Shown here: one piece after another, positions 1 through 64,000 of the stretch
Numbering within the stretch: position 1 is the stretch's first letter
Layout of the letters: each line of letters starts with the position of its first letter
DNA from: a bacterium
Lineage (GTDB): Archaea; Thermoplasmatota; E2; JACPAO01; JAHFTW01
Reading direction: 5' to 3'
NCBI GenBank assembly: GCA_040390065.1
Contig: JAZJZE010000009.1
Location: 192,001-256,000, forward strand
DNA: 64,000 nucleotides
Position numbers and translations under genes: made by a program
Notes under the pieces: model-generated
What the model saw: the letters and a program-made list of their open reading frames with translations, nothing else
Databases searched by the model: none
Told to the model about the DNA's origin: nothing

Positions 1-2
1 CG

Positions 3-90
3 GTTTCAGTGAGATCAGTGAATTCAGTTGTTCCTTCCCTGGCACAGCCAGCCACGCGGCCATCTCGCGGGCGGCGCCGCCGTCCGAGCC
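3..90. repeat. Dispersed repeat family A (9-bp periodic TTCAGTG arm plus flank), truncated by window edge
   Basis: tttcagtg-agatcagtg-aattcagttg and its flank match the reverse complement of ~25678-25759 over ~85 bp. Confidence 0.75.
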
Positions 91-137
91 TGGCGTGGCC
101 GCTCGTTGGCTTGCTTCGCCCGACGCATCCGCCGGAA

Positions 138-404
138 TCAAACGAAGTGCGGATGCTTGCTGAGCGCTTCCTGGATGAAGGGCAGCATCTGGTTCCAGTC
201 CGCATCCGGCGTCTTGCTGATCGTGACGAAGTCGTTGAGGAAGAACAGGCTCGTGACACCGGGGACGGCCAGCAGCGCCTTGGCGAGCGGGCTTTGGGTC
301 TGAGCCGGGTTGGAGACGATTTTCGAGCCGTTGCAGAATGGGCTCGGCGCCGTCACCTTGAGCGCATTCGGGTTTGGCGTCGCCTCGATGCGCAGCCGTG
401 CCAT
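138..404 (-). CDS. NifU/Nfu N-terminal domain protein
   Basis: IEATPNPNALKV, SPLAKALLAVPGVTSLFFLNDFVTISK, DW motifs. Confidence 0.9.
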   Translation of the reverse strand: MARLRIEATPNPNALKVTAPSPFCNGSKIVSNPAQTQSPLAKALLAVPGVTSLFFLNDFVTISKTPDADWNQMLPFIQEALSKHPHFV

Positions 405-506
405 CCGATGTCTGCATGGGCCGGCACCTTATGTCGCTGTCGGACCCGCCGCCGGGCTCGTCGCGAATCGCAACACGCTTCAAGCGGGAGGCGGACTGCA
501 GGCTCC

Positions 507-830
507 GTGTCCACGCCTCTGCAGGAGTTCACCGAGGGGCTGCGGCAGATCCAGCACCACCGTTTCCTGCAGTCGATGGTGTACCTCGTCCTGTTCATCT
601 ACGGCAACTCGCTGTTCTTCGCGCACGAGGGCCGCATCGCACACGCCATCGCTTGGGGATTCGTCGCCCTGTCCAGCCTGTTCCTGACCATCGAGGTCCT
701 GCGGGCCTACCTGCAGACGCGCTGGCAGCCGCACCTTCGCAACGCCCAGGACGCCTTCGTCACACTCGGCGCCAGCATGCTGTACGGTGGCGGCACGATT
801 TACTGGGTCCTCATGGCCTTGATGGGGTGA
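507..830 (+). CDS. Hypothetical membrane protein (about 3 TM)
   Basis: 3' part of ORF 9..830 from GTG 507; hydrophobic helices, host-like codon use. Confidence 0.65.
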   Translation: MSTPLQEFTEGLRQIQHHRFLQSMVYLVLFIYGNSLFFAHEGRIAHAIAWGFVALSSLFLTIEVLRAYLQTRWQPHLRNAQDAFVTLGASMLYGGGTIYWVLMALMG

Positions 831-834
831 ACGC

Positions 835-1245
835 ATGGCAGATGACGATCTGAAGGCGTTCGAGTGGCTCGACCTGGGAAATGAACTCCGAGCGAGACGC
901 CTCATGTCAGTGGCGCGATTCCTGGCGTTCCTGATTGTGGGCGGCGTGGTCCTTGACCTGGCCCTGGCCCGGGCTGCGGACAACGATTCCCGCTCAAGTC
1001 CGGAGCAAACCGGGTTCGCCGCATGCGCTATCCTGCTAGGCGGATGCATCCTGGAAGTGGCCTGCCTCGTTCGCGGTGGCGCGGTCGCCGTACAGCATGC
1101 GCGCTTGGCGGAAACGCTAGGGAAGCACCGGCGCGCTACGGCCCACCGGATTTGGCGATTCTTCGCCTGGAATCCCGTCGGGTCATGGCTGCTTCTCGCA
1201 TATGCCGTCGGCGCGTTCTTTTCCCTGAACCTGGTCAAGTCGTAG
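835..1245 (+). CDS. Hypothetical membrane protein
   Basis: Three hydrophobic segments; starts 4 nt after the previous gene. Confidence 0.55.
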   Translation: MADDDLKAFEWLDLGNELRARRLMSVARFLAFLIVGGVVLDLALARAADNDSRSSPEQTGFAACAILLGGCILEVACLVRGGAVAVQHARLAETLGKHRRATAHRIWRFFAWNPVGSWLLLAYAVGAFFSLNLVKS

Positions 1246-1252
1246 CCACGTG

Positions 1253-2905
<1,653 letters not shown>

Positions 2906-2950
2906 GGGTTCCCCATGTGGCCGCGGCTTAGAAACGTGTGCGCCCAAACC

Positions 2951-3145
2951 CTAGCGACTGACGGGCATCTCATCGGCGACGTTCCTGCCGGTTCCGCGGA
3001 CCTTCCGCGCGGAGTGCACGACCGCGTCCTTGGCCCGCTCCTTCGCCTGGTCGCTCAAGACGTAGCGCCAAATCACGTAGCCCGCGCCGATGGCCGCCAG
3101 CGTACCAATCGCGACGTACAGTCCAGTATGGGATTTCTCGCCCAT
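2951..3145 (-). CDS. Small single-TM protein
   Basis: MGEKSHTGLYVAIGTLAAIGAGYVIWRY followed by a charged helix. Confidence 0.6.
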   Translation of the reverse strand: MGEKSHTGLYVAIGTLAAIGAGYVIWRYVLSDQAKERAKDAVVHSARKVRGTGRNVADEMPVSR

Positions 3146-3209
3146 GGCCCGACAAGCCGGCCGTGCCGAATCAACGTAGGGTTGGCGGCAGCGTACCCAG
3201 CCCCGGCAA

Positions 3210-3368
3210 TCACTTTTCCCGCTTCGCTTGGGTCTTGGGGAGCCGGCGGCGCGGTCGGATGAATCGCAGGTAGACGTACAGTGCAGAGGCAACGGCCAAC
3301 GCCACGCCGCCCCACAGCAGCCAGTCGTGCAGCGTGTGGTCGACGCCGCCAGAGTCGTGGTTCGTCAA
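3210..3368 (-). CDS. Possible small membrane peptide
   Basis: TTG start inferred; WLLWGGVALAVASALYVYL followed by a basic tail. Confidence 0.4.
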   Translation of the reverse strand: MTNHDSGGVDHTLHDWLLWGGVALAVASALYVYLRFIRPRRRLPKTQAKREK

Positions 3369-3381
3369 GCCAATCGACGCG

Positions 3382-3406
3382 GGCAAATGGGGTGAGCCGG
3401 GATCGA
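3382..3406 (-). repeat. Duplicate of the tRNA-Phe 3' end (att-like)
   Basis: ggcaaatggggtgagccgggatcga vs ggcaagtggggtgagccgggatcga at 3490-3514, 24/25 identical. Confidence 0.9.
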
Positions 3407-3495
3407 GGCCACTGGCCTCCGGCCAGCGGCCATACGCGGCCCCGAAGGCCTCGCGCAATCCCGGCTCAGCCACAGCCTCGCTGCGCATCGGCAAG

Positions 3496-3568
3496 TGGGG
3501 TGAGCCGGGATCGAACCGGCGGCATCCAGATCTTCAGTCTGGCACTCTCCCAACTGAGTTACCACCCC
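3496..3568 (-). tRNA. tRNA-Phe(GAA)
   Basis: GGGGTGG/TCACCCC acceptor stem, CCAGA-CTGAAGA-TCTGG anticodon arm, GGTTCGATCCC T-loop; CCA not encoded. Confidence 0.97.
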
Positions 3569-3677
3569 GGGAGACAGGTCGCGCGACAAGTCCGCTCTAT
3601 TTGAAACGCAGGGTCTCGCGCGAGGCGCAGCCGAGCGCGAACGCGGGGTGCAGGGGCGCGCAAGGCGACGGGGGGCC

Positions 3678-5390
3678 TCAGGAGGTGACCGTGAAGGGCA
3701 CGACGACGTCCTCCTTGACCACGGGCGGGTCGGAGATGGACACGGTGGCGTTGCCGGTTCCGGAGCCGGTCCACAGGATGCCGGTGACGGACCAGATGCC
3801 GTCGGCCACCGTTGCGTCGCGGGCCGGCTCGGGGGCTGCAGCGCCGGGCATCTGCAACGTCACGGACACGCAGGAGGCGCGCCCGCAGGTGTTGTTCTCC
3901 AGGGGCGATTCCGCGCCGTCGTCGGCGATGCGTTTGATGGACAAGGTCAGCGTCGCCGTGGCGCCTTGCCTCGGCGCGGAGTCGGCCATGAGCGTGACGG
4001 CGAAGTGTTCGCTGGAGGCCACGGTCTTGTAGCCGGCCGGCGCCGCCGTCGCAGCCAGAGGGGGCGAGACGGAGGTCAGGATGCCCGCGAGCAGGAGCAC
4101 GGCGATGCCAAGGCTCGCCTCGATGGCGACGGTGCGGCGAAGGTGGGTGCCGTCGGCCAGCCCCGCGCGAACCCGGCCGCGGGTGCTCCGCTGAACGACT
4201 TTTTGCACGGTTCCGGCCAGGCCGTCGTCGCGCGGCGCCTCGAGTAGCACGTACCGGTTGATGCCGGCCAGAGCGACCATGACGATGGCGATGGCCACCT
4301 TCCCGATGAGGGCGGCCCCGTAGGCGCTCTGCACGAGGCGCAGGGGATGCAGGAGGCTGTCCAGGCCCAGGATTGTCACGGAGAGCGTGACGCCGGCGAC
4401 GGCGAGCAGGAAGACCGACGTGAGCGCGAGTGTCCCGAAGCGCACGCCCGTGCGTTGCAGCGCATCGGGCGGCTCGCTCGAGCGCCGCAGCATCATGGCG
4501 AAGAGCAGCAGCCCCCCGACCCAGACTGCCGCCGAGACGAGGTGGACGAAGTCGATGACCATGAACGAGATGCCGGCGCCGGAGACGTGCCCCAGACGTG
4601 CGGAACCAGCGGCGGCGCCGAGCAGGAGCGCCGTCACGGCCCAAGGGCCGGTGCGCGTCGGGCGAGCCATGGCCAACGCGGCAAGGAGGAGAGCGCCGCT
4701 GCCGAGGATGGCGCGGGCCATGTAGACGCGACCTGCGCCTTCGGGCGAGCCGATGTACACGCCGAAGCTTGAATGCGTGGCGTGCCAGGCCTGCCAGAAG
4801 ACGAGCAGGGTTCCGACGAAGTGCAGCCCAGACCCCAACAGCATCGCGCGCGCCGCACTACGCGGGGGATACGCCGGAAGCCAGGCGAGGAAGGCGGCGG
4901 CCGCGAGTCCCAGGCTGAAGCCTGCATAGAGAAGTGCACGGCCCAGGGCGGATGCCCAGTCGACGTCGTTGACGCTCTGCCTGGATGACGCCGGCGCGTC
5001 GTAGGCGCCGATTGCGAAGCCGTACGTTTCGACGTTGGGGTGGCCATCGACACTCGAGACCGCCGTGAACGACAGGACGTACTGGCCGGGCGGTAGCGGC
5101 GGAAGGTACACCGTCATGCGCGGCGGGTCATGCTCGATCAACGGCGAGCCACTGTCGACGCGGGCATGGCTCGTGTTGTTCTGGACGTCGATCCTGGAGG
5201 TGGAGACGTCGATCTTCTGGCTGAAGGTCAGGACGAACTGCGTCGGCAGCGCGTCCAGGTGGGGCCGCTCGTTGATAGGCGGGTCGATGGACAAGAGGTC
5301 GGCGTGTGCCGCGGCTGCCGGGACGACGGCCAGCAGGATTGCGCAGGCAAGCAGGCCGCACAGAGCCCGCCAAGGGGCGCCGCGCCTCAT
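3678..5390 (-). CDS. CopC/CopD copper resistance/uptake fusion protein
   Basis: Signal peptide then AAA-HADL (His1), SVDGH motif, multi-TM CopD region with HLVSAAVWVGGL. Confidence 0.88.
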   Translation of the reverse strand: MRRGAPWRALCGLLACAILLAVVPAAAAHADLLSIDPPINERPHLDALPTQFVLTFSQKIDVSTSRIDVQNNTSHARVDSGSPLIEHDPPRMTVYLPPLPPGQYVLSFTAVSSVDGHPNVETYGFAIGAYDAPASSRQSVNDVDWASALGRALLYAGFSLGLAAAAFLAWLPAYPPRSAARAMLLGSGLHFVGTLLVFWQAWHATHSSFGVYIGSPEGAGRVYMARAILGSGALLLAALAMARPTRTGPWAVTALLLGAAAGSARLGHVSGAGISFMVIDFVHLVSAAVWVGGLLLFAMMLRRSSEPPDALQRTGVRFGTLALTSVFLLAVAGVTLSVTILGLDSLLHPLRLVQSAYGAALIGKVAIAIVMVALAGINRYVLLEAPRDDGLAGTVQKVVQRSTRGRVRAGLADGTHLRRTVAIEASLGIAVLLLAGILTSVSPPLAATAAPAGYKTVASSEHFAVTLMADSAPRQGATATLTLSIKRIADDGAESPLENNTCGRASCVSVTLQMPGAAAPEPARDATVADGIWSVTGILWTGSGTGNATVSISDPPVVKEDVVVPFTVTS

Positions 5391-6430
5391 CGCATCCGCC
5401 GGCGGGCAAGCACGACGGCTGTAAGCAGGATGGCTGGGGCCTCAAGGCCCGGCGACGACTTGCCGCCCGTCGTTGCGACGTGGCTTGTCTCGTGCGAGGT
5501 CGATGCCGCCGTGACCTTGAAGGGCACCTGGAGAGTGCGGTGGCCGCCGAGATCCGTCGTAATCGTGACGGTCACGGACCCCTGGGCGCCGGCCGTCGCC
5601 CCGACGAGCGACAGGTGGGCATTGTACGCCTGGCGGCTCGAGAGGCCGATGGACAGCGACTCGGAGTAGGCGCCACTTGCAGGGTCGTGCAAGCGCGCCG
5701 TGACGCCGCCGGCTTGCGTGACAGTGAGTGTTCCCTGCTGCGATGCGTCGAGGAGGTTCTTGATGCTGAGCTGCGCGACTTGTTCGCTGCCCACGCCGAC
5801 GTCAGGGACGCTGCCGGTCTCCAGGCTGGTGTAGTACGACGATCCGCGCAGCTTGTACGGGCTCGTCGGGTCGTAGAAGCAGTCGGCCCTGGCGCCCACG
5901 GCCGGGGGGCAATCGAGGGCCGTGTTGTGGCACGTCCCGGGCATGAAGTCGCCAGAGTCGGCCTCGACCTTGATCCCCGAAAGGCCATCGCCAACCGCAC
6001 CGAGCTTGGACAGCATGATGGTCCCCTCGACGACAAAGCGGGTGCCGTCGCCGACAGAGGCGCCCCCGGTCACGGAGTCGAAGCCGCCGCCATTTGTAAA
6101 GTGGGAGTCGTCGCTCGTCTTCAGGACAAACGCTTGGGCACCCTTGGGCGTCGTGACCGTGATGGTGTCCGTGTGGGCGCCGGCGGAGCCCTTGTCCATG
6201 AGGAGGCGGAACACGGCGACGTCCTTGGCGCCGTCCCACTTCTCCTGGATGTCGAGGGCGAGCAGTTCGTCGGAGCCTTTGCAGTCGTTCGTGCCGCCGT
6301 CGCTTGTGCACTCGTCGACGTAGTCCTCCAACAGCCGCGTGTCCTGGGCGCGCGGCAGGGAGGCGCAGTGGGCCATGGCAGCCGGGGCAAGGACGACCAG
6401 GACGAGCAGCGCAAGGGGCAGGAGACGCAT
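5387..6430 (-). CDS. Secreted surface protein with predicted mature His1 and PGF-CTERM-like anchor
   Basis: AMA-HC signal cleavage; C-terminal SPGLEAP-TM-RRR; paralog of the next gene. Confidence 0.75.
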   Translation of the reverse strand: MRLLPLALLVLVVLAPAAMAHCASLPRAQDTRLLEDYVDECTSDGGTNDCKGSDELLALDIQEKWDGAKDVAVFRLLMDKGSAGAHTDTITVTTPKGAQAFVLKTSDDSHFTNGGGFDSVTGGASVGDGTRFVVEGTIMLSKLGAVGDGLSGIKVEADSGDFMPGTCHNTALDCPPAVGARADCFYDPTSPYKLRGSSYYTSLETGSVPDVGVGSEQVAQLSIKNLLDASQQGTLTVTQAGGVTARLHDPASGAYSESLSIGLSSRQAYNAHLSLVGATAGAQGSVTVTITTDLGGHRTLQVPFKVTAASTSHETSHVATTGGKSSPGLEAPAILLTAVVLARRRMR

Positions 6431-6485
6431 CAAGACACCGGGAGGACGGATTGGGCAGGCCAGGGGGGAGGTAAAGGGGTTGTTG

Positions 6486-7604
6486 TCATGTCCTGGAGCG
6501 GCGTCGGGCAAGAAGGGCGGTGGCCACGGCAAGCCCAGCAAGGGGAGTGCCCAGGTCGGGGCTCTTCTTGCCTTCCGTCGTCTGGCTCATGCCAGCCGGC
6601 GGCTGGCTCTGGTTGGTCATGGCAGGAACCGTGACCGGGATGACGATGGCCGCGAGACCGCCAAGGTCCGTGGCCGCCGAGATTGTGACGGAACCGTCCC
6701 TCGTCGCGTTGGTGACCACCAGGGCAATCGTCTTGGCGGTCCCGTCGGGAAGGTTGACGGATGCTGCGTCCAAGGCGACGGTGATGCCCGGCGAAGGCGT
6801 GAGGGTCAGGTTCGCAAGCTGGGGCATGGTCCTGAGGGTGTTTTGGATTGTCAAGAGGATGTGGGCGGGGCCGTGGCCTAGCGTCGCGGATGGGGCATCG
6901 GCGGTGAAGTTGAGGAGCGCGGCGGGGCCCTGCGTCGTGAACGCGCCTGGCGCCTCCATCCCCTGCGGTATGGCCGGGACCTCCGGGTTCGTGGGATCGT
7001 CCGGCGGTGAGGCTGCCGGGACCATTTGGCCGTTGGAGTACCAGCCGCCCGGCATGTAGTCGCCCTTGGTCGTGCCGACGGAACTGAGGACGGTGACGGA
7101 CGAAACCGCCATTCCCGCCGTGAGGTTGAGGGCCGTGGCGCTGACGAAACACTCGATGGCCTTCGGAGTGCCGTCGCCTACGTCGACGGCCGTCATGGCG
7201 GCGTCCATGCAGGACGGGCCCGCGAAGGCTTTGCCATCGCCGGTGAGGCCCACCGTGAAGTCCTGGCCGTTGACCTTGAAGGCGACGTCCACCTTCCGGT
7301 CCGCGTGCGTGGCCTCTCGCACCTGGAACACGATGCGTAGCGCCAGGGCCGGGCTGCCGTTGTGGTAGGCCTCGCGGACGTCGAGGGCGAGCAGGTCCAT
7401 GGCGCCAGCGTCCGTGGGGCAGGGCTGACCTTCGAGCGTGTCGGGGCAGCCGCCATAGTCCTGCCCGCCGTCGCCGTCGTCCATGAGGACACGTTGGTCG
7501 ATCTCGCGTGGGTCGGGGGCGCCGTGGGCAGCCACGAGCGGCATCCCGGCAAGAAAAGCACAAGCGATGATCCCAGCCAAGACGCCGCGGACACCCTTTG
7601 TCAT
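6486..7604 (-). CDS. Secreted surface protein, paralog of 5387..6430
   Basis: VAA-HG; shared LLALD[IV]xE, VGDGT, GD[FY]MPG, TDLGG motifs; SPDL-TM-RRR tail. Confidence 0.75.
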   Translation of the reverse strand: MTKGVRGVLAGIIACAFLAGMPLVAAHGAPDPREIDQRVLMDDGDGGQDYGGCPDTLEGQPCPTDAGAMDLLALDVREAYHNGSPALALRIVFQVREATHADRKVDVAFKVNGQDFTVGLTGDGKAFAGPSCMDAAMTAVDVGDGTPKAIECFVSATALNLTAGMAVSSVTVLSSVGTTKGDYMPGGWYSNGQMVPAASPPDDPTNPEVPAIPQGMEAPGAFTTQGPAALLNFTADAPSATLGHGPAHILLTIQNTLRTMPQLANLTLTPSPGITVALDAASVNLPDGTAKTIALVVTNATRDGSVTISAATDLGGLAAIVIPVTVPAMTNQSQPPAGMSQTTEGKKSPDLGTPLAGLAVATALLARRRSRT

Positions 7605-7657
7605 TGTTCGAACATGACGCAACGCGACCCATAAGCCTTGTTGTCGCGCACCATGCA

Positions 7658-8191
7658 CTAGGGCGCGACGCCGCGCCGCCCGCGGGGACGGTACAGCCCG
7701 GACCAGGAAGCCGCAAAGCTGTCGACGAGGGCGCTCGGGGGGCGCCAGCGCTGCCCCAGCACGGCCACGTGCGCGGCATCGCGCAAGCGCAGGGTCCGTC
7801 CGTCGCCGTCCTGGACGATGATGCCGGCCTCCGTGAGTTTCGCGACATGGTATGACAAGGTCGACTTCGCGATGCCGAGGCGTTCGGCCATGGTGCCGTG
7901 CGTCGCCGAGCGCACCTCCAGGAGGTGCAGGATGATGGCAAGGGGCAGACGCTGGCGCATCATGGCAAGGACGCGCCTGTCCTCGTCGCGCAGGCCCTTG
8001 CCTGCAGTCGCAAAGAGCCGCAGGTGGTTGCCATCCATGTGGGCTTCGACGACCCCGGCATCGAGCATGCGGCGCACGTGGTATCCGGCCAACGCCTCGC
8101 TCAGTCCGCCTTGGCGGGCAAGCTCGCGCAGGTGCAACCCGGGATAGGCCCCGATCAGGGCAATGAGCGTGCCGTGGCGGCTCTCGGTCAT
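7658..8191 (-). CDS. Tandem winged-helix transcriptional regulator (ArsR/MarR-like, archaeal type)
   Basis: PGLHLRELAR...YHVRRM and THGTMAERLGIAKSTLSYHVAKL. Confidence 0.85.
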   Translation of the reverse strand: MTESRHGTLIALIGAYPGLHLRELARQGGLSEALAGYHVRRMLDAGVVEAHMDGNHLRLFATAGKGLRDEDRRVLAMMRQRLPLAIILHLLEVRSATHGTMAERLGIAKSTLSYHVAKLTEAGIIVQDGDGRTLRLRDAAHVAVLGQRWRPPSALVDSFAASWSGLYRPRGRRGVAP

Positions 8192-8871
8192 CGTCGCACC
8201 GACCAGAAGAGGGGCAACACCAGCAATAACACTGTGGCCAGGTCGCCGGCGGCGTCGACGGACTCCAGTGTCTGGTGCGGAATGACCCCGGTCTGCAAGC
8301 TGTAGGCGACCAAGGCGTCCTTCATGGTGAACAGGGTGAATGCGCTCGCCACGAAGGCCATGTTGGCGTCGCGATTGCGGTGGTAGGCTCGCGCCGCGAA
8401 GCCGACCAGCAGGAGGCTGAGGGCACCGCTTGCGTACAGGAAGGCCACGACCTGCGGACTCGCCCCGGGCGGCTCCGCGTGGGCCGCCCCGCTCGGCGCC
8501 TCGACCACGACAGCATGGGTCCCGTTGGCGCGGTTGGTCCACGTGACAACGCCGCCGGGCGCGACCCGGACCAGGGGCGGCGAAAAACCGACCACCAGGA
8601 GGTCGAGGTCTGCCCGGGTGGGCGCCCCCTCCTCCACTTCGACCCAACCGACCACGTCGGGGCGCTCCTTGCAATGGAAAGCCTGCATGCCAACGTCGGG
8701 GAAGGCGGCGCTCCAGGCCTGGCCAGGCGCAAGGTCGGGGCTGGCAAGGTCACCGACGTGCGCCGCGGCGGGCCCGGCCACCATGAAGGCGGAAACAAGG
8801 GCGAGCAGCCCGATTCGGTGGACCTGCGACCTCGGAACGGCGTCCGCACGAGGTCGCTGTTGCCACGGCAC
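8188..8871 (-). CDS. Cupredoxin-like domain fused to a 3-TM membrane domain
   Basis: SPDLAPGQAWS..F...FHC and FSPPLVRVAPGGVVTWTN..H; C-terminal TMs; 4-nt overlap with the regulator; start uncertain. Confidence 0.65.
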   Translation of the reverse strand: MPWQQRPRADAVPRSQVHRIGLLALVSAFMVAGPAAAHVGDLASPDLAPGQAWSAAFPDVGMQAFHCKERPDVVGWVEVEEGAPTRADLDLLVVGFSPPLVRVAPGGVVTWTNRANGTHAVVVEAPSGAAHAEPPGASPQVVAFLYASGALSLLLVGFAARAYHRNRDANMAFVASAFTLFTMKDALVAYSLQTGVIPHQTLESVDAAGDLATVLLLVLPLFWSVRR

Positions 8872-8962
8872 GCCTGCGCCACACCTGCAGGCCTCATGGG
8901 CGTTGCGGCACGATGCACACGGGGGCCGTCGGGGCACCGGGGGCTTGCGGTCCCCTCGCGGC

Positions 8963-9439
8963 CTAGCACATGGCGCAGGTCTCGTAGAACAGGTCGTCCA
9001 CGGCGACGGTGCGGCCGCCCATCACGATCTCCGCCGTCCCCACGTAGTCGCCAGGGCCGTGGTACGGTGTCGAGACATGGAACAGGCGGCCGTCGCCGGG
9101 GGTAAGGGGGGGGAGGTCGAGGGAGCGCTCGACGGGGGGGTCGCTGGCATGGCCGTTGACGGTGAACGACACGTGCACGTGCAGCGCCGCCGGCGTCGAC
9201 GTCGCATTGGCGGTGTTCTGGATCAGAAACGACCATTGCAGCAGGTCGTCATCCTGCTGGGCGCCGCTTTTCAGGGCAAAGACCAGAGATCCACGCAGCA
9301 AGGTGCCGCTCGTTTGCGCTGGGTCGGAGGCCGAGCAGCCTGCCAACACGACGGCCGCGACGACGGCGATGGACAGCGGCCGCAGGGGATTCAACGCGCG
9401 GCGACGCCGGGCGGCCGACATAACGCTTGTCGGCATCAT
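8963..9439 (-). CDS. Hypothetical lipoprotein
   Basis: LAGC lipobox; ends in CAMC. Confidence 0.65.
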   Translation of the reverse strand: MMPTSVMSAARRRRALNPLRPLSIAVVAAVVLAGCSASDPAQTSGTLLRGSLVFALKSGAQQDDDLLQWSFLIQNTANATSTPAALHVHVSFTVNGHASDPPVERSLDLPPLTPGDGRLFHVSTPYHGPGDYVGTAEIVMGGRTVAVDDLFYETCAMC

Positions 9440-9849
9440 CCGAAGTCGATTCCGAGGTGCTGTCCCATCTCGACGTACGGGTCGTCGGGGAACGCGAGGC
9501 CCGCGCCGCGCGGCAGCCGGCGGAACCACTGCGTCTCGGCGATCGAGGCGTCAGGTTCATGGCCGTCGACGGCGGCGCCCCATGCCCCGGTGAAAACGAA
9601 GCATGTCCCGTTGGCCTTGCGGAGCTTGGTCACGAAGTGTGGCGCCGCGAGCAGGTGGCCGGTCTCCTCGCGGAATTCGCGCAGCGCGCAATGGACAGGA
9701 CCCTCGCCGGGTTGGAACTTGCCGCCCGGAAGTTCCCATCCACGTTCGCGGTGGCGCACCATGAGGAATTCCTTGCCGTCTGCGGTGTTGCGCACGGCGA
9801 CGATGACCGTGTACTCGGCCGGCGGTGCCGAACTGGCCTTCACGGTCAC
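9436..9849 (-). CDS. NUDIX hydrolase
   Basis: WELPGGKFQPGEGPVHCALREFREETG Nudix box. Confidence 0.92.
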   Translation of the reverse strand: MTVKASSAPPAEYTVIVAVRNTADGKEFLMVRHRERGWELPGGKFQPGEGPVHCALREFREETGHLLAAPHFVTKLRKANGTCFVFTGAWGAAVDGHEPDASIAETQWFRRLPRGAGLAFPDDPYVEMGQHLGIDFG

Positions 9850-10367
9850 TCGCCCTCCCCTTGGTCGCGCAAGTAGGTCCCGAGGTCGTGCACGGGGCGA
9901 ACAGCCTCGCGCGGCCCCTTGAAGCTGCCGACGACGACGCCGATGCCGACGGCCTCACCCCGCGGGTTCGTGACGATGCATGCGGCTCCGGCCTCGAGGC
10001 TCGCGTCGTGCCATTCGACGGATTCGCCGAGGATGTTGCGGCCGTACAGGAACAGGCGCGACGCGTGCTCGGTGACGCGGACGGTCTGCGACTTCGTGTG
10101 GCGCGCCATGAGGACGGCCCCCTGCAAATCGAGGTGGAAGTCGGTGCCCTCCAACGTGCCGATGGGGAGGCCCGCGGCGCCGGCCGTGTCGCGCAGAGCT
10201 GCCGGCAGTTCGAGGACGTCGGGGCTTACGAGGCAGGCGTACGCGCCGCCGTCCCGGTCGCAGACTGCAAGGCGCTGCACTCCCATGACTTTGGCGGCGA
10301 GGCCTTCGTCCACCGATTCGAGGAAGGCGATGGCCGCGTCGGTCTCGGCTTGCGTGGCGGGTCTCAC
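9846..10367 (-). CDS. NIP7/PUA-domain ribosome biogenesis protein
   Basis: LFLYGRNILGES, GEAVGIG, DLGTYLR; GTG start overlaps the upstream stop. Confidence 0.8.
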   Translation of the reverse strand: MRPATQAETDAAIAFLESVDEGLAAKVMGVQRLAVCDRDGGAYACLVSPDVLELPAALRDTAGAAGLPIGTLEGTDFHLDLQGAVLMARHTKSQTVRVTEHASRLFLYGRNILGESVEWHDASLEAGAACIVTNPRGEAVGIGVVVGSFKGPREAVRPVHDLGTYLRDQGEGE

Positions 10368-11383
10368 GATGCACCTGGTTTGCGAAGCCGCGCCACGTAG
10401 AAACCCAAGGTGGGATGGATCCCCGGCAGGAAGCGCCGCGTCTTGGCGAGGCTCGCATCGAGCGTGAAACCCGGCCACTCCGTGACGCCCGGCGCAAGAG
10501 GCACGCCGCCGCAGCGGTCGAAGGGAAGCGCTTCGACGCGGTAGCCGCGCTCGATGAGGCGCTGCACCTGGACCTCGTTCTCCTCGGGCGCAAACGTGCA
10601 CGTCGCGTAGACGAGTGTGCCGCCCGGTTTGAGGATGCGGTCGGCGGCGTCGGCGATGGCCGACTGCACGGCGCACAGTTGCGGAATCTCCTCGAGGCGA
10701 GCCTTGCGGCGGTGGGTGTCCTTCGGGATGGTGCCTTCGCCCGTGCAGGGGGCGTCCAGCAGCACCTTGTCGGCCCACGCCTTTCCGGGCAGGTCCTCGG
10801 CGCGTTCCTGGCGCAGCACGCCCGTCGTTGCGCCGCAGCGTTCCAGGTTGAAGCGCAGTGCCCGCATGCGGTCGGCTGCCGGCTCCACGGCCACGATGGC
10901 GCCGCGTTGCCGGATATGGTGGGCCGCCCGTTCTCCGAGATCGCCCGCCATGTGGATGGTCTTGACGCCTGGCGCGGCGGCGAGGTCGGCCACGATGTCG
11001 CCAGGGCGCACGCCAAGGGCGATGGGCGCGCTCGACGACGCCAGGTCCTGCATCGTCGTCATGCCCAGGAGATGCTCCACCGTCGCGCCGGGGCTGATGG
11101 GCGACTGGCGCAGCCGGAAGACGTGCTCGTCCAAGTCGGTGCGTGACAGTTCGAAGCCACGCGCCTCGAGGCGGCGCTTCACTTCGTCGGCCTCGCCACG
11201 AAGCGGATTCGTGCGCAGATATTTCGGCGGGGGACGCACGAGGCCATCCAGAAGAGTGCCGGCATCGTCCGTGAGCCGCACGACGCGGGCGATCATCCAG
11301 TCCGGCAGGCCGTGCTTGCTCGCCCAGTCGCGGATGCGCGGGCCCGCCGCGAAGCGGGCGGGGACAATGGGCGCCTCAGCCAT
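10364..11383 (-). CDS. RsmB/NOP2 family RNA m5C methyltransferase
   Basis: QDLASS, DLAAAPGVKT, LLDAPCTGEG, YATCTFAPEENE. Confidence 0.93.
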   Translation of the reverse strand: MAEAPIVPARFAAGPRIRDWASKHGLPDWMIARVVRLTDDAGTLLDGLVRPPPKYLRTNPLRGEADEVKRRLEARGFELSRTDLDEHVFRLRQSPISPGATVEHLLGMTTMQDLASSSAPIALGVRPGDIVADLAAAPGVKTIHMAGDLGERAAHHIRQRGAIVAVEPAADRMRALRFNLERCGATTGVLRQERAEDLPGKAWADKVLLDAPCTGEGTIPKDTHRRKARLEEIPQLCAVQSAIADAADRILKPGGTLVYATCTFAPEENEVQVQRLIERGYRVEALPFDRCGGVPLAPGVTEWPGFTLDASLAKTRRFLPGIHPTLGFYVARLRKPGAS

Positions 11384-12041
11384 GGGTCACCAGGTGATCG
11401 ATCATTCCCTTGTCGTCCGTGGCCTTGCCGATGGATCCCGCGCGGTCGCCGACCATGCGGTTCCACGTCGTGAGGTCACTCTGCGGCGACGAGCAGGGCC
11501 CGATCAGGGCACACTGCACGCCGGAACCGATCTGCGCCTCGCCAACAGCGGCGACGGCGGTGCCGCTGAGGCCGTCGTAGCCGACCTCGGCGATGAGCCG
11601 CACGGTCGCGTCCTGCTTGAAGATCGGATTGGCGGTGCTGCTCACGACCGTGCCTTCGCGCACGAACCAGTGGGTGTGCAAGCCGTTGCGCAGGAAGCGT
11701 TCGCCCTCCAACGACTTGTCGCGTGCCAGGGTCAGCCCCTTCGCCGCCGCGTCGAGGAAGTCTTGCGCTGCGGCGTCCAATTCTTCGGAGGTGAAGCCGC
11801 CGGCCTGTCGAAGACTCACGACAAGCAGGTGGCCCGGGTAGGGCGGCCCGCCGCTGGTCTCGAACTTGTACTCCACGTCGACCTTGTTGGGGCCGAAGGC
11901 GCCGTGCGTCTCCTCGGGGCCTTCCTTGACCGTCCAACCCGGTCGCAGCGCAGAGGGCTCGACCTGGGCACGAAACGGCTCTAGGCAGCCGGAGAGCGAC
12001 AGGGCCGCCACGGCCGCAACGCAGAGGACCGCCCGCTTCAC
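11376..12041 (-). CDS. Hypothetical lipoprotein
   Basis: VKRAVLCVAAVAALSLSGC lipobox. Confidence 0.7.
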   Translation of the reverse strand: MKRAVLCVAAVAALSLSGCLEPFRAQVEPSALRPGWTVKEGPEETHGAFGPNKVDVEYKFETSGGPPYPGHLLVVSLRQAGGFTSEELDAAAQDFLDAAAKGLTLARDKSLEGERFLRNGLHTHWFVREGTVVSSTANPIFKQDATVRLIAEVGYDGLSGTAVAAVGEAQIGSGVQCALIGPCSSPQSDLTTWNRMVGDRAGSIGKATDDKGMIDHLVTHG

Positions 12042-12092
12042 GGATGCGCCGAGGTGCGAAGCCATGATGATGTTGCCTGTCATCGCGGATGC

Positions 12093-12644
12093 GTGCCCGT
12101 CGAGGTGGAAGCCAAGCTGCGCGTGCCCGACGTGGCGGCCTTGCGGGCGCGGCTCGCGGCGGCGGGTGTCGCGCTCGGCCCGGCGGTCCAGCAGGAAGAC
12201 ACGTTCTTCCGCCGCCCTGGAAACGACCCGCTTGCGGCAGATGAGGCGCTGCGGCTGCGCCGGTCGGCCGGTGGCTTCGAGCTCACCTACAAGGGGCCGC
12301 GGCAGGCGGGCTCGTCGGTCAAGGCGCGAAGCGAGGAAAGCGTCGCCTTGCAGGACGATCCGACGCGCCTGCTGGCAGCGATGGGATATGACCCGACGGC
12401 GCAGGTGCGCAAGCGCCGCGAATCCGCGCACGTCGACGGCGTGACCTTGGCGTTGGACGACGTCGCTGGGCTCGGGTGGTTCGTGGAGCTCGAGGTCGTC
12501 TGCGAGCCCGACGCCGTCGCAGCGGCGCGGACGGCGATTGCGGACGCGGCTCGGCGGTTGGGGTTGGCCGACGCCCAGACGCTGTCCGAGTCCTACGTCG
12601 AGATGCTCACGCGCGCCGGAAGGACACGGCCACCGGCACCTTGA
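12093..12644 (+). CDS. cyaB: CYTH-domain protein (CyaB class IV adenylate cyclase-like)
   Basis: EVEAK, ALRLR, LTYKGP, VRKRRE, LGWFVELE, SYVEM. Confidence 0.88.
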   Translation: MPVEVEAKLRVPDVAALRARLAAAGVALGPAVQQEDTFFRRPGNDPLAADEALRLRRSAGGFELTYKGPRQAGSSVKARSEESVALQDDPTRLLAAMGYDPTAQVRKRRESAHVDGVTLALDDVAGLGWFVELEVVCEPDAVAAARTAIADAARRLGLADAQTLSESYVEMLTRAGRTRPPAP

Positions 12645-13005
12645 GCGCCCGGCTGATCGTGCACGTCTTCTCCGTGAGGCGCAGGATGATGTCGACGGCA
12701 GCATCGGCCGCGTCGGTCGTGACCGTGAAGACGACGTCGATGGTGGCGATGTCGCCGGCGGAATCGAAGTCCATGGCGCCATCCAGGCGGCCGATCGTCC
12801 AGGCGACCCGGCGCTTCGCCGCGACCTTGACGGACGTCGAATGTTGGCAGGCCAGCAACGCCGCCAGCAGGAACTCGCTCGCCATGGGGCCCTCGTCCTT
12901 GCCGCCCGATGCGGGCACCTTGTCCTGGACGACTTTGTGGCCACGGATGGTCAGGCCCACCGACACGGGGCTGCGGGGGACGGCGATGGCGGTTTCCTTT
13001 GTCAT
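12607..13005 (-). CDS. OsmC family protein
   Basis: DKVPASGGKDEGPMASEFLLAALLAC ... CTISRAL. Confidence 0.85.
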   Translation of the reverse strand: MTKETAIAVPRSPVSVGLTIRGHKVVQDKVPASGGKDEGPMASEFLLAALLACQHSTSVKVAAKRRVAWTIGRLDGAMDFDSAGDIATIDVVFTVTTDAADAAVDIILRLTEKTCTISRALKVPVAVSFRRA

Positions 13006-13130
13006 GGACGCGCCCACTTGCGGCGTCCTCAAAAGGGCGACGCCGCGGGCGGCAAGACACGCCCCTCGTGTGGTTTCACCGACCCCTTGGTGTGGGCCAA
13101 GAGTCTTTTCGGCGGTCAACGGACAGCACG

Positions 13131-14342
13131 ATGTCCCGCATCGTCTTCCACGTCGACATGGACGCCTTCTACGCCTCCGTCGAGGTGCGCGACGACCCCA
13201 GCCTGCGCGGAGTCCCCCTCGTCGTGGGGGCCGACCCGCGTGGCGGCAAGGGCCGCGGAGTCGTTTGCACGGCCAGCTACGAGGCGCGCAAGTACGGCAT
13301 CAAGTCAGCCATGCCGATCGCGCAAGCGTACCGCCTCGCCCCGCACGCCCGGTTCATCCCGCCTGACTTCTCCAAATACGGGCCGGCAAGCGACGCCGTG
13401 ATGCAGGTCCTCGAACGCTACGCCGGCACCATGGAGTGCGTGGGCCTCGACGAAGCATACCTGGACGTGACGGAGCGCTGCGGCGGCGATTGGGACGCGG
13501 CCCGCTCCCTCGCCCACAGCCTGCAGGCGGCAGTCCGCCGCGAAACGCGCCTGTCGTGCAGCATCGGCGTCGCCCCAAGCAAATCCGTGGCCAAGATCGC
13601 AAGCGACCGCCGCAAGCCGCACGGCGTGACCGTCGTACCACCGCAAGCCGTCACCGCATTCCTCGAACCATTGCCCGTGCGCGCGGCCAACGGGTGCGGA
13701 CCGAAGACCGCCGCCGCCCTCGCCGAACTCGGCATCCACACCATCGGCCAACTTGCACAGCGGCCGCGCCCCGACCTCGAACGGGCATTCGGCACTCACG
13801 GCGCCTGGCTCTGGCAGATTGCCAATGGGCTGGACGACCGCCCCGTCGTCGCGGAGCATGGTGAACGCAAGTCGCGCGGCAACGAGACGACATTCCTGCA
13901 AGACGAGCGCGACACAAAGCGCGTGGTGGGCACGGCCATCGACCTCCTCGACGAGAGCCTGGAACGCAGCGGGCGGCGTGATGCACGAGCCTTCAGCACC
14001 GTCACCGTGAAAGTGCGCTACACGGGCTTCGTCACCCTGACGCGGGCGAGCACGGCGGCCGTCCCCTACGAGCCAGGCGACCCCGACGCCAGCAAACGCG
14101 CCAAGGCGACCGTCGCGGCCCTCCTGGAACCCCTTCTCGACGGCCGCGGCGTGCGCCTCGTCGGCGTCCGCCTCTCGGGATTCGTCGAGCCGACGGGGCA
14201 GCGGCCCTTGACCGCCTTCGGCCTGCTGCGGCGCGGCGTCGACCGGCCGACGCGGCACGTTGCCGGACTGCTGCGACACGGCATTCCGGTCGGGGCCTTC
14301 GACCCAGGCGGCCTGCGTTGGCGCCGCCTGGAGGCGTTCTGA
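13131..14342 (+). CDS. dinB: DNA polymerase IV
   Basis: HVDMDAFYASVE, ASYEARKYG, LDEAYLD, AKIASD..KP. Confidence 0.95.
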   Translation: MSRIVFHVDMDAFYASVEVRDDPSLRGVPLVVGADPRGGKGRGVVCTASYEARKYGIKSAMPIAQAYRLAPHARFIPPDFSKYGPASDAVMQVLERYAGTMECVGLDEAYLDVTERCGGDWDAARSLAHSLQAAVRRETRLSCSIGVAPSKSVAKIASDRRKPHGVTVVPPQAVTAFLEPLPVRAANGCGPKTAAALAELGIHTIGQLAQRPRPDLERAFGTHGAWLWQIANGLDDRPVVAEHGERKSRGNETTFLQDERDTKRVVGTAIDLLDESLERSGRRDARAFSTVTVKVRYTGFVTLTRASTAAVPYEPGDPDASKRAKATVAALLEPLLDGRGVRLVGVRLSGFVEPTGQRPLTAFGLLRRGVDRPTRHVAGLLRHGIPVGAFDPGGLRWRRLEAF

Positions 14343-14384
14343 TGCGGCACGAACGTTCTTGAACGCGCGCCCCCCGTCGCCGCT

Positions 14385-15461
14385 GTGGCGGATGCGTCGA
14401 CACAGCCGGCCGGGCAAGGCCCGTCGACGCCGCAGGGCAACGCGCGCAGGTGGCAGCGCCTTCTCCTGCGCACCATCCTGGCCGAAATCGCCGTCATCCT
14501 CGTGCTCTTCGCCCTGCGCAACGTGGCCTGGCGCGACGTTCCAGGATACCTCGGCCGACTGGGCCCGGCCACACTCGGGCTCGCGGCCCTCGCCTACACC
14601 GCGGCGTGGACCATGCGCATCGCGCGCCTGCACGTTCTTGCCAAGGCGACGGGCATCCCGCTCGGCGCCCGGGACGCGGCGCAGACGGCCCTCGGAGCCA
14701 ACGCCCTCAACATCGTGGCGCCGGCCCGTCTCGGCGACGTGGCGGCCTACGTGCACCTGCGCAGCGAGGGAGCCGCCGGACCGGAGGCCGCCGCAGTCAT
14801 GGTGACGTGGCGTCTTGGCGACCTGGGCGCGCTCCTCGTCTTCGCCCTGCTTGCGGGACCGGTCGTCCTCCTCCTGGTACCCGTGCACAGCGCAACCACC
14901 GGCCTTGTTGCCGTGATGGCTGGCGGCGCGGGTTTCCTTGCAATCGGCGCCGCGGGCATCTACCTTGCCCGCCATCACAAGGTGCGTGCCGTCCTCGACC
15001 GCATCGCGACCCGCCTGCTTGGCTCCCGCGCGCCGACCGGAGCGGCCTTCGGGAGAGCGACGGCGCATCTCTGGACCCCCCGCCTCTTTGCGGCCAGCCT
15101 CGCCTTGGCCATTGCCGCCTGGATCGCGGACGCCCTTCTGGCCGGCGTCATCCTCGATGCACTGTGGGATGGGCCCAACGCCTACGCCGTCGTCATCATC
15201 CCCGTCATCCTCGCCAACGCCGCCAAGACCCTGCCCACGACGCCCGGCTCCATCGGCGTCTTCGAGGTCGTCTTCGGCGTCGCGCTCAACCAGTACGTCG
15301 GTGACCCAGCGTCGGCCGCGGTGTTCGGGTTTGCCGCCGTCGCGGTGCATCTCTTCGTCAACGTCCTGACCCTCGGCCTCGGCCTGCCCGGCGCCGTGGC
15401 CATCGGCCGGTCCGTGTCGCGCTCTGCGGCGCGTCAAGCCGATGCGGGCCTGACCAAGTAG
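14385..15461 (+). CDS. Lysylphosphatidylglycerol synthase TM-domain (flippase-like) protein
   Basis: NIVAPARLGD, LPTTPGSIGVFE; multi-TM. Confidence 0.85.
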   Translation: MADASTQPAGQGPSTPQGNARRWQRLLLRTILAEIAVILVLFALRNVAWRDVPGYLGRLGPATLGLAALAYTAAWTMRIARLHVLAKATGIPLGARDAAQTALGANALNIVAPARLGDVAAYVHLRSEGAAGPEAAAVMVTWRLGDLGALLVFALLAGPVVLLLVPVHSATTGLVAVMAGGAGFLAIGAAGIYLARHHKVRAVLDRIATRLLGSRAPTGAAFGRATAHLWTPRLFAASLALAIAAWIADALLAGVILDALWDGPNAYAVVIIPVILANAAKTLPTTPGSIGVFEVVFGVALNQYVGDPASAAVFGFAAVAVHLFVNVLTLGLGLPGAVAIGRSVSRSAARQADAGLTK

Positions 15462-16987
15462 AGCGTGTAGCTCTCTTCCTTGTTGCCGACGAGATGGTCA
15501 CCGAACGACGCAACCGGCATGAGGCGGGCCGTGGCGTTGGCGGACGAGGCCGGCACCTGCTCGTTCTGCAGGAGGAACACGCGCTCGTAGCCCGGTGCGG
15601 CACGGTCCGAGGAGGCAAGCACGTCGTCCAGCGTCATGGACCGGCCGGCGTCCCAAGTGGCGGACCAATGCGGAAAGGTCTCCAGCGAACCGGTGTCGGG
15701 GAACCAGAACCGCACGTTCGGGTCATGCAATTGCGCCAGCACCGGCATGCCGGATTGGGTCTGGAAGACGACGACGAGGGTGCGCCCGTCGAGGATGCGG
15801 TGCGCCTCCAGGTACGCGGCGACGTCGCCGGCCGCCGAGAACTCCCCGGTCGCGTCGCGCTCGATGGCGATGGCGGCCCCGACGACCTGCACGACGAGCA
15901 CGACGGGGAGGAACCAGGACAGGCCCGAGAGCACCGCCTTGGGGGCCCGCGGCATCGTCGGCCACCTCGCCCGGAGGCGTTGGGAAAGCGGCACGGTATC
16001 GGCCGGGCGTGTGCGCGCAAGCCACGTGCACGCCAGGAACACGAGGAACACGAGGCCGGCATGGTGCGCGGCCCCGCCGTACCGCACGGCAAAGAACATA
16101 GTCAACGCCCCCGCGGCCGCGACGTAGATCGAAAGGACGCGCACGTTGTGACGCATGGGCCAGCACGACGCCGCAAGCAGCAGGCCCGCGAAGACGACCT
16201 TGACCGCCGTCGGCAGCGGGTCGAAGATGGAATGGTCCCAGAAGACCTGGCCGAGCGACGGAATCGGAAGGAAGGTTGCGAGCGTCGACCGGGCCGGTGT
16301 GTAGATGGACGGATGCCACGCCGACAGCCATGGCGACAGGTCGTGCGCGGGGATCAACTGCATGACCGCGAGCAGGAACCCTCCGGCGGCGACGGCGGCG
16401 CCCATCGTCGCCCGACGGGTCCACACGCGCCCCTGCAGGAGCTCCAACCCAAAGGCCGCGGCAAAGACGCCGGCGACCATGAGGCCGTGCACGTTCGTCT
16501 GGGCCAGCAGCGCCAGGACGATGGCATAGCGCAGCGGCCGCTCGCGTCGCGTGTAGTCGACGGCCAGCAGGACGAAAAGCAGGAAGGCGAACAGGGCGTA
16601 GCTGCGTGCAATGGCGTCGTATTCGTACGCCGTGTAGTACCCGAAGGCGATGAGCCACTTCTCGAGTCGGCCAAACGGAGAGAAGAACCACAGGACGCAG
16701 ACGCTGGCCACGGCGATGCCGGCGTGGAGCACGCGCTCCGCCAGGAACGGCAGGCCGGCCTTGGCAAGGGGGACGAGCATGAGGTGCCACAACGCCGGCG
16801 TGCCCTCGTAGCTCATCGCATGGAAGAAGCCACCAACGCCCAGCGAGTCCCGTGCAATGAGCCAGGTCTCCGCCTCGTCGCGCCACGGCTCATGCCAGAC
16901 GAGAAGAGCGATCGACAGGGCGGCAAACGGCAGGATGGGCGAGCGCAGGACGTCGCGCACAAAGCCCCGCCACGACGTGGACTCCAT
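15434..16987 (-). CDS. Multi-TM GT-C-like glycosyltransferase
   Basis: HEPWRDEAETW in first loop, YEGTPALW, ARSYAL; about 11 TMs. Confidence 0.7.
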   Translation of the reverse strand: MESTSWRGFVRDVLRSPILPFAALSIALLVWHEPWRDEAETWLIARDSLGVGGFFHAMSYEGTPALWHLMLVPLAKAGLPFLAERVLHAGIAVASVCVLWFFSPFGRLEKWLIAFGYYTAYEYDAIARSYALFAFLLFVLLAVDYTRRERPLRYAIVLALLAQTNVHGLMVAGVFAAAFGLELLQGRVWTRRATMGAAVAAGGFLLAVMQLIPAHDLSPWLSAWHPSIYTPARSTLATFLPIPSLGQVFWDHSIFDPLPTAVKVVFAGLLLAASCWPMRHNVRVLSIYVAAAGALTMFFAVRYGGAAHHAGLVFLVFLACTWLARTRPADTVPLSQRLRARWPTMPRAPKAVLSGLSWFLPVVLVVQVVGAAIAIERDATGEFSAAGDVAAYLEAHRILDGRTLVVVFQTQSGMPVLAQLHDPNVRFWFPDTGSLETFPHWSATWDAGRSMTLDDVLASSDRAAPGYERVFLLQNEQVPASSANATARLMPVASFGDHLVGNKEESYTLYLVRPASA

Positions 16988-17087
16988 CGGCGCCCGTCGC
17001 ACACGGCAGCCCCACATGAATCCCGTGGCTGGCCGGCGGCGCGGCCCACAACCCTTTTTCCCGGCACCCGAGTCGACCCGCCCGTCC

Positions 17088-17852
17088 ATGATGAACGGCA
17101 AGCGGGTCTGCGTGGTGATGCCCGGCTACAAGGCCGCGGGCACGCTGGAGAAAACGGTCCGCGAGATTCCCATGGACGTGGTCGACGACATCATCCTCGT
17201 CGACGATGCCTCCCCCGACGATACGGTCGCGGTGGCCAAGCGCCTGGGGCTCCACACCGTCGTGCATCCGCAGAACCGCGGCTACGGCGGCAACCAGAAG
17301 ACCTGCTACAAGGAGGCGCTGGCCCGCGGCGCCGACGTCGTCGTCATGCTGCACCCCGATTACCAGTACACGCCGAAGCTCATCCCGTCGCTTGTCTGGT
17401 GCGTTGCAAGCGGGCTGTACGACATCAGCCTGGGCTCGCGCATCCTCGGCGGCGGAGCAAGGCGCGGCGGCATGCCTCTCTACAAGTACGTCTTCAACCG
17501 CATCCTCACCTTGTCCGAGAACATCCTCATCGGCCAAAAACTGAGCGAATACCACACCGGCTACCGCTGCTTCTCCCGCAAGGTCCTGGAGACCCTTCCG
17601 CTGGAGGAGAACTCGGACAACTTCGTCTTCGACAACCAGATGCTGGTGCAAGCCGTCGACCGCGGCTTCCTCATCGCGGAAGTGACGTGCCCGACGCGCT
17701 ACGAGCCGGAATCGTCCTCCATCCGGCTGCGCGCGAGTCTGCGGTATGGGGCAGGCGTGATGGGAACGGCAATGAAGTACCGCCTCAAGCGCATGCACCT
17801 AGCGAAACCGAAGTTCCTGCGGGAAGATGGGAAACGGATTCAGCTTCCGTAG
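17088..17852 (+). CDS. Glycosyltransferase family 2 (polyprenol-phosphate sugar synthase-like)
   Basis: VDDASPDDT, NRGYGGNQK, MLHPDYQY, EYHTGYR. Confidence 0.92.
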   Translation: MMNGKRVCVVMPGYKAAGTLEKTVREIPMDVVDDIILVDDASPDDTVAVAKRLGLHTVVHPQNRGYGGNQKTCYKEALARGADVVVMLHPDYQYTPKLIPSLVWCVASGLYDISLGSRILGGGARRGGMPLYKYVFNRILTLSENILIGQKLSEYHTGYRCFSRKVLETLPLEENSDNFVFDNQMLVQAVDRGFLIAEVTCPTRYEPESSSIRLRASLRYGAGVMGTAMKYRLKRMHLAKPKFLREDGKRIQLP

Positions 17853-17861
17853 GGCCGCGCA

Positions 17862-18743
17862 TCACGGATACGGATCGATGGGCTCCTTGCACCACTCGTC
17901 ATTGAAGCGGATGAGCCGACCGTCGTAGTCGATGTGCGATTCATATTGGCCAAGGCCTGGGAAGAACTCGCCGTACTTCGCGGGTAGCATCGGGGACCGC
18001 ATGTGGCCGGGAATGATGCCCGGCGGTGGCTGCGCCACCTCCTCGGTCGTCGTGAAATGCCACATGACGAGCTTTCCGGCGTTGACCCACACGATTCGGT
18101 ACGTGAAACCATCGCTGGCATTGTGATCATTGACCTGAGTGAGGGTCGTGTCCGAGGTCTGGCCGCCGTCCGGCGTCCACGACCAACTGACCTTGCTTAT
18201 CTTCCCGGGCGAGACGTCGTGATGGATGTCGGCATGATGTGCGGGCATTCCAATTTCCCGGCGCATCCAAGCGGCGACCTCGTCGTCATCAACGTAGATG
18301 GCGTTCAGGACGCTAAAGTAGTTCCAATTCCCCGTACGACAGGCGCTAGGCGTCGTCATGTTGTCATGGTGCTCGATGATCATGCGCAGCGGTCGCTCGA
18401 AGGGACCGATGTGGACCCGCTGGCAGGCGACGAGCCATAAGTAGAAGTCCGTGCCAGCGCCCCCCGAGGAAACCGCGCCGGTCCAATTCCCGGGGGGATG
18501 GGCAGGGCTCGTATTTCCGGGATATGGCATCCCCGTCTCGACCTGATCGCAGCCGTTGAAGACAATCCCCGAGTCCTGGAGCGGGGCGGTCCAGATGGAC
18601 GTGTTTGTCAACGACGGTTCCGGGATGGGCGCCGACGTCAGGTTCGACGTGCCAGACGCGCTGCCCACGGTTCCGGGGCGGTTGACCGCACAACCCGCCA
18701 CTAGCAGGCAGGCGGCAATGCACGACCAGCTTCGAGCGTTCAT
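17862..18743 (-). CDS. Hypothetical lipoprotein
   Basis: LLVAGC lipobox; long non-shadow ORF with lower GC. Confidence 0.65.
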   Translation of the reverse strand: MNARSWSCIAACLLVAGCAVNRPGTVGSASGTSNLTSAPIPEPSLTNTSIWTAPLQDSGIVFNGCDQVETGMPYPGNTSPAHPPGNWTGAVSSGGAGTDFYLWLVACQRVHIGPFERPLRMIIEHHDNMTTPSACRTGNWNYFSVLNAIYVDDDEVAAWMRREIGMPAHHADIHHDVSPGKISKVSWSWTPDGGQTSDTTLTQVNDHNASDGFTYRIVWVNAGKLVMWHFTTTEEVAQPPPGIIPGHMRSPMLPAKYGEFFPGLGQYESHIDYDGRLIRFNDEWCKEPIDPYP

Positions 18744-18745
18744 CG

Positions 18746-19252
18746 CTAGCAGTCCTGACCCATCGGGCCCACGCGCGTACTGAAGATGTAGGCCCCCGCG
18801 CCGGCCGGACCATGCAACGATGTTTCGCCGGTCGGGACATGGGCGACGAAACCATAGCCTTGGTAGTGACCGGCCGTTCGAACGTACGGCGGATATTCTT
18901 TCAGGTCAAAGCCGCGGTCGTCGGCTAGGAGGAAGCGGATGCAGATGGAGGCGGGCTCTTGCACGCACCCGCCCAGGTCCCCAATCGGGTCCATGGGCAA
19001 TGTCTCGGTCCAGTTTCCAAGCATCCGCTTGAGGCACCCTACTGTCCCCGAAGTGGCGGCGCACGGCGAATCGATTCCGAGGACGGAGCCGGAGACGACG
19101 GGGACGCAAGTGTTCGGCAGGGCGTCGAGGACCGTGTGGAGCGCGTCGCGCAAGACCTCGCCGAGGGCGGGCGTCGGGGGCGCTTCTGCGGTTCCCGTTG
19201 CCGGGAGCAGGAGCAGGGTGAGTGTGGCGACGCAGACAGGTTTGGCGTTCAT
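18746..19252 (-). CDS. Hypothetical secreted Cys-containing protein
   Basis: Signal-like N-terminus; abuts the downstream gene. Confidence 0.5.
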   Translation of the reverse strand: MNAKPVCVATLTLLLLPATGTAEAPPTPALGEVLRDALHTVLDALPNTCVPVVSGSVLGIDSPCAATSGTVGCLKRMLGNWTETLPMDPIGDLGGCVQEPASICIRFLLADDRGFDLKEYPPYVRTAGHYQGYGFVAHVPTGETSLHGPAGAGAYIFSTRVGPMGQDC

Positions 19253-19413
19253 GACCACGTCTTGGGAAACGGCCGCCCCCCATAAAGGCCGTCGCACAAT
19301 GGTTGGCCTTCACGTATGGATTTCCAGAAAGAACGCCATACCCTTACATCCCCGAATTGGCCGCGCTCCCCCCGCGGGTTCCCCTTTTCAAGTCCGTTGC
19401 CGTCGGACCCCTA

Positions 19414-20736
19414 ATGAAGCCGCGCGAAGCCGCCGACGCCGTCCGCGACGCTGCCCGCCGCAGCACGCGCCTCTTCGGCGAAGGGTTGCCGATGATTGCG
19501 TCGGAGAACATCGTGTCGCCGCGCGTGGCGGAGATGCTCGTCACGGACCTGCACGGCCGCTACGCGGAGGGCTTGCCTGGCAAGCGCTACTACCAAGGCT
19601 GCGGGCCGTTCGACGAGATCGAAGCCCTCGGCATGAGCCTCGCGCAGCAGGTCTTCCGCTGCCGCTTCGCCAACATCCAGAGCACGTCCGGCACGAACTC
19701 GAACCTCGCCGCCTTGAAGGCACTCACGAAGCCCGGCGACGTGATTACGGCGGTCTCGACGGCGGACGGCGGCCACATCAGCCACGCCCCCATGGGCGCC
19801 GTCGGGATGCGGGGACTCGAATTGCACACGTACCCGTGGGACGCGGCCCGCATGGAGCCGGACGTCGATGCCAGCATCAAGCTCATCCGCCAAGTGAAGC
19901 CCAAGATGTGCCTCTTCGGCCAGAGCGTCTTCCTGTTCCCGACGCCCCTCAAGGAGCTCGCCGCGGCGGCGCACGAAGTCGGCGCGACAGTGCTGTACGA
20001 CGGCGCCCACGTCCTGGGCCTCATCGGGGGCGGCCAATTCCAGGACCCGCTACACGAAGGTGCCGACGTCCTGACGGGCAGCAGCCACAAGACGTTCCCC
20101 GGCCCGCAGGGCGGCTTCGTCCTCTCCGACACCGCCGACGAGAAGCTGCAGAAGAAACTCCATGCCGGCGTCTTCCCCGGCGTCGTCTCCAGTTACCACT
20201 TGCACCACGTCGCAGGCAAGGTCATCGCGCTTGCTGAATTCCAGGAATACGGCGCCGCCTATGCACGCGACACGGTGGACAACGCCCGGGCCTTCGGCGA
20301 GGCGATGGCGGCGGAGGGCTTCGACGTCATCGCCGCGGAACGCGGTTTCACGCGCAGCCATCAAGTCGTCACGCGCCACGGAGCCACGGATTCCGGCGCC
20401 GGCGCTGTCGCCGCGCAGAAACTCGAGGACGCCGGCATCATCACGAACATGAACATGCTCCCCGGCGATTCGAAGCCACTGCAGCCATCGGGTCTGAGAC
20501 TCGGCGTGCAGGAACTGACGCGCGTCGGCATGACGAAGCGCGACATGGCCGAGGTCGCTCGCCTGTTTGCCCGCGTGCTGCTGAAGGGCGATGCCCCGGC
20601 CGCGGTACGCAAGGACGTCGTGACCCTCAAGTCGCGCCACCAAGCCGTGAAGTACTGCTTCAATCCCGACAACCTCGGTGGCTACGAGTTCCACGAGATG
20701 CTGTTGCCGGGCAGGCGCGTGGCACGCGAGGCGTAG
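19414..20736 (+). CDS. glyA: Serine hydroxymethyltransferase (archaeal type)
   Basis: MIASEN, RYAEG, GGHISH, YDGAHVLGLI, GSSHKTFPGPQGG. Confidence 0.96.
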   Translation: MKPREAADAVRDAARRSTRLFGEGLPMIASENIVSPRVAEMLVTDLHGRYAEGLPGKRYYQGCGPFDEIEALGMSLAQQVFRCRFANIQSTSGTNSNLAALKALTKPGDVITAVSTADGGHISHAPMGAVGMRGLELHTYPWDAARMEPDVDASIKLIRQVKPKMCLFGQSVFLFPTPLKELAAAAHEVGATVLYDGAHVLGLIGGGQFQDPLHEGADVLTGSSHKTFPGPQGGFVLSDTADEKLQKKLHAGVFPGVVSSYHLHHVAGKVIALAEFQEYGAAYARDTVDNARAFGEAMAAEGFDVIAAERGFTRSHQVVTRHGATDSGAGAVAAQKLEDAGIITNMNMLPGDSKPLQPSGLRLGVQELTRVGMTKRDMAEVARLFARVLLKGDAPAAVRKDVVTLKSRHQAVKYCFNPDNLGGYEFHEMLLPGRRVAREA

Positions 20737-20740
20737 AGCC

Positions 20741-21172
20741 ATGCGGACGAGGGCGCTCGCCATCGCCGCCGCCATTGCCCTGGCTGGCTGCAGCCAAACG
20801 CCATCCGCCCATCCCTTCAGCACGATGCCATGCCAGGGGCTGACGGGCCCGCCCTCATCAGTCGTGCTGGCGCACGTCAGCGTCAGCCGTTCGCCGAGCG
20901 ACCCACCCGCTCCCAGCCTGGCCAACGTGACGGCCTGGATCAAGGACCGCGCCGGCCACCTGCGGTCTAGCCCCCACGACCTCGACGACGACGGCTGCAT
21001 CGCCTTTGGCATCGAGGGCACGGGCGAATTCGCCATCGACGCATCCACCTGCACGCCAAACGAGAACGGCGTCGTGGCTTGCTGCGGCTGGAACGCCAAC
21101 ACGGGTTGGTTCGTGCCGGACGCCGGCGTGGGAAGGTCGTTCGGCCTTCACCTGACGTTCAGCTGCGCCTAG
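20741..21172 (+). CDS. Hypothetical lipoprotein
   Basis: ALAGC lipobox; Cys-rich. Confidence 0.6.
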   Translation: MRTRALAIAAAIALAGCSQTPSAHPFSTMPCQGLTGPPSSVVLAHVSVSRSPSDPPAPSLANVTAWIKDRAGHLRSSPHDLDDDGCIAFGIEGTGEFAIDASTCTPNENGVVACCGWNANTGWFVPDAGVGRSFGLHLTFSCA

Positions 21173-21439
21173 AGGTCATTGCATAACTTCCAGGAGGCCT
21201 GCGCGCGCCGGTTTGCAAGGAGGGCTAGGAGGAGTTGCCGACCACGTGGCACCGCCACGCCGAGGCAATTCCGACGACGCCATCCGCCGTAAAGCGGCGC
21301 GCCCTCCGGGTCATTTTCCGGCCACACACTCCCGTCGCGGGCGGCCTTGGCGGGCTGCCGGCCCGCCGGCGGCCGCCCGCAACGGGATTGCGAAGGCCGG
21401 AAAATGACGCAGGCACCCTGGCCGTTATGAAACGGCCTC
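21172..21439. mobile_element. MITE copy 1 (268 bp)
   Basis: Imperfect TIRs GAGGTCATTGCATAAC / GTTATGAAACGGCCTC, flanked by TA; inverted homolog at 24947-25134. Confidence 0.8.
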
Positions 21440-21485
21440 TAAGGGCGGTCTCCTCATATCCGACCTGCCCGTGTCGCGCACAAGC

Positions 21486-22022
21486 ATGGTCCGCGTCGCG
21501 CTCACTGGCACCCCCGGCGTCGGCAAGACGACCCTCGCCGCCGTCGCGGCCGCGCACGGTTGGCGCGTCGTGGATGTCAAGGTCTGGGCACGGGCCGTCG
21601 GCGCCGTGGTCGGCCACGACGCAGCCGACGAGGCGGACGTCATCGACGTGGACAGGCTCGCGACCTTCGTCCAGCCGCAACCATACGACGTCGTGTACGA
21701 AGGGCACCTGAGCCATCTTCTGCCGCTTGACGCGGCGTGGGTCGTGCGATGCGATCCGCGGGTCCTTGCCCAACGCTTGGCCAATCGCGGCTACAGCCCC
21801 GCGAAGCTGCGGGAGAACCTCGAAGCCGAGGCACTCGACATCGTGCTGCAGGAGGCCCTCGACCAGTTGCCCGTGGTCATCCAGCGCGACGGCACGCGCC
21901 GAAGCCCAGCCGCGCTCTTCAAGGCATTTGCCGATGCGACGCGCGCAGGCGCTAAAGGGCACGACCTGGAGCCCGTCGACTGGAGCGACCAGCTCCCAAT
22001 CGGAGCCACACATGGTCCTTGA
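21486..22022 (+). CDS. Adenylate kinase, AK6/Fap7 type
   Basis: TGTPGVGKTT P-loop, EGHLSH, RGYSPAKLRENLEAE. Confidence 0.88.
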   Translation: MVRVALTGTPGVGKTTLAAVAAAHGWRVVDVKVWARAVGAVVGHDAADEADVIDVDRLATFVQPQPYDVVYEGHLSHLLPLDAAWVVRCDPRVLAQRLANRGYSPAKLRENLEAEALDIVLQEALDQLPVVIQRDGTRRSPAALFKAFADATRAGAKGHDLEPVDWSDQLPIGATHGP

Positions 22023-22671
22023 CAACTACCGGCGCAGCCTCGACTGGTGGCTCGTGCCGCTTGCCAAGGCATGCCGCAACGTTCCGCCCGACACGATCAC
22101 GTGGCTGAGCCTCCTCGCCGCCGGAGCAGGAGGAATCCTGTTCTGGCTGTCCGGCCCGACGCACGCGGGCATCCTGATCCTGATGGGCGCCTGGGTCGGC
22201 GTCGGCCTCAACTCCATCCTGGACGTTCTCGACGGGAAGGTCGCGCAGCTGACAGGCCAGGCAACGCGGCGCGGCGACTACCTCGACCACTGCGTCGACC
22301 GCTTCAGCGACGCCTTCCTCATCATCGGCCTGGCCTTCTCGCCGTGGGCAGGGACCGGCATCGGCATCGCCGCCCTGGCAGGGACTCTCCTGACGAGTTA
22401 CATGGGCACCCAAGCCCAAGCCGTCGGCCAGCACCGCAACTACGCCGGCTTCCTCGGACGCGCCGACCGCATGGTGCTCCTGCTCTTCGCGCCGCTCGGA
22501 CAGGCGGTCTGGACGTCGTCGGGCCGCGGCCCCATCCACATCGGGGACTTGGAGACGAACTGGCTGGAACTGGTCCTGGCCTACTTCGCCGTCGTGGGCG
22601 CGCTCACGACGGTGCAGCGCTTCGTCGGCGGCTTGCGCGGCTTCGGCCCAGACGGCGAGATCCGCCGATGA
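22012..22671 (+). CDS. CDP-alcohol phosphatidyltransferase
   Basis: DVLDGKVA...GDYLDHCVDRFSD signature. Confidence 0.92.
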   Translation: MVLDNYRRSLDWWLVPLAKACRNVPPDTITWLSLLAAGAGGILFWLSGPTHAGILILMGAWVGVGLNSILDVLDGKVAQLTGQATRRGDYLDHCVDRFSDAFLIIGLAFSPWAGTGIGIAALAGTLLTSYMGTQAQAVGQHRNYAGFLGRADRMVLLLFAPLGQAVWTSSGRGPIHIGDLETNWLELVLAYFAVVGALTTVQRFVGGLRGFGPDGEIRR

Positions 22672-22718
22672 CTCCAATACAAAACCTAAATACGGGGCCA
22701 GCTCGCGTTCGCCCGCCG

Positions 22719-23132
22719 ATGACGCCCACACTGCTCCTGGTCGACGACGACCCCTCCTTCGTGCAGGACCTCAGCGACTTGCTGGTGACGTTCATGCCCG
22801 ACGCCAAAGTCCTCACGGCCACCTCGGGCGCCGCCGCCTTGGACATGCTCAAGGTGCAGCCCATCGACCTCATCATCTCCGACCGCCACATGCCCGGCAT
22901 GGACGGCCTCGAGCTCCTGCGCGCCGCCCGCGCCCACGACCCGACGATGCCGCGCATCCTCATGACGGGCGACCTGACGTTCGACACGGTCATGGCCGCC
23001 GTCGCCGAGGCGCGCATCTGCGAAGTGATTGCAAAGCCGCCGCAGGCGTCGACGACGATGGCCAGCATCCGCCGCCTGCTCGGGCTGCGAGCCTCGGGCC
23101 AAGAATGCTCGCCGATCGGCGCAGCGGCCTAA
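22719..23132 (+). CDS. Single-domain response regulator receiver
   Basis: LLVDDD, SDRHMPGMDG, MTG, KP. Confidence 0.88.
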   Translation: MTPTLLLVDDDPSFVQDLSDLLVTFMPDAKVLTATSGAAALDMLKVQPIDLIISDRHMPGMDGLELLRAARAHDPTMPRILMTGDLTFDTVMAAVAEARICEVIAKPPQASTTMASIRRLLGLRASGQECSPIGAAA

Positions 23133-23157
23133 ATTGGGCGTCCGGCTCCACCGGCAT

Positions 23158-23787
23158 CTAGCGCAGGCGCAACGACACGGCCACTCCATCCCGCAGCGGC
23201 AGCACGGTGGTGGCAAACGTCGCATCCTCGAGGGCAAGCCGCGTGTACTCCCGCACACCGCGCGTCGCCTCGTCGCGGATGGCTGCATCCGCCACCTTGC
23301 CCTGCCAGAGCGTGTTGTCCGTCAGGATGAGTCCGCCCTTTCGCACCCGCTTGCGGGCGATCTCCCAGGCATCCGGGTACTGCTCCTTGTCGATGTCGAT
23401 GAAGATGACGTCGAAGGGCCCCTTCTCCGAGCGCAGGGCGTCGCGGGCGTCGCCGACGCGGAACTCCACGCGGGACTTGAGCCGGGCCTTGCCGAGCCAC
23501 TGCTGCGCCTCGCGCGACAACGCGGCACTGCCGTCCGTGTGCACGACGCGGCCCTTCGGCCCGACGGCGCCAGCGAACCACACGGTCGAGTAGCCGAAGC
23601 CGGAACCCATCTCGAAGACACTGCGGGCACCGACGGCCGTCGCCAGTTGTGCGCAGAGCCGGCCGACGAGAGGGCCGATGATGGGAAAGCCGCGCTTCAT
23701 CCCCGAGGACTCCATCTCCAGCAGGACCTGGGAGGGCGCCGGCTGGATGCGGTGCAGGTACGCCTCGATGCCGGAATCGACGATCAT
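23158..23787 (-). CDS. O-methyltransferase (CCoAOMT-like)
   Basis: EMGSGFGYS, FIDIDKEQY, DNTLWQG, DGV. Confidence 0.9.
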   Translation of the reverse strand: MIVDSGIEAYLHRIQPAPSQVLLEMESSGMKRGFPIIGPLVGRLCAQLATAVGARSVFEMGSGFGYSTVWFAGAVGPKGRVVHTDGSAALSREAQQWLGKARLKSRVEFRVGDARDALRSEKGPFDVIFIDIDKEQYPDAWEIARKRVRKGGLILTDNTLWQGKVADAAIRDEATRGVREYTRLALEDATFATTVLPLRDGVAVSLRLR

Positions 23788-24242
23788 CGCAGCCGCCTCC
23801 CCTTGGTCGGGCGACGCGCCGGCGCGGCCCCCGCCCTCTTGCCAGATTGCGACGCCCCGGCCTTGGGCCTTGCCTTCGCTTTGCTCGATGCCGGCGCGGG
23901 AAGCTGCGCGATGCGGGCATGCACGATGGCCTTCACGAGGGCGGCAGGCAACGGCCTCGCCGGCGTGAAGTGCACGGTGCTGCTGACGACCTCCACCCCG
24001 GGGTACTCCCGGGCCATGTCCGCGGCAAGGTAGCCCCCGAACAGGCTGCAGTGGCGTTGGAATGATCCCATCGAGACCAACGTGCGGCCGCCGAAGAAGA
24101 AGGCGGGCACCTTGTAGCTCAGGCGCTCCGTGGCGGTCGGGGCGGCCACCAGGATGGTCTTGCGCAGGCGAAGCAATGCCGTGCGGTGGGCCGCAGGGGC
24201 CGCGGCCAAGTAGGCGGCGACGTCGGCAGGGGGATGGCGCAT
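23784..24242 (-). CDS. DUF1801/YdhG-like protein
   Basis: VAAYLA, ERLSYKVPAF, HCSLF, PLPAALVKAIV. Confidence 0.8.
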   Translation of the reverse strand: MRHPPADVAAYLAAAPAAHRTALLRLRKTILVAAPTATERLSYKVPAFFFGGRTLVSMGSFQRHCSLFGGYLAADMAREYPGVEVVSSTVHFTPARPLPAALVKAIVHARIAQLPAPASSKAKARPKAGASQSGKRAGAAPARRPTKGRRLR

Positions 24243-24281
24243 GACCCGCGATGGCCTTCGGGTTCATCAACGCCGCCGGCC

Positions 24282-24947
24282 ATGGCGAATCGCGTGAACA
24301 TCGTCCGTTGCGGCGGCCGTGGGTGGGATTCCAATCAGTTCCTCGTGAAGGACGAGAAGTCGAACCGCTTCGACATGGTGGACGCCGGACACGGCCTCGA
24401 TTTCGCCAACGTCCTGCGCGACGTCGCCGCCGTCATCGAGCCGAGTCGCGTGCGCAACGTCGTCGTGACCCACGAACACCTCGACCACGTCAACGGCTTG
24501 CCGCAGTGGAAAGCCTTGGGCGCGACGCTTCTGGCCTCGCGGGGCGCCGCGCACAAGCTACGCGAAGGGCGGGACCCGACGTCGGAGCGCTTCGGCGCCC
24601 GCATCCCGCAACTGGAAGTGGGCATCCTCGACGATGGCGAACGCGTCCAACTCGGCGCCGCGCAATTCGACGTCCTCGCGACACCGGGCCACTCCCCGGG
24701 CTCTGCCTGCTACTGGCATGAATCCTCAGGCACGTTGTTCTCCGGCGACACGCTGTTTGCCGACGGCGGCATCGGACGCTTCGATTTCCCCGACGGCGAC
24801 GTCGCCACGGAAGCGCAAGCCATCATGCGCCTGTCCAAGTTGCAGGTCCGGATGCTGCACTGCGGCCACGGGCCGAGCGTGGAGGGGGAGGACGCCGTCC
24901 GCAGCGTCGCAGCGAGCCTCCGGCACGTCCAGTCCTGCCTGCCCTAG
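24282..24947 (+). CDS. MBL-fold metallo-hydrolase
   Basis: THEHLDHV, TPGHSPGS, SGDTLF, GHG. Confidence 0.92.
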   Translation: MANRVNIVRCGGRGWDSNQFLVKDEKSNRFDMVDAGHGLDFANVLRDVAAVIEPSRVRNVVVTHEHLDHVNGLPQWKALGATLLASRGAAHKLREGRDPTSERFGARIPQLEVGILDDGERVQLGAAQFDVLATPGHSPGSACYWHESSGTLFSGDTLFADGGIGRFDFPDGDVATEAQAIMRLSKLQVRMLHCGHGPSVEGEDAVRSVAASLRHVQSCLP

Positions 24948-25134
24948 AGGTCATTGCATAACTTCCAGGGTGGCCTGCGAAGGCCGAACAACGACCCGCA
25001 AGGGCGCGCCGCCTTGCGGCGGATGGCGTCGTCGGATCCGGCTCGGCGTGGCGCTGCCACGCTGTCACCGAATCCTCCTAGCCCTCCTTGCAACCCGGCG
25101 CGCGCAGGCCTCCTGGAGGCCATGCAACGACCTC
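24947..25134. mobile_element. MITE copy 2 (188 bp)
   Basis: cta-GAGGTCATTGCAT...ATGCAACGACCTC-tag; lies between the TAG stops of two convergent genes. Confidence 0.82.
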
Positions 25135-25610
25135 TAGTAGGGTGGGACGTCGGCTTCACCGCGCGCCGTCGGGAAGCCGTCGAAGACGATGCGGGTGAGG
25201 TGCGGCGCCCCCCCCGGCGTCGTGAAGCGCACGGTCAAGTCCGACCCAGAGTTGGCCCCCACGGAGGATGGACCCGCCAGGTCGCCAAACGGGACGCCGC
25301 CGCCCTGCGCGTCTGCCGCGCTCCAGGCCAGCGTGGTCTCGACGGTGACGTTGTTGGGGTTGTCCATGTGCAGGCGCACGACGTGGCATTCCTCGTGGAA
25401 GTCCGTGACCCCGTCCGGGCAGCGGCCGGCTTCGATGTGGGCGTCGCGCACTGAGAGCGTCACAGGGTGCGGGGGGAGATGGACGTCGGGCAAGGCCGGC
25501 AGGCCGTTCAGGCGCGATGGGTTCGCGGGACTGGAGCACCCGGCAAGGAGAGTGAAGGCAACGGCGGCCACGGCGACGACGACTCGCACGAGTCGACGAC
25601 GCACGTGCAC
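25134..25610 (-). CDS. Hypothetical lipoprotein
   Basis: LLAGC lipobox; GTG start inferred. Confidence 0.65.
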   Translation of the reverse strand: MHVRRRLVRVVVAVAAVAFTLLAGCSSPANPSRLNGLPALPDVHLPPHPVTLSVRDAHIEAGRCPDGVTDFHEECHVVRLHMDNPNNVTVETTLAWSAADAQGGGVPFGDLAGPSSVGANSGSDLTVRFTTPGGAPHLTRIVFDGFPTARGEADVPPY

Positions 25611-25677
25611 CGACTTGAGGGTTTGGACGAAGTTCGGCGGCCTCGACCGATTCCTGCACCGGGCCGGCCTCGTCTTG

Positions 25678-25802
25678 CTCCGCCGACGCCCTCCGTGATA
25701 GGGCCGCGTGGCCGGCTTCCGCGCCGGCTTAACCACTGAGTTCACTGAGCGCACTGAACGCGCCGCGTCCGTAGTTCAGTGAATTCAGTGCGTTCAGTGG
25801 TT
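25678..25802. repeat. Repeat family A: palindrome with (CACTGAnnn)x3 / (TTCAGTGnn)x3 arms
   Basis: Arms at 25731-25759 and 25774-25802; homologous to 3-90. Confidence 0.85.
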
Positions 25803-25984
25803 CGCCCCTCGGCCGAGTGTGGGGGGCCGGGGAGAACAGGAGCCTTGCGCAGAGAAGGGGAATGAGTTCGTGTTCTCCGTTTGGCTCCCGTTCTCCCAGG
25901 CCGCCCATGCCTGAAAGACAGCGAAGTCGCCGAAGCCTGGAAAGGTCGCGTTCCGGTTTTTTCCGTGGCTTCCTCGTCTTTCAG

Positions 25985-26144
25985 GCCCCCCGGCGGCCCT
26001 CGCCATCGCTGCGCTCGGCTCGCCAAGCCCTCGCTTCACCGCGGCTTCGCCGTCGGCGTGCTCGCCCCGGCCGGGGGCTGGCAGGCCATCGGTTGCATCT
26101 GTTGCATCGGTTGACCCGGCGTGGACGTCGCCGCCGTCGGAGGA
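25985..26144. repeat. Dispersed repeat family B, copy 1
   Basis: Shares cccccggcggccc, gctcgccccggccgggggc and gtcgccgccgtcggagga, in order, with 49390-49536. Confidence 0.8.
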
Positions 26145-26185
26145 GATTGGGGACGGGTCGGCGCCTAGGAGACGCAGGGGGAATC

Positions 26186-26219
26186 CTACGCGCCCTTCAG
26201 CAGGTTGTTCGCGATGACC
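26186..26219 (-). repeat. Duplicate of the acyl-CoA dehydrogenase 3' end
   Basis: Encodes [10 protein letters not shown] like 26305-26338; 28/34 nt identical. Confidence 0.9.
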
Positions 26220-26304
26220 CCGCGGCCCGGCAAGCCGAGCCGCAGGGATTCCGCGGCCGAGCCGGCGGCATCGCGACCAATTCTCTGCGGGCGACTCGCT
26301 TCGC

Positions 26305-27450
26305 TCATGCGCCCTTGAGAAGATTGTTCGCGATGACCATCCTCTGGATCTCGCTCGTCCCCTCGTAGATCTCCGTGATCTTGGCGTCACGGAAGGCCCG
26401 CTCGACGGGGTAATCCTTCGTGTAGCCGTTGCCGCCGTGCACCTGGACGGCCTCCGTCGCAGTCCACATCGCCGTCTCCGAGGCGTACACCTTGGCCATG
26501 GAGGCCTCCTTGGAGTACGGCTTCTTCTCGTCCTTGAGGCGGGCTGCGCGATGGATGAGAAGGCGGGCGGCGTCGATGCGCGTCGCCATGTCGGCGATCT
26601 TCCATTGGATGGCCTGGTTGGAGCCGATGGGTTTGCCGAATTGGCGCCGCTGCTGCGCGTACGACAGGCTGGCCTCGTAGGCCCCGACGGCGATGCCGAG
26701 GGCTTGGCTTGCGATGCCGAGACGGCCGCCGTCGAGCGTCTTCATGGCGACCTTGAAGCCCTCGCCGACGGGCCCGAGGACGTTCTCGTCCGGCACCTGC
26801 ACGTTTTCGAAGAACAGCGGACAGCAGGGCGCGGCGCGGATGCCGAGTTTGTCCTCGGGTTTGCCGATGCGGAAACCGGGCGTGCCCTTCTCCACGAGGA
26901 ACGCGGTCTGGCCCTTGTGCCCGGCCGCCTTGTCCGTCTGGGCGAAGACGACGTACGTCTCGGCGAGTCCCGCATTCGTGATGAAGAGTTTCTGGCCGTT
27001 GAGGACGTAGCCGCGGCCGCTCTTGGTGGCCGTCGTCTGCATCGACACCACGTCGCTGCCGGCGTTGGGTTCCGTGAGTCCGTACGCGCCGAGCTTGCGG
27101 CCGGCGAGCATGGGCTTGAGGAAGCGTTCATGCTGGTCCGCGTTGCCGTACGTGTAGAGGGGCCAGCCGGACAAGGAATTGTTGACGGAGACGATGACGC
27201 CGGTCGAGGCGCAGACGCGCGACAGCTCCTCGATGGCGATGCAGTACGACACCATGTCCGTGCCCGCGCCGCCGGCCTCTTCGGGGAAATTCATTCCCAT
27301 GATGCCGAGGGCGCCAAGCTCGTGCGCCAACTCGGGTGGCCACCGGTGGGTCTCGTCCATCTCCTTGGCGATGGGGCGCAAGCGGCGCTCGGCGAACTCC
27401 CGCACGGTCTGGCGGATGAGGGCGTGCTCCGAGGTGGGCTCCAGGTCCAC
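26305..27450 (-). CDS. Acyl-CoA dehydrogenase (short/branched-chain type)
   Basis: [45 protein letters not shown]. Confidence 0.96.
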
Positions 27451-27475
27451 GACGCGGCCAGGCGGGGCGCCGTCT

Positions 27476-28219
27476 TCAAGGCGACGGGGCGGTCCTGCTG
27501 ATCGGACGGGGGACGGAGTCCTTCATGGTGGCGATGGCGTCGTCCGAATAGGTGCCGAAGGCGAGGAGCATCGCCTCGCCGTCCTTCAGTTGGTACGCAA
27601 GGTGCGACGCCAGGTCCGGCTCGGCCCACGTCCACGTGCCATTGGCGAGCTTGGTCTCGAGGAAAAACCGCAGGGGGCGGTCGCCGGCTTGCCACGGGCC
27701 TTGCGGGTTCGAGGACTGCAAGGGCGCGCTCTTTGCGATGGAAAGGGACGCTGCAGTCACTTGCAGGTCGACGGCGGCAAACGCGGTCTGGATGCCCACG
27801 CAGTGGCCCTTGCCCTCGAAGTGGAACTGCGCAGGGCCGAGGTCCATGGCACCTTGCTCGGGCCGGCTCTGGTGCATGTGGACGTTGATGCTCATGAACG
27901 GGTCGACGCCGTAGTTGTAGTACGGCGCGCCCGACGACGTCGCCGGGGTGGACCAATCGATGCGGCGCGGCGAGTCCTGCTGCGGATCCGCCCCCCGGTC
28001 GGAGGGGACATAGACTGCGAACGTCGCATGCCAGTGGACGGGACACTCGGTCCCCGCCGCCGGCTGGGCTCCCGGCAACAAACCGGTACTGCCATCGTCG
28101 CCCGGGCTACAAGCGGCCTGCAGGAAGCCGCCGCAGTTTGACGACGGGTCGGCCGGCGTCGAGCATCCGGCAGCGAGCACGCCCGACACGAGCAGCGCGA
28201 CGACCAACACCCGGCCCAT
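27476..28219 (-). CDS. His-motif lipoprotein (HWH / HMH / FHFE)
   Basis: LAAGC lipobox; paralog of 31867..32718. Confidence 0.75.
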
Positions 28220-28300
28220 GGTCAAGCCACTTCGCCCGGGGTCATGAAGGTGACCGTCGGGGACCGGCCACTTCAAGGCGCACGGCAGGGTCCGCCCGGC

Positions 28301-29500
28301 ATGGCCCGCGCGGATACCCACACCCCGTTGGCCGACGGGTCGCCCCTGGCCGAAGCGGCGGTCGATGCGTTCCTTGCCGGCCTCGCCGCAGGGCAACCGG
28401 ACGTCATCGTGAAGCGGGCCGTACGGCAAGGGCTCCTCGACGATTGGCTGCAGTCGCGCGAGAAGCCACGCATGATCTCCGTGCTGGCCATCGGCAAGGG
28501 GGCGCCCCGCATGCTCTGGGGCCTCGTCGAAGGTGGCGTGCCCTTTCGCGGCCTGGGTGTGGCGCCGCGCGGTGTGCCGGCGCCTGGCGTCGACACGTTC
28601 CGCTGGCTGGTCGGCGACCACCCCGTCGTGGGACCGGGCTCCCTGGCCGCGGGCCGCGACGTGCTGGCCTGGTGCGACGCCCTCCCCGCCGACGAGCCGC
28701 TCTTGGTCCTGCTGTCCGGGGGCTCGTCCGCCTGCCTCGAGGTGCCTGCCGAAGGCTTGTCCGACGCGGCCATGGTGGCGGCCAGCCGCGACCTCTTGGC
28801 GGCTGGCTTGCCCATCGAGGAACTCAACCGTCGGCGGGCCGCCATCTCCGCCGTGAAGGGCGGCAAGCTCGGCGCTCACCTGCTGCGGCGCACCGGGCGC
28901 ATCCGTGTCTGGGTTCTGGCCGACACGGACCCGGCAACGGCAGCTGCGACCATCGGCTCTGCACTCTTCTGGCAGGATCAGGCACCCGAGGCCATCCCGC
29001 ACCACGTGCTGGCGTCCGTCACGGAGCCCATCGTCGCCGCAGGCTTGCGCCTCGGCGCGACGGGCTGGTCGGTCTACCGGCACGCGGCACGCATCAGTGG
29101 ACCCATCGACGCGGCCGTAGCACAGTTCGCGGCGGCGCTTGCCGGGCTGCCGGCGGACCAGGACGTCGCCCTCGTCGGCGGCGGCGAGGCGGTCCTGCCC
29201 ATCCCGCCGGGGGCGCCGGCCGGTGGTCGCGCCCAACACGCCGCGCTCGCCTTTGCGGGCCACCTCCATCGCGCCCGGTCCGACGCCCTGGTCCTCTGCG
29301 CGGCGACCGACGGCGTGGACGGCACGAGCGATGCGGCCGGGGCGTGGGTGACTTCCGCCGCGTGGTCGCCGGAGGCCGACGCAGCGCTGCGGGGCTTCGA
29401 CTCGCACGCATACCTCACGCAACGCCGCCTCGTCCTGCACACGGGTCCGACCGGCACGAACCTCAACGACCTCTGGATTGCGTTGCGGCGGGCACGCTAG
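28301..29500 (+). CDS. Glycerate kinase type 2 (MOFRL family)
   Basis: IGKGA, LLSGGSS, KGGKL, GGE, TDGVDG, GPTGTNLNDL. Confidence 0.88.
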   Translation: MARADTHTPLADGSPLAEAAVDAFLAGLAAGQPDVIVKRAVRQGLLDDWLQSREKPRMISVLAIGKGAPRMLWGLVEGGVPFRGLGVAPRGVPAPGVDTFRWLVGDHPVVGPGSLAAGRDVLAWCDALPADEPLLVLLSGGSSACLEVPAEGLSDAAMVAASRDLLAAGLPIEELNRRRAAISAVKGGKLGAHLLRRTGRIRVWVLADTDPATAAATIGSALFWQDQAPEAIPHHVLASVTEPIVAAGLRLGATGWSVYRHAARISGPIDAAVAQFAAALAGLPADQDVALVGGGEAVLPIPPGAPAGGRAQHAALAFAGHLHRARSDALVLCAATDGVDGTSDAAGAWVTSAAWSPEADAALRGFDSHAYLTQRRLVLHTGPTGTNLNDLWIALRRAR

Positions 29501-30681
29501 GCCCGCGCCGCGACCGTGCACACCTGGACGAATTCCGCTTCGGCCTTGCCACACGCGGCGGCCCGTCCGGCGGCGTCGGCCACGAGGCTGTGCACCATGA
29601 TGCCAACGGCCCGATAACACAACAGCTTGCTATCCGTCGGCACCGTGGGGCAGAACGCGAAGCCCGGGGCGGCGTCGCCCTTGTTGTTGACCATCTCTTG
29701 CACGGCGCCGTAGATGCAATGGGGCAGGCGCGTCACGTTGCCCAGCCCGCACTGGCGAAGGACCTTGGGGCCATCTCGTAGCTGGGCCCCCGAGATGTCG
29801 CGGCCCATCGATTCGTAGCACACCTCGTCGAAGGGGGCAGGCGCCAGGTCGCAGGCGGCGAAGACCTCGCTCGTGGTCTTACCCTCCTTCAGGAGGACGG
29901 AGGATTGCATCCAGTAGCAGGCGTGCCACCAACGCTCGGCCACTTGATTGCACGGATACAGCGGGTCGGCTGGCCGCAGCGGCTCCCATGTCATGTTCAT
30001 GCCACCCATGCCCGACATGCCTGGCATGTCCTCGTGCTGCATCGTGACGTCGCCCTGGACGTTCTCCATGAAGACGCCGCCCGCGCACGACTCCCGCGCC
30101 CAGGAGTCGTCGAACAGGTCGCACCATTGCAAGGCGGTCGGCAACTGGTGCATCGCGACCATGTCGAGGCCGTGGCCGAGGCCGTGCAGGCACTGGAAAA
30201 AGCGGAACGAGCCCTCAGCGTCCGTGCACAGCGCCGTCACGTCGGCCTTCCGCGTGGGCGGTCCAACGTCGTTGAAGTGGCGCTCGAGGACGCCGTGGAA
30301 GCAGCCGGACGCCATGGTCGTGGGGCAGTGCCGCAGCGCCTCCGTCGACGAGGGGTAGTAGCCAAGGGAGGCCCGACCGAGATGGTGTGCGATGTTGTGC
30401 TGCTCGTGCATGACGGCGGCGTCGGAAGCGCTCAGCTGGTCCAGCAAGGCAAAGGCCGGCTCGAGTCCGTGTGCGAGCATGACGGCTTCGAGTTGGTCCT
30501 GGACGCAGGGCGTGCCGCCGACGTTGCAGGCCGCCGCGACCTGCGCCGCCGTCGGGACGGGAGGGCCCGCGGGCGTGTCGCCGCTGGCATGGTCCAACAA
30601 CGGCCAGGCGACGCCCGCCGCGAGGGCCGCGACGGCCACGGCCGCGACGGCGAACTGCAGCGCGGACCCAGCCACACCCAC
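29497..30681 (-). CDS. Membrane-anchored Cys/His-rich repeat protein
   Basis: N-terminal TM; HNIAHHLGR, GCFHGVLE, CLHGLGHGL, CAGGVFME; many spaced Cys. Confidence 0.75.
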   Translation of the reverse strand: MGVAGSALQFAVAAVAVAALAAGVAWPLLDHASGDTPAGPPVPTAAQVAAACNVGGTPCVQDQLEAVMLAHGLEPAFALLDQLSASDAAVMHEQHNIAHHLGRASLGYYPSSTEALRHCPTTMASGCFHGVLERHFNDVGPPTRKADVTALCTDAEGSFRFFQCLHGLGHGLDMVAMHQLPTALQWCDLFDDSWARESCAGGVFMENVQGDVTMQHEDMPGMSGMGGMNMTWEPLRPADPLYPCNQVAERWWHACYWMQSSVLLKEGKTTSEVFAACDLAPAPFDEVCYESMGRDISGAQLRDGPKVLRQCGLGNVTRLPHCIYGAVQEMVNNKGDAAPGFAFCPTVPTDSKLLCYRAVGIMVHSLVADAAGRAAACGKAEAEFVQVCTVAARA

Positions 30682-30757
30682 GCAGGCTGCCCGCCTCTTA
30701 TGAACGGCACGACCGGGGACGTTGGCCCCGCCGCACGCCGTTAAATAGGACCTGCTC

Positions 30758-31804
30758 GTGGGAAAATCCGTGTTCGAGAGCGTCCCCACCATCCTGTCGT
30801 CCAAGGAGATCCTGGACAAGGCCTTCCTCAAGGCCAACAAGATGGAAGTGCCCGACCCGGACAAGTACCACCGCATCCGCAAGACGGAGGAGGCGCAGAT
30901 GAAGCACGTCCAGGAGGCGTGCACCGAGGCCCTGGAGCGCTACGTCAAGTCCTTCCCCAACCTCGACGAGGTGCCGGGCTACGAACGCGAAGTCCTCGAC
31001 ATCCTGGTGGGCGTCGACGAACTCAAGGCGGCCCTGGGCCATGTCGACTGGGCGCGCGAGAAGATCAAGGAGGTCTACGGCGACGTGGCCGGCGCCATGC
31101 GGCGCGAGCGCACGACGCTTGGCATCCAGGCGCAGAAGCGGCGCTTCTCCGGGCGCTGTGCAAGCCTCATGGGCAAGGTCGACAAGGACCTCGCCTTCCT
31201 CAGCAAGGCGCGCGACAAGATGCGCATGCTGCCGACCGTGCACCCGGAATACCCCACGGTCGTCATTGCGGGGTTCCCCAACGTGGGCAAGTCAAGCCTC
31301 CTTGCGGCCTGGACGAAGGCCAACCCCGAGATCGCGCCGTACGCCTTCACGACGAAGGCCGCAAACGTCGGCCACATCGAGGTGCGCAGCCGCGAGGACT
31401 CCGTCTCGTTCATCCAGGTCGTAGACACGCCCGGCCTGCTGGACCGGCCCGATGCCGAGCGCAACGCCGTCGAACGCCAAGCCGTGGCCGCTCTGCGCTA
31501 CGCTGCCGACGCCTGCCTGTTCCTGATCGACATGAGCGAGATGTCGGGCTACACCATCCCCGAGCAGGAGGCGCTCCTGGAACAAGTGCGCCGCGAGATG
31601 TCCGGCATCCCGCTCCTCGTGGCCGAGTCCAAGTGCGACCTGCGCCGCAGCACGACGGACCGGCTCAAGTTCAGCACCACGACGGGGGAAGGCCTGGAGG
31701 CGCTCAAGGCCGCCGTCATCGCAGCCATGACTCCCGACGAACCGGAACTGGAGATGGACCCCCTGGACATGTGGAAGGCCCAGCGCGACCCCATGTTCGG
31801 GTAG
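30758..31804 (+). CDS. NOG1 family GTPase
   Basis: GFPNVGKSS, YAFTTK, DTPGLLDRP. Confidence 0.93.
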   Translation: MGKSVFESVPTILSSKEILDKAFLKANKMEVPDPDKYHRIRKTEEAQMKHVQEACTEALERYVKSFPNLDEVPGYEREVLDILVGVDELKAALGHVDWAREKIKEVYGDVAGAMRRERTTLGIQAQKRRFSGRCASLMGKVDKDLAFLSKARDKMRMLPTVHPEYPTVVIAGFPNVGKSSLLAAWTKANPEIAPYAFTTKAANVGHIEVRSREDSVSFIQVVDTPGLLDRPDAERNAVERQAVAALRYAADACLFLIDMSEMSGYTIPEQEALLEQVRREMSGIPLLVAESKCDLRRSTTDRLKFSTTTGEGLEALKAAVIAAMTPDEPELEMDPLDMWKAQRDPMFG

Positions 31805-31866
31805 TTCCGTCTTGCCGAACCTGTGCAACAATCTTCTAAAGCCCCCAGGGGTCGGCAGCCCTGTCC

Positions 31867-32718
31867 ATGGCTGACGAACCGACCGGCGACGACGGGCTGA
31901 CACAGCGCGAACGCCGCGCACAGAGGCACCGCTCCACGCGCGCCACACGCGCCCCCACGGACTGGGCCCGCAAGGCTCGTGCGGCCAAGACGCCCATCAT
32001 CATCCTCCTCATCGTCGCGGCCGGTGTCGGCGCCGTCATCTGGCTCAACCTGCCGCACGACTGCCCCGACCACTGGCACGCAACACAGCGCGTCTTCGTG
32101 CCGGACGGCATGGGCTCCGATGGCTACGACATTCCGCACACCATCGACTGGAACGCCCCCAAGAACGCCGCCAACCAGATCTACTACAACTACGGCATCG
32201 ACGACGCGATGAGCCCGACCATGCACATGCACCAAAGCGGCCCCGAGCAAGGGTCGGAGGCTTTGGGCCCGACGCAATTCCACTTCGAAGGCAACGGCAA
32301 ATGCATCGGCATCCAGAACGCTTACAGCGAGATTGATTTGAGCGTGGACAGCCACTCCGTCACCGTCATGCAGGGCACGCCCCTCTACGCCGCCAACATC
32401 AAGGGAACGAGCCTGGAGGCAACCGGCGGCCACTGGGAGGCAGGCGGCAACCACACGCTGCGCTTCTTCCTCGAGACGAACGTGGGCAACAACACGTGGG
32501 CCTGGTCGGAGCGCAGCTTCGACGACTACAAGCATTACCAGGCGCACGACATGGAATCCTTCATGGTCGCCTTCGGCCACTACAGTGACGCGCAACTGCA
32601 GTCGATGATGGACCAGATTCCAGCCCCCATCAGTCGCCCCGGGGACGCGCAGGTGCTGCCCTTCTACACGCCGCCGGTTGTCGTCACCACGACGCCGACC
32701 AGCAGTTCGACGACGTAA
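31867..32718 (+). CDS. His-motif membrane-anchored protein, paralog of 27476..28219
   Basis: CPDHWHAT, MHMHQSGPEQG, QFHFEG, PISR. Confidence 0.78.
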   Translation: MADEPTGDDGLTQRERRAQRHRSTRATRAPTDWARKARAAKTPIIILLIVAAGVGAVIWLNLPHDCPDHWHATQRVFVPDGMGSDGYDIPHTIDWNAPKNAANQIYYNYGIDDAMSPTMHMHQSGPEQGSEALGPTQFHFEGNGKCIGIQNAYSEIDLSVDSHSVTVMQGTPLYAANIKGTSLEATGGHWEAGGNHTLRFFLETNVGNNTWAWSERSFDDYKHYQAHDMESFMVAFGHYSDAQLQSMMDQIPAPISRPGDAQVLPFYTPPVVVTTTPTSSSTT

Positions 32719-32810
32719 GCGACGCGCGTCGGGCGTCCAGGCCCGACTTTGCTCGGCACCGCACCGGCGCCGGCCGCAATGCCTAAGACGTGCCAAACCC
32801 CCGCATGCGT

Positions 32811-33122
32811 ATGGACCGCCCAGTCGGAATTCTTGCAATCGCGCTGCTGTGCGGCCTATGCCTGGGAAGCCCGGGGGGCGGCGCAAGCGCAAGGGAGGCG
32901 GCGCCTGGCCACCCGCCGGCTGGCGCCGTCGCGTCGCCGGATTACCTGGGGATTCTTCACGCCAACAGCGCCATGTCCGTTGCCGACCAATTGCCGGCCG
33001 GGTCCACGACACGCTGCATCCCATGCGCGCAAAGCGACATGTGGCCAGGGGACTTTGCCGCCCCAGCCGTCCCGATGACATCCGCCGACTCCATTGCCCA
33101 GTCCTCCGACGACGGCCTCTAG
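32811..33122 (+). CDS. Possible small secreted protein
   Basis: Signal-like N-terminus; fills the gap; weak support. Confidence 0.3.
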   Translation: MDRPVGILAIALLCGLCLGSPGGGASAREAAPGHPPAGAVASPDYLGILHANSAMSVADQLPAGSTTRCIPCAQSDMWPGDFAAPAVPMTSADSIAQSSDDGL

Positions 33123-34108
33123 CCAGTGCGCGTGCGGTAGTCCACCAGGATTGCGCGCGCCGCATCGCCCGGGCTGCGCCGACCGGCCTCTGCCTCGGCG
33201 ACCAGGTGCGCAAACTGCGGCCGGGGCGTGCCGTCGCGGGCGAAGGCGTGCGACACGACGTCGCTGGCCAAGAGCAGGCGGACTTGCTCGCGCACGCGGC
33301 GGGCCCGACGTTGTGCCCACGTTCCCGACGCCTCGCTCCAGGCACGATGCTTGACCAGGACGTCGAGGAGAGGCCCGGTTCCTTCGCCACGCTCGGCCAC
33401 GGTGCGCAGGATTGGCGGGGTCCACGCGTCGCCGCCGTTTGGCGCGGGCGCGGGGTGCGCCAGCATGAGGTTCGCTTCGACTTCGGATGCGACCTTGTCG
33501 GCGCCGGTGAGGTCTGACTTGTTGACGACGAAAACGTCGGCGATCTCCATGATGCCCGCCTTGACGCTCTGCACGTCGTCGCCCAGGTTCGGCACGAGGA
33601 CGACCACGACGGAGTCGGCAAGCCGCGCGATGTCGACCTCGGCCTGGCCGACGCCGACGGTCTCCACAAAGACCACGTCCTTGCCCGCTGCAGACAGCAC
33701 CCGCACGGCATCCAACGTGTGCCGCGACAACCCGCCCAACGCACCGCGCGTCCCCATGCTGCGGATGAAGACATCGCGGTCGCCGGCGTGGCCCTGCATG
33801 CGGATGCGGTCGCCGAGGATCGCGCCCCCTGTAAACGGGCTGGACGGGTCGACGGCCACGACGCCGACGGACAGGCCGCGCCGCCGCGCTTCGGCGATGA
33901 GGCGGTCGACGAGCGTGGACTTGCCCGTCCCAGGCGCGCCCGTCACGCCGATGACGTACGCCTTCCCCTGCGGCATGGCGGAGAGCGCATCCGCTGCGCC
34001 TTCGTCGTCGGCCTCCAGCCGCGAGATGAGGCGGCCGATGGCGCGGCGGTCGCCGGCGGCGGCCTGCGAGGCCAATTCGCCTGCCGGGCCGCCGGGCGCG
34101 CGCAGCAT
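33119..34108 (-). CDS. meaB: MeaB/ArgK GTPase chaperone of acyl-CoA mutase
   Basis: GAPGTGKST, DPSSPFTGGAILGDRIRM, ETVGVGQ, NKSD. Confidence 0.95.
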   Translation of the reverse strand: MLRAPGGPAGELASQAAAGDRRAIGRLISRLEADDEGAADALSAMPQGKAYVIGVTGAPGTGKSTLVDRLIAEARRRGLSVGVVAVDPSSPFTGGAILGDRIRMQGHAGDRDVFIRSMGTRGALGGLSRHTLDAVRVLSAAGKDVVFVETVGVGQAEVDIARLADSVVVVLVPNLGDDVQSVKAGIMEIADVFVVNKSDLTGADKVASEVEANLMLAHPAPAPNGGDAWTPPILRTVAERGEGTGPLLDVLVKHRAWSEASGTWAQRRARRVREQVRLLLASDVVSHAFARDGTPRPQFAHLVAEAEAGRRSPGDAARAILVDYRTRTG

Positions 34109-34111
34109 GTC

Positions 34112-34537
34112 CTAGGCCCGCACGGCCTCGACGCCGTTGGCAAAGCGCGGGTGGCCCTCGATGAACTGCACGATGGAGCGGGTGTCCGTGCCGGGCCCGA
34201 AGACCGCTTCGATGCCGACGGCCTTGAGCCGATGCGCATCGTCGTCGGGGATGATGCCGCCGCCGAAGACGACGACGTCCTCGGCGCCCTCGGCGACCAG
34301 CATCTGCTTGACCTTGGGGAACAGGGTCATGTGCGCGCCCGAGAGGCAGGACAGGCCGACGAGGTCGACGTCCTCCTGGATGGCGGCGGCGACGATCTGC
34401 TGGGGCGTCTGGCGCAGGCCGGTGTAGATGACCTCGAAGCCGGCGTCGCGCAAGGCCCGGGCGACGACCTTGGCGCCGCGGTCGTGGCCGTCGAGGCCCG
34501 GCTTGGCGACCAGGATGCGGATCTGCCGTTCCGTCAT
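34112..34537 (-). CDS. Cobalamin-binding small subunit of methylmalonyl-CoA mutase
   Basis: [25 protein letters not shown]. Confidence 0.95.
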
Positions 34538-34592
34538 TGGGGCGTTCCAGAAGATGGCTCTAGATAACCCTGCTCCAAGGGCCCATCGTGGC

Positions 34593-36887
34593 CTAGGCTT
34601 GGCGACGGCGCAGCAGGAGGACCGCGGCGCCGAGTGCAGCCACCAGGGCCACGAGTTCGAAGCCGGGCGTCTTGCCGCTGTTGCCGGCCGCCGCGTCCAG
34701 GGCGCTTGCCTGGTCGGCTTCGTCGAGGTACGGGTGGTCCGTGTCGATGACGGCGTACAAGTGCAGCAGGCTGCGCTGGTTGAAGTCGCTCTGGCTGGTG
34801 GCCGTGAGGACCAGGTCTGCCGCATCGGGGCGGGCGGCCGTGTCAGGCGCCTTGACGGCGACGGCCAGGAAGACCGAGCCGCCGGCGGGGATGGTGACCT
34901 GCGGGTTCTGCATGATGAGGCGCGACCAGGAGTCGGCCGTGCCTACCGCGTGCGTGCCGGTCATCTCGACGAGGAAAGTGTCCTGCTTGTCGCCGTGGTT
35001 CGTGAGGGTTACGTTGAACAGCACCGTCTTGCCAGGGTTGACGAAGCGGTTGGGCTCCGACGTGGCCACGAGTTCGACCGTCGACAGGAAGATGTCCTGC
35101 ACCGGGTCGTGGTACTCGACGAGGGGCAGGGTGAACGTGCCGCCGGGGAGGAGGACGGGGGAGTCCTTCGGGCCGAAGAACGGGTCGGCGCGCGTGAAGT
35201 TCAATGTGAGGAACAAGACGAGCGAGGCGCCCTTCTGGAAGGGGATGAACTCGCCGCCCGGCCTGGCGTGCACGACGGTCTTGAACTCCTTGTCCGGGTT
35301 CTGGGCGGAGACGTCCACCGGTGTCGTGGCCTCGAGGGTCGCGACGACCGTTGCGTTCGCCGAAGGCGAATCGATGTTGACGCCCTGACCCTTCGGGGGC
35401 GCGCCGTAGTAGACCAGCTTGCCGCTGAAGACGGCGCCGTTCATGGGCAGCGCGTTCTTGATGTGCACCGAGATCTCGGCGGGGCCCCCCAGCATGCCGT
35501 TGCCCTTCGTGTCGAAGTCGAGGCCCATGTCGAGGGCCGGCTCGAGGGGGACGTCCCAGGCGTAGTGGACCTTCGGAAGGTCGGTCACCGCAAGGTTCGC
35601 GCCGCCGCACGTGTTGGTCGCGGCCGTCTCCTCGCAGTCCAGCGTCGCGGGGATCAACGTCTTCTTGTCGTTGGGCTCGTGCTCCGGGTCGAGGGCGTTC
35701 ATGTAGACGTAGCCCTCGAGGCCGGTGTCGCCCGGGAACAGCGATTCGATGACCGTTGCCGTCGGATCGGTGCTCGCGGCGGTCGAGTGCAGCCAGATCT
35801 GGTTGTGGTGGCCCGCCGGCTGCGGCGGGTTCACGTACCGGACGCCGAGCTGGACACGGCCGACGGAGCCGGGGTCGCTGACGGATTGCAGTTCGACCAC
35901 GAAGTTGAGGAAGGCGCCGTGCGCGTGGGCAAAGGGCGTCGTCACGAGGATGGGGAACAGGAGCGTCCCGTTGCCCGGGATCGTGAGCTGCGCCGCCGGC
36001 AGCTTGACCTGCCAGACGTTGGGGACGCCGACGGTGACGAGGTTGAAGCGGTCCTCGCTCTTGGCGAGGTTGGTCGCCTGGACCTGGAAGACGATGGTCG
36101 TCGCCTCACCGTTGGAGGCGCGCGTCGGGATGGCGGAGCGCAGGCGGGCGTGGCCGGATTGGGCGACGCCGAAGTGGATAGGGAGCTTGCCCTCGTTGAC
36201 CGTGCTGTTTCCGTTGTCCGGCATCGCGTCGCTGGCCGTCGGCGTCGGGGCCTTGCCGCCGCCGGTCGGGCCGCGGCCCAAGCCGATCTGGGCGTTGATG
36301 GCCTTGGAGGTGACGTGGAAACCCGTGAAGGGGACGTCCGGGTGGGGCGCGCCGCCGTTGCCATCGGCAAGAAGGTCGCGGTGGGCGACGGTCGCCGAGA
36401 CGGTGTTGGCCGTGAGGTCCTCCGAGAAGACGAGTTCGGCCGGGTCGGAGGTGATGGTGAAGTAGCCGTTGCGGCCGGGGTCGAAGGCCTGGAGTTGGCC
36501 GAAGTAGTTCGTGCCCGCGAAGTGTTGGCGGTTGACGATCAAGCGGAACTGGCGGTCGTAGTTCTGGAAGTAGATGCCATACTGGCCGGACTCCGTGCCG
36601 GGCAGTTCAGTGGGTTGCGGCGAGAGGTTCTTGACGCCAAGGATGAACGTGAAGGAGTCCGTGGTCTCCTTGACGTCCAGCGACTTGAGGTCGGTCGGGT
36701 CCCAGCGGCCGTCGGGCGCCTTCTGGCAGGTGCCGTTCTCGCAGACGTCGACGTCCAAGAGGCCGTCGTCGGCCATGTGCGTCGCCGGCAGGTCCGTACC
36801 CGGGGGTGCCTGGGCGTGCGTCGGCACGACCAAGGCGGCGGAGGCGGTCATGATGAAGGCCAGCAGCACGGCTGTCCGGTTGCGCAT
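34593..36887 (-). CDS. Large cell-surface protein with PGF-CTERM
   Basis: Signal peptide; C-terminal KTPGFE-TM-RRR. Confidence 0.85.
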
Positions 36888-36955
36888 GGAAATCCCAGGT
36901 AGGGCGGAGGGACAAAACCCTTGTGGTGCCAGCCTGGCCTTTTTGGCCTCTTGCA

Positions 36956-39631
36956 TCAGGGCTGCGGCGGCGTCGGCGGAGCGGCCGGGCCGGGCGCTGG
37001 TGGCGGCGTCGGCGGCGGCAGGACCAGGTTGCCATCGCCCTCGTCAGCCGGCAACGTCGCGACTTGCGTGATGCGGTCGTCGTCGTCCATGCGCATGAGG
37101 GTGACGCCCTGCGTCGAGCGGCCCATGGCGCGCAGTTGGTCGACGGGGATGCGGACACCCATGCCGGATTTCGTCAAGAGCAGGAGCGATTCGTCGCCCT
37201 TCACGGTACGCACGGCGACGACGGGGCCGTTGCGGTCGTTGACGACGATCGTGCGCACACCCTTGCCGCCGCGGTGCGTCTTGCGGTACTCGTCGAGTTC
37301 CGTGCGCTTTCCATAGCCGTTCGCCGTCACGGAGAGCAGGCTGGTTCCTGGTTCCGCAATGGCGAGCGACACGACTTCGTCGCCGCTTTCGAGCGTGATG
37401 CCGCGGACGCCTGCAGCGGGGCGGCCCATGACGCGGACTTCCGACTCGTCGAAGCGGCACGCTTGGCCCATCTTCGTCGCCAGGATGACGTCGGCTTTTC
37501 CGTCCGTGCGGCGGACCGCGAGAAGCTCGTCGCCCTCGTCCAGGCCAATCGCAATGATGCCGCCGGCGCGGATGTTCTTGAAATCAGCCAGCGCCGTGCG
37601 TTTGACGGTGCCCATCTTCGTCGCGAAGAACAGCGTCGGCCCGGTGGCGTCGGAGCCTTCGGGGGCCTCGCCTTCGGAGAAGTCACGCACCGGGATGATG
37701 GTCTCGACCTTCTCGTCGCCCTCCAGTTGCAGCAGGTTGATGGCCGGCTTGCCCTTCGTCTGGCGCGACCCCGTGGGCACCTTGTAGCCCTTCAGCCAAT
37801 GGATGCGGGCCTTGTTCGTGAAGAAGCACAGCCAGTCATGCGTCGAGCCCACCGTCGATTCCATGACGGCGTCCTTCGCGGCAGCCTCGTCTTCCGATTC
37901 GCTGCCCTTGAGCTTGAGACCACGCAGGCCCTTGCCGCCGCGGTTCTGTTCGCGCCACGTGTCGAGGGGCAGCCGCTTGACGTACTGCTCCTGCGTCAGC
38001 AGGAAGACGGACTCCTCCTCGGGGATGAGCGACTCGTCGTCGATGTCGATGTCGCCCTCGGCAATCTGGGTGCGACGCTTGTCACCGAATTCGGCGCGCG
38101 CCTTGGCAAGCTCTTCCTTGATGATCGCGTAGACTTGCGCCGGGTCGGCAAGGACGCCCTTGTAGTACGCGATCTGGACTTGCAGTTGCGCGTGCTCCGT
38201 CTTCACGGCGTCGGTTTCGAGTCCCGTGAGGCGCTGCAGGCGCATGTCCAGGATGGCCTTGCCTTGGATCTCGCTCAGCTTGAACTGCCCCATGAGGCCA
38301 GCCAACGCGGTTTCCGGGTCCTTGCTCGCGCGGATCAGGGCCACCACGGCGTCGATGTTGGCAAGCGCGATGAGGAGGCCTTCCAGCACGTGCGCGCGGG
38401 CTTCCGCCTTCTTGAGTTCGAATTGCGTGCGACGCGTCACGACCTCGAAGCGGTGCTTGAGGAATACCAGGATGAGTTCGCGCAGGCCCATGGTGCGGGG
38501 CCGGCCGTCGACCAAGGCCAGGTTGTTGACGGCGAAACTGGTCTGCAGCGCCGTGTGCTTCCACAACTGGTTCAGGACGACGTCCGGGATGGCGTCGCGC
38601 TTGAGTTCGATGACCATGCGCATGCCGCGCCGGTCGGATTCGTCGCGCAGGTCGGAGATGCCTTCGAGCACTTTCTCCTTGACGAGCTCCGCCATGGCGA
38701 TGAGCAGGTCCGACTTGTTGACTTGGTAGGGGATCTCGTGGAAGACGATGCGCTCACGGTCCCGGTCCATCTCCTCGATGGTGTAGGCGCCGCGCACGAC
38801 GACGCGGCCGCGGCCCGTCGAGAGGTACGAGAGGATGCCGCCCTTGCCGTGGATGATACCGCCCGTCGGGAAGTCCGGGCCCTGCACGTGCTGCATGAGG
38901 TCCAGGCTGGTTGCGCCGGGTTCGTCGATGAGGCGCACGGCGGCGTCGACGACTTCGCTGAGGTTGTGCGGCGGCACGTTCGTGGCCATGCCGACGGCGA
39001 TGCCGGCGGAGCCATTGACGAGGAGGTTCGGGACTGCCGACGGCATGACCGAGGGCTCCTGCAAGGTGCCGTCGAAGTTGGGGACGAAGTCGACCGTCTC
39101 CTTGTCGAGGTCGTTGAGGATCTGCAGCGAGAACTTGGCGAGGCGGGACTCCGTGTACCTCATGGCTGCCGCAGCATCGCCGTCGACGGAGCCGAAGTTT
39201 CCTTGGCCATCGACGAGCAGGTAGCGCAGGCTCCAACTCTGGGCCATGCGGACCATGGCTTCGTAGACCGAGGAGTCGCCGTGTGGGTGGTATTTGCCGA
39301 GCACTTCACCGACGACGCGGGCGGACTTCTTGTGCGCCGACGTGGGCCCCATGCCGAGTTCGCTCATGCCGTAGAGGATGCGGCGGTGGACCGGTTTGAG
39401 GCCGTCGCGCGCGTCCGGGAGTGCACGCGAGACGATGACGGACATGGCGTAGTCGAGGAACGACTTGCGCATCTCCTGTTCGACGGGGCGCGCATTGACG
39501 TTGACGCTGACGGCGCGGCCGGGGGCGTTGTAGTTCGTCGGAATCTTGGGCTCGGCGGGCTCGGCGGGCGACTTGCCGGATTTTCCGCCGACGTTAGGCT
39601 TGCCTTCTGGGTTGGATCCGTTTTCAGCCAT
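36956..39631 (-). CDS. gyrA: DNA gyrase subunit A
   Basis: [23 protein letters not shown], GyrA-box QNRGGKG. Confidence 0.97.
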
Positions 39632-39639
39632 GTCGTCAC

Positions 39640-43366
<3,727 letters not shown>

Positions 43367-43375
43367 CCGTCGGCT

Positions 43376-44422
43376 CTAGGAGGGAGGACCGGACGCCGAT
43401 GGCTCCGCAGCCGCCAGGTCTGCCGGTGGCACGCCTTGAGTCTCCTCGAAGACGACCTGCACCTTGTCGGGCCTCGGCGTCGGCGGCGGCAGGCCCACGA
43501 GTTTGGCAAGCGCCGCGCGGACCCCTTCCTGGTCTTCGGCGTCAAGGCCGAAATATTCCGGGAACAGGGGCGTCGTGGCCAGGATCTTGGTCGGGCCCTC
43601 CTCGCGGGCGCGAACCAGGCCGCGCTCGATGAGTTCTGGGATGTGCTCGTAGACCTTCGTGCCGATCATGTTGACCAGTTCGGACTGCTTCATCGGCTGG
43701 TGGTACGCGATGAGGGCCAGCGTCTTCAGCAGCTTGGGCGCGATCTCCATGGGCGCAAAGCGCGCGGCAGGCTCGGCGGCTCGGCTGCGCACCTGCATGG
43801 CCCACTTGGCGCCAGCCTTGCCGACCTCGAGGACGGTGTCGCGGCCCTCGTAGTCGTCGGCCAGTTCCTTGATGGCCTTCTTGATGGTGTCGGGGCTGAG
43901 CTTCGTCTCGTGGGCGATCTCCTCGATGGCGATCGGCTTGCCGGCCGAGAAGAGCGCGGCCTCGACGACGTGCTTGGGTTGCATGCCCTTGGTGTTGAGC
44001 GGGGCGTGGGGGGGCGTGGGCTTGGCAGCCTTCGCCGGTTCTGCGACTGTGGGTGCCGCCGACTCATTCGATGCGGGCACGTCGGCCGGCGTCGGCGCGT
44101 TGGGAGCGGGACTTGTGGTCCCAGATTTGGCGGCTTTGGCGCGCGCCTTCAGGGCCTTCGGCATCGCAGTCGTCGGCGTCATGGGCGCCATCGGCGCTTG
44201 AGGATTCCCCGCATTTTCCTTGCGGATGGTCTCGGCGATGGCGTGCAAGTCATCGGCGTGGGCGGCTGGCGCCGGCTTCACGACGACCTCCTCGGCGACC
44301 GGGGCCGCCTTCTTGGCCTTCTTCTTGTCGGCGCGCAACTTCTCCAGGATCTGCGCGGCCGTGTTGGGTTTGCCGTAGTTGCGGCGGACTTCCATGGGAG
44401 TCCCGTCGGGTGCTTCACTCAT
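43376..44422 (-). CDS. scpB: SMC-Scp complex subunit ScpB
   Basis: VEAALFSAGKP, LKTLALIAYHQP, TTPLFPEYFGL; long Ala/Pro/Lys N-terminal extension. Confidence 0.92.
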   Translation of the reverse strand: MSEAPDGTPMEVRRNYGKPNTAAQILEKLRADKKKAKKAAPVAEEVVVKPAPAAHADDLHAIAETIRKENAGNPQAPMAPMTPTTAMPKALKARAKAAKSGTTSPAPNAPTPADVPASNESAAPTVAEPAKAAKPTPPHAPLNTKGMQPKHVVEAALFSAGKPIAIEEIAHETKLSPDTIKKAIKELADDYEGRDTVLEVGKAGAKWAMQVRSRAAEPAARFAPMEIAPKLLKTLALIAYHQPMKQSELVNMIGTKVYEHIPELIERGLVRAREEGPTKILATTPLFPEYFGLDAEDQEGVRAALAKLVGLPPPTPRPDKVQVVFEETQGVPPADLAAAEPSASGPPS

Positions 44423-45369
44423 GCCTTGACCTCTTCATCGATGACCGCGGCCGCCTCGGGCAGGCGCGGCGTGATCCAGATCTCGCCCTTGGGGAAGTCC
44501 TCCTGTGTCACGAGGATGCGCTGCGCCTTGGCAAGAAACAGGAGCGCGTTGAAGGTCTGCACGACGTCGGCGGAGTTGGACTCCACGATGCTCGTGAGCG
44601 GTACAGGTGTGGTCGGCACCTCGAGGATGCGAGTCCACGTCTCGGCGATCTCGGATTCGAGGTCGTCCTTGTGCATCATGCCGCCGACGCGTCCGCGCAT
44701 GCGGCGGCGCAGCGACAGGCGTGCCGCGAGTTTCTGCTCGTTGAGGACCAAGCGTTGCTGGGCCTCGGCGTGCACCTCCTCGAACGCTGAAAGGAGCTCC
44801 ATGAGGGTGACGCGGCGGTCGCCCTTGTGGCGGATCTTCTCGTCGATGGGCGCGCGAGGAAGGGCGAGCACGCGCGAATTGTAGTCGACCTGGTCCTCGC
44901 TCCAGCCGTAGTCGGGGATGTCCTGCCATCCGACCTCGTCGGGCTCCTGCGCGCGGATGACGGCGCGGTCCGCCACCTGCTGGCTCTGCGCCTTGAGGAC
45001 GGTCCACGCCATGAGGATGATGCGCCCGGCCGTGACGAGGTCGACGCCGTGCTCGCGGGCCTCCTTGAGGTACAATTGCGCGAACTTGGACAAGTCGAGG
45101 TCCCATGGGTCGAGGTGGTTCTGGATGACGAGCTCGAACGCGATGGCGAGGTCGCGCTGGAACCCCTCCTTCAGGGTGACGTGTTCGCCATCGCGGGAAT
45201 CCTGCACCATCTGCACGTAGGATTCGATCTTGGCGCCGTCGTCGTCGTCGCCAACCATTGCCTTGTGCCACAGGAGGTGACGCACGACCTGCGACGTGTG
45301 CAGGCTGGCCTGCGTCGTCGCCTTCGGCGCAACGGCGTCCTTGAACCTGGACTGGGCGGGCGGGGCCAT
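44419..45369 (-). CDS. scpA: Kleisin ScpA
   Basis: LDPWDLDL, RRVTLMELL, FNALLFLA...QEDF; located between smc and scpB. Confidence 0.9.
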   Translation of the reverse strand: MAPPAQSRFKDAVAPKATTQASLHTSQVVRHLLWHKAMVGDDDDGAKIESYVQMVQDSRDGEHVTLKEGFQRDLAIAFELVIQNHLDPWDLDLSKFAQLYLKEAREHGVDLVTAGRIILMAWTVLKAQSQQVADRAVIRAQEPDEVGWQDIPDYGWSEDQVDYNSRVLALPRAPIDEKIRHKGDRRVTLMELLSAFEEVHAEAQQRLVLNEQKLAARLSLRRRMRGRVGGMMHKDDLESEIAETWTRILEVPTTPVPLTSIVESNSADVVQTFNALLFLAKAQRILVTQEDFPKGEIWITPRLPEAAAVIDEEVKA

Positions 45370-48300
45370 TACGGCTTCACCTCGACTGACACGGCGCGCT
45401 CCATGAGTTGCGTGATGGTCGTCTCCTTCGCGGCCTTGGGTTTCTCCTTCGCCTTGGCTTTCTTCTTCGTGGCTTGGCCGCCCTCGCCGTCGAAGCCCTG
45501 CGTCACGTCGTGGCCGCCGCCGTCGCCGTCGTCGCCGCCGGCACCGGATGCACCGACGTCGCCTTCGCTAGGCAGCGTGTCGAGGTCGAAGCGCGCGATG
45601 ATCTCGGAGACACCGGGACGGACCTGCGTGACACCGTAGATGTGACTCGCCTCCTTCAGGGTGATTTTCCTGAGTGAGACCACAATGAACTGGGCAAAGC
45701 GCGCGTTGTCCTTGATCATGCGGGCCAGGAACTCCGAGTTCACGGCGTCGAGGTTCTGGTCGACTTCGTCGAAGTAGTAGAAGGGGCTCGGGTCGTAGCG
45801 CTGGATGGCGAAGATGAACGCCATGGACGTGAGCGACTTCTCGCCGCCGGAGAGCGAGTCGATGCGCGTGACCTTCTTCTCGGGCGGCTGGGCCTTGAGG
45901 ATCAGGCCGCCGTCGAATGGGGCCTTCTCGTTCTCGAGTTCCAGGTATGCCTTGCCGCCCTTCGTGAGGAGGCCGTAGACGGAGGCGAATTGTTCGTTGA
46001 CGGCTGTCAGGACCGTCATGAGGGCCGCCTTCTTGTTCGTCGCGATCTCGTCGACGAGCTTCAGGAGTTCCCCTTTCTGGTTCTCCAGGCGGGCGACCTC
46101 GTCCTTGAGTTCCTTCGCGCGCGCCGATTGGGCGTCGTGCTGCTCGAGCGCCGTCTGGTTGACGGGGCCGAGGCGGTCGAGGGCGGATTCCTGGTTCCGA
46201 AGCTCGCGCTTGAGGTCCTCGATGGGCGGCACGTCCTCGCCGGCCTTGACCTCGACGGGGTTCTCCTGCAACTCGAGCTTGGCGTCGCCGAGGGCTTCCT
46301 CCAGGAGCGGCAGCTTGGACTTGGCGTTGGTGACGAGGCCGAAGTGGGTCTCCATGCGGTCGGCCACTTTGTCGATGCGGGCCTTCAGGTCCGTGAGGTC
46401 CTTGTAGGCGCGGTCGCGCTGCTCGTTCAGGCCCTTCAATGCCCCGGTGGCCTTCTTCTCCATCTTGAGGATGGCTTCGACCTCGGCCTTGGCCTTGCCA
46501 TAGGCGGCGGTGAATTTCTTGACGTCCTCGGCGAGCTTGGCTGCGGAGCCTGAACCGCCATCGATCTGGGCGGCGACCTCGTCGCGGCGCGCGGCGACGA
46601 GTTGCAGTTGCGTGGCCGCGACCTGGCGCCGGTTCTCGGCCTTGAGGGCGGCCTCCGTGAGTTCGCGCACCTCCGCCTCGAGCTTCTCGACGCGCTCGCG
46701 CAGATCCTTGCGCGTGCCCTTGAGGAGCAGTTGGCCCTTGTCCTGGCGGAGTTTCTCGAGTTGCGCAAGGCGCTCCTCCAGCGTGGCCGTCGCCTTTGCG
46801 AGCTTCGCCGAGGCCGCCTCCGTGTCGCGGCCGTCCTTGGCAAGCGCCGTCTGCTCCTTCGCGAGGACCTGCTTGCGTTCCTCGAGGGCCGTGACCTTGC
46901 GCTCGAGTTCCTTCAAGCGGTCCTCCTGGCTTGCGCCCGCGGCGCCCTCGGCTGCCAGTGCGGCCTGTAGGTCGTCGAGTTCCTTGCGTGCCGCCGCGGC
47001 CTTGGCGACGGCTTCCTGCTGTGCCTCTTCCGCCTTCGCGATCTCCCCGAGAAGTTCGTCCATGCGGCCGCGGTCGGCATTGGTGAACTGGATGTCGTCG
47101 CCCTTGCCCTTGGACTGCTTGCCGCCAGTCATGGCGCCGGATTTCTCGAAGAGTTCGCCGTCGAGGGTGACGATGCGGACACCGCCCATCATGCGGCGGC
47201 CGTTGGCCATCGTGTCGGCCACGAGGGTATCCTGGAAGACGTGCCAGAACGCGTTCTGGTAGCGCGGGTTGAACTCGATGAGGTCGAGGGCGAAGCCGAG
47301 GCAGCCCTGCTCCTTGACTTTCATGAGCGCTTGGCCCGACGGGCGGCCGGGGACCATCTTGTTGAGTGGCAGGAGTGTGACGCGGCCCGACTGGCGGCGC
47401 TTCACGAGGTCGATGCACTGGGCCGCGACCGAGTCGTCCTCGACGACGATCGCCTGCAGGCGGCCGGCGGCGGCGATCTGCATCGCCTCGCTGTGCTTCT
47501 TGTCGACCTTGGCAAGCTCGGCCACGGTGCCGATGACACCCTTGATCTCGCGCTTGTCGCGGGCGGACAGGACGTCCTGGACGGCTTGGCCGTAACCGCC
47601 TTGGGCCCGCGCCGCGGCTTCCTCGTTGGCGCGCAAGTCGGCTAGGTCGCGCTGCAGGCGACGGATGCGCATCTCGAGCTCTTCGGCCTGCTTGCCGAAC
47701 TCTGCTTGGGCCTTTCGGAGCTCGAACAGGCGCTTCTCTGCGTCCTTGCGCTTCTTGCCGGCGCCGCCGGCGGTGCCGCGCAGTTCCTTGAGTTGCCACG
47801 ACGATTCCTTGAGGTCCGTGTCGACGGCCTCGTCCTGCTGGGTCGCTTCGGCGAGCGCCTTGGCGACGGCCTTGGCGCGCTCCGCGACGCGGTCCGACTC
47901 CAGTTTCGCCTCGTGCAATTCCGTCTGCTTGGCCTCGTGCTCCTGCTTCAGGGCGACGAGCTCGCGGTTGATCTGCATGGCGTTGGTGTCGCCTTTGGAG
48001 ATGAGGTCGCGGGCGCCGTCGAGTTCCTTCTTGCGAAGCTCCAGCGCCTGCGTCGTCTGCGCATGCTCCTTGCCGCATTCGGCTTCGAGCGCCTTCGTCT
48101 TGGAGAGGTCGCGTTCGATGCGGCGCAACTCGTCGGCCATGGGGCCGCTCGACTCGTGGGCCGTCGCGAGTTCGCCCTTGGCGAAGTTGATGCGCTCCTC
48201 CAGCCGCACCATCTCGTCGCGGGCCGCCTTCATGCGGTCCTGGAGGGCCTCGACCTCGGCGCCGCCTTCGGCGCGGATCTTGGCCTCGAGTTCGGCAAAG

Positions 48301-49148
48301 CGCGCCTCCGTTTCCTTGTGCTTGTCCTTGAGCGCCGCAAGCTCCGCGCCGTGCTTCTCGCGTTCCTTGCTGAAGCGCTCGATCTCGGTGTGCAGGTGGG
48401 CGATCTGGGCGCCCACGTCGTCGCGGCGCCGCATGGCCATGAGCCCCTTGCAGCGCTTGATGCCGTCCTGGAGGTCGCGGTAGCGCTGCGCCGAGTCCTT
48501 CTCCTTGTCCAGCTGGTCGAGGCTGCGCTTCAGTTCGTCGAGGACAATGCCGATGCGTTCCAGGTTCGCCTGCACGTCGCTGCGGCGGTTCTCGGCGGAG
48601 GCGAGGTCGCGGTCGAACGTCGTGACGCCTGCGATGTCGTCGAGGATGCGGCGGCGGTCGACGGGCGTCATATTGCAGATGGATTGCACGTCGCCTTGCA
48701 GCGTGATGTTGTAGCCGTCGGCGCTGATGCGGGCGTGGTCCAGCAGGTCGACGAATTCCTTCTTCTGCGAGCCGCGGCCGTTGACGTAGAAGTACGAGTG
48801 GCAGCCGTCGGGCGACTCGTCGCTCGGGGCGCGCTTGATGCGTCGCGTCAGGACGACGGTGTCTTCCTCGACGGGCATGATGCGGTCCGTGTTGTCGAAC
48901 ACCAGGGAGACGGAGGCGGCCTCCGCCGGCTTGCCCTCCTTGCCGCCGTTGAAGATCAAGTCGGACAGGCTCTTCGCTCGCATGGCGCGCGGCGAGTTGG
49001 GGCCGAGGACGAACATGATTGCGTCGCCGATGTTGGACTTCCCCGAGCCGTTGGGGCCCGTGATGGCCGTGAAGCCGGGCTCGAAGGGCACGGTAAACTT
49101 GCCCTTGAAGGTCTTGAAATTCTCCATGTGCACTTCGCGCAGGTGCAT
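45369..49148 (-). CDS. smc: Chromosome segregation protein SMC
   Basis: GPNGSGKS, coiled coils, hinge, LSGGEKS, FDEVD. Confidence 0.97.
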   Translation of the reverse strand: MHLREVHMENFKTFKGKFTVPFEPGFTAITGPNGSGKSNIGDAIMFVLGPNSPRAMRAKSLSDLIFNGGKEGKPAEAASVSLVFDNTDRIMPVEEDTVVLTRRIKRAPSDESPDGCHSYFYVNGRGSQKKEFVDLLDHARISADGYNITLQGDVQSICNMTPVDRRRILDDIAGVTTFDRDLASAENRRSDVQANLERIGIVLDELKRSLDQLDKEKDSAQRYRDLQDGIKRCKGLMAMRRRDDVGAQIAHLHTEIERFSKEREKHGAELAALKDKHKETEARFAELEAKIRAEGGAEVEALQDRMKAARDEMVRLEERINFAKGELATAHESSGPMADELRRIERDLSKTKALEAECGKEHAQTTQALELRKKELDGARDLISKGDTNAMQINRELVALKQEHEAKQTELHEAKLESDRVAERAKAVAKALAEATQQDEAVDTDLKESSWQLKELRGTAGGAGKKRKDAEKRLFELRKAQAEFGKQAEELEMRIRRLQRDLADLRANEEAAARAQGGYGQAVQDVLSARDKREIKGVIGTVAELAKVDKKHSEAMQIAAAGRLQAIVVEDDSVAAQCIDLVKRRQSGRVTLLPLNKMVPGRPSGQALMKVKEQGCLGFALDLIEFNPRYQNAFWHVFQDTLVADTMANGRRMMGGVRIVTLDGELFEKSGAMTGGKQSKGKGDDIQFTNADRGRMDELLGEIAKAEEAQQEAVAKAAAARKELDDLQAALAAEGAAGASQEDRLKELERKVTALEERKQVLAKEQTALAKDGRDTEAASAKLAKATATLEERLAQLEKLRQDKGQLLLKGTRKDLRERVEKLEAEVRELTEAALKAENRRQVAATQLQLVAARRDEVAAQIDGGSGSAAKLAEDVKKFTAAYGKAKAEVEAILKMEKKATGALKGLNEQRDRAYKDLTDLKARIDKVADRMETHFGLVTNAKSKLPLLEEALGDAKLELQENPVEVKAGEDVPPIEDLKRELRNQESALDRLGPVNQTALEQHDAQSARAKELKDEVARLENQKGELLKLVDEIATNKKAALMTVLTAVNEQFASVYGLLTKGGKAYLELENEKAPFDGGLILKAQPPEKKVTRIDSLSGGEKSLTSMAFIFAIQRYDPSPFYYFDEVDQNLDAVNSEFLARMIKDNARFAQFIVVSLRKITLKEASHIYGVTQVRPGVSEIIARFDLDTLPSEGDVGASGAGGDDGDGGGHDVTQGFDGEGGQATKKKAKAKEKPKAAKETTITQLMERAVSVEVKP

Positions 49149-49267
49149 TTGAGGCCACCAATGGGCCGGGCTGACCGTCGCCTTGGCCCGCGCTGGAGCC
49201 ATGGCTTGGCGTGCATCCCGTATCCCGTTTCTCCGACCCTGACGGCCCCCTATAAGGGTACCGAGAA

Positions 49268-49358
49268 CCCCTTCGTTTCCGTTGGAGGACCGTCAATGAC
49301 TATATGGTAGATTGTTATCTGATTGGATGCCGATTGTTGCTTCGACGAGAAATGGGGG
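49268..49358. other. Candidate replication origin (inverted ORB-like boxes flanking an AT-rich tract)
   Basis: Minus strand TCCAACGGAAACGAAGGGG; plus strand TTCGACGAGAAATGGGGG; AT-rich 49293-49340. Confidence 0.5.
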
Positions 49359-49389
49359 TTCCCCGATGGGTTCATCGTTTCCCCCTTCC

Positions 49390-49536
49390 GCCCCCGGCGG
49401 CCCACGCGCGCGGCTTCGCGTCGCGCGCTTGCCACTCCCTCGCGCCGCCGGCTTCGCTTCGGCGGGCTCGCCCCGGCCGGGGGCCCTCCGCTTGGCCTCT
49501 TTCGATTGCGCCATGCAAGTCGCCGCCGTCGGAGGA
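49390..49536. repeat. Dispersed repeat family B, copy 2
   Basis: Collinear blocks shared with 25985-26144; gcccccggc...gccgggggc inverted ends at 49390-49484. Confidence 0.8.
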
Positions 49537-49636
49537 TTGACGAATCGTGCGGTGGACGTTGACCCGCAGGAATCCGGGCGGCGGCGCCTCGCCCCCGATT
49601 GGGGCCTGTCGATGTCCCCCTGAACCGTTCATCTAC

Positions 49637-50224
49637 ATGCCTTGCCTGCCGCGCAGCGTGGCCTTCCTCAAGCCCGACGACACGCCTGACGTGGCCTACG
49701 AGTTCTTCGCGCCCTTCGCCCACGTCGAGGGCAAGTACGAGTGGTGCCGCATCCGCAGCCCGACGCACGGCGTCTTCGATTGCTTCATCCTTCTCGGAGC
49801 GACGACGTCCGTCCCCGCCACGGTCTACGTGAACTCCGTCCTCGGCCAAGCCTTCATGCGTGAACGCTACCCCGAATGCGCGACCATCCGCGTCAATCCG
49901 GGCCAACTCAAGGTCGACGAGTCCCCCGACGGGCGCACGGTGACGGGCACTCTCTCGACCACCGAAGGCCCTGTGCGCGCCGCGAGCATGACCCTGCGGG
50001 CGCCCGCCGCGGCCATCCCCACAGCGGTCCCCTACGGCGGCGAAGGCAAGCCCGTGTGGGGCGGCCGCTGGACCTGCTGGGGCGTCGACCTCAACGTCGC
50101 CGGCTCCTGCGACGGCTCCATCGAGCGCCAGGATGGCAAGCGCGTCGTGCTGCGTGGCACGCCGTGCATCGTCACCCTCGGCTCCTTCGCGCGCATCGCG
50201 CCATTGCCAAAATCATCGGCCTAG
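49637..50224 (+). CDS. Hypothetical protein
   Basis: Host-like codon use; no recognised motif. Confidence 0.7.
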   Translation: MPCLPRSVAFLKPDDTPDVAYEFFAPFAHVEGKYEWCRIRSPTHGVFDCFILLGATTSVPATVYVNSVLGQAFMRERYPECATIRVNPGQLKVDESPDGRTVTGTLSTTEGPVRAASMTLRAPAAAIPTAVPYGGEGKPVWGGRWTCWGVDLNVAGSCDGSIERQDGKRVVLRGTPCIVTLGSFARIAPLPKSSA

Positions 50225-52566
50225 CGGCTGCGGCGCACCATCACGACGGTGACCACGACCGCCAGCACCAGTGCCGCGGCGCCAGCCGCCAGCATGACGG
50301 CCAGAAGTCCGTTACCGCCTTGGGCGGGGGCTGCAAGGCCCGCGTCCGTCGACTCAAGAGGCGCGCTTGCGCCAGGACCGCCCGCGGCGGCGAGGTCCTT
50401 GCCGTCGCACACGTCGCCCACCTGGTTGCCGTTGGCATCCAACTGGTCCACGTTGGCCACCGTCGCGCAGTTGTCGGCTGCGTTGGGCACGTTGTCGCCG
50501 TCGATGTCGCTGTCGCAGGCGTCGCCTTCGCCGTCCGCATTCATGTCGGGCTGGTCACCATTGGACGTCTCAGGGCAGTTGTCACGGGCGTTCAGGATCC
50601 TGTCGTTGTCCATGTCCGTGTCGCACGCGTCGCCGACGGCGTCGAGGTCCAGGTCATCCTGGCTCCCGTTGGCAACGAAGACGCAGTTGTCTTGCGCGTT
50701 CAGGATGCCGTCGCCGTCGATGTCTGCGCCAGCGACTGCGGGGTCGACGCCGTCATGCGGCGGGCGCGGCGCGTGGCCGTTGTCCTGCGAGATGGTCGGC
50801 AGCAGACAAGCGTCGCCAACCGTGGCCGTCACAATCTGCGTCTGCTTGGAGACGAAGCCGTTGTCGTCCGTGATGGTCAACGTGACGCTGTAGTCGCCCG
50901 CTCCGGGGTACGTGTGCGTTGGACTTTGCTCATCGCTGGTCGTACCGTCGCCGAACTCCCAGGCCCAGCTGTTGATGGCACCCGTTCCCTTGAGGCTGCC
51001 ATCGATGAAGTGGATGGGATGAGCCCCGCAAACGAGGGAGGGGTCCGTCCACTTGAAACTCGCCCCGGGCGGCAACGGCGGCGGCACCACGAGGGGCGTT
51101 CCACCGAAGGCGTCGTAGAAGTAGGACGTGTAGAAGCCGAGGCCGAGCATCTGGCTTGTAATCGGAATCCCGGGCGGCGCCGCGATGAGGTACGTCGCAC
51201 CGGCTTGGCTCGGAATGAACTTCGTGAAGCACGAATACCCCGAACTGCCGATGGGGCGCTCCACGGCAGGGAACGGAATGGGGGCGCCGCCGTCCGTGGC
51301 GATCGTGATGGGCGTGCCGCCTGGGGCGCCGACGTAGATGGTCGTCTCCCACGTCGGGTCGGCGTACATCCAGTGCCCCGAGGTGGAGCGGTCGATGGCG
51401 GAGATTTCCACGTACGACGGGTCACCGTAAGCGGTGTTGGCGTTGTAGACTTGCGCGAGGGAACCGATCGGGTTGCTGGCGCCAGTCTGGTGCGGCGGCA
51501 CGTCGCTGCGGGCCAGGTACTGCACGACGTGGATCTGGTCCGACGCCGTCACGACCGTGTCGGTGTTGAAGCGGAACAGGCTGTACGTGCCCGGGGTGAC
51601 CGTCGCCGTGGTCGTGCCGCCAATGGCGGGCCTGGCGAACATGATGGTCGTCGGGCCGTTCACGGCACGGATCTTCAGCCAGTCAAGCTGTCCCGTGCCG
51701 CTCTGCTGCGCCGAGCACATGACGTACACCTTGCCGGTGACCGCGTTGGGCAGCATCTGCTCGTTGATGGTGTCGCAGCTGCCGTCTTCGAGGGACAGGC
51801 AGTTGGAGCCGGCGTAGACGGCGCAGGAGGTGGAGCACTTGATGCTGGAGCCGGTGAGGTCGGCGGGCGGGCAGGCCAAGACCGCAATCACGCACGTGAT
51901 GTCGCCGTCCTTCGCCGTGACGTGCAGAGCCCAGCCGCGGTTGACCGTGTAGCCATAAGGTGTACCGGGAACCATGGGCGGCACGGTGACGCCCGACGCC
52001 ACCGTGCCCGCGGTGGGGACGGAGACCATGACCGTCACGGTTGTCGAGTCCTTGATGGCGACGACGGTGAAGTAGGCGGGGTTCGGGTTGAGGTACGCGA
52101 TGCTGTTGGCGGCGGTCGCCACGACGTAGTCCTTGCCGAGCTTGCTCTCAGGCAAGAGGCGCGTCGCATCGGTGGTTGCGCTGACGCCGTAGACTGCGGT
52201 CGTCTGCATGACCGAGAAGTCGTTGTCCGAGGTCGTGACGAGGTAGGTCGCCTTGTTGGAAAGTTGCGTGAAGTCGTAGGCGTCGCCGAAACTGTATTGG
52301 TTCGTCGTGGCAAACGGGACAGGCCCGCCTCCGACTGGGACCAGGCCGGCTTTCAGGTATTGCACGGTTCCGATTCCCGAACCCAGGAGGCCGGTGCCGT
52401 GATACGTCGTCGAGATGACCGTCGTCGGCTGGCCGTCGACTTCGTACGTGGGCAGGCCGATGCCCCAGTAGTTCTCGGCGCTCGCGTGATGCGGCAGGAC
52501 CAACAGGACGACTGCGACGCCGGCGGCCGCAACAAACAGGGTTGCAAGAGGGACTCGTGAATCCAT
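50221..52566 (-). CDS. Surface protein: IgGFc-binding-like N-domain, PKD, thrombospondin type-3 repeats, TM anchor
   Basis: LLPESKLGKDYV, WAWEFGDG, DxDGDGxxxxxDNC repeats, TM-RRSR. Confidence 0.85.
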   Translation of the reverse strand: MDSRVPLATLFVAAAGVAVVLLVLPHHASAENYWGIGLPTYEVDGQPTTVISTTYHGTGLLGSGIGTVQYLKAGLVPVGGGPVPFATTNQYSFGDAYDFTQLSNKATYLVTTSDNDFSVMQTTAVYGVSATTDATRLLPESKLGKDYVVATAANSIAYLNPNPAYFTVVAIKDSTTVTVMVSVPTAGTVASGVTVPPMVPGTPYGYTVNRGWALHVTAKDGDITCVIAVLACPPADLTGSSIKCSTSCAVYAGSNCLSLEDGSCDTINEQMLPNAVTGKVYVMCSAQQSGTGQLDWLKIRAVNGPTTIMFARPAIGGTTTATVTPGTYSLFRFNTDTVVTASDQIHVVQYLARSDVPPHQTGASNPIGSLAQVYNANTAYGDPSYVEISAIDRSTSGHWMYADPTWETTIYVGAPGGTPITIATDGGAPIPFPAVERPIGSSGYSCFTKFIPSQAGATYLIAAPPGIPITSQMLGLGFYTSYFYDAFGGTPLVVPPPLPPGASFKWTDPSLVCGAHPIHFIDGSLKGTGAINSWAWEFGDGTTSDEQSPTHTYPGAGDYSVTLTITDDNGFVSKQTQIVTATVGDACLLPTISQDNGHAPRPPHDGVDPAVAGADIDGDGILNAQDNCVFVANGSQDDLDLDAVGDACDTDMDNDRILNARDNCPETSNGDQPDMNADGEGDACDSDIDGDNVPNAADNCATVANVDQLDANGNQVGDVCDGKDLAAAGGPGASAPLESTDAGLAAPAQGGNGLLAVMLAAGAAALVLAVVVTVVMVRRSR

Positions 52567-52699
52567 ACCCAACACTCAATCGACGACCGACCTCGTGGTA
52601 CTTAGGGATTATCCTGCACGACGACGGGCGGTTGCCTTTGGCTGCGAATTCCGCACCATGGTTCCCAATTATCGAGTCGCCTCGTGCCGGCGGGGCGAC

Positions 52700-52951
52700 C
52701 TAGGTGCGCTCGATGCCGAAAGCCACGTTCAGGTTCACCTTGTATTCGGTGATCTTGCCTTCGCTGCACTTCACGCTCATGTTGAGGACGTGGGCGCCGC
52801 TGATGCCGCGCGTGCTTGCGGCGGCATCCTTCAGGCAGTTGCGGATTGCGTCCTCGAAGGATTTCGTGGACGTGGACACGAGTTCGACGACCTTGGCCGT
52901 GCGGTGCTCGTGCTTGCTCGTGTGGTTGGTCATCGTCTGCGTCTTGGCCAT
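52700..52951 (-). CDS. Dodecin family protein
   Basis: AKVVELVSTSTKSFEDAI...GKITEYKVNLNVAF. Confidence 0.88.
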   Translation of the reverse strand: MAKTQTMTNHTSKHEHRTAKVVELVSTSTKSFEDAIRNCLKDAAASTRGISGAHVLNMSVKCSEGKITEYKVNLNVAFGIERT

Positions 52952-53037
52952 GGGGTCGACCCGGCGAGGCAAAGCGCTCGGGCGTTGATAGCCTGTTCCC
53001 CGCGGCAAGCGCGCAGCGGCGCCGTGACGCGGGCCGT

Positions 53038-54021
53038 CTACGACAGGACGATGTCGAGCTGGTACGGCACGGGGCCGGCGTTGGTGTACTGGAACGAGCC
53101 AGCGGCGCCGTTGGCCTCGCAGCCGTCCTGCATGGCGCCGACCTGGACGCTCCACAGCCCCGACGAGTCCGTCGGGGACGTGAACGTCTCAGTGGCCTGC
53201 ACGGGGTCCACAGGGCTCGAGCTGCCCAGGGCGCCGGCCGAGCAAAGGAGGGGCGCGGCGTTGGGGTCGTACAAGCCGATGTCGACGTCCGTGCCGTCGC
53301 TTGGCGAGTAGGTGCCGTCGAACTTGGTCGTGGCTGTCACCGTGACGCCGGCGGGGAGGTCGACCGTGTACTTGTCGACCATCGAGTCGCGGCTTGCGCC
53401 GCCCGGGGGGCTGACGCCAGCCGCCGAGACCTTCTGCGGCTGCACTTCGCCCGTGATCGTCCAGTGGACCTTGACCGTGCCCTTGAGGGGCGCGAAGACC
53501 GCCGCGGGGACCTTGTCGTCGGCGGATGCGTACAGGGCGGCCACGACGACGATGGGGCCGGCGACCGGCATCTGGGTCTCTAGCATCTCGTTGGCCGGCC
53601 GCATCGTGACCGTGGTGTTGCCGCCGACGGCGACGCCCCACATCACGGTGTAGCCCGCGAGCTGGTCGAACTCCTTGATGCGCACATCGAGGCGCGACGC
53701 GTTGGCGCCCGACAGGGCCGTCGTTTCGCCGCCGCCGCCCATCGGAGCCGCGCCCGCCATGGTCGGGCCTGCGATGGCGGGGACCGTGGTCTCGCCGCCG
53801 ATGGTCGTGCCCCAGTCGCCTTCGTTGATGCGGGCCTGCAGGTGCATGCCGCCGATCAGGAGGAAGGGCGTGCCGTTGTACTCGGCAGGGGAGCCATCGG
53901 GCAGGGATGTCGCGGCATCGGCGCCGAAGACGTCGGAGAGGGCTGGCTTCTCGTTGCTGGCGCAGCCGGCCAGAAGGGCGGTTGCCAGGAGGCTGGCGAT
54001 GAGGAGGCGAATCGGGGCCAT
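53038..54021 (-). CDS. Hypothetical lipoprotein with PPC-like C-terminal domain
   Basis: LLAGC lipobox; DVDIGLYDP, GLWSVQV. Confidence 0.75.
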   Translation of the reverse strand: MAPIRLLIASLLATALLAGCASNEKPALSDVFGADAATSLPDGSPAEYNGTPFLLIGGMHLQARINEGDWGTTIGGETTVPAIAGPTMAGAAPMGGGGETTALSGANASRLDVRIKEFDQLAGYTVMWGVAVGGNTTVTMRPANEMLETQMPVAGPIVVVAALYASADDKVPAAVFAPLKGTVKVHWTITGEVQPQKVSAAGVSPPGGASRDSMVDKYTVDLPAGVTVTATTKFDGTYSPSDGTDVDIGLYDPNAAPLLCSAGALGSSSPVDPVQATETFTSPTDSSGLWSVQVGAMQDGCEANGAAGSFQYTNAGPVPYQLDIVLS

Positions 54022-54042
54022 GGCCGTCGCACCAGGGGGTGG

Positions 54043-55698
54043 TCAAAAAGCCTTGGCGTCGCCAGGAGGCGGAGCCGGCAGGGGCGGAATGGCGAATTGC
54101 TTCGCCTCGACGAGGTAGGCCTGCCACTCGGCCGCCTGGCGCTTTGCGTCCCAGCCGAGCAAGTCGGCCATCCAGGTGAGCGCGGCCTGCGCTGGACCCG
54201 GGTTGCCGTCGTGTTGCAAGCCGAGGTCCGTGCGGCGCAGCAGGGCGTCGCCGAGGTGCAGGGCCTGCTCGCTGCGCACGGCGTAGGTGACCTCGCAGCC
54301 GAGGTGCGGCGCATCCATGTGAAGGGCGCGGCGCGCCCCCGGCCGCGCATCGCAGGACACGACGTCACGCCACGTTGCACCGTACGTTGCCAGCAGGCGC
54401 TCGGCCGTGGCGGAGGCAAACCCCATGCCACTCGCCTCCGCCAGGGCGTTGGCGCGGAAGTCCTGCCATGCGCCCTCGGGGCACCCGATGTAGGGCGTGG
54501 TCAGTGTCGGATGCGTCCGGGCCTGCGCTTTGCGGCCGAGGCTGCGCGCAACGCGGTCGACCGTCTCCTGCGCAAGCCGCCGTGCAGTCGTGATCTTGCC
54601 GCCCTGCAGCGTCCAGAGGCCGTCGACGTCGTCGCGGCGGGCGTGGTCGTAGATGACGTGGCGACGCGTGACGTTGGATTCCGTCACGCCAGGTTGGTTG
54701 ACGAGGGCCCGCACGCCGGCGTACGTGTACTGGAGGCGGTCGAGCGGCGCGTCCGGGAAGTATTCGCGCGCCGCATTGGTGAGGTAGGCGACATCGGCGG
54801 CGTCGGCGACGGCGTCGTACGGGTCGCCTTCGTAGTCGGTGTCCGTCGTGCCGACGATGGAATGCTGCTCCCAGGGCAGGACGAAGAAGCTGCGGCCGTC
54901 TCGGTTGCGCACCATGACCGCGACGTCGCAGAAGCGCGGCACCACGAGGTGCGTGCCCTTGGTCTTGCGCACTTTGGGCGGCAAGCCGTCGCCGAGCGGC
55001 CCCAGGACCTCGTCGACCCAGCAGCCGCTCGCGTTCACGACCGCGCGCGCCCGCACGGACCAGACCTTTCCGTCCTCGTCCTCGACGCGGGCGCCCGTCA
55101 CACGGCGGCGACCCGCCTCGCGCGAGAACTCCAGGAAATCGACGCGCGTGTGGTTCAAGGTCACGGCGCCTAGGGCCCGGGCCTCGACCACCATCTCCAC
55201 GATGAGGCGCTCGACGCGGCGGATCTGGCCGTCATAGAACGTGGCGGCCCCCGCGAGGTCGGCAGGGCGCAGGGCAGGTGCCAATGCCAACGTGGCGTCA
55301 CGCCGCAAGTAAGCGCGGCGCGGCAGGGACTTGCCGCGGCTTAGCAAGTCGTACAGCCACAATCCGATCCTGACCGTGCGCCGGGCGGCCACGTGCGGGT
55401 AAAGAGGATAGACGAAGCGCAGCGGGCGCACCAGGTGCGGGGCCTGCCGCAGCAGCAGCTCGCGTTCCTGCAGGGCTTCGTGCACCAAGGCGAACTCGAA
55501 CTGCTCGAGGTACCGCAGGCCGCCATGCGCAAGTTTGGAGGACTTGGCCGACGTCCCGGCACCCCAATCCCGCATCTCGACGAGGCAGACGGACAGACCG
55601 CGCAGCGCCGCGTCGCGCGCGATGGCAGCGCCGTTGACGCCCCCGCCCACGACGAGCACGTCGAAGGTCCGGCCGCTCGGGTCGTCGCCTTCGGGCAC
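54043..55698 (-). CDS. glpD: FAD-dependent glycerol-3-phosphate dehydrogenase
   Basis: GGGVNG, GTSAKSSKLAHGGLRYLE, GTTD, GGKITTAR, RRTDL. Confidence 0.92.
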   Translation of the reverse strand: MPEGDDPSGRTFDVLVVGGGVNGAAIARDAALRGLSVCLVEMRDWGAGTSAKSSKLAHGGLRYLEQFEFALVHEALQERELLLRQAPHLVRPLRFVYPLYPHVAARRTVRIGLWLYDLLSRGKSLPRRAYLRRDATLALAPALRPADLAGAATFYDGQIRRVERLIVEMVVEARALGAVTLNHTRVDFLEFSREAGRRRVTGARVEDEDGKVWSVRARAVVNASGCWVDEVLGPLGDGLPPKVRKTKGTHLVVPRFCDVAVMVRNRDGRSFFVLPWEQHSIVGTTDTDYEGDPYDAVADAADVAYLTNAAREYFPDAPLDRLQYTYAGVRALVNQPGVTESNVTRRHVIYDHARRDDVDGLWTLQGGKITTARRLAQETVDRVARSLGRKAQARTHPTLTTPYIGCPEGAWQDFRANALAEASGMGFASATAERLLATYGATWRDVVSCDARPGARRALHMDAPHLGCEVTYAVRSEQALHLGDALLRRTDLGLQHDGNPGPAQAALTWMADLLGWDAKRQAAEWQAYLVEAKQFAIPPLPAPPPGDAKAF

Positions 55699-55748
55699 GG
55701 GCCGGGGACGGCGATGCAGCCCTTAGCCGTAGCGCAGCGCGTCGGCGC

Positions 55749-56177
55749 TCACGATGGCAGCGTGACGGAGCGCGCAAGGTCGCGGGCACCAAGCGCCAGA
55801 CGTGCAAGGGCCGTGTCGGCTAGGCTCGACAACTCGACGCGCGGGAACTTGGCCTGCGGGTCGAAGCCGGCGTCCGGCAGTTCCGGGCGCTCGTCGCACC
55901 ACGCCGTCCACGACGCCGCGGAGACGCCGTGGGCGTGCAGCAGGACGCGGGCCAACTCGAGGCGGGGAGAGGCTCCCGCGTGCAGCGTGCCGGCGGTGAA
56001 GGGCCGGCCTTGCGCATCTACGGCGACGAGGCGGATGGCCAAACGCCCGACTGCGAGGTTGCCGCCGCCGCCTTGCCAGGCGTGGGCGATGGTCCGCACC
56101 GGCAGGGCGACAGGCGGGTCGAGCCCTTGCAGGAAGCCGAGCAGCGCCGTTTCAGCCTGAACCTCGGGGGCTCCCAT
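55749..56177 (-). CDS. Hypothetical protein
   Basis: Fills the gap; ATG at 56177. Confidence 0.45.
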   Translation of the reverse strand: MGAPEVQAETALLGFLQGLDPPVALPVRTIAHAWQGGGGNLAVGRLAIRLVAVDAQGRPFTAGTLHAGASPRLELARVLLHAHGVSAASWTAWCDERPELPDAGFDPQAKFPRVELSSLADTALARLALGARDLARSVTLPS

Positions 56178-56358
56178 GCACCGTTTCCATGGCGGTGGCA
56201 CTTATGAGGCTATTCGGGTCAGGCAGGCTGCAGCGCAACCTGGGCGTGCCCAGGCAAGGGGATCCGGTTTGCGCCCGCCGCAATCGCATCGATGTCCGCC
56301 GATGGTCTCCCTGGCAGTTGCCGAAACGCTCATGTTGTTCCACCTGGGTGCCCGCGTC

Positions 56359-57048
56359 GTGAAGGAAGCGCTCCTGGAGAAGATGGCGGGCGAGATCACG
56401 CTCTCTGCTGCACCGGGGCCCACCATCCGAAAGTGGCGCGAATCCTTCGAATTGTCGCAATCGGAACTGGCCGCCCGCCTGGACGTCAACCCGAGCGTCG
56501 TCTCCGACTACGAATCGGGCCGCCGCAAGTCGCCGGGCATCGGGACCGTCCGGCGCATCGTCGAAGCCCTCGTCGACCTCGACGCGCAGCGGGGCGGCCA
56601 CGTGCTTGCACGCTACCACAGCCTCCTGAACCCGACGGAGGGCATCCTGGCCATCGGAGAATATCGCCGCAGCGTGCCGGGGCCCGAATTCCTCGAACGC
56701 ATCGAGGGCCGCGCCCTCGTCATGGCCAACCTGGCGCAGAGGTCGGTGCAGGGGTACACGCTCATCGACTCTCTCAAGGCCATTGCGAGCCTGAACGCAA
56801 CGGACTACGTGCGCGTCTACGGCTGGAACACGCAGCGCGCCCTGTGCTTCACCGGCATCAAGTACGGCCGCAGCCCGATGATCGCCATCCGGGTGCACCC
56901 GATGAAGCCCAGCCTCGTCGTGTACCACCGCCCTGAGGACGTCGACAAGCTCGCGTACCGCCTGGCCGAGTACGAACAGATCCCGCTGCTGACCACGGAC
57001 CTCGACTTGGACGAACTGGAAGCGCGCCTTGCAAGCTTGGTCGGCTAG
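56359..57048 (+). CDS. Archaeal Cro/C1-type HTH transcriptional regulator
   Basis: MAGEITLS..PG..IRKWRE.F..SQ, SDYESGRRKSPG, GRSPMIAIRV; start uncertain. Confidence 0.88.
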   Translation: MKEALLEKMAGEITLSAAPGPTIRKWRESFELSQSELAARLDVNPSVVSDYESGRRKSPGIGTVRRIVEALVDLDAQRGGHVLARYHSLLNPTEGILAIGEYRRSVPGPEFLERIEGRALVMANLAQRSVQGYTLIDSLKAIASLNATDYVRVYGWNTQRALCFTGIKYGRSPMIAIRVHPMKPSLVVYHRPEDVDKLAYRLAEYEQIPLLTTDLDLDELEARLASLVG

Positions 57049-59144
57049 GCCGAGCCGCGCCGCTGCCGCACTGCAAGGGCGACCAAGACGGCGACGAGGG
57101 CGGCGGCGCCGGCCATCATGGCAAGCGACGCCATCGTGAACTGCAACCCGTGGGCCCCCTGGAGTTGAGCCACCGGCGTGCCGGCGCACGGGTCGCACGC
57201 AGGCCGCGCGGCCGTTGCTGCACATGCGTCACCGACGCCGTCGCCGTTGGCATCCTTCTGGTCCGGGTTGGGCTTGAGCGGACAATCGTCGAGGAAGATG
57301 CCCACGTCGCCGGCCTGCGGCACGCCGTCGCCGTCGAGGTCGAGGTCGCAGGCGTCGCCCTGGTGGTCGCGGTCCATGTCGGTTTGGTCGCGGTTGGCGA
57401 TGCCGGGGCAATTGTCCACGGCGTCGTCCACCCAGTCGGCGTCGTCGTCGTGGATCGGCCGGGCGGCCGCCGCAGCGGTCGAGGTCGGGACGTCCGGTTC
57501 GTCCGGCTGGGCGTCGCAGGCATCGCCCAGACTATCGCGGTCGCGGTCGACCTGCTCATGGTTGGGGACGCTGGGGCAATTGTCGGCGATGTCCTCGATG
57601 CCGTCACGATCACTGTCCAAGGAATCGTCCATGTGGGAGGCCTCGGGCACGACGATGTTGAACCGTGTCGCGGCGAAGTTGTGCGCATCACGCACGGTGA
57701 CCGTCATGGTCCAGGTCCCGGTCTGCTTGACGAGCCAAATCCAGCAGTGGGTTTCCCAATCGAACTGGCCGCCCTCCGGCGCACCCTCGACCTGCCAGGA
57801 CAGCACGGGGGTGTCCGCGTCTGCCGCAGTGAAACAGATTTCCATGGTGTGATCGACGTGGCCGAGCCGGTCGCGCTCGTTCACGATGGTGGGCGGGCAG
57901 TCCGTGTCGGCGAACGCCTGGATGGTCTTGGTCATCGTCGACACTCCTTTTGCGGAGTCCTTGACGGTGAGCGTCACGTCGTACCAGCCGGTCACCGCGT
58001 AGGGGTGCGTGACGGCGGGCCCGGTGCCCCCGTTGCCATCACCGAAGTCCCAGTCCCACGACACGATGTCGCCGTCGGGGTCGGAGGCGGTGCTGGTGAA
58101 GTGCACGACGGGGTCCATGCAGGACTGGTCCGCCTGGTACTCGAATGACGCCACGGGAGGCTTGCCCGCCAGGTCGCCGCCGAAGGCCATGAAGAACGTG
58201 ACATCGAGGTTGGCCGCGCACGCCGCGGCGCAGAGGTGGGAGCGGTCGACGTTGAAGATGAGGGCCCCGATGGCCGCGAGGTCCGCCATGGCTGCCGGCC
58301 TGGTTGGGGCGGCGCCGTAGTACAGCGTGAAGGTGCGCGACGCCTTTGGGGCGAGGGTGCCGAAGTTGAAGTCCCACACCATGGCAGAGTCGGCCGGCCC
58401 TTGGTCGATAAGCGGAATGTTGGAGCCGGAGTTCGGGCCGCTGCCGAGGGAGACGAAGCCGTAGGTGGGGACCGGACACGTGGATGCCGAGGCGATGCGC
58501 GTCGCGACGATGGGGCTTGGCCCGAAGGATCCCGACGGGATGGTGTCGATTGTCTCCAGGGTCGAGTCGTCGTTGACGCCGGCCGAACCCCAGGACATGA
58601 CGCGGCGGTACAGCACGTTCGTGAGGGTGAAGGACGGGCTGTCGTTCTTCATCGTGATGTGGTCCTGGTACACGTCCGGGACCCCGGGGAACGGCTCGTA
58701 CTTCTGCGTCATGATGAGGTTGTTGATGACCACGACCGACTCGGCCGTCGTGGCGTCGCTCGTGAACGTGACGTCGGTTGGCGGGAAGGCCGAGACGCCG
58801 ACGCAGTTGTTCGTGTAGCCGGCCGTGTTCTTGTAGGCCGCAACGTTCTGGCCGGCGACGGTGACGCCCCAGCCCTCGCCTTCGAAGTCGCAGTCCATGC
58901 CCTCGTCGCCCGTCGGGTCGTAGTACACGCTCGTCACGGTGTTGGCGCAGTTCGTCGACTGCGGTCCACCTGGCTGCATGAGCTGGCCGGTCTTCTGTAC
59001 ACCGAGGTGGAGGTTGCCGCTGCCGATGACCGCCTGCCCGTCGGCCGGTTGGGTCAGTACGAGAAGGGCAACGGCACCGGCAAGGACGGCTGCCGCGCAC
59101 AGCAGGCCGACCGGCAGGGTCCGCGTCGATGACAGCAGCACCAC
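57045..59144 (-). CDS. Surface protein with PKD and thrombospondin type-3 repeats, TM anchor
   Basis: WDWDFGDG, DSDRDGIEDIADNCP repeats, TM-RQRR. Confidence 0.85.
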   Translation of the reverse strand: MVLLSSTRTLPVGLLCAAAVLAGAVALLVLTQPADGQAVIGSGNLHLGVQKTGQLMQPGGPQSTNCANTVTSVYYDPTGDEGMDCDFEGEGWGVTVAGQNVAAYKNTAGYTNNCVGVSAFPPTDVTFTSDATTAESVVVINNLIMTQKYEPFPGVPDVYQDHITMKNDSPSFTLTNVLYRRVMSWGSAGVNDDSTLETIDTIPSGSFGPSPIVATRIASASTCPVPTYGFVSLGSGPNSGSNIPLIDQGPADSAMVWDFNFGTLAPKASRTFTLYYGAAPTRPAAMADLAAIGALIFNVDRSHLCAAACAANLDVTFFMAFGGDLAGKPPVASFEYQADQSCMDPVVHFTSTASDPDGDIVSWDWDFGDGNGGTGPAVTHPYAVTGWYDVTLTVKDSAKGVSTMTKTIQAFADTDCPPTIVNERDRLGHVDHTMEICFTAADADTPVLSWQVEGAPEGGQFDWETHCWIWLVKQTGTWTMTVTVRDAHNFAATRFNIVVPEASHMDDSLDSDRDGIEDIADNCPSVPNHEQVDRDRDSLGDACDAQPDEPDVPTSTAAAAARPIHDDDADWVDDAVDNCPGIANRDQTDMDRDHQGDACDLDLDGDGVPQAGDVGIFLDDCPLKPNPDQKDANGDGVGDACAATAARPACDPCAGTPVAQLQGAHGLQFTMASLAMMAGAAALVAVLVALAVRQRRGSA

Positions 59145-59190
59145 CGCGCGGCAATCAGACTGGACCTAAATGGTTCTTCTGGCCCTTCCC

Positions 59191-59703
59191 CTAAGGGGAG
59201 ACGCGCACGCCGAGCCGGGCGAGAAAGACGAGGAGGCCAAAGAGGAGCCAGAAGATGGCGCCGGAGCCGCCGAGGACGATTGCGGCCGTGTCCCAGCGCT
59301 TGGCCCAAGGGAAATCCAGGCGCTTGTAGTAGCGGTGATTCGACAGGAAGACCCACGCGCCGAGCGCGAAGACCACGAGCGACGAGCCGATGGCCCACGT
59401 CGGCGACACTCCAGAGCCCGTCGTGCAGGACGCCGCGGCGCCTTTCGGGCAGCCGGCAAGCAGGTACACCAAGGCGATGCTGGCCGCCATGAGGCTTGCG
59501 CCAAACCATTCGCCATACAGGAAGCCGCGCGCCGCCGTGTACTTCGCGACGGTCTCCTCGGTGACGGCCATGCCGGCGCGGGCCTTCTGAGCACGCACCT
59601 TGCGGGCCTTCGTCTCGGGGTGGTTGCGCGAACCGAAGCGCTGCAGCAGGCCCATCGGCTTTTCCGGCGTCTCCGGTTGCGGCGGGTGGTCGGCGGGCGG
59701 CAT
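59191..59703 (-). CDS. Hypothetical 3-TM membrane protein
   Basis: Three hydrophobic helices; host-like codons. Confidence 0.7.
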   Translation of the reverse strand: MPPADHPPQPETPEKPMGLLQRFGSRNHPETKARKVRAQKARAGMAVTEETVAKYTAARGFLYGEWFGASLMAASIALVYLLAGCPKGAAASCTTGSGVSPTWAIGSSLVVFALGAWVFLSNHRYYKRLDFPWAKRWDTAAIVLGGSGAIFWLLFGLLVFLARLGVRVSP

Positions 59704-59780
59704 GGCCTCGTCGGGCACGGAGGCGGCCAGGAACGGGTTGTAGATGAAGGGTTGCGGGGGTGGCTGCGCAGGCGACGGCT

Positions 59781-60203
59781 CCCAACTGAAACAGGAATCC
59801 ACAGAATCGACGGAAATCCGACAAACCAGGGTTCCGTGGATTCGGTGGATTCCGATGCCGGGGCGAGGGCCGGGCAGCGGCCCCACCGTGATGCCGGCTC
59901 ACGGGCCACTGGCAGAAGCGCTCGCCATTCCGTGGGGTTCCGTACGCTCCGTGGCTCGTCAGGGGGACGCGCGCGACTTGCCAGAAGGCAATCAGTTGCG
60001 GTGTCCGACGACGACGCCCGACTGGAACAGGAATCCACGGAATCCACAGAAACCCAAGCAGTCGCGGTTCGGTGGATTCGGTGGATTCCAATGTCCGGGG
60101 CGGGGGCTGCGCAGCCCGCCTAGATTATGCCCGAAAACGCCCAACCCGCGCAACAGTTGGCTGCTCAGCGGACTCAGTGGTTGGTCACGGATACGCGCGC
60201 GAC
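59781..60203. repeat. Diverged tandem duplication (~230 bp unit) with GGAATCCAC hairpins and the asnS 3' end
   Basis: Hairpins at 59794-59853 and 60030-60089; 59959-59977 matches 60185-60203 at 16/19. Confidence 0.8.
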
Positions 60204-61621
60204 GGTGTGCGCGGGTACGGTAGCATGTCCCGGATGTGTTCCTGGCCGGTGAACCAACGAAGCAGCCGCTCGATGCCGAGGCCGAAACCCGCGTGAGGGA
60301 CAGAACCGTAGCGGCGGAGATCGAAGTACCAGTCGTAAGGCCGCAGGTATGCTTGGTTCATGGCTTCGTCGTCGGCCATGATGGATGGCAAGCGCTCGTC
60401 GCTGTCCCGCCCAAAGGTTTTCGCAATCGCCAGCAACTCCTCCCCGAATTTGGTCCTGTCTTCCTTGTCCGGGCTGCTGGCCATCGCTCGCCACTGTGCG
60501 ATGAGCCGCGTCTTCATGCTCTCGATGTCCTCACTCCTCTGGCTTCCCCCGATAATCTCCCCGAACCCGTCCGGCGCCAGCATGTCCGAGCACAGCACGC
60601 GGTCTGTTCCCTTCTTCTCGGCCATGTAGAACGCCTTGATGTTCGCCGGCCAGTCGCTGACGAAAATCGGGCTCGTGCGGCCTTCCGTGAGCGCCTTCTC
60701 GTGGGGCACGCCGAAGTCGTCGCCGTGGTTGATCTGGAATCCTTGCCGTTTGAGTTCGGCGATGGCGTCGGCGTAGTCGAGGCGCTCGAACGGGGCCTTC
60801 ACGGCGAGGAGGCGGGCCGGGTCCTGCTTGAGGATCTTGAGGTCCGCCTCGCATTCGCGTGCGACCGTGTGCGCGAGGTGCGTCACCATCTTCTCCTGGA
60901 ACTTGCGGTTGTCCTCGGAGTCCCACCAGGCGTACTCGGCTTCGAGGTGGTGGAATTCCGTGAGGTGCTTCGTGGTGCGGCTCTTCTCAGCTCTGAAACT
61001 CGGGGTGATGCAGAACACCTTGGGGATGCCGAAGATGCAGCCCTCGAGGTACATCTGGGCGCTCTGCGAGAGGTACGCGGTCTGGCCGAAGTAGTCGAAG
61101 GTGAACAGCGTCGATCCGCCTTCGCATGCGTTGGTCGTGATGACGGACGGGTCCACCTCGACGAAGCCCTCGGCGTCGTAGAAGTCGCGGATGGCCTTGT
61201 AGAGGCGGCCCTTGATGCGCAGGATGGCGGAGAGTTCGGTGCTGCGCAGCCACAAGTGCCGCATGTCAAGCTCGAACTCGGTGCCCTGCTCGCCGCGCAG
61301 CGGGAAGTCTGCGGCCTTCTGGTGCAGCGTGAACTTGGTGGCCTTGACCTCGAAGCCGCCGGGGGCGCGCTCGTCGGCCACGACGGTGCCTTCCAGCAAT
61401 TCGACGGAGGATTCGATGAGGGCCGACTTGGCAGACTCGAGGCTGGCGTCGTCGGCGACACCCGTCTTGACGGTGCATTGCACGACGCCGCCGGAGCCGT
61501 CGCGCAGGACGATGAAGGCCATCTTGCCGGCGGAGCGCGAGCGGTGCACCCAGCCGCGCACCCGGACCATCTGGCCGGTCTTGCGCCCCGCCAAGATGTC
61601 GCTCACCGTATCGAAGGCCAC
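60185..61621 (-). CDS. asnS: Asparagine--tRNA ligase
   Basis: OB fold, CEGGSTLF, LSQSAQMYLE, FRAEKSRTTKHLTEF, GEIIGGSQR, DLRRYGSVPHAGFGLGIER. Confidence 0.93.
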   Translation of the reverse strand: MAFDTVSDILAGRKTGQMVRVRGWVHRSRSAGKMAFIVLRDGSGGVVQCTVKTGVADDASLESAKSALIESSVELLEGTVVADERAPGGFEVKATKFTLHQKAADFPLRGEQGTEFELDMRHLWLRSTELSAILRIKGRLYKAIRDFYDAEGFVEVDPSVITTNACEGGSTLFTFDYFGQTAYLSQSAQMYLEGCIFGIPKVFCITPSFRAEKSRTTKHLTEFHHLEAEYAWWDSEDNRKFQEKMVTHLAHTVARECEADLKILKQDPARLLAVKAPFERLDYADAIAELKRQGFQINHGDDFGVPHEKALTEGRTSPIFVSDWPANIKAFYMAEKKGTDRVLCSDMLAPDGFGEIIGGSQRSEDIESMKTRLIAQWRAMASSPDKEDRTKFGEELLAIAKTFGRDSDERLPSIMADDEAMNQAYLRPYDWYFDLRRYGSVPHAGFGLGIERLLRWFTGQEHIRDMLPYPRTPSRAYP

Positions 61622-61667
61622 GGCGCGGCCACATGGCGGCCTGTCAAAAGGCTTGGCGCGAGGGGAT

Positions 61668-62084
61668 CTAGGCCGTCGTGTTGCCAGCGATGACTGGCGG
61701 CGACGGGGCGTCCGGGATGCGCGGGACCTCGGGGATGCGGGGGATCTCGGGCACGTGGACGCCTGGCGGGCAGTTGCCGGAGTGCTCGTGCACGGTCGCA
61801 TCGCCGCCGCCGCTGTGCGTCTCGATGCGTACGCTTTGTTGCGTGGAGTCGGACTGTTCGGTGCCGTCGGTGACGACGCGCGTCCCGTCGGGGCCGGACG
61901 AGCCTTCGGAATGATACGTGCCGTGGATGGTCGTCTCGGATTGCGTCTCGCCGACGGATTCGATGGTCTGGGGGCCCGTCGGCCCATGGCGCACGACGTC
62001 CGTCTCGCTGCACGACAACGGCGCACTTGCGCACCCCGCCACGGCGAACGCGACGAAGGCGGCCACCACGAGGACCTCTCGCAC
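61668..62084 (-). CDS. Hypothetical lipoprotein with Pro-rich tail
   Basis: VAGC lipobox; PEIPRIPEVPRIP. Confidence 0.65.
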   Translation of the reverse strand: MREVLVVAAFVAFAVAGCASAPLSCSETDVVRHGPTGPQTIESVGETQSETTIHGTYHSEGSSGPDGTRVVTDGTEQSDSTQQSVRIETHSGGGDATVHEHSGNCPPGVHVPEIPRIPEVPRIPDAPSPPVIAGNTTA

Positions 62085-62168
62085 GGTGGTGCATGCGCCC
62101 GACTCGCCGTAAATCTATGCCTTCGACGCCGACGCCGCGGCCGCCCTGGTTAAATCGCTGGCCGCCGC

Positions 62169-63071
62169 ATGGGAAGCATGGAGGCCGCAACGCGCGGAAA
62201 GGCCGAAGCCGCGCTGCAAGCGCTGCGCCGCGGCTGGCCCTTTGGGGCATTGCTTGCCTTCGGCTTGGGGCTCACGGTCGTTGTCGGCGCGAATCTGTCC
62301 AACGCCCAGCCGTATGGGGCTCGGCCTTGGGGTTGGCCAGGGGCGGCGTCCTTCGAGAACGGCGTCGCCTACGTGCGGCCCGAACTCGTGCTGGCCGTGA
62401 CGTTGCCGTGCGTCGTCTGGGGGGCTCGCGCCCTGCGCCGGGTGCCGCCCGGACTTCGTCCCTTTGCCGCCACGGCGGGTGTCGACCTTGCCGTTCTAGG
62501 CTGCGCGACGGTCGTCGGCACTTTGCTTGGGGCGTGGGGCGCATCGTCGTCCCCGGCCGACGCCCTGTGGGCCTTCGCCGTGGCACACGGACTTCTTGGC
62601 GCAACGTTCTACTCGATCGGCCTGGTTGCCGCCGCAGCCACACGCCGCTGGTCGCTCGCGGCAGCCGCCACCGCCTGGGTCGGCTTCGTGGTGCTGCTCG
62701 ACGACGGGATCAAGTTGCAGCTGTTCCGTCAGGCGGGTTATGCCAACCTGGTCACCGGCCAGTTCCCATCCTGGTTCTACTTGTCCCAGGGGCTCTCGCC
62801 TGTCGCCGCCTACCGTGCGCTGCTGATTGTTTGGCGTCCCGGCTTCCGCGACGGCCTGGAACATTACGTGCTTGATCGTGCCCCGATGCCCGGCTGGGTC
62901 AGTCCGGGAAACTTCGCTGCCGCCATCGTGGCGCTCTGGATCGCCGTGCCCATCGCCTTGGCCGCCGCCATTTGGTGGTGGCGCAGTCGCCGGGACACGA
63001 CCGAAGTCGGGCTCGCCGCGGCCATGCAGGAGGCCCACCAGATGGGCGTTGTACTCGACGACGAGCCCTAG
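62169..63071 (+). CDS. ABC-2-type permease-like membrane protein
   Basis: Multi-TM; PSW...LSPVAAY and W..VP motifs of archaeal ABC-2 permeases. Confidence 0.65.
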   Translation: MGSMEAATRGKAEAALQALRRGWPFGALLAFGLGLTVVVGANLSNAQPYGARPWGWPGAASFENGVAYVRPELVLAVTLPCVVWGARALRRVPPGLRPFAATAGVDLAVLGCATVVGTLLGAWGASSSPADALWAFAVAHGLLGATFYSIGLVAAAATRRWSLAAAATAWVGFVVLLDDGIKLQLFRQAGYANLVTGQFPSWFYLSQGLSPVAAYRALLIVWRPGFRDGLEHYVLDRAPMPGWVSPGNFAAAIVALWIAVPIALAAAIWWWRSRRDTTEVGLAAAMQEAHQMGVVLDDEP

Positions 63072-63721
63072 GGCCAGAGCCAAACGTCGCGGTGCGGATA
63101 GTGCACGGGCCATTCGTGGTCGGGCCGGCCGGCGGCCTCGTGCCAGGCGTCGAACCGTTTTTTCCACAACGCGTACTCGCGCGGCGGCGTCGGCAGGCGG
63201 CGGTGGCGGTTGGCGTTGAGTGCGTCCTCGACGGCCCACACGTTGCGCGACGACAGCCTCCACGGGGCACGCAACTCACGAAGGTCGAGGACACCGTAGC
63301 CCTTCACCCGGCCGGTCTGGTCGATGAAGGGAGCCATGTACGAGCGCACCAACGCGTCCAGCGTGCCGTACACGGGCCGTCGGCCATGCAGCCCCGGGCA
63401 ACGCGAACGGGCGACGGCGCCCCAGCGGCCTGCATCCCGGAAGAGGTAGATGACGTGGTCGAGGCGGTCGACGGACTCGATGTCCAGGATGACGGGCGGA
63501 TGGCCGTGCTGCTCGAGGATGGTCGCCGCCGACAAGGCCGCCTCGAGGCAATGGGCCGTACGGTGTCTGACGACGCCCCGCAAGGTCCGCGCCGTCTCGC
63601 CGCGACGCTCCCAGTTGTACGGCAAGCGGTTGAGCCAGTGCTGCACCGCGACCGGCGTGCGCAGGCGGCGGACCAGGGCACGCTCCCTCGGCGTGAAATT
63701 GGGGTCCGCGGGCGGCGTCAA
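63068..63721 (-). CDS. Conserved hypothetical, transglutaminase-like (Cys-His)
   Basis: WLNRLPYN, AHCLEAAL, DHVI, WGAVARS; start uncertain. Confidence 0.7.
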   Translation of the reverse strand: MTPPADPNFTPRERALVRRLRTPVAVQHWLNRLPYNWERRGETARTLRGVVRHRTAHCLEAALSAATILEQHGHPPVILDIESVDRLDHVIYLFRDAGRWGAVARSRCPGLHGRRPVYGTLDALVRSYMAPFIDQTGRVKGYGVLDLRELRAPWRLSSRNVWAVEDALNANRHRRLPTPPREYALWKKRFDAWHEAAGRPDHEWPVHYPHRDVWLWP

Positions 63722-63814
63722 CAGGCGGCAAGGGGCGGCCGGGACTTGGCGTCTTGGGTCACTTTCGCTTGCCTCTCGGCAAGGCCCAAACCTTTCCGGA
63801 GGTTGGTCGTTGCG

Positions 63815-63982
63815 ATGAGCCCCACCATCCTCGTGGCCTGCAACTCTTGTGGCGCGCGCTTTCCTGCCGAGACGCACGCCGGCCTCCTGCGCTGCACGCC
63901 TTGCGACGACCGACTCGCCTTCCGCTTGACCGGAACCGGGCCCCTGGTCACGCAGATTGTCGACGCGGAGGCCACCCTGTGA
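63815..63982 (+). CDS. Small zinc-ribbon protein
   Basis: CNSC...CTPC in a 55-aa ORF. Confidence 0.55.
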   Translation: MSPTILVACNSCGARFPAETHAGLLRCTPCDDRLAFRLTGTGPLVTQIVDAEATL

Positions 63983-64000
63983 AGTTCGCCGCCATTGTCT

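What the first reader, a model, noticed from the sequence alone, without database searches (positions are those of the whole stretch)
3382..60203. Recurrent gene-3'-end duplication system (tRNA-Phe, acd, asnS) with tiny non-coding cargo
Seen: three unrelated conserved genes in 64 kb have their 3' ends repeated downstream at offsets of 108, 119 and 226 bp. The tRNA and acd inserts are nearly the same size (83 and 85 bp). They tentatively share ordered motifs (ccggc.agc, cgcggcc, ggc.tcgcg, caat, ctcgct.cgc), though high GC could produce some of this. The acd and asnS loci adjoin 9-bp-periodic palindromes. Inference: a non-autonomous mobile family that targets the ends of conserved genes and restores them, mobilised in trans. 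From recollection, similar 9-bp palindromes flank GxxExxY and four-helix-bundle cassettes in bacteria; I have not verified this.
Basis: partly seen in the sequence, partly recalled or inferred. Interest (0 to 1): 0.8.

Follow-up and report, generated by a model that had tools for sequence, protein, structure and literature searches.

The report
Hairpin inserts that duplicate gene ends
In an uncultured archaeon, short non-coding hairpin modules sit just beyond many tRNA genes and a few protein genes, each flanked by two copies of the gene's end and carrying an inverted copy of it, which looks like an undescribed kind of tiny mobile element.

Summary
All three 3'-end duplications are real. The tRNA-Phe and acyl-CoA dehydrogenase (acd) inserts share one architecture. 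In gene sense it reads: gene end T, a small hairpin H1 tipped by GCGNAGC, an imperfect antisense copy T', two GC-rich hairpins, then a direct copy T2. T' pairs with T2 to close a forked hairpin.

The pattern is genome-wide in this Thermoplasmatota MAG. 18 of 52 tRNA genes carry a downstream copy of their 3' end. So do 11 of 1711 predicted CDS, against 0 in controls.

Sister species have the same sites empty, filled with different variants, or filled in tandem. A pattern scan of 401 genomes of the phylum gave element-like matches only in the window's family.

No Cas1, Y1-HUH or TnpB was found. Reverse transcriptase was found in one genome that had no pattern match.

The asnS duplication is different: two diverged ~230-nt units that carry a periodic palindrome and have no T'.

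Best reading: a lineage-specific, non-autonomous insertion module that regenerates the gene end. The mechanism is inferred, not shown. No description of it turned up in four full-text searches.

The parts
3490..3514 (-). T: last 20 nt of tRNA-Phe (from the T loop to the discriminator) plus 5 nt of flank. This is the functional copy.
3474..3489 (-). H1: short hairpin holding the GCGCAGC mini-hairpin motif, directly after the tRNA.
3456..3473 (-). T': imperfect antisense copy of the tRNA-Phe 3' end. It is the 5' strand of stem P1.
   Evidence: (z 3.3)
3435..3455 (-). H2: first inner hairpin of the fork.
3407..3431 (-). H3: second inner hairpin of the fork (11-bp stem).
3382..3406 (-). T2: direct copy of T (24 of 25) and the 3' strand of P1. 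It is followed by the flank that follows the tRNA directly in genomes where the site is empty.
26305..26338 (-). T: last 10 codons plus the TGA stop of acyl-CoA dehydrogenase ([10 protein letters not shown]).
26295..26304 (-). H1: GCGAAGC mini-hairpin motif directly after the stop codon.
26269..26294 (-). T': imperfect antisense copy of the acd 3' end.
   Evidence: (z 7.2)
26251..26268 (-). H2: inner hairpin.
26220..26247 (-). H3: inner hairpin (13-bp stem, CTTG loop). Homologous H3 hairpins stand behind tRNA-Leu, -Gln and -Arg.
26186..26219 (-). T2: second copy of the acd end. It encodes the same 10 residues plus TAG. All 4 codons that differ are synonymous.
60173..60203 (-). asnS 3' end: last 6 codons, TGA and 12 nt of flank. 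It is the first copy of a different, ~230-nt repeat unit.
60009..60099 (-). Palindrome Pa with 9-bp periodicity (GGAATCCAC type), inside asnS unit A.
59947..59977 (-). Decayed second copy of the asnS end (25 of 31, with one non-synonymous codon). It starts unit B.
59773..59863 (-). Palindrome Pb (79% like Pa), inside unit B. A palindrome of the same kind follows asnS directly in G002 and follows the second copy in G007.

Best explanation
The tRNA-Phe and acd inserts belong to a lineage-specific family of non-coding 'forked-hairpin' modules, with units of about 90-160 nt. The modules are gained and lost at the termini of tRNA genes and of a few protein genes in one family of uncultured Thermoplasmatota.

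Shown:
- Each unit reads, outward from the gene: T, H1 (a hairpin with a GCGNAGC tip), T' (antisense to T), one or two GC-rich hairpins, then T2 (a direct copy of T).
- T' pairs with T2, so that the unit folds as a fork.
- The gene keeps an intact end.
- Units occur singly or in tandem.
- Orthologous sites differ among species.

Inferred (about 0.3 for this step alone):
- The module moves as a small, folded, single-stranded or circular intermediate that carries its own copy of the target end.
- In that form T' pairs with the carried copy and rebuilds a duplex look-alike of the chromosomal site. This is what the CTX phage attachment region and integron attC sites do (both recalled, not looked up).
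- One recombination inside T then inserts the unit, regenerates the gene end and leaves T2. Because the target is regenerated, the unit can re-insert and build arrays.
- Recombination between T and T2 removes the unit without a scar.
- The enzyme is unknown. It could be host recombination proteins or one of the six tyrosine recombinases.
For: Architecture and fold:
- 17 of 22 tRNA-linked units have a T':T2 stem of at least 8 bp.
- The two window units fold better than all 200 dinucleotide shuffles (z -5.23 and -3.67).
- The stem ends within 3 nt of the 5' edge of the direct repeat in 8 of 14 units, and within 5 nt in 12 of 14.
- T' is target-matched. The duplex energy with the cognate T is -24.6 kcal/mol against -17.2 for non-cognate T, and the cognate ranks first in 8 of 13.
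- An alignment of 18 units from 4 genomes has compensatory changes in 7 of 16 consensus pairs.

Frequency:
- 18 of 52 tRNAs, and 11 of 1711 CDS against 0 and 0 in controls.

Gain and loss:
- Of 11 genomes, the tRNA-Phe site is empty in 3 and duplicated in 6, with inserts that read as mostly dissimilar; some share T' peculiarities. Two of the 6 hold two units.
- The acd site is filled in 4 of 12 genomes.

A shared scaffold at unrelated targets:
- H3 hairpins of the CTGCGGCYGCGC...GCGCGGCCGCAG type stand behind tRNA-Leu, -Gln and -Arg and behind acd.

A carried or foreign copy of T:
- Between acd T and the nearest T2, 9 of 10 differing codons are synonymous. The tenth gives a residue that other species use.
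- In G007 asnS, 4 of 4 differing codons are synonymous.
- In G000, T' shares the variant states of T in its 3' part. In G006 it shares the variant of T2 in the 5' part. A crossover inside T predicts exactly this.

Distribution:
- The pattern scan gave element-like matches only in the window's family: genus g1 in 7 of 8 genomes, plus G324 and G013.
Against: - No intermediate, excision junction or polymorphism was seen. Only assembled contigs of the probable source run cover the site.
- No mobilising enzyme was identified.
- T differs for every target, so no sequence-specific recombinase could serve them all, and the origin of each target-specific T/T' pair is unexplained.
- In G007, two units behind tRNA-Leu(CAG) have a T' that is perfect for tRNA-Leu(TAG) but a T2 of the CAG type. 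That fits a true target-site duplication better than a carried copy.
- Tandem units in G007 share a near-identical fork but have unrelated H1 hairpins. The model does not predict this.
- An ungapped 11-mer measure on the target-specific 13 nt barely separates cognate from non-cognate targets (8.06 against 7.62).
- The crossover signature rests on two loci.
- All genomes are MAGs, and CDS ends come from my own crude caller.
Confidence: 0.5

Rival explanations
1. Guide-directed insertion with a true target-site duplication. The module carries only H1, T' and the fork. T' base-pairs with the exposed sense strand of the target, nicks at the two ends of the paired stretch give a stagger as long as T', and fill-in makes T and T2 from resident DNA.
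For: - T, T' and T2 share their boundaries.
- T length varies from about 17 to 46 nt along with the stem.
- T2 is identical or nearly identical to the resident T in most units.
- In G007 the T' looks inherited from a sister tRNA-Leu while T2 is of the resident type.
- The scaffold is conserved while the arms differ by target.
Against: - T/T2 differences at coding targets are almost all synonymous. That is not expected if both copies start identical and T2 then decays.
- T' follows species-specific synonymous variants of T, so it would have to be rewritten at each event.
- No nuclease or transposase candidate exists: 0 of 26 genomes for TnpB and for Y1-HUH, and 0 of 13 for Cas1.
Confidence: 0.2
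2. Endogenous origin without a mobile element. Hairpin-rich DNA behind genes provokes replication template switching and slippage. This gives local inverted and direct duplications and tandem arrays, and gene conversion then homogenises them.
For: - No transposase family was found.
- Duplication lengths vary from 20 to about 78 nt.
- Arrays are common.
- The asnS locus looks like a diverged tandem duplication of a whole unit.
- The sense-antisense-sense order is what two template switches would give (established knowledge of template-switch mutations, recalled).
Against: - The same H2/H3 scaffold stands at unrelated loci.
- Sister species carry different inserts at the same site.
- H2 and H3 are not derived from local sequence.
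- T' is imperfect even where T equals T2 exactly.
- T/T2 differences are synonymous only.
Confidence: 0.15
3. Host-serving structured RNA. The unit is co-transcribed with the gene and acts as a 3'-end processing, termination or stabilising module, or as a small RNA released by the tRNA-processing enzymes. It is kept by selection rather than by mobility.
For: - Orientation relative to the gene is fixed in all 3'-end cases.
- The gene-sense strand folds better than the antisense strand (z -5.23 against -3.91, and -3.67 against -2.58).
- One stem position is a G-U pair in 11 of 18 aligned units.
- T' co-varies with T.
Against: - The units are present or absent among close species at the same gene.
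- Copy number at one gene varies from 1 to 3.
- A mirrored unit stands at the 5' end of tRNA-Leu, where it would be transcribed in antisense.
- There is no Rfam family.
- G-U pairs are 22 of 284 stem pairs, with about 40 unpaired positions on the T2 strand, so they are not clearly enriched.
- No RNA data were available.
Confidence: 0.12
4. Scars of integrase-borne islands. Repeated integration at tRNA 3' ends, followed by internal deletion, leaves fused attL/attR arms between two copies of the tRNA end.
For: - T starts in the T loop, as do many integrase attachment sites (recalled).
- The genome holds six tyrosine recombinases.
- A 12.5-kb island with an integrase sits at tRNA-Lys, flanked by copies of the tRNA end.
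Against: - That island's own ends lack H1, T' and the fork, and a separate complete unit follows it.
- The units have a conserved fold and no gene fragments.
- One integrase family cannot serve 18 tRNAs plus protein genes.
- The antisense copy is left unexplained.
Confidence: 0.06

Closest known systems
CTX-phage-type IMEX elements and integron attC cassettes (folded single-strand recombination sites; recalled, not looked up)
   Same: - An imperfect inverted repeat folds so that a single strand presents a duplex copy of the chromosomal target.
- Insertion regenerates the target, so tandem arrays form.
- Structure matters more than sequence.
   Different: - Those sites are served by XerCD or IntI at one fixed sequence (dif or attI).
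- Here the paired arms differ for each of more than 20 targets, the unit is only about 100 nt with no cargo gene, and no recombinase is assigned.
Integrative elements that target tRNA 3' ends with tyrosine integrases
   Same: - A direct repeat of the tRNA 3' part, starting in the T loop.
- The gene end is restored.
- Protein-gene 3' ends are also used.
   Different: - There is no integrase or any other ORF between the repeats.
- There is an antisense copy of the target.
- The real integrase island in this genome lacks the module.
MITEs and REP/BIME-type intergenic hairpin repeats
   Same: - Small, non-coding, hairpin-forming and many copies per genome.
- Mosaic modules.
- Non-autonomous.
   Different: - The arms are not constant terminal repeats; they copy the target.
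- The duplication is long and variable (17-46 nt and more), not a fixed few bases.
- No parent IS or RAYT was found in the 26 genomes searched.
Guide-carrying mobile elements (CAST homing spacers, IS110 bridge RNA, TnpB omega RNA; recalled)
   Same: A segment of the element is complementary to the attachment site, often the end of a conserved gene or tRNA.
   Different: - Those need a large element with Cas, DEDD or TnpB proteins.
- None was found here: Cas1 in 0 of 13 genomes, TnpB in 0 of 26.
- None of those systems duplicates the whole guided segment.
GCGNAGC DNA mini-hairpin
   Same: The H1 tips and the 69 GAGCGNAGCGA sites contain the motif described as an extraordinarily stable mini-hairpin (PMC13037366; only the abstract in the search listing was seen).
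   Different: That work concerns the physical chemistry of the motif, not a genomic element.

Membership tests
Integrase-borne integrative element (attL/attR at a tRNA) | An integrase gene lies between the direct repeats. | tested here: not met
   The inserts are 83 and 85 nt with no ORF. The integrases lie elsewhere in the genome.
Integrase-borne integrative element (attL/attR at a tRNA) | A direct repeat of the gene's 3' end flanks the insert. | tested here: met
MITE | Constant terminal inverted repeats and a short target-site duplication of fixed length. | tested here: not met
   The arms (T' and T2) differ by target. The duplication runs from 20 to about 78 nt.
MITE | A related autonomous IS with a transposase. 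| tested here: inconclusive
   Only Y1-HUH, TnpB, RT and Cas1 were sought, and none was associated. Other transposase families were not searched, and the MAGs are 65-94% complete.
REP/REPIN with RAYT | A RAYT (Y1 HUH) gene in the genome. | tested here: not met
   PF01797 was found in 0 of 26 genomes of the family.
IS200/IS605-derived element or TnpB omega RNA | TnpA or TnpB is present. | tested here: not met
   (0 of 26 each)
CRISPR array or casposon | A Cas1 integrase. | tested here: not met
   PF01867 was found in 0 of 13 genomes of the genus.
Retroelement (retron, group II intron, DGR) | A reverse transcriptase. | tested here: not met
   PF00078 was found in 0 of 1 and in 1 of 26 genomes. 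The one positive genome, G016, had no pattern match.
Folded single-strand recombination site (attC or CTX attP type) | An imperfect hairpin that rebuilds a duplex copy of the target. | tested here: met
   In silico only: the T':T2 stem has 14-23 bp with 1-3 interruptions.
Folded single-strand recombination site (attC or CTX attP type) | A dedicated tyrosine recombinase and a single-stranded intermediate. | not testable with these tools
   Six PF00589 genes are present, but nothing links them to the units.
Any described RNA family (Rfam 15) | A score at or above the family's gathering threshold. | tested here: not met
   Only tRNA passes. The best other matches stay far below threshold.

The most novel reading that the evidence does not exclude
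A gene-free, ~100-nt programmable insertion module of archaea. Its antisense segment T' acts as a guide that pairs with the terminal 17-35 nt of a tRNA or protein gene and directs insertion, with duplication of exactly the paired stretch. It is carried out by host enzymes or by an unrecognised protein. This would be a minimal nucleic-acid-guided mobile element with no transposase of its own.
Probability: 0.2. Interest if true: 0.9.

Novelty: new variant of a known kind. Interest (0 to 1): 0.78.

Why it matters
If these units are mobile, they are the smallest known elements that restore the gene they insert into. They would also be the first in which a non-coding module carries both a copy and an inverted copy of each of many different targets.

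That bears on several open questions:
- How attachment-site specificity can be encoded in nucleic acid rather than in protein.
- How tRNA gene ends become hot spots for insertion.
- How intergenic DNA is built in uncultured archaea.

A third of the tRNA genes of this genome are affected. Annotation, tRNA-based island finders and assembly of these lineages are therefore affected as well.

Tried and rejected
- **Sequence copies in the genome.** BLAST of the two inserts against the whole genome found no other copy; the best other hits were exact runs of at most 16 nt. The family is not recognisable by primary sequence.
- **Insert-to-insert similarity.** Smith-Waterman scores against shuffles were not significant for tRNA against acd, or for asnS against either.
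- **Rfam.** Nothing at gathering threshold or at E up to 10.
- **G-U enrichment, to decide RNA against DNA.** 22 G-U against 262 Watson-Crick pairs, with about 40 unpaired positions on the T2 strand; indecisive.
- **Read-level presence or absence.** Only one run holds the stretch. It is the probable source and is kept as contigs. There were no joints and no alternative contigs, so nothing can be said either way.
- **Ribozyme or K-turn readings.** Inspection of the H2 junction does not match the hammerhead core or K-turn rules, and I ran no computation on it. Rejected on recalled consensus only.
- **TRF for 9-bp arrays.** My threshold was too low (841 period-9 hits, mostly coding). I used it only to see that several periodic-palindrome subfamilies exist.
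- **Ungapped cognate test.** Weak, so I replaced it with duplex energies. Both results are reported.
- **Literature.** Four full-text searches gave no description of tRNA- or gene-end duplications with an internal antisense copy. Only titles and abstract starts in the listings were read, and subscription journals are not covered.
Full report
**What the window is**

The window is positions 192001-256000 of contig C9 of a 2.68-Mb, 50-contig, 89%-complete genome with 67% G+C. The closest public acyl-CoA dehydrogenase loci (83-90% identity) lie in MAGs labelled Thermoplasmata or Thermoplasmatota archaeon. The organism is therefore an uncultured archaeon, not a bacterium.

**The observation**

- 3382-3406/3490-3514: 24 of 25, spacing 108.
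- 26190-26219/26309-26338: 27 of 30, spacing 119.
- 59947-59977/60173-60203: 25 of 31, spacing 226.

The gene-side copies are the 3' ends of three genes:
- tRNA-Phe (3495-3568, minus strand).
- An acyl-CoA dehydrogenase (three Pfam domains).
- Asparagine-tRNA ligase (NF003037, 431 bits against a cut-off of 414).

The acd pair extends to 34 nt in register with the stop codon. Both copies encode [10 protein letters not shown] plus a stop.

Local direct repeats of this kind are far above chance. There are 271 in the genome against 7 in an order-3 Markov copy. Of the 271, 39 overlap a predicted gene or tRNA 3' end, 142 lie inside one CDS and 90 lie elsewhere (the gene calls come from my own GC3-based caller).

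**What the tRNA-Phe and acd inserts are**

Read in gene sense, both loci have the same order of parts:
- The gene end, T.
- A short hairpin, H1, whose tip is GCGCAGC or GCGAAGC.
- An imperfect antisense copy of T, called T'.
- Two GC-rich hairpins, H2 and H3.
- A direct copy, T2.

The antisense copy is significant against shuffled spacers (z 7.2 for acd and 3.3 for tRNA-Phe). T' pairs with T2, so each unit folds into a small hairpin followed by a fork closed by a long stem. As single-stranded DNA the units reach -37.9 and -40.5 kcal/mol, with z -5.23 and -3.67, and 0 of 200 shuffles fold as well. The opposite strand folds less well (z -3.91 and -2.58).

The primary sequences of the two inserts are not significantly alike: 145 of 500 shuffles reach the observed score. 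Neither insert has another copy in the genome. The kinship is one of architecture.

The GCGNAGC motif is the one described as an extraordinarily stable DNA mini-hairpin (PMC13037366; I saw only the abstract in the listing).

**It is genome-wide**

- 18 of 52 tRNA genes found by ARAGORN have a copy of their last 16 nt (at most 3 mismatches) within 450 nt downstream. Five of them have two extra copies.
- 17 of the 22 units without N have a T':T2 stem of at least 8 pairs. In total the stems hold 262 Watson-Crick pairs and 22 G-U pairs.
- 11 of 1711 predicted CDS have a copy of their last 20 coding nt within 30-320 nt downstream, against 0 and 0 in two reversed-sequence controls.
- In two of these CDS the unit supplies the TGA, and the distal copy runs on without a stop. 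Insertion there cut off a C-terminal tail (C9:35450 and C9:586228).
- The inner end of the stem coincides with the 5' edge of the direct repeat within 3 nt in 8 of 14 units, and within 5 nt in 12 of 14.
- T' is matched to its own target. The duplex energy with the cognate T is -24.6 kcal/mol against -17.2 for non-cognate T, and the cognate ranks first in 8 of 13. For the target-specific last 12 nt the values are -13.4 against -9.1, with the cognate first in 5 of 13.
- A cruder ungapped count shows almost no difference (8.06 against 7.62).
- One unit stands in mirror orientation at the 5' end of tRNA-Leu (C6:18192) and duplicates the first 36 nt of the tRNA. In every case H1 and T' lie next to the functional copy.

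**Comparison with relatives**

- At tRNA-Phe, 11 genomes of the genus were compared:
  - The site is empty in 3 (G010, G004, G007). There the tRNA is followed directly by the small conserved ORF that follows T2 in this genome.
  - 6 genomes carry a duplication, with inserts that read as mostly dissimilar, although some share T' peculiarities. G002 and G006 hold two units each.
  - 2 genomes carry only hairpins.
- At acd, 4 of 12 genomes carry the duplication. G006 carries it twice.
- Units of the same build follow tRNA-Leu, -Gln, -Gly, -Val, -Ala and -Lys in G004, G005, G006, G007, G012, G013 and G324.
- In G007 three tandem units behind one tRNA-Leu have nearly identical forks but unrelated H1 hairpins.
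- An alignment of 18 units from 4 genomes gives a consensus with compensatory changes in 7 of 16 pairs. One stem position is G-U in 11 of 18 units.
- I scanned 401 genomes of the phylum for the tRNA-type fork (GGRTTYGCC, 35-65 nt, CRAATCC). The results:
  - 13 hits in this genome.
  - 3-10 hits in 7 of 8 other genomes of the genus.
  - 13 hits in G324 and 3 in G013, both in other genera of the same family.
  - 0-4 hits elsewhere. The listed ones are AT-rich and look like chance.
  - Reversed-pattern controls were at or near zero.
  - Some hits in G008, G011 and G012 are a different, periodic repeat.

**Enzymes**

- No Y1-HUH transposase and no TnpB were found in 26 genomes of the family.
- No Cas1 was found in 13 genomes of the genus.
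- Reverse transcriptase was found in 1 of 26 genomes, and that genome had no pattern match.
- This genome has six tyrosine recombinases. One belongs to a 12.5-kb island at tRNA-Lys, outside the window, that is flanked by copies of the tRNA end. The island's ends lack the module, and a separate complete unit follows it.
- These are incomplete MAGs, so 'not found' is not 'absent'.

**How T, T' and T2 relate**

- Between acd T and the nearest T2, 9 of 10 differing codons are synonymous across four genomes. The tenth, S against T, gives a residue that other species use at that place.
- In G007 the 42-nt asnS duplication differs at 4 codons, and all 4 are synonymous.
- By my own rough estimate, with about 30% of random changes synonymous, 9 of 10 has a probability near 1e-4. 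The two copies therefore diverged as working gene ends. One of them came from, or was overwritten by, another lineage.
- In G000, T' shares the unusual states of T (AAT, TCTC) in its 3' part. In G006, T' shares the GCC of T2 in the 5' part. A single crossover inside T, between the chromosome and a module that carries its own T and T', predicts this. The evidence is two loci only.
- Against that reading, two G007 units have a T' that fits a sister tRNA-Leu while T2 is of the resident type.

**Most likely mechanism**

The shown facts are the architecture, the frequency, the restriction to one lineage, the differences between species at the same site, the tandem arrays and the intact gene ends.

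The rest is inference. I think the unit moves as a small, folded, single-stranded or circular form in which T' pairs with a carried copy of T. It would insert by one recombination inside T, and recombination between T and T2 would remove it cleanly. This works like the CTX phage attachment region and integron attC sites (both recalled).

My odds:
- About 0.8 that this is a gained-and-lost insertion-module family.
- About 0.3 for this particular mechanism.
- 0.2 for guide-directed insertion with a true target-site duplication.
- 0.15 for local template switching without mobility.
- 0.12 for a host-serving RNA role.
- 0.06 for integrase scars.

**asnS**

Here the 529 nt between asnS and the next gene (59656-60184) consist of two units of about 230 nt. 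Each unit holds a gene-end copy, a spacer, a 91-nt palindrome with 9-bp periodicity and a short tail.

The two units align along their whole length at 79% mean column identity. The gene-end copies are 81% identical, the palindromes read as roughly 80-90% identical, and the spacers read as roughly 50%. There is no antisense copy of the target (z -0.5), and the cargo is unrelated to the other two inserts.

In relatives:
- In G009 the next gene starts 8 nt after the stop codon.
- G002 has one palindrome and no duplication.
- G007 has a 42-nt duplication with a different hairpin insert, followed by a palindrome.

asnS is therefore another gene end that attracts insertions. It is not a member of the forked-hairpin family. 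It looks like a tandem or foreign copy of the whole downstream unit.

**Novelty**

Four full-text searches (listings only) gave no description of gene-end duplications with an internal antisense copy. No Rfam family fits. I rate the finding as a new variant of known kinds (gene-end-restoring insertion elements and hairpin repeats). The guide-directed reading would be categorically new.

**Limits**

- All genomes are MAGs.
- No reads, RNA data or cultures were available.
- The pattern scan sees only the tRNA-type fork.
- CDS ends come from a crude caller.
- Supplementary files of papers were not consulted.

Noticed in passing
window 59773-59863, 60009-60099 and 26087-26113; also G000 C9:566.8k, C3:18.2k, C3:83.9k and C11:27.3k: There are several subfamilies of palindromes, or one-armed runs, built of 9-bp periodic words (GGAATCCAC, CAAC[AC]GATG and GAACCACTG types). 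Relatives carry the same kind at the asnS locus (G002, G007) and behind tRNA-Phe (G003). The periodicity suggests arrays of protein-binding sites. Function unknown.
   Followed up: partly
window 25950-26140 (downstream of the acd T2): A mosaic intergenic repeat of about 190 nt has dozens of partial copies in the genome, for example C9:71.4k, 329.8k, 519.4k, 428.9k, 266.0k and 270.9k, and C8:10.4k and 16.9k. Its modules recombine in different orders, as in BIME-type mosaics.
   Followed up: partly
G000 C9:185340-185616 (tRNA-Met), C9:471394-471649 (tRNA-Tyr), C5:78736, C5:313587 and C13:25535: A second hairpin module (GTGGGGCC-GAGCGNAGCGAG-GGCCCCAC followed by GATCGACCTG...CAGGTCG) also sits between two copies of a gene end. 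Its duplications are longer (38-74 nt) and I saw no clear antisense copy.
   Followed up: partly
whole genome G000: There are 69 GAGCGNAGCGA sites. Most of those read are the tips of hairpins whose stems differ from site to site. Many stand directly after stop codons or tRNA ends.
   Followed up: partly
G000 C4:105117-117855 (outside the window): A 12.5-kb island with a tyrosine integrase is inserted in tRNA-Lys. It is followed by a copy of the tRNA end, then by one forked-hairpin unit and a third copy of the end.
   Followed up: yes
window 50443-50724: Three 108-nt periodic copies (65-71% identical) lie inside a long ORF (50221-52575, minus strand). This is probably a repeated protein domain rich in Asp and Gly.
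   Followed up: no
window 3210-3380, minus strand: A small ORF downstream of tRNA-Phe is conserved in position in relatives where the site is empty (G010, G004, G007). It has no Pfam family.
   Followed up: no
acd stop codons in 12 genomes of the genus: Genes followed by a unit end in TGA in 3 of 4 cases. Genes without a duplication end in TAG or TAA in 7 of 8. The exception, G008, has TGA followed by a GCGCAGC hairpin and no second copy. This suggests that the unit often brings its own stop codon.
   Followed up: partly

Follow-up and report, generated by a model that had tools for sequence, protein, structure and literature searches.

Why should a conserved gene carry its last codons twice, with only silent differences between the copies? 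The window analysed here, a stretch of 64,000 nucleotides from an uncultured Thermoplasmatota archaeon, raises this question at an acyl-CoA dehydrogenase (ACAD) gene. The genome (G000) is a metagenome-assembled 2.68-Mb assembly that is 89% complete. The gene (26305-27450, minus strand) was identified from the ORF list, its translation and Pfam; the 381-residue product matches the families Acyl-CoA_dh_N, Acyl-CoA_dh_M and Acyl-CoA_dh_1 with E values of 4e-57 to 3e-29, and orthologs are found in 13 of the 13 genomes of the genus. A sequence-only reading of this DNA had reported that the last ten codons and the stop codon occur twice, 119 bp apart, with six silent differences, which our analysis confirms. 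It had proposed that an inserted element brought a recoded replacement end and displaced the native one, and that the 85 bp between the copies are the remainder of a larger integrative element. Here we describe the locus as a member of a family of tiny (about 45-230 nt) gene-end hairpin cassettes in this uncultured Thermoplasmatota genus and family.

Structure of the doubled ACAD gene end

The working end of the gene (c1; 26305-26338) consists of the last ten codons and TGA, and its direct repeat, a spare and apparently displaced end (c2; 26186-26219), of ten codons and TAG; these and all other parts of the cassette lie on the minus strand. The copies are 34 nt long and lie 119 nt apart from start to start (the repeat search returned 30 nt at 90% identity). 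Of the six bases that differ between c1 and c2, four give the synonymous codon pairs AAT/AAC, CTT/CTG, CTC/CTG and GCA/GCG, and the other two distinguish TGA from TAG. These differences do not have the signature of a diversity-generating retroelement, as they are not confined to template adenines (T, T, C and A in c1 against C, G, G and G in c2 at the sense positions). The period of 119 is of the form 3n+2 i.e. c2 is out of frame with c1. Over 33 nt, c2 is identical to the working end of the gene in a congener (G001).

Between the two copies the sequence is organised as two hairpins. The first has c1 as its 5' arm, and its 3' arm (M; 26267-26293), in the middle of the 85-nt spacer, is an imperfect inverted copy of the ACAD end that was identified by inverted-repeat pairs and that pairs with c1 in the RNA fold. 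The apex (26295-26307) holds the TGA stop codon followed by GCGAAGCGAG, which contains the motif GCG[A/C]AGCG. The second hairpin (H; 26218-26247) is GC-rich, with a 13-bp stem and a CTTG loop in the folds, and abuts c2. Under DNA parameters the 160-nt ACAD region folds at -45.5 kcal/mol (z = -3.56), and none of 200 shuffled sequences was as stable. In this fold M pairs with c2 rather than with c1, so both pairings are possible. The duplex between c1 and its own spacer has an energy of -31.9 kcal/mol and ranks first of 18, the mean against the spacers from the other 17 loci being -20.4 kcal/mol. The reverse complement of the spacer aligns to c1 with a score of 26 and to c2 with a score of 24.

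The spacer matches only itself in the genome. A search of positions 25600-26500 against Rfam 15 (E <= 1) returned no family, the sub-threshold miRNA-like matches all lying on another hairpin (25815-25914). No recombinase or cargo is present in the 85-nt insert, in which the sole ORF is a 40-codon frame ending in c2 that has no Pfam match. This frame is opened by an ATG overlapping the ACAD stop codon (ATGA), covers 26186-26308 on the minus strand, and may be annotated by gene callers.

Two other features lie beyond the spare end. Positions 25731-25802 contain a 29-nt inverted repeat of TTCAGTG/CACTGAA heptads, which might be a protein-binding site or a terminator. A dispersed repeat of approximately 250-300 nt (25860-26143) lies 43 nt behind c2 and has 48 matches in the 2.68-Mb genome, with copies on contigs C1, C2, C5, C6, C8, C9, C11, C17, C21 and others. 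It has a conserved core with a long hairpin, GCCTGAAAGAC...GTCTTTCAGGC, and in an alignment it carries a GAGCG[A/C]AGCGATGGC motif that is the same as in the cassette apexes. A copy of this type of repeat is also located behind the ACAD gene of the sister genome G004, and Rfam assigns the repeat no more than miRNA-like matches below threshold.

A genome-wide family of cassettes

The sequence-only reading had recommended a genome scan for gene ends that recur within 500 bp. We searched the 2632 coding-like ORFs of the genome for cases in which the last eight residues plus stop recur at most 500 nt downstream, and obtained 18 matches at 16 loci, compared with none after permutation of the peptides and the regions downstream. 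Of the 16 loci, one is a natural P0/P1 pair and one a 32-nt tandem array. A looser scan and a shared hairpin added more cassette loci, including two tRNA 3' halves. An archaeal P0/P1 stalk tail was seen in this genome; the array (contig C9, stop index 305284, plus strand) re-encodes SRKATRTV and a stop codon three times with synonymous differences, and its period is much shorter than, and different from, that of the hairpin cassettes.

According to Pfam, the protein hosts in this genome are SecY, S7, S15, a NusA-like KH protein, ThyX, GAPDH, a SIS-domain enzyme, an isocitrate/isopropylmalate dehydrogenase (IDH), an aminotransferase and ACAD; together with the tRNAs, they are mostly essential genes. 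The cassettes have a common order: working gene end, stop codon in a hairpin loop, inverted gene-end arm, GC hairpin and spare end. Their spacers are 44-173 nt long, ORF-less and mostly single-copy in the genome, and this is the complete, normal form at more than 12 loci, which contradicts the proposal that the 85 bp of the ACAD locus are left over from something larger. The data demonstrate both the architecture and its recurrence at essential genes and tRNAs.

The apex is usually a small stable hairpin e.g. GCG-CAG-CGC or GC-GAA-GC. Within the 10 nt that follow a stop codon, the motif GCG[A/C]AGCG was counted 12 times, compared with 2-10 times in other 10-nt bins (genome average 5.3), and six of these 12 post-stop motifs sit at loci with a re-copied gene end. 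In the ACAD cassettes that have the motif, the working stop is TGA and overlaps it. Gene-end hairpins without a second copy showed no genome-wide enrichment (29 vs 24 in the control at a score of at least 10).

One variant of the H hairpin is found about 5-6 times in the genome, five of them directly before a spare end (two at SIS, two at GAPDH and one at a tRNA). The same variant is present only once among 31 related genomes, and the exact 28-nt hairpin gave no match in 185,579 species genomes, the own genome being excluded from this search. Some pairs of c1 and c2 within the genome are nearly identical (GAPDH 40/40, ThyX 57/58, C19 73/74). At the SIS gene (contig C5 from 75131 onward; L144/L245) two cassettes are stacked, with nearly identical H hairpins; the outermost, third copy has changed from RRHATLE to RRRAPVE, yet its synonymous codons are those of the working end and not those of the middle copy.

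Linkage of the inverted arm to the working end

When c1 of each of 18 loci was paired with its own spacer and with the 17 others, its own gave the strongest pairing in 10 cases (permutation p < 1e-4). The reverse complement of the spacer fits c1 better than c2 in 19 of 22 cassettes and worse in one, with two ties. Since the inverted copy in the spacer tracks c1, we conclude that c1, the apex and M form a linked unit, although M could track c1 by templated palindrome correction instead of co-inheritance. Only the comparison of alignment scores was retained for this purpose; a per-site count of bases in M complementing c1 or c2 (73 vs 1) was discarded as biased by its alignment to c1, as a control in which c2 served as the alignment target gave 14 vs 26.

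Independent events at shared genes in related genomes

Four of the 13 genus genomes have an ACAD cassette, with the same left boundary in all four. The carriers are scattered on a poorly resolved gene tree (4 changes), each beside a cassette-free species. In G006 there are two near-identical 123-nt units and then a third copy, degenerate through V>A and a 1-nt deletion, which continues straight into the sequence that follows the native stop codon in G005, where there is a conserved downstream gene. A simple tandem duplication, a whole-unit repeat of the kind that occurs in G006, was rejected for the window, where the sequence after c2 is unrelated to the spacer.

Could the doubled end at ACAD be an assembly artefact, joining two strain variants of the gene end? 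The genome is metagenome-assembled and strain variants would indeed show silent differences. However, we regard this as scarcely credible: four species whose genomes were assembled separately all have the structure at ACAD, many more have it at other genes, and the longest stretch of identity between the copies, 15 bases, is too short for k-mers to have joined them. A contig made by a second assembler (Logan, from the probable source run) crosses positions 26095-26750 with no differences, although it comes from the same data and is thus not independent support. Among sequencing runs, the probable source run was the only one to contain the stretch, and no RNA run with it is listed. No joint skipping the 119-nt unit was reported in this source-run assembly, which consists of contigs and would let rare empty alleles escape.

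The relatives also bear on whether c2 is translated, as a small ORF coupled through the ATGA overlap, by readthrough or by frameshifting, and is kept by selection on the peptide. This would agree with the 40-codon frame that starts at the ACAD stop and ends in c2, and with c2 being in frame with c1 in G001 and G006. However, the period modulo 3 is 2, 0, 0 and 2 in the four ACAD species, with no conserved start codon or ORF; at other loci a stop interrupts the frame ahead of c2 (VAG*KGLFGF), copies further out decay, tRNA ends share the architecture, and the 40-residue product has no Pfam match. Translation of c2 is therefore extremely improbable as the reason for its presence.

The same picture of separate events emerges at other genes. 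A spare S7 end is present at 6 of 28 loci in three genera, and as the repeats (8-16 codons) and the periods (94-198 nt) vary, these are separate events; in G011 the copies are stacked. Among the loci compared, a re-copied end was found for SecY (3/11), NusA (3/11), the aminotransferase (1/11), SIS (2/6), IDH (2/5) and GAPDH (2/5). Independent events across species are thus demonstrated. In one case a cassette is common to two species: that of NusA in the own genome and in the sister G004 matches at 26 of 27 positions in c1, 84 of 101 in the spacer and 23 of 24 in c2, compared with 68% at third codon positions, and the homology ends exactly at the c2 stop, identity downstream being 45%. The ACAD spacers of the four species are 51-67% identical compared with 67-73% at third codon positions, a relation that is uninformative on vertical versus horizontal descent.

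From metagenome contigs 80 ACAD loci were kept, of which one is a close relative (L057, 90% identical) and lacks a second copy; the rest are ACADs of approximately 55% identity. The ACAD gene of G008 (L012) ends in TGA followed by GCGCAGC, like the cassette apexes, has no second copy within 400 nt, and may have lost its relic. At the SIS end of G010 (L223) a unit of 52 nt, made up of the gene end and a 31-nt spacer, is repeated twice head to tail, with three differences in 18 coding bases, all at third positions, and three or four in the spacer.

Identity between congeners is strongly mosaic along the S7/S12 region (L150-L163) and along ACAD (L009-L021). Between the own genome and G004 it is 100% in one 90-nt window and 67-80% in neighbouring windows. 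This suggests that short-tract recombination is very frequent within the genus.

Silent divergence of the copies and decay of outer copies

We compared c1 and c2 in 29 innermost pairs (357 codons) by the Nei-Gojobori method and counted 117 synonymous and 29 non-synonymous differences (pS 0.45, pN 0.036), a count that enters switches between the TCN and AGY codons of serine and the CGN and AGR codons of arginine, as well as boundary codons, as non-synonymous. Duplication in situ followed by free drift of c2 would be expected to give approximately 184 non-synonymous changes; decay after a local duplication is therefore ruled out. Switches between six-fold codon families that leave the peptide unchanged were found in S7 (own genome, G004, G011 and G042), SecY (G004), SIS (own genome) and GAPDH (G003). 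The pS between c1 and c2 is comparable to the level between species in the genus (third-position identity 67-73%), and over all pairs the divergence forms a continuum from zero to near saturation.

Copies lying further out in stacks are decayed, and some single relics also have disruptive changes. Such relics include the third ACAD copy of G006, the third S7 copy of G011 (R>G), the second and third SecY copies of G006, and, in the own genome, the third copies at GAPDH (R>T) and SIS (three of seven residues changed), together with W>S and W>stop at IDH. These data demonstrate both that c1 and c2 have diverged synonymously and that copies further out decay. Together, the two findings give c1 and c2 the look of a pair of alleles, each of them functional until recently, the spare one having decayed only briefly since. 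This part of the earlier proposal stands: the copies behave as two once-functional alleles of which one was displaced, and in G006 the outermost degenerate copy is the one that joins the conserved downstream gene.

Which copy is resident?

Several comparisons with relatives bear on which of the copies is native. Six of nine cassette-free congener ACAD genes end in TAG, as c2 does; most of these relatives do not, then, natively end in the TGA version, which would have spoken against the sequence-only reading. At the sites where the ACAD copies differ, G004 matches c1 at one and c2 at about 3-4. For the aminotransferase, c2 agrees with G004 at five of eight differing sites, including Lys for Arg, and c1 at two. 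The c2 copies of S7 in the own genome and in G004 both read AGC...TAA, while their c1 copies differ, and the c1 copies of S7 and SecY in the own genome come very close to the native ends of G003 and G008. Codon usage shows no asymmetry: the orphan ACAD copy has the commoner codon in three of four cases, in keeping with the earlier remark that its codons are host-like, but over all loci the commoner codon is in c1 and in c2 equally often (25:25). The aminotransferase, S7 and the ACAD TAG are hints that c2 may be the resident end; the other data are neutral or opposite.

In SecY and the aminotransferase the first seven codons of the repeat are identical and every difference lies 3' of them, which is the pattern that would be expected from a crossover near the left edge. 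In ACAD the sliding-window identity among congeners is mosaic, with no clear recombination breakpoint. For S7, NusA and the aminotransferase, the sequence downstream is not shared between congeners, and for SecY only the next gene was matched, at 317-1297 nt. The analysis found neither a donor nor an enzyme, and no empty allele within the same sample.

Comparison with described systems

The closest precedents are systems in which an insertion supplies a new C-terminus. In the account of e14 in PMC13626634, the working end and a displaced C-terminal fragment of E. coli icd flank the insert, with mostly synonymous differences between them. The ACAD locus resembles this in having an insert at the 3' end of a conserved gene with a direct repeat of the gene end on both sides. 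Unlike e14, described there as a 15-kb element with its own recombinase and site-specific excision, the ACAD insert is 85 nt long and gene-less, and contains an inverted copy of its target. That IDH is among the cassette hosts, as icd is the host of e14, is probably a coincidence.

The resemblance raises the question of whether each cassette is the scar of a conventional element of the e14/icd type that arrived with a replacement gene end and whose recombinase and cargo have since disappeared. The direct repeat with silent differences, like the icd/icdC pair described around e14 (PMC13626634), is what such a scar would show, and six tyrosine-recombinase genes are present elsewhere in the genome. 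These genes are, however, unlinked to the cassette loci, and the inserts have no ORF. In addition, the inserts at more than 12 loci all measure only 44-173 nt, share one hairpin architecture and contain an inverted copy specific to the target, which independent deletions would not give each time. The identical block within the repeat is 15 nt in ACAD, 23 nt in SecY and 20 nt in the aminotransferase, and the NusA and S7 pairs have no identical core. We therefore consider an integrative-element scar very unlikely.

A second precedent is provided by fungal mitochondrial endonuclease ORFs (Allomyces atp6; Glomus atp6, atp9, cox2 and nad3), which, according to PMC3630166, insert a foreign in-frame C-terminus and leave the native one downstream; the native copy matches close relatives, protein identity is kept at 64-81% DNA identity, and horizontal transfer was inferred. 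The cassettes are similar in that the C-terminus is duplicated and the protein conserved while the DNA has diverged, as the pS and pN of the 29 pairs indicate. They differ in being ORF-less, 10-20 times smaller and equipped with an inverted-gene-end hairpin, whereas in the fungal elements an ORF of about 1 kb, for a LAGLIDADG or GIY-YIG endonuclease, is described as driving mobility (PMC3630166). No homing-endonuclease ORF lies between the C-termini in any of the 44-173-nt spacers. The closest described systems (e14/icd and the fungal ORFs) each carry an enzyme gene, and the cassettes are without one.

Small ORF-less hairpin modules are themselves known. Mitochondrial hairpin and double-hairpin elements and yeast GC clusters are GC-rich modules of this kind that invade intergenic regions and sometimes genes, with an unknown mechanism, and PMC2800124 presents them as sequence families, with no flanking duplications. 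The archaeal cassettes share the small size, GC-richness and lack of ORFs, but unlike those elements their spacers are mostly unique and have a second copy of the gene end at their border. REP/RAYT and MITE-type elements, including intragenic palindromic elements, are short palindromic extragenic modules at gene ends. The cassettes differ from these in having no terminal inverted repeats with a short target duplication, and in that the hairpin arm is copied from the target itself. At ACAD, the features of a MITE are absent in that the spacer is single-copy, the flanking repeat is 34 nt of gene end, and the inverted repeat pairs the spacer with the gene and not the ends of the insert with each other. 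A search for the Y1 (HUH) transposase (PF01797) gave no matches in the 89%-complete own genome but detected the family in 6 of the 14 reference genomes used as a control. In searches of the PMC and bioRxiv literature we found no description of archaeal ORF-less hairpin cassettes with re-copied gene ends, which is no proof of absence.

A possible mechanism

We propose, with belief and doubt about equally balanced, that ORF-less hairpin cassettes replace conserved gene ends by recombination with diverged alleles, displacing the previous end. A cassette consists of c1 (the working last 6-21 codons), the stop codon in the loop of a long imperfect hairpin, M, and one or more H hairpins; directly behind H, c2 would be the earlier gene end, now untranslated. 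The unit c1-loop-M-H would come from another lineage, entering when a diverged allele of the gene recombines with the resident one. In doing so it would replace the gene end and shift the resident end outward, where it would decay and eventually be lost, and repeated rounds would produce stacks. As a guess, a cassette might first form at a new gene by fold-back (snap-back) copying from the stable post-stop mini-hairpin during break repair.

Not all of the data fit allele import alone. The H variant that occurs 5-6 times in the own genome and once in 31 relatives points to spread or homogenisation inside the genome. The near-identical pairs and the tandem units (ACAD in G006, SIS in G010) show that duplication in situ occurs as well.

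These two observations raise the further question of whether the cassettes originate entirely in situ. In that case c1-M-H-c2 would be made on the spot, with c1 equal to c2, when a hairpin causes a copying error, be it a switch of template, a slip, or the insertion of a small hairpin element that duplicates a long target. The silent differences would arise later, either through overwriting of c1, with M re-templated, by the homologous recombination that is very frequent in this genus, or through conversion exposing c2 to selection. Besides the near-identical pairs, head-to-tail units and shared H variant, the strongly mosaic identity of congener genes and the continuous range of copy divergence are what this origin would lead one to expect. 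It has difficulty with four other results. Cassette-free donors offer no homology to the right of c1, where the downstream flanks are not conserved, and overwriting the whole of c1 would therefore be hard. The differences in SecY and the aminotransferase lie at the 3' side, the reverse of what a conversion tract running in from the gene would give. M matches c1 and not the supposedly older c2 (19 of 22). Finally, c1 and c2 of SIS differ at 6 of 24 bases, compared with 2 of 28 for their H hairpins. An origin wholly in situ, the main alternative to our proposal, is thus possible, but on balance we consider it unlikely.

Replacement of gene ends by recombination with diverged alleles can also be taken one step further. 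The cassettes may be self-templating mobile DNA, in which a gene-less hairpin would fold back and copy the end of whichever conserved gene it has landed on, obtain its targeting arm in this way, and then spread between lineages by homologous end replacement, with the displaced end as a second homology arm. We put this forward as a speculation that is more probably wrong than right by some way.

Implications

If the self-templating reading is true, essential genes and tRNAs carry a selfish hairpin and are never broken by it. For genome annotation, spare ends yield spurious small ORFs and apparent 'tandem stop' structures. The cassettes also raise a mechanistic question that is testable in vitro, i.e. 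how an inverted and a direct copy of the target come to lie around a hairpin. They would provide a countable marker of recombination between species, in which each spare end is a dated fossil of an earlier allele. If the cassettes are as they seem, essential archaeal genes (SecY, ribosomal proteins, NusA and tRNAs) routinely have their last codons exchanged for those of other lineages via an insert too small to code, which would be a so far undescribed route of micro-scale gene flow and 3'-UTR turnover.
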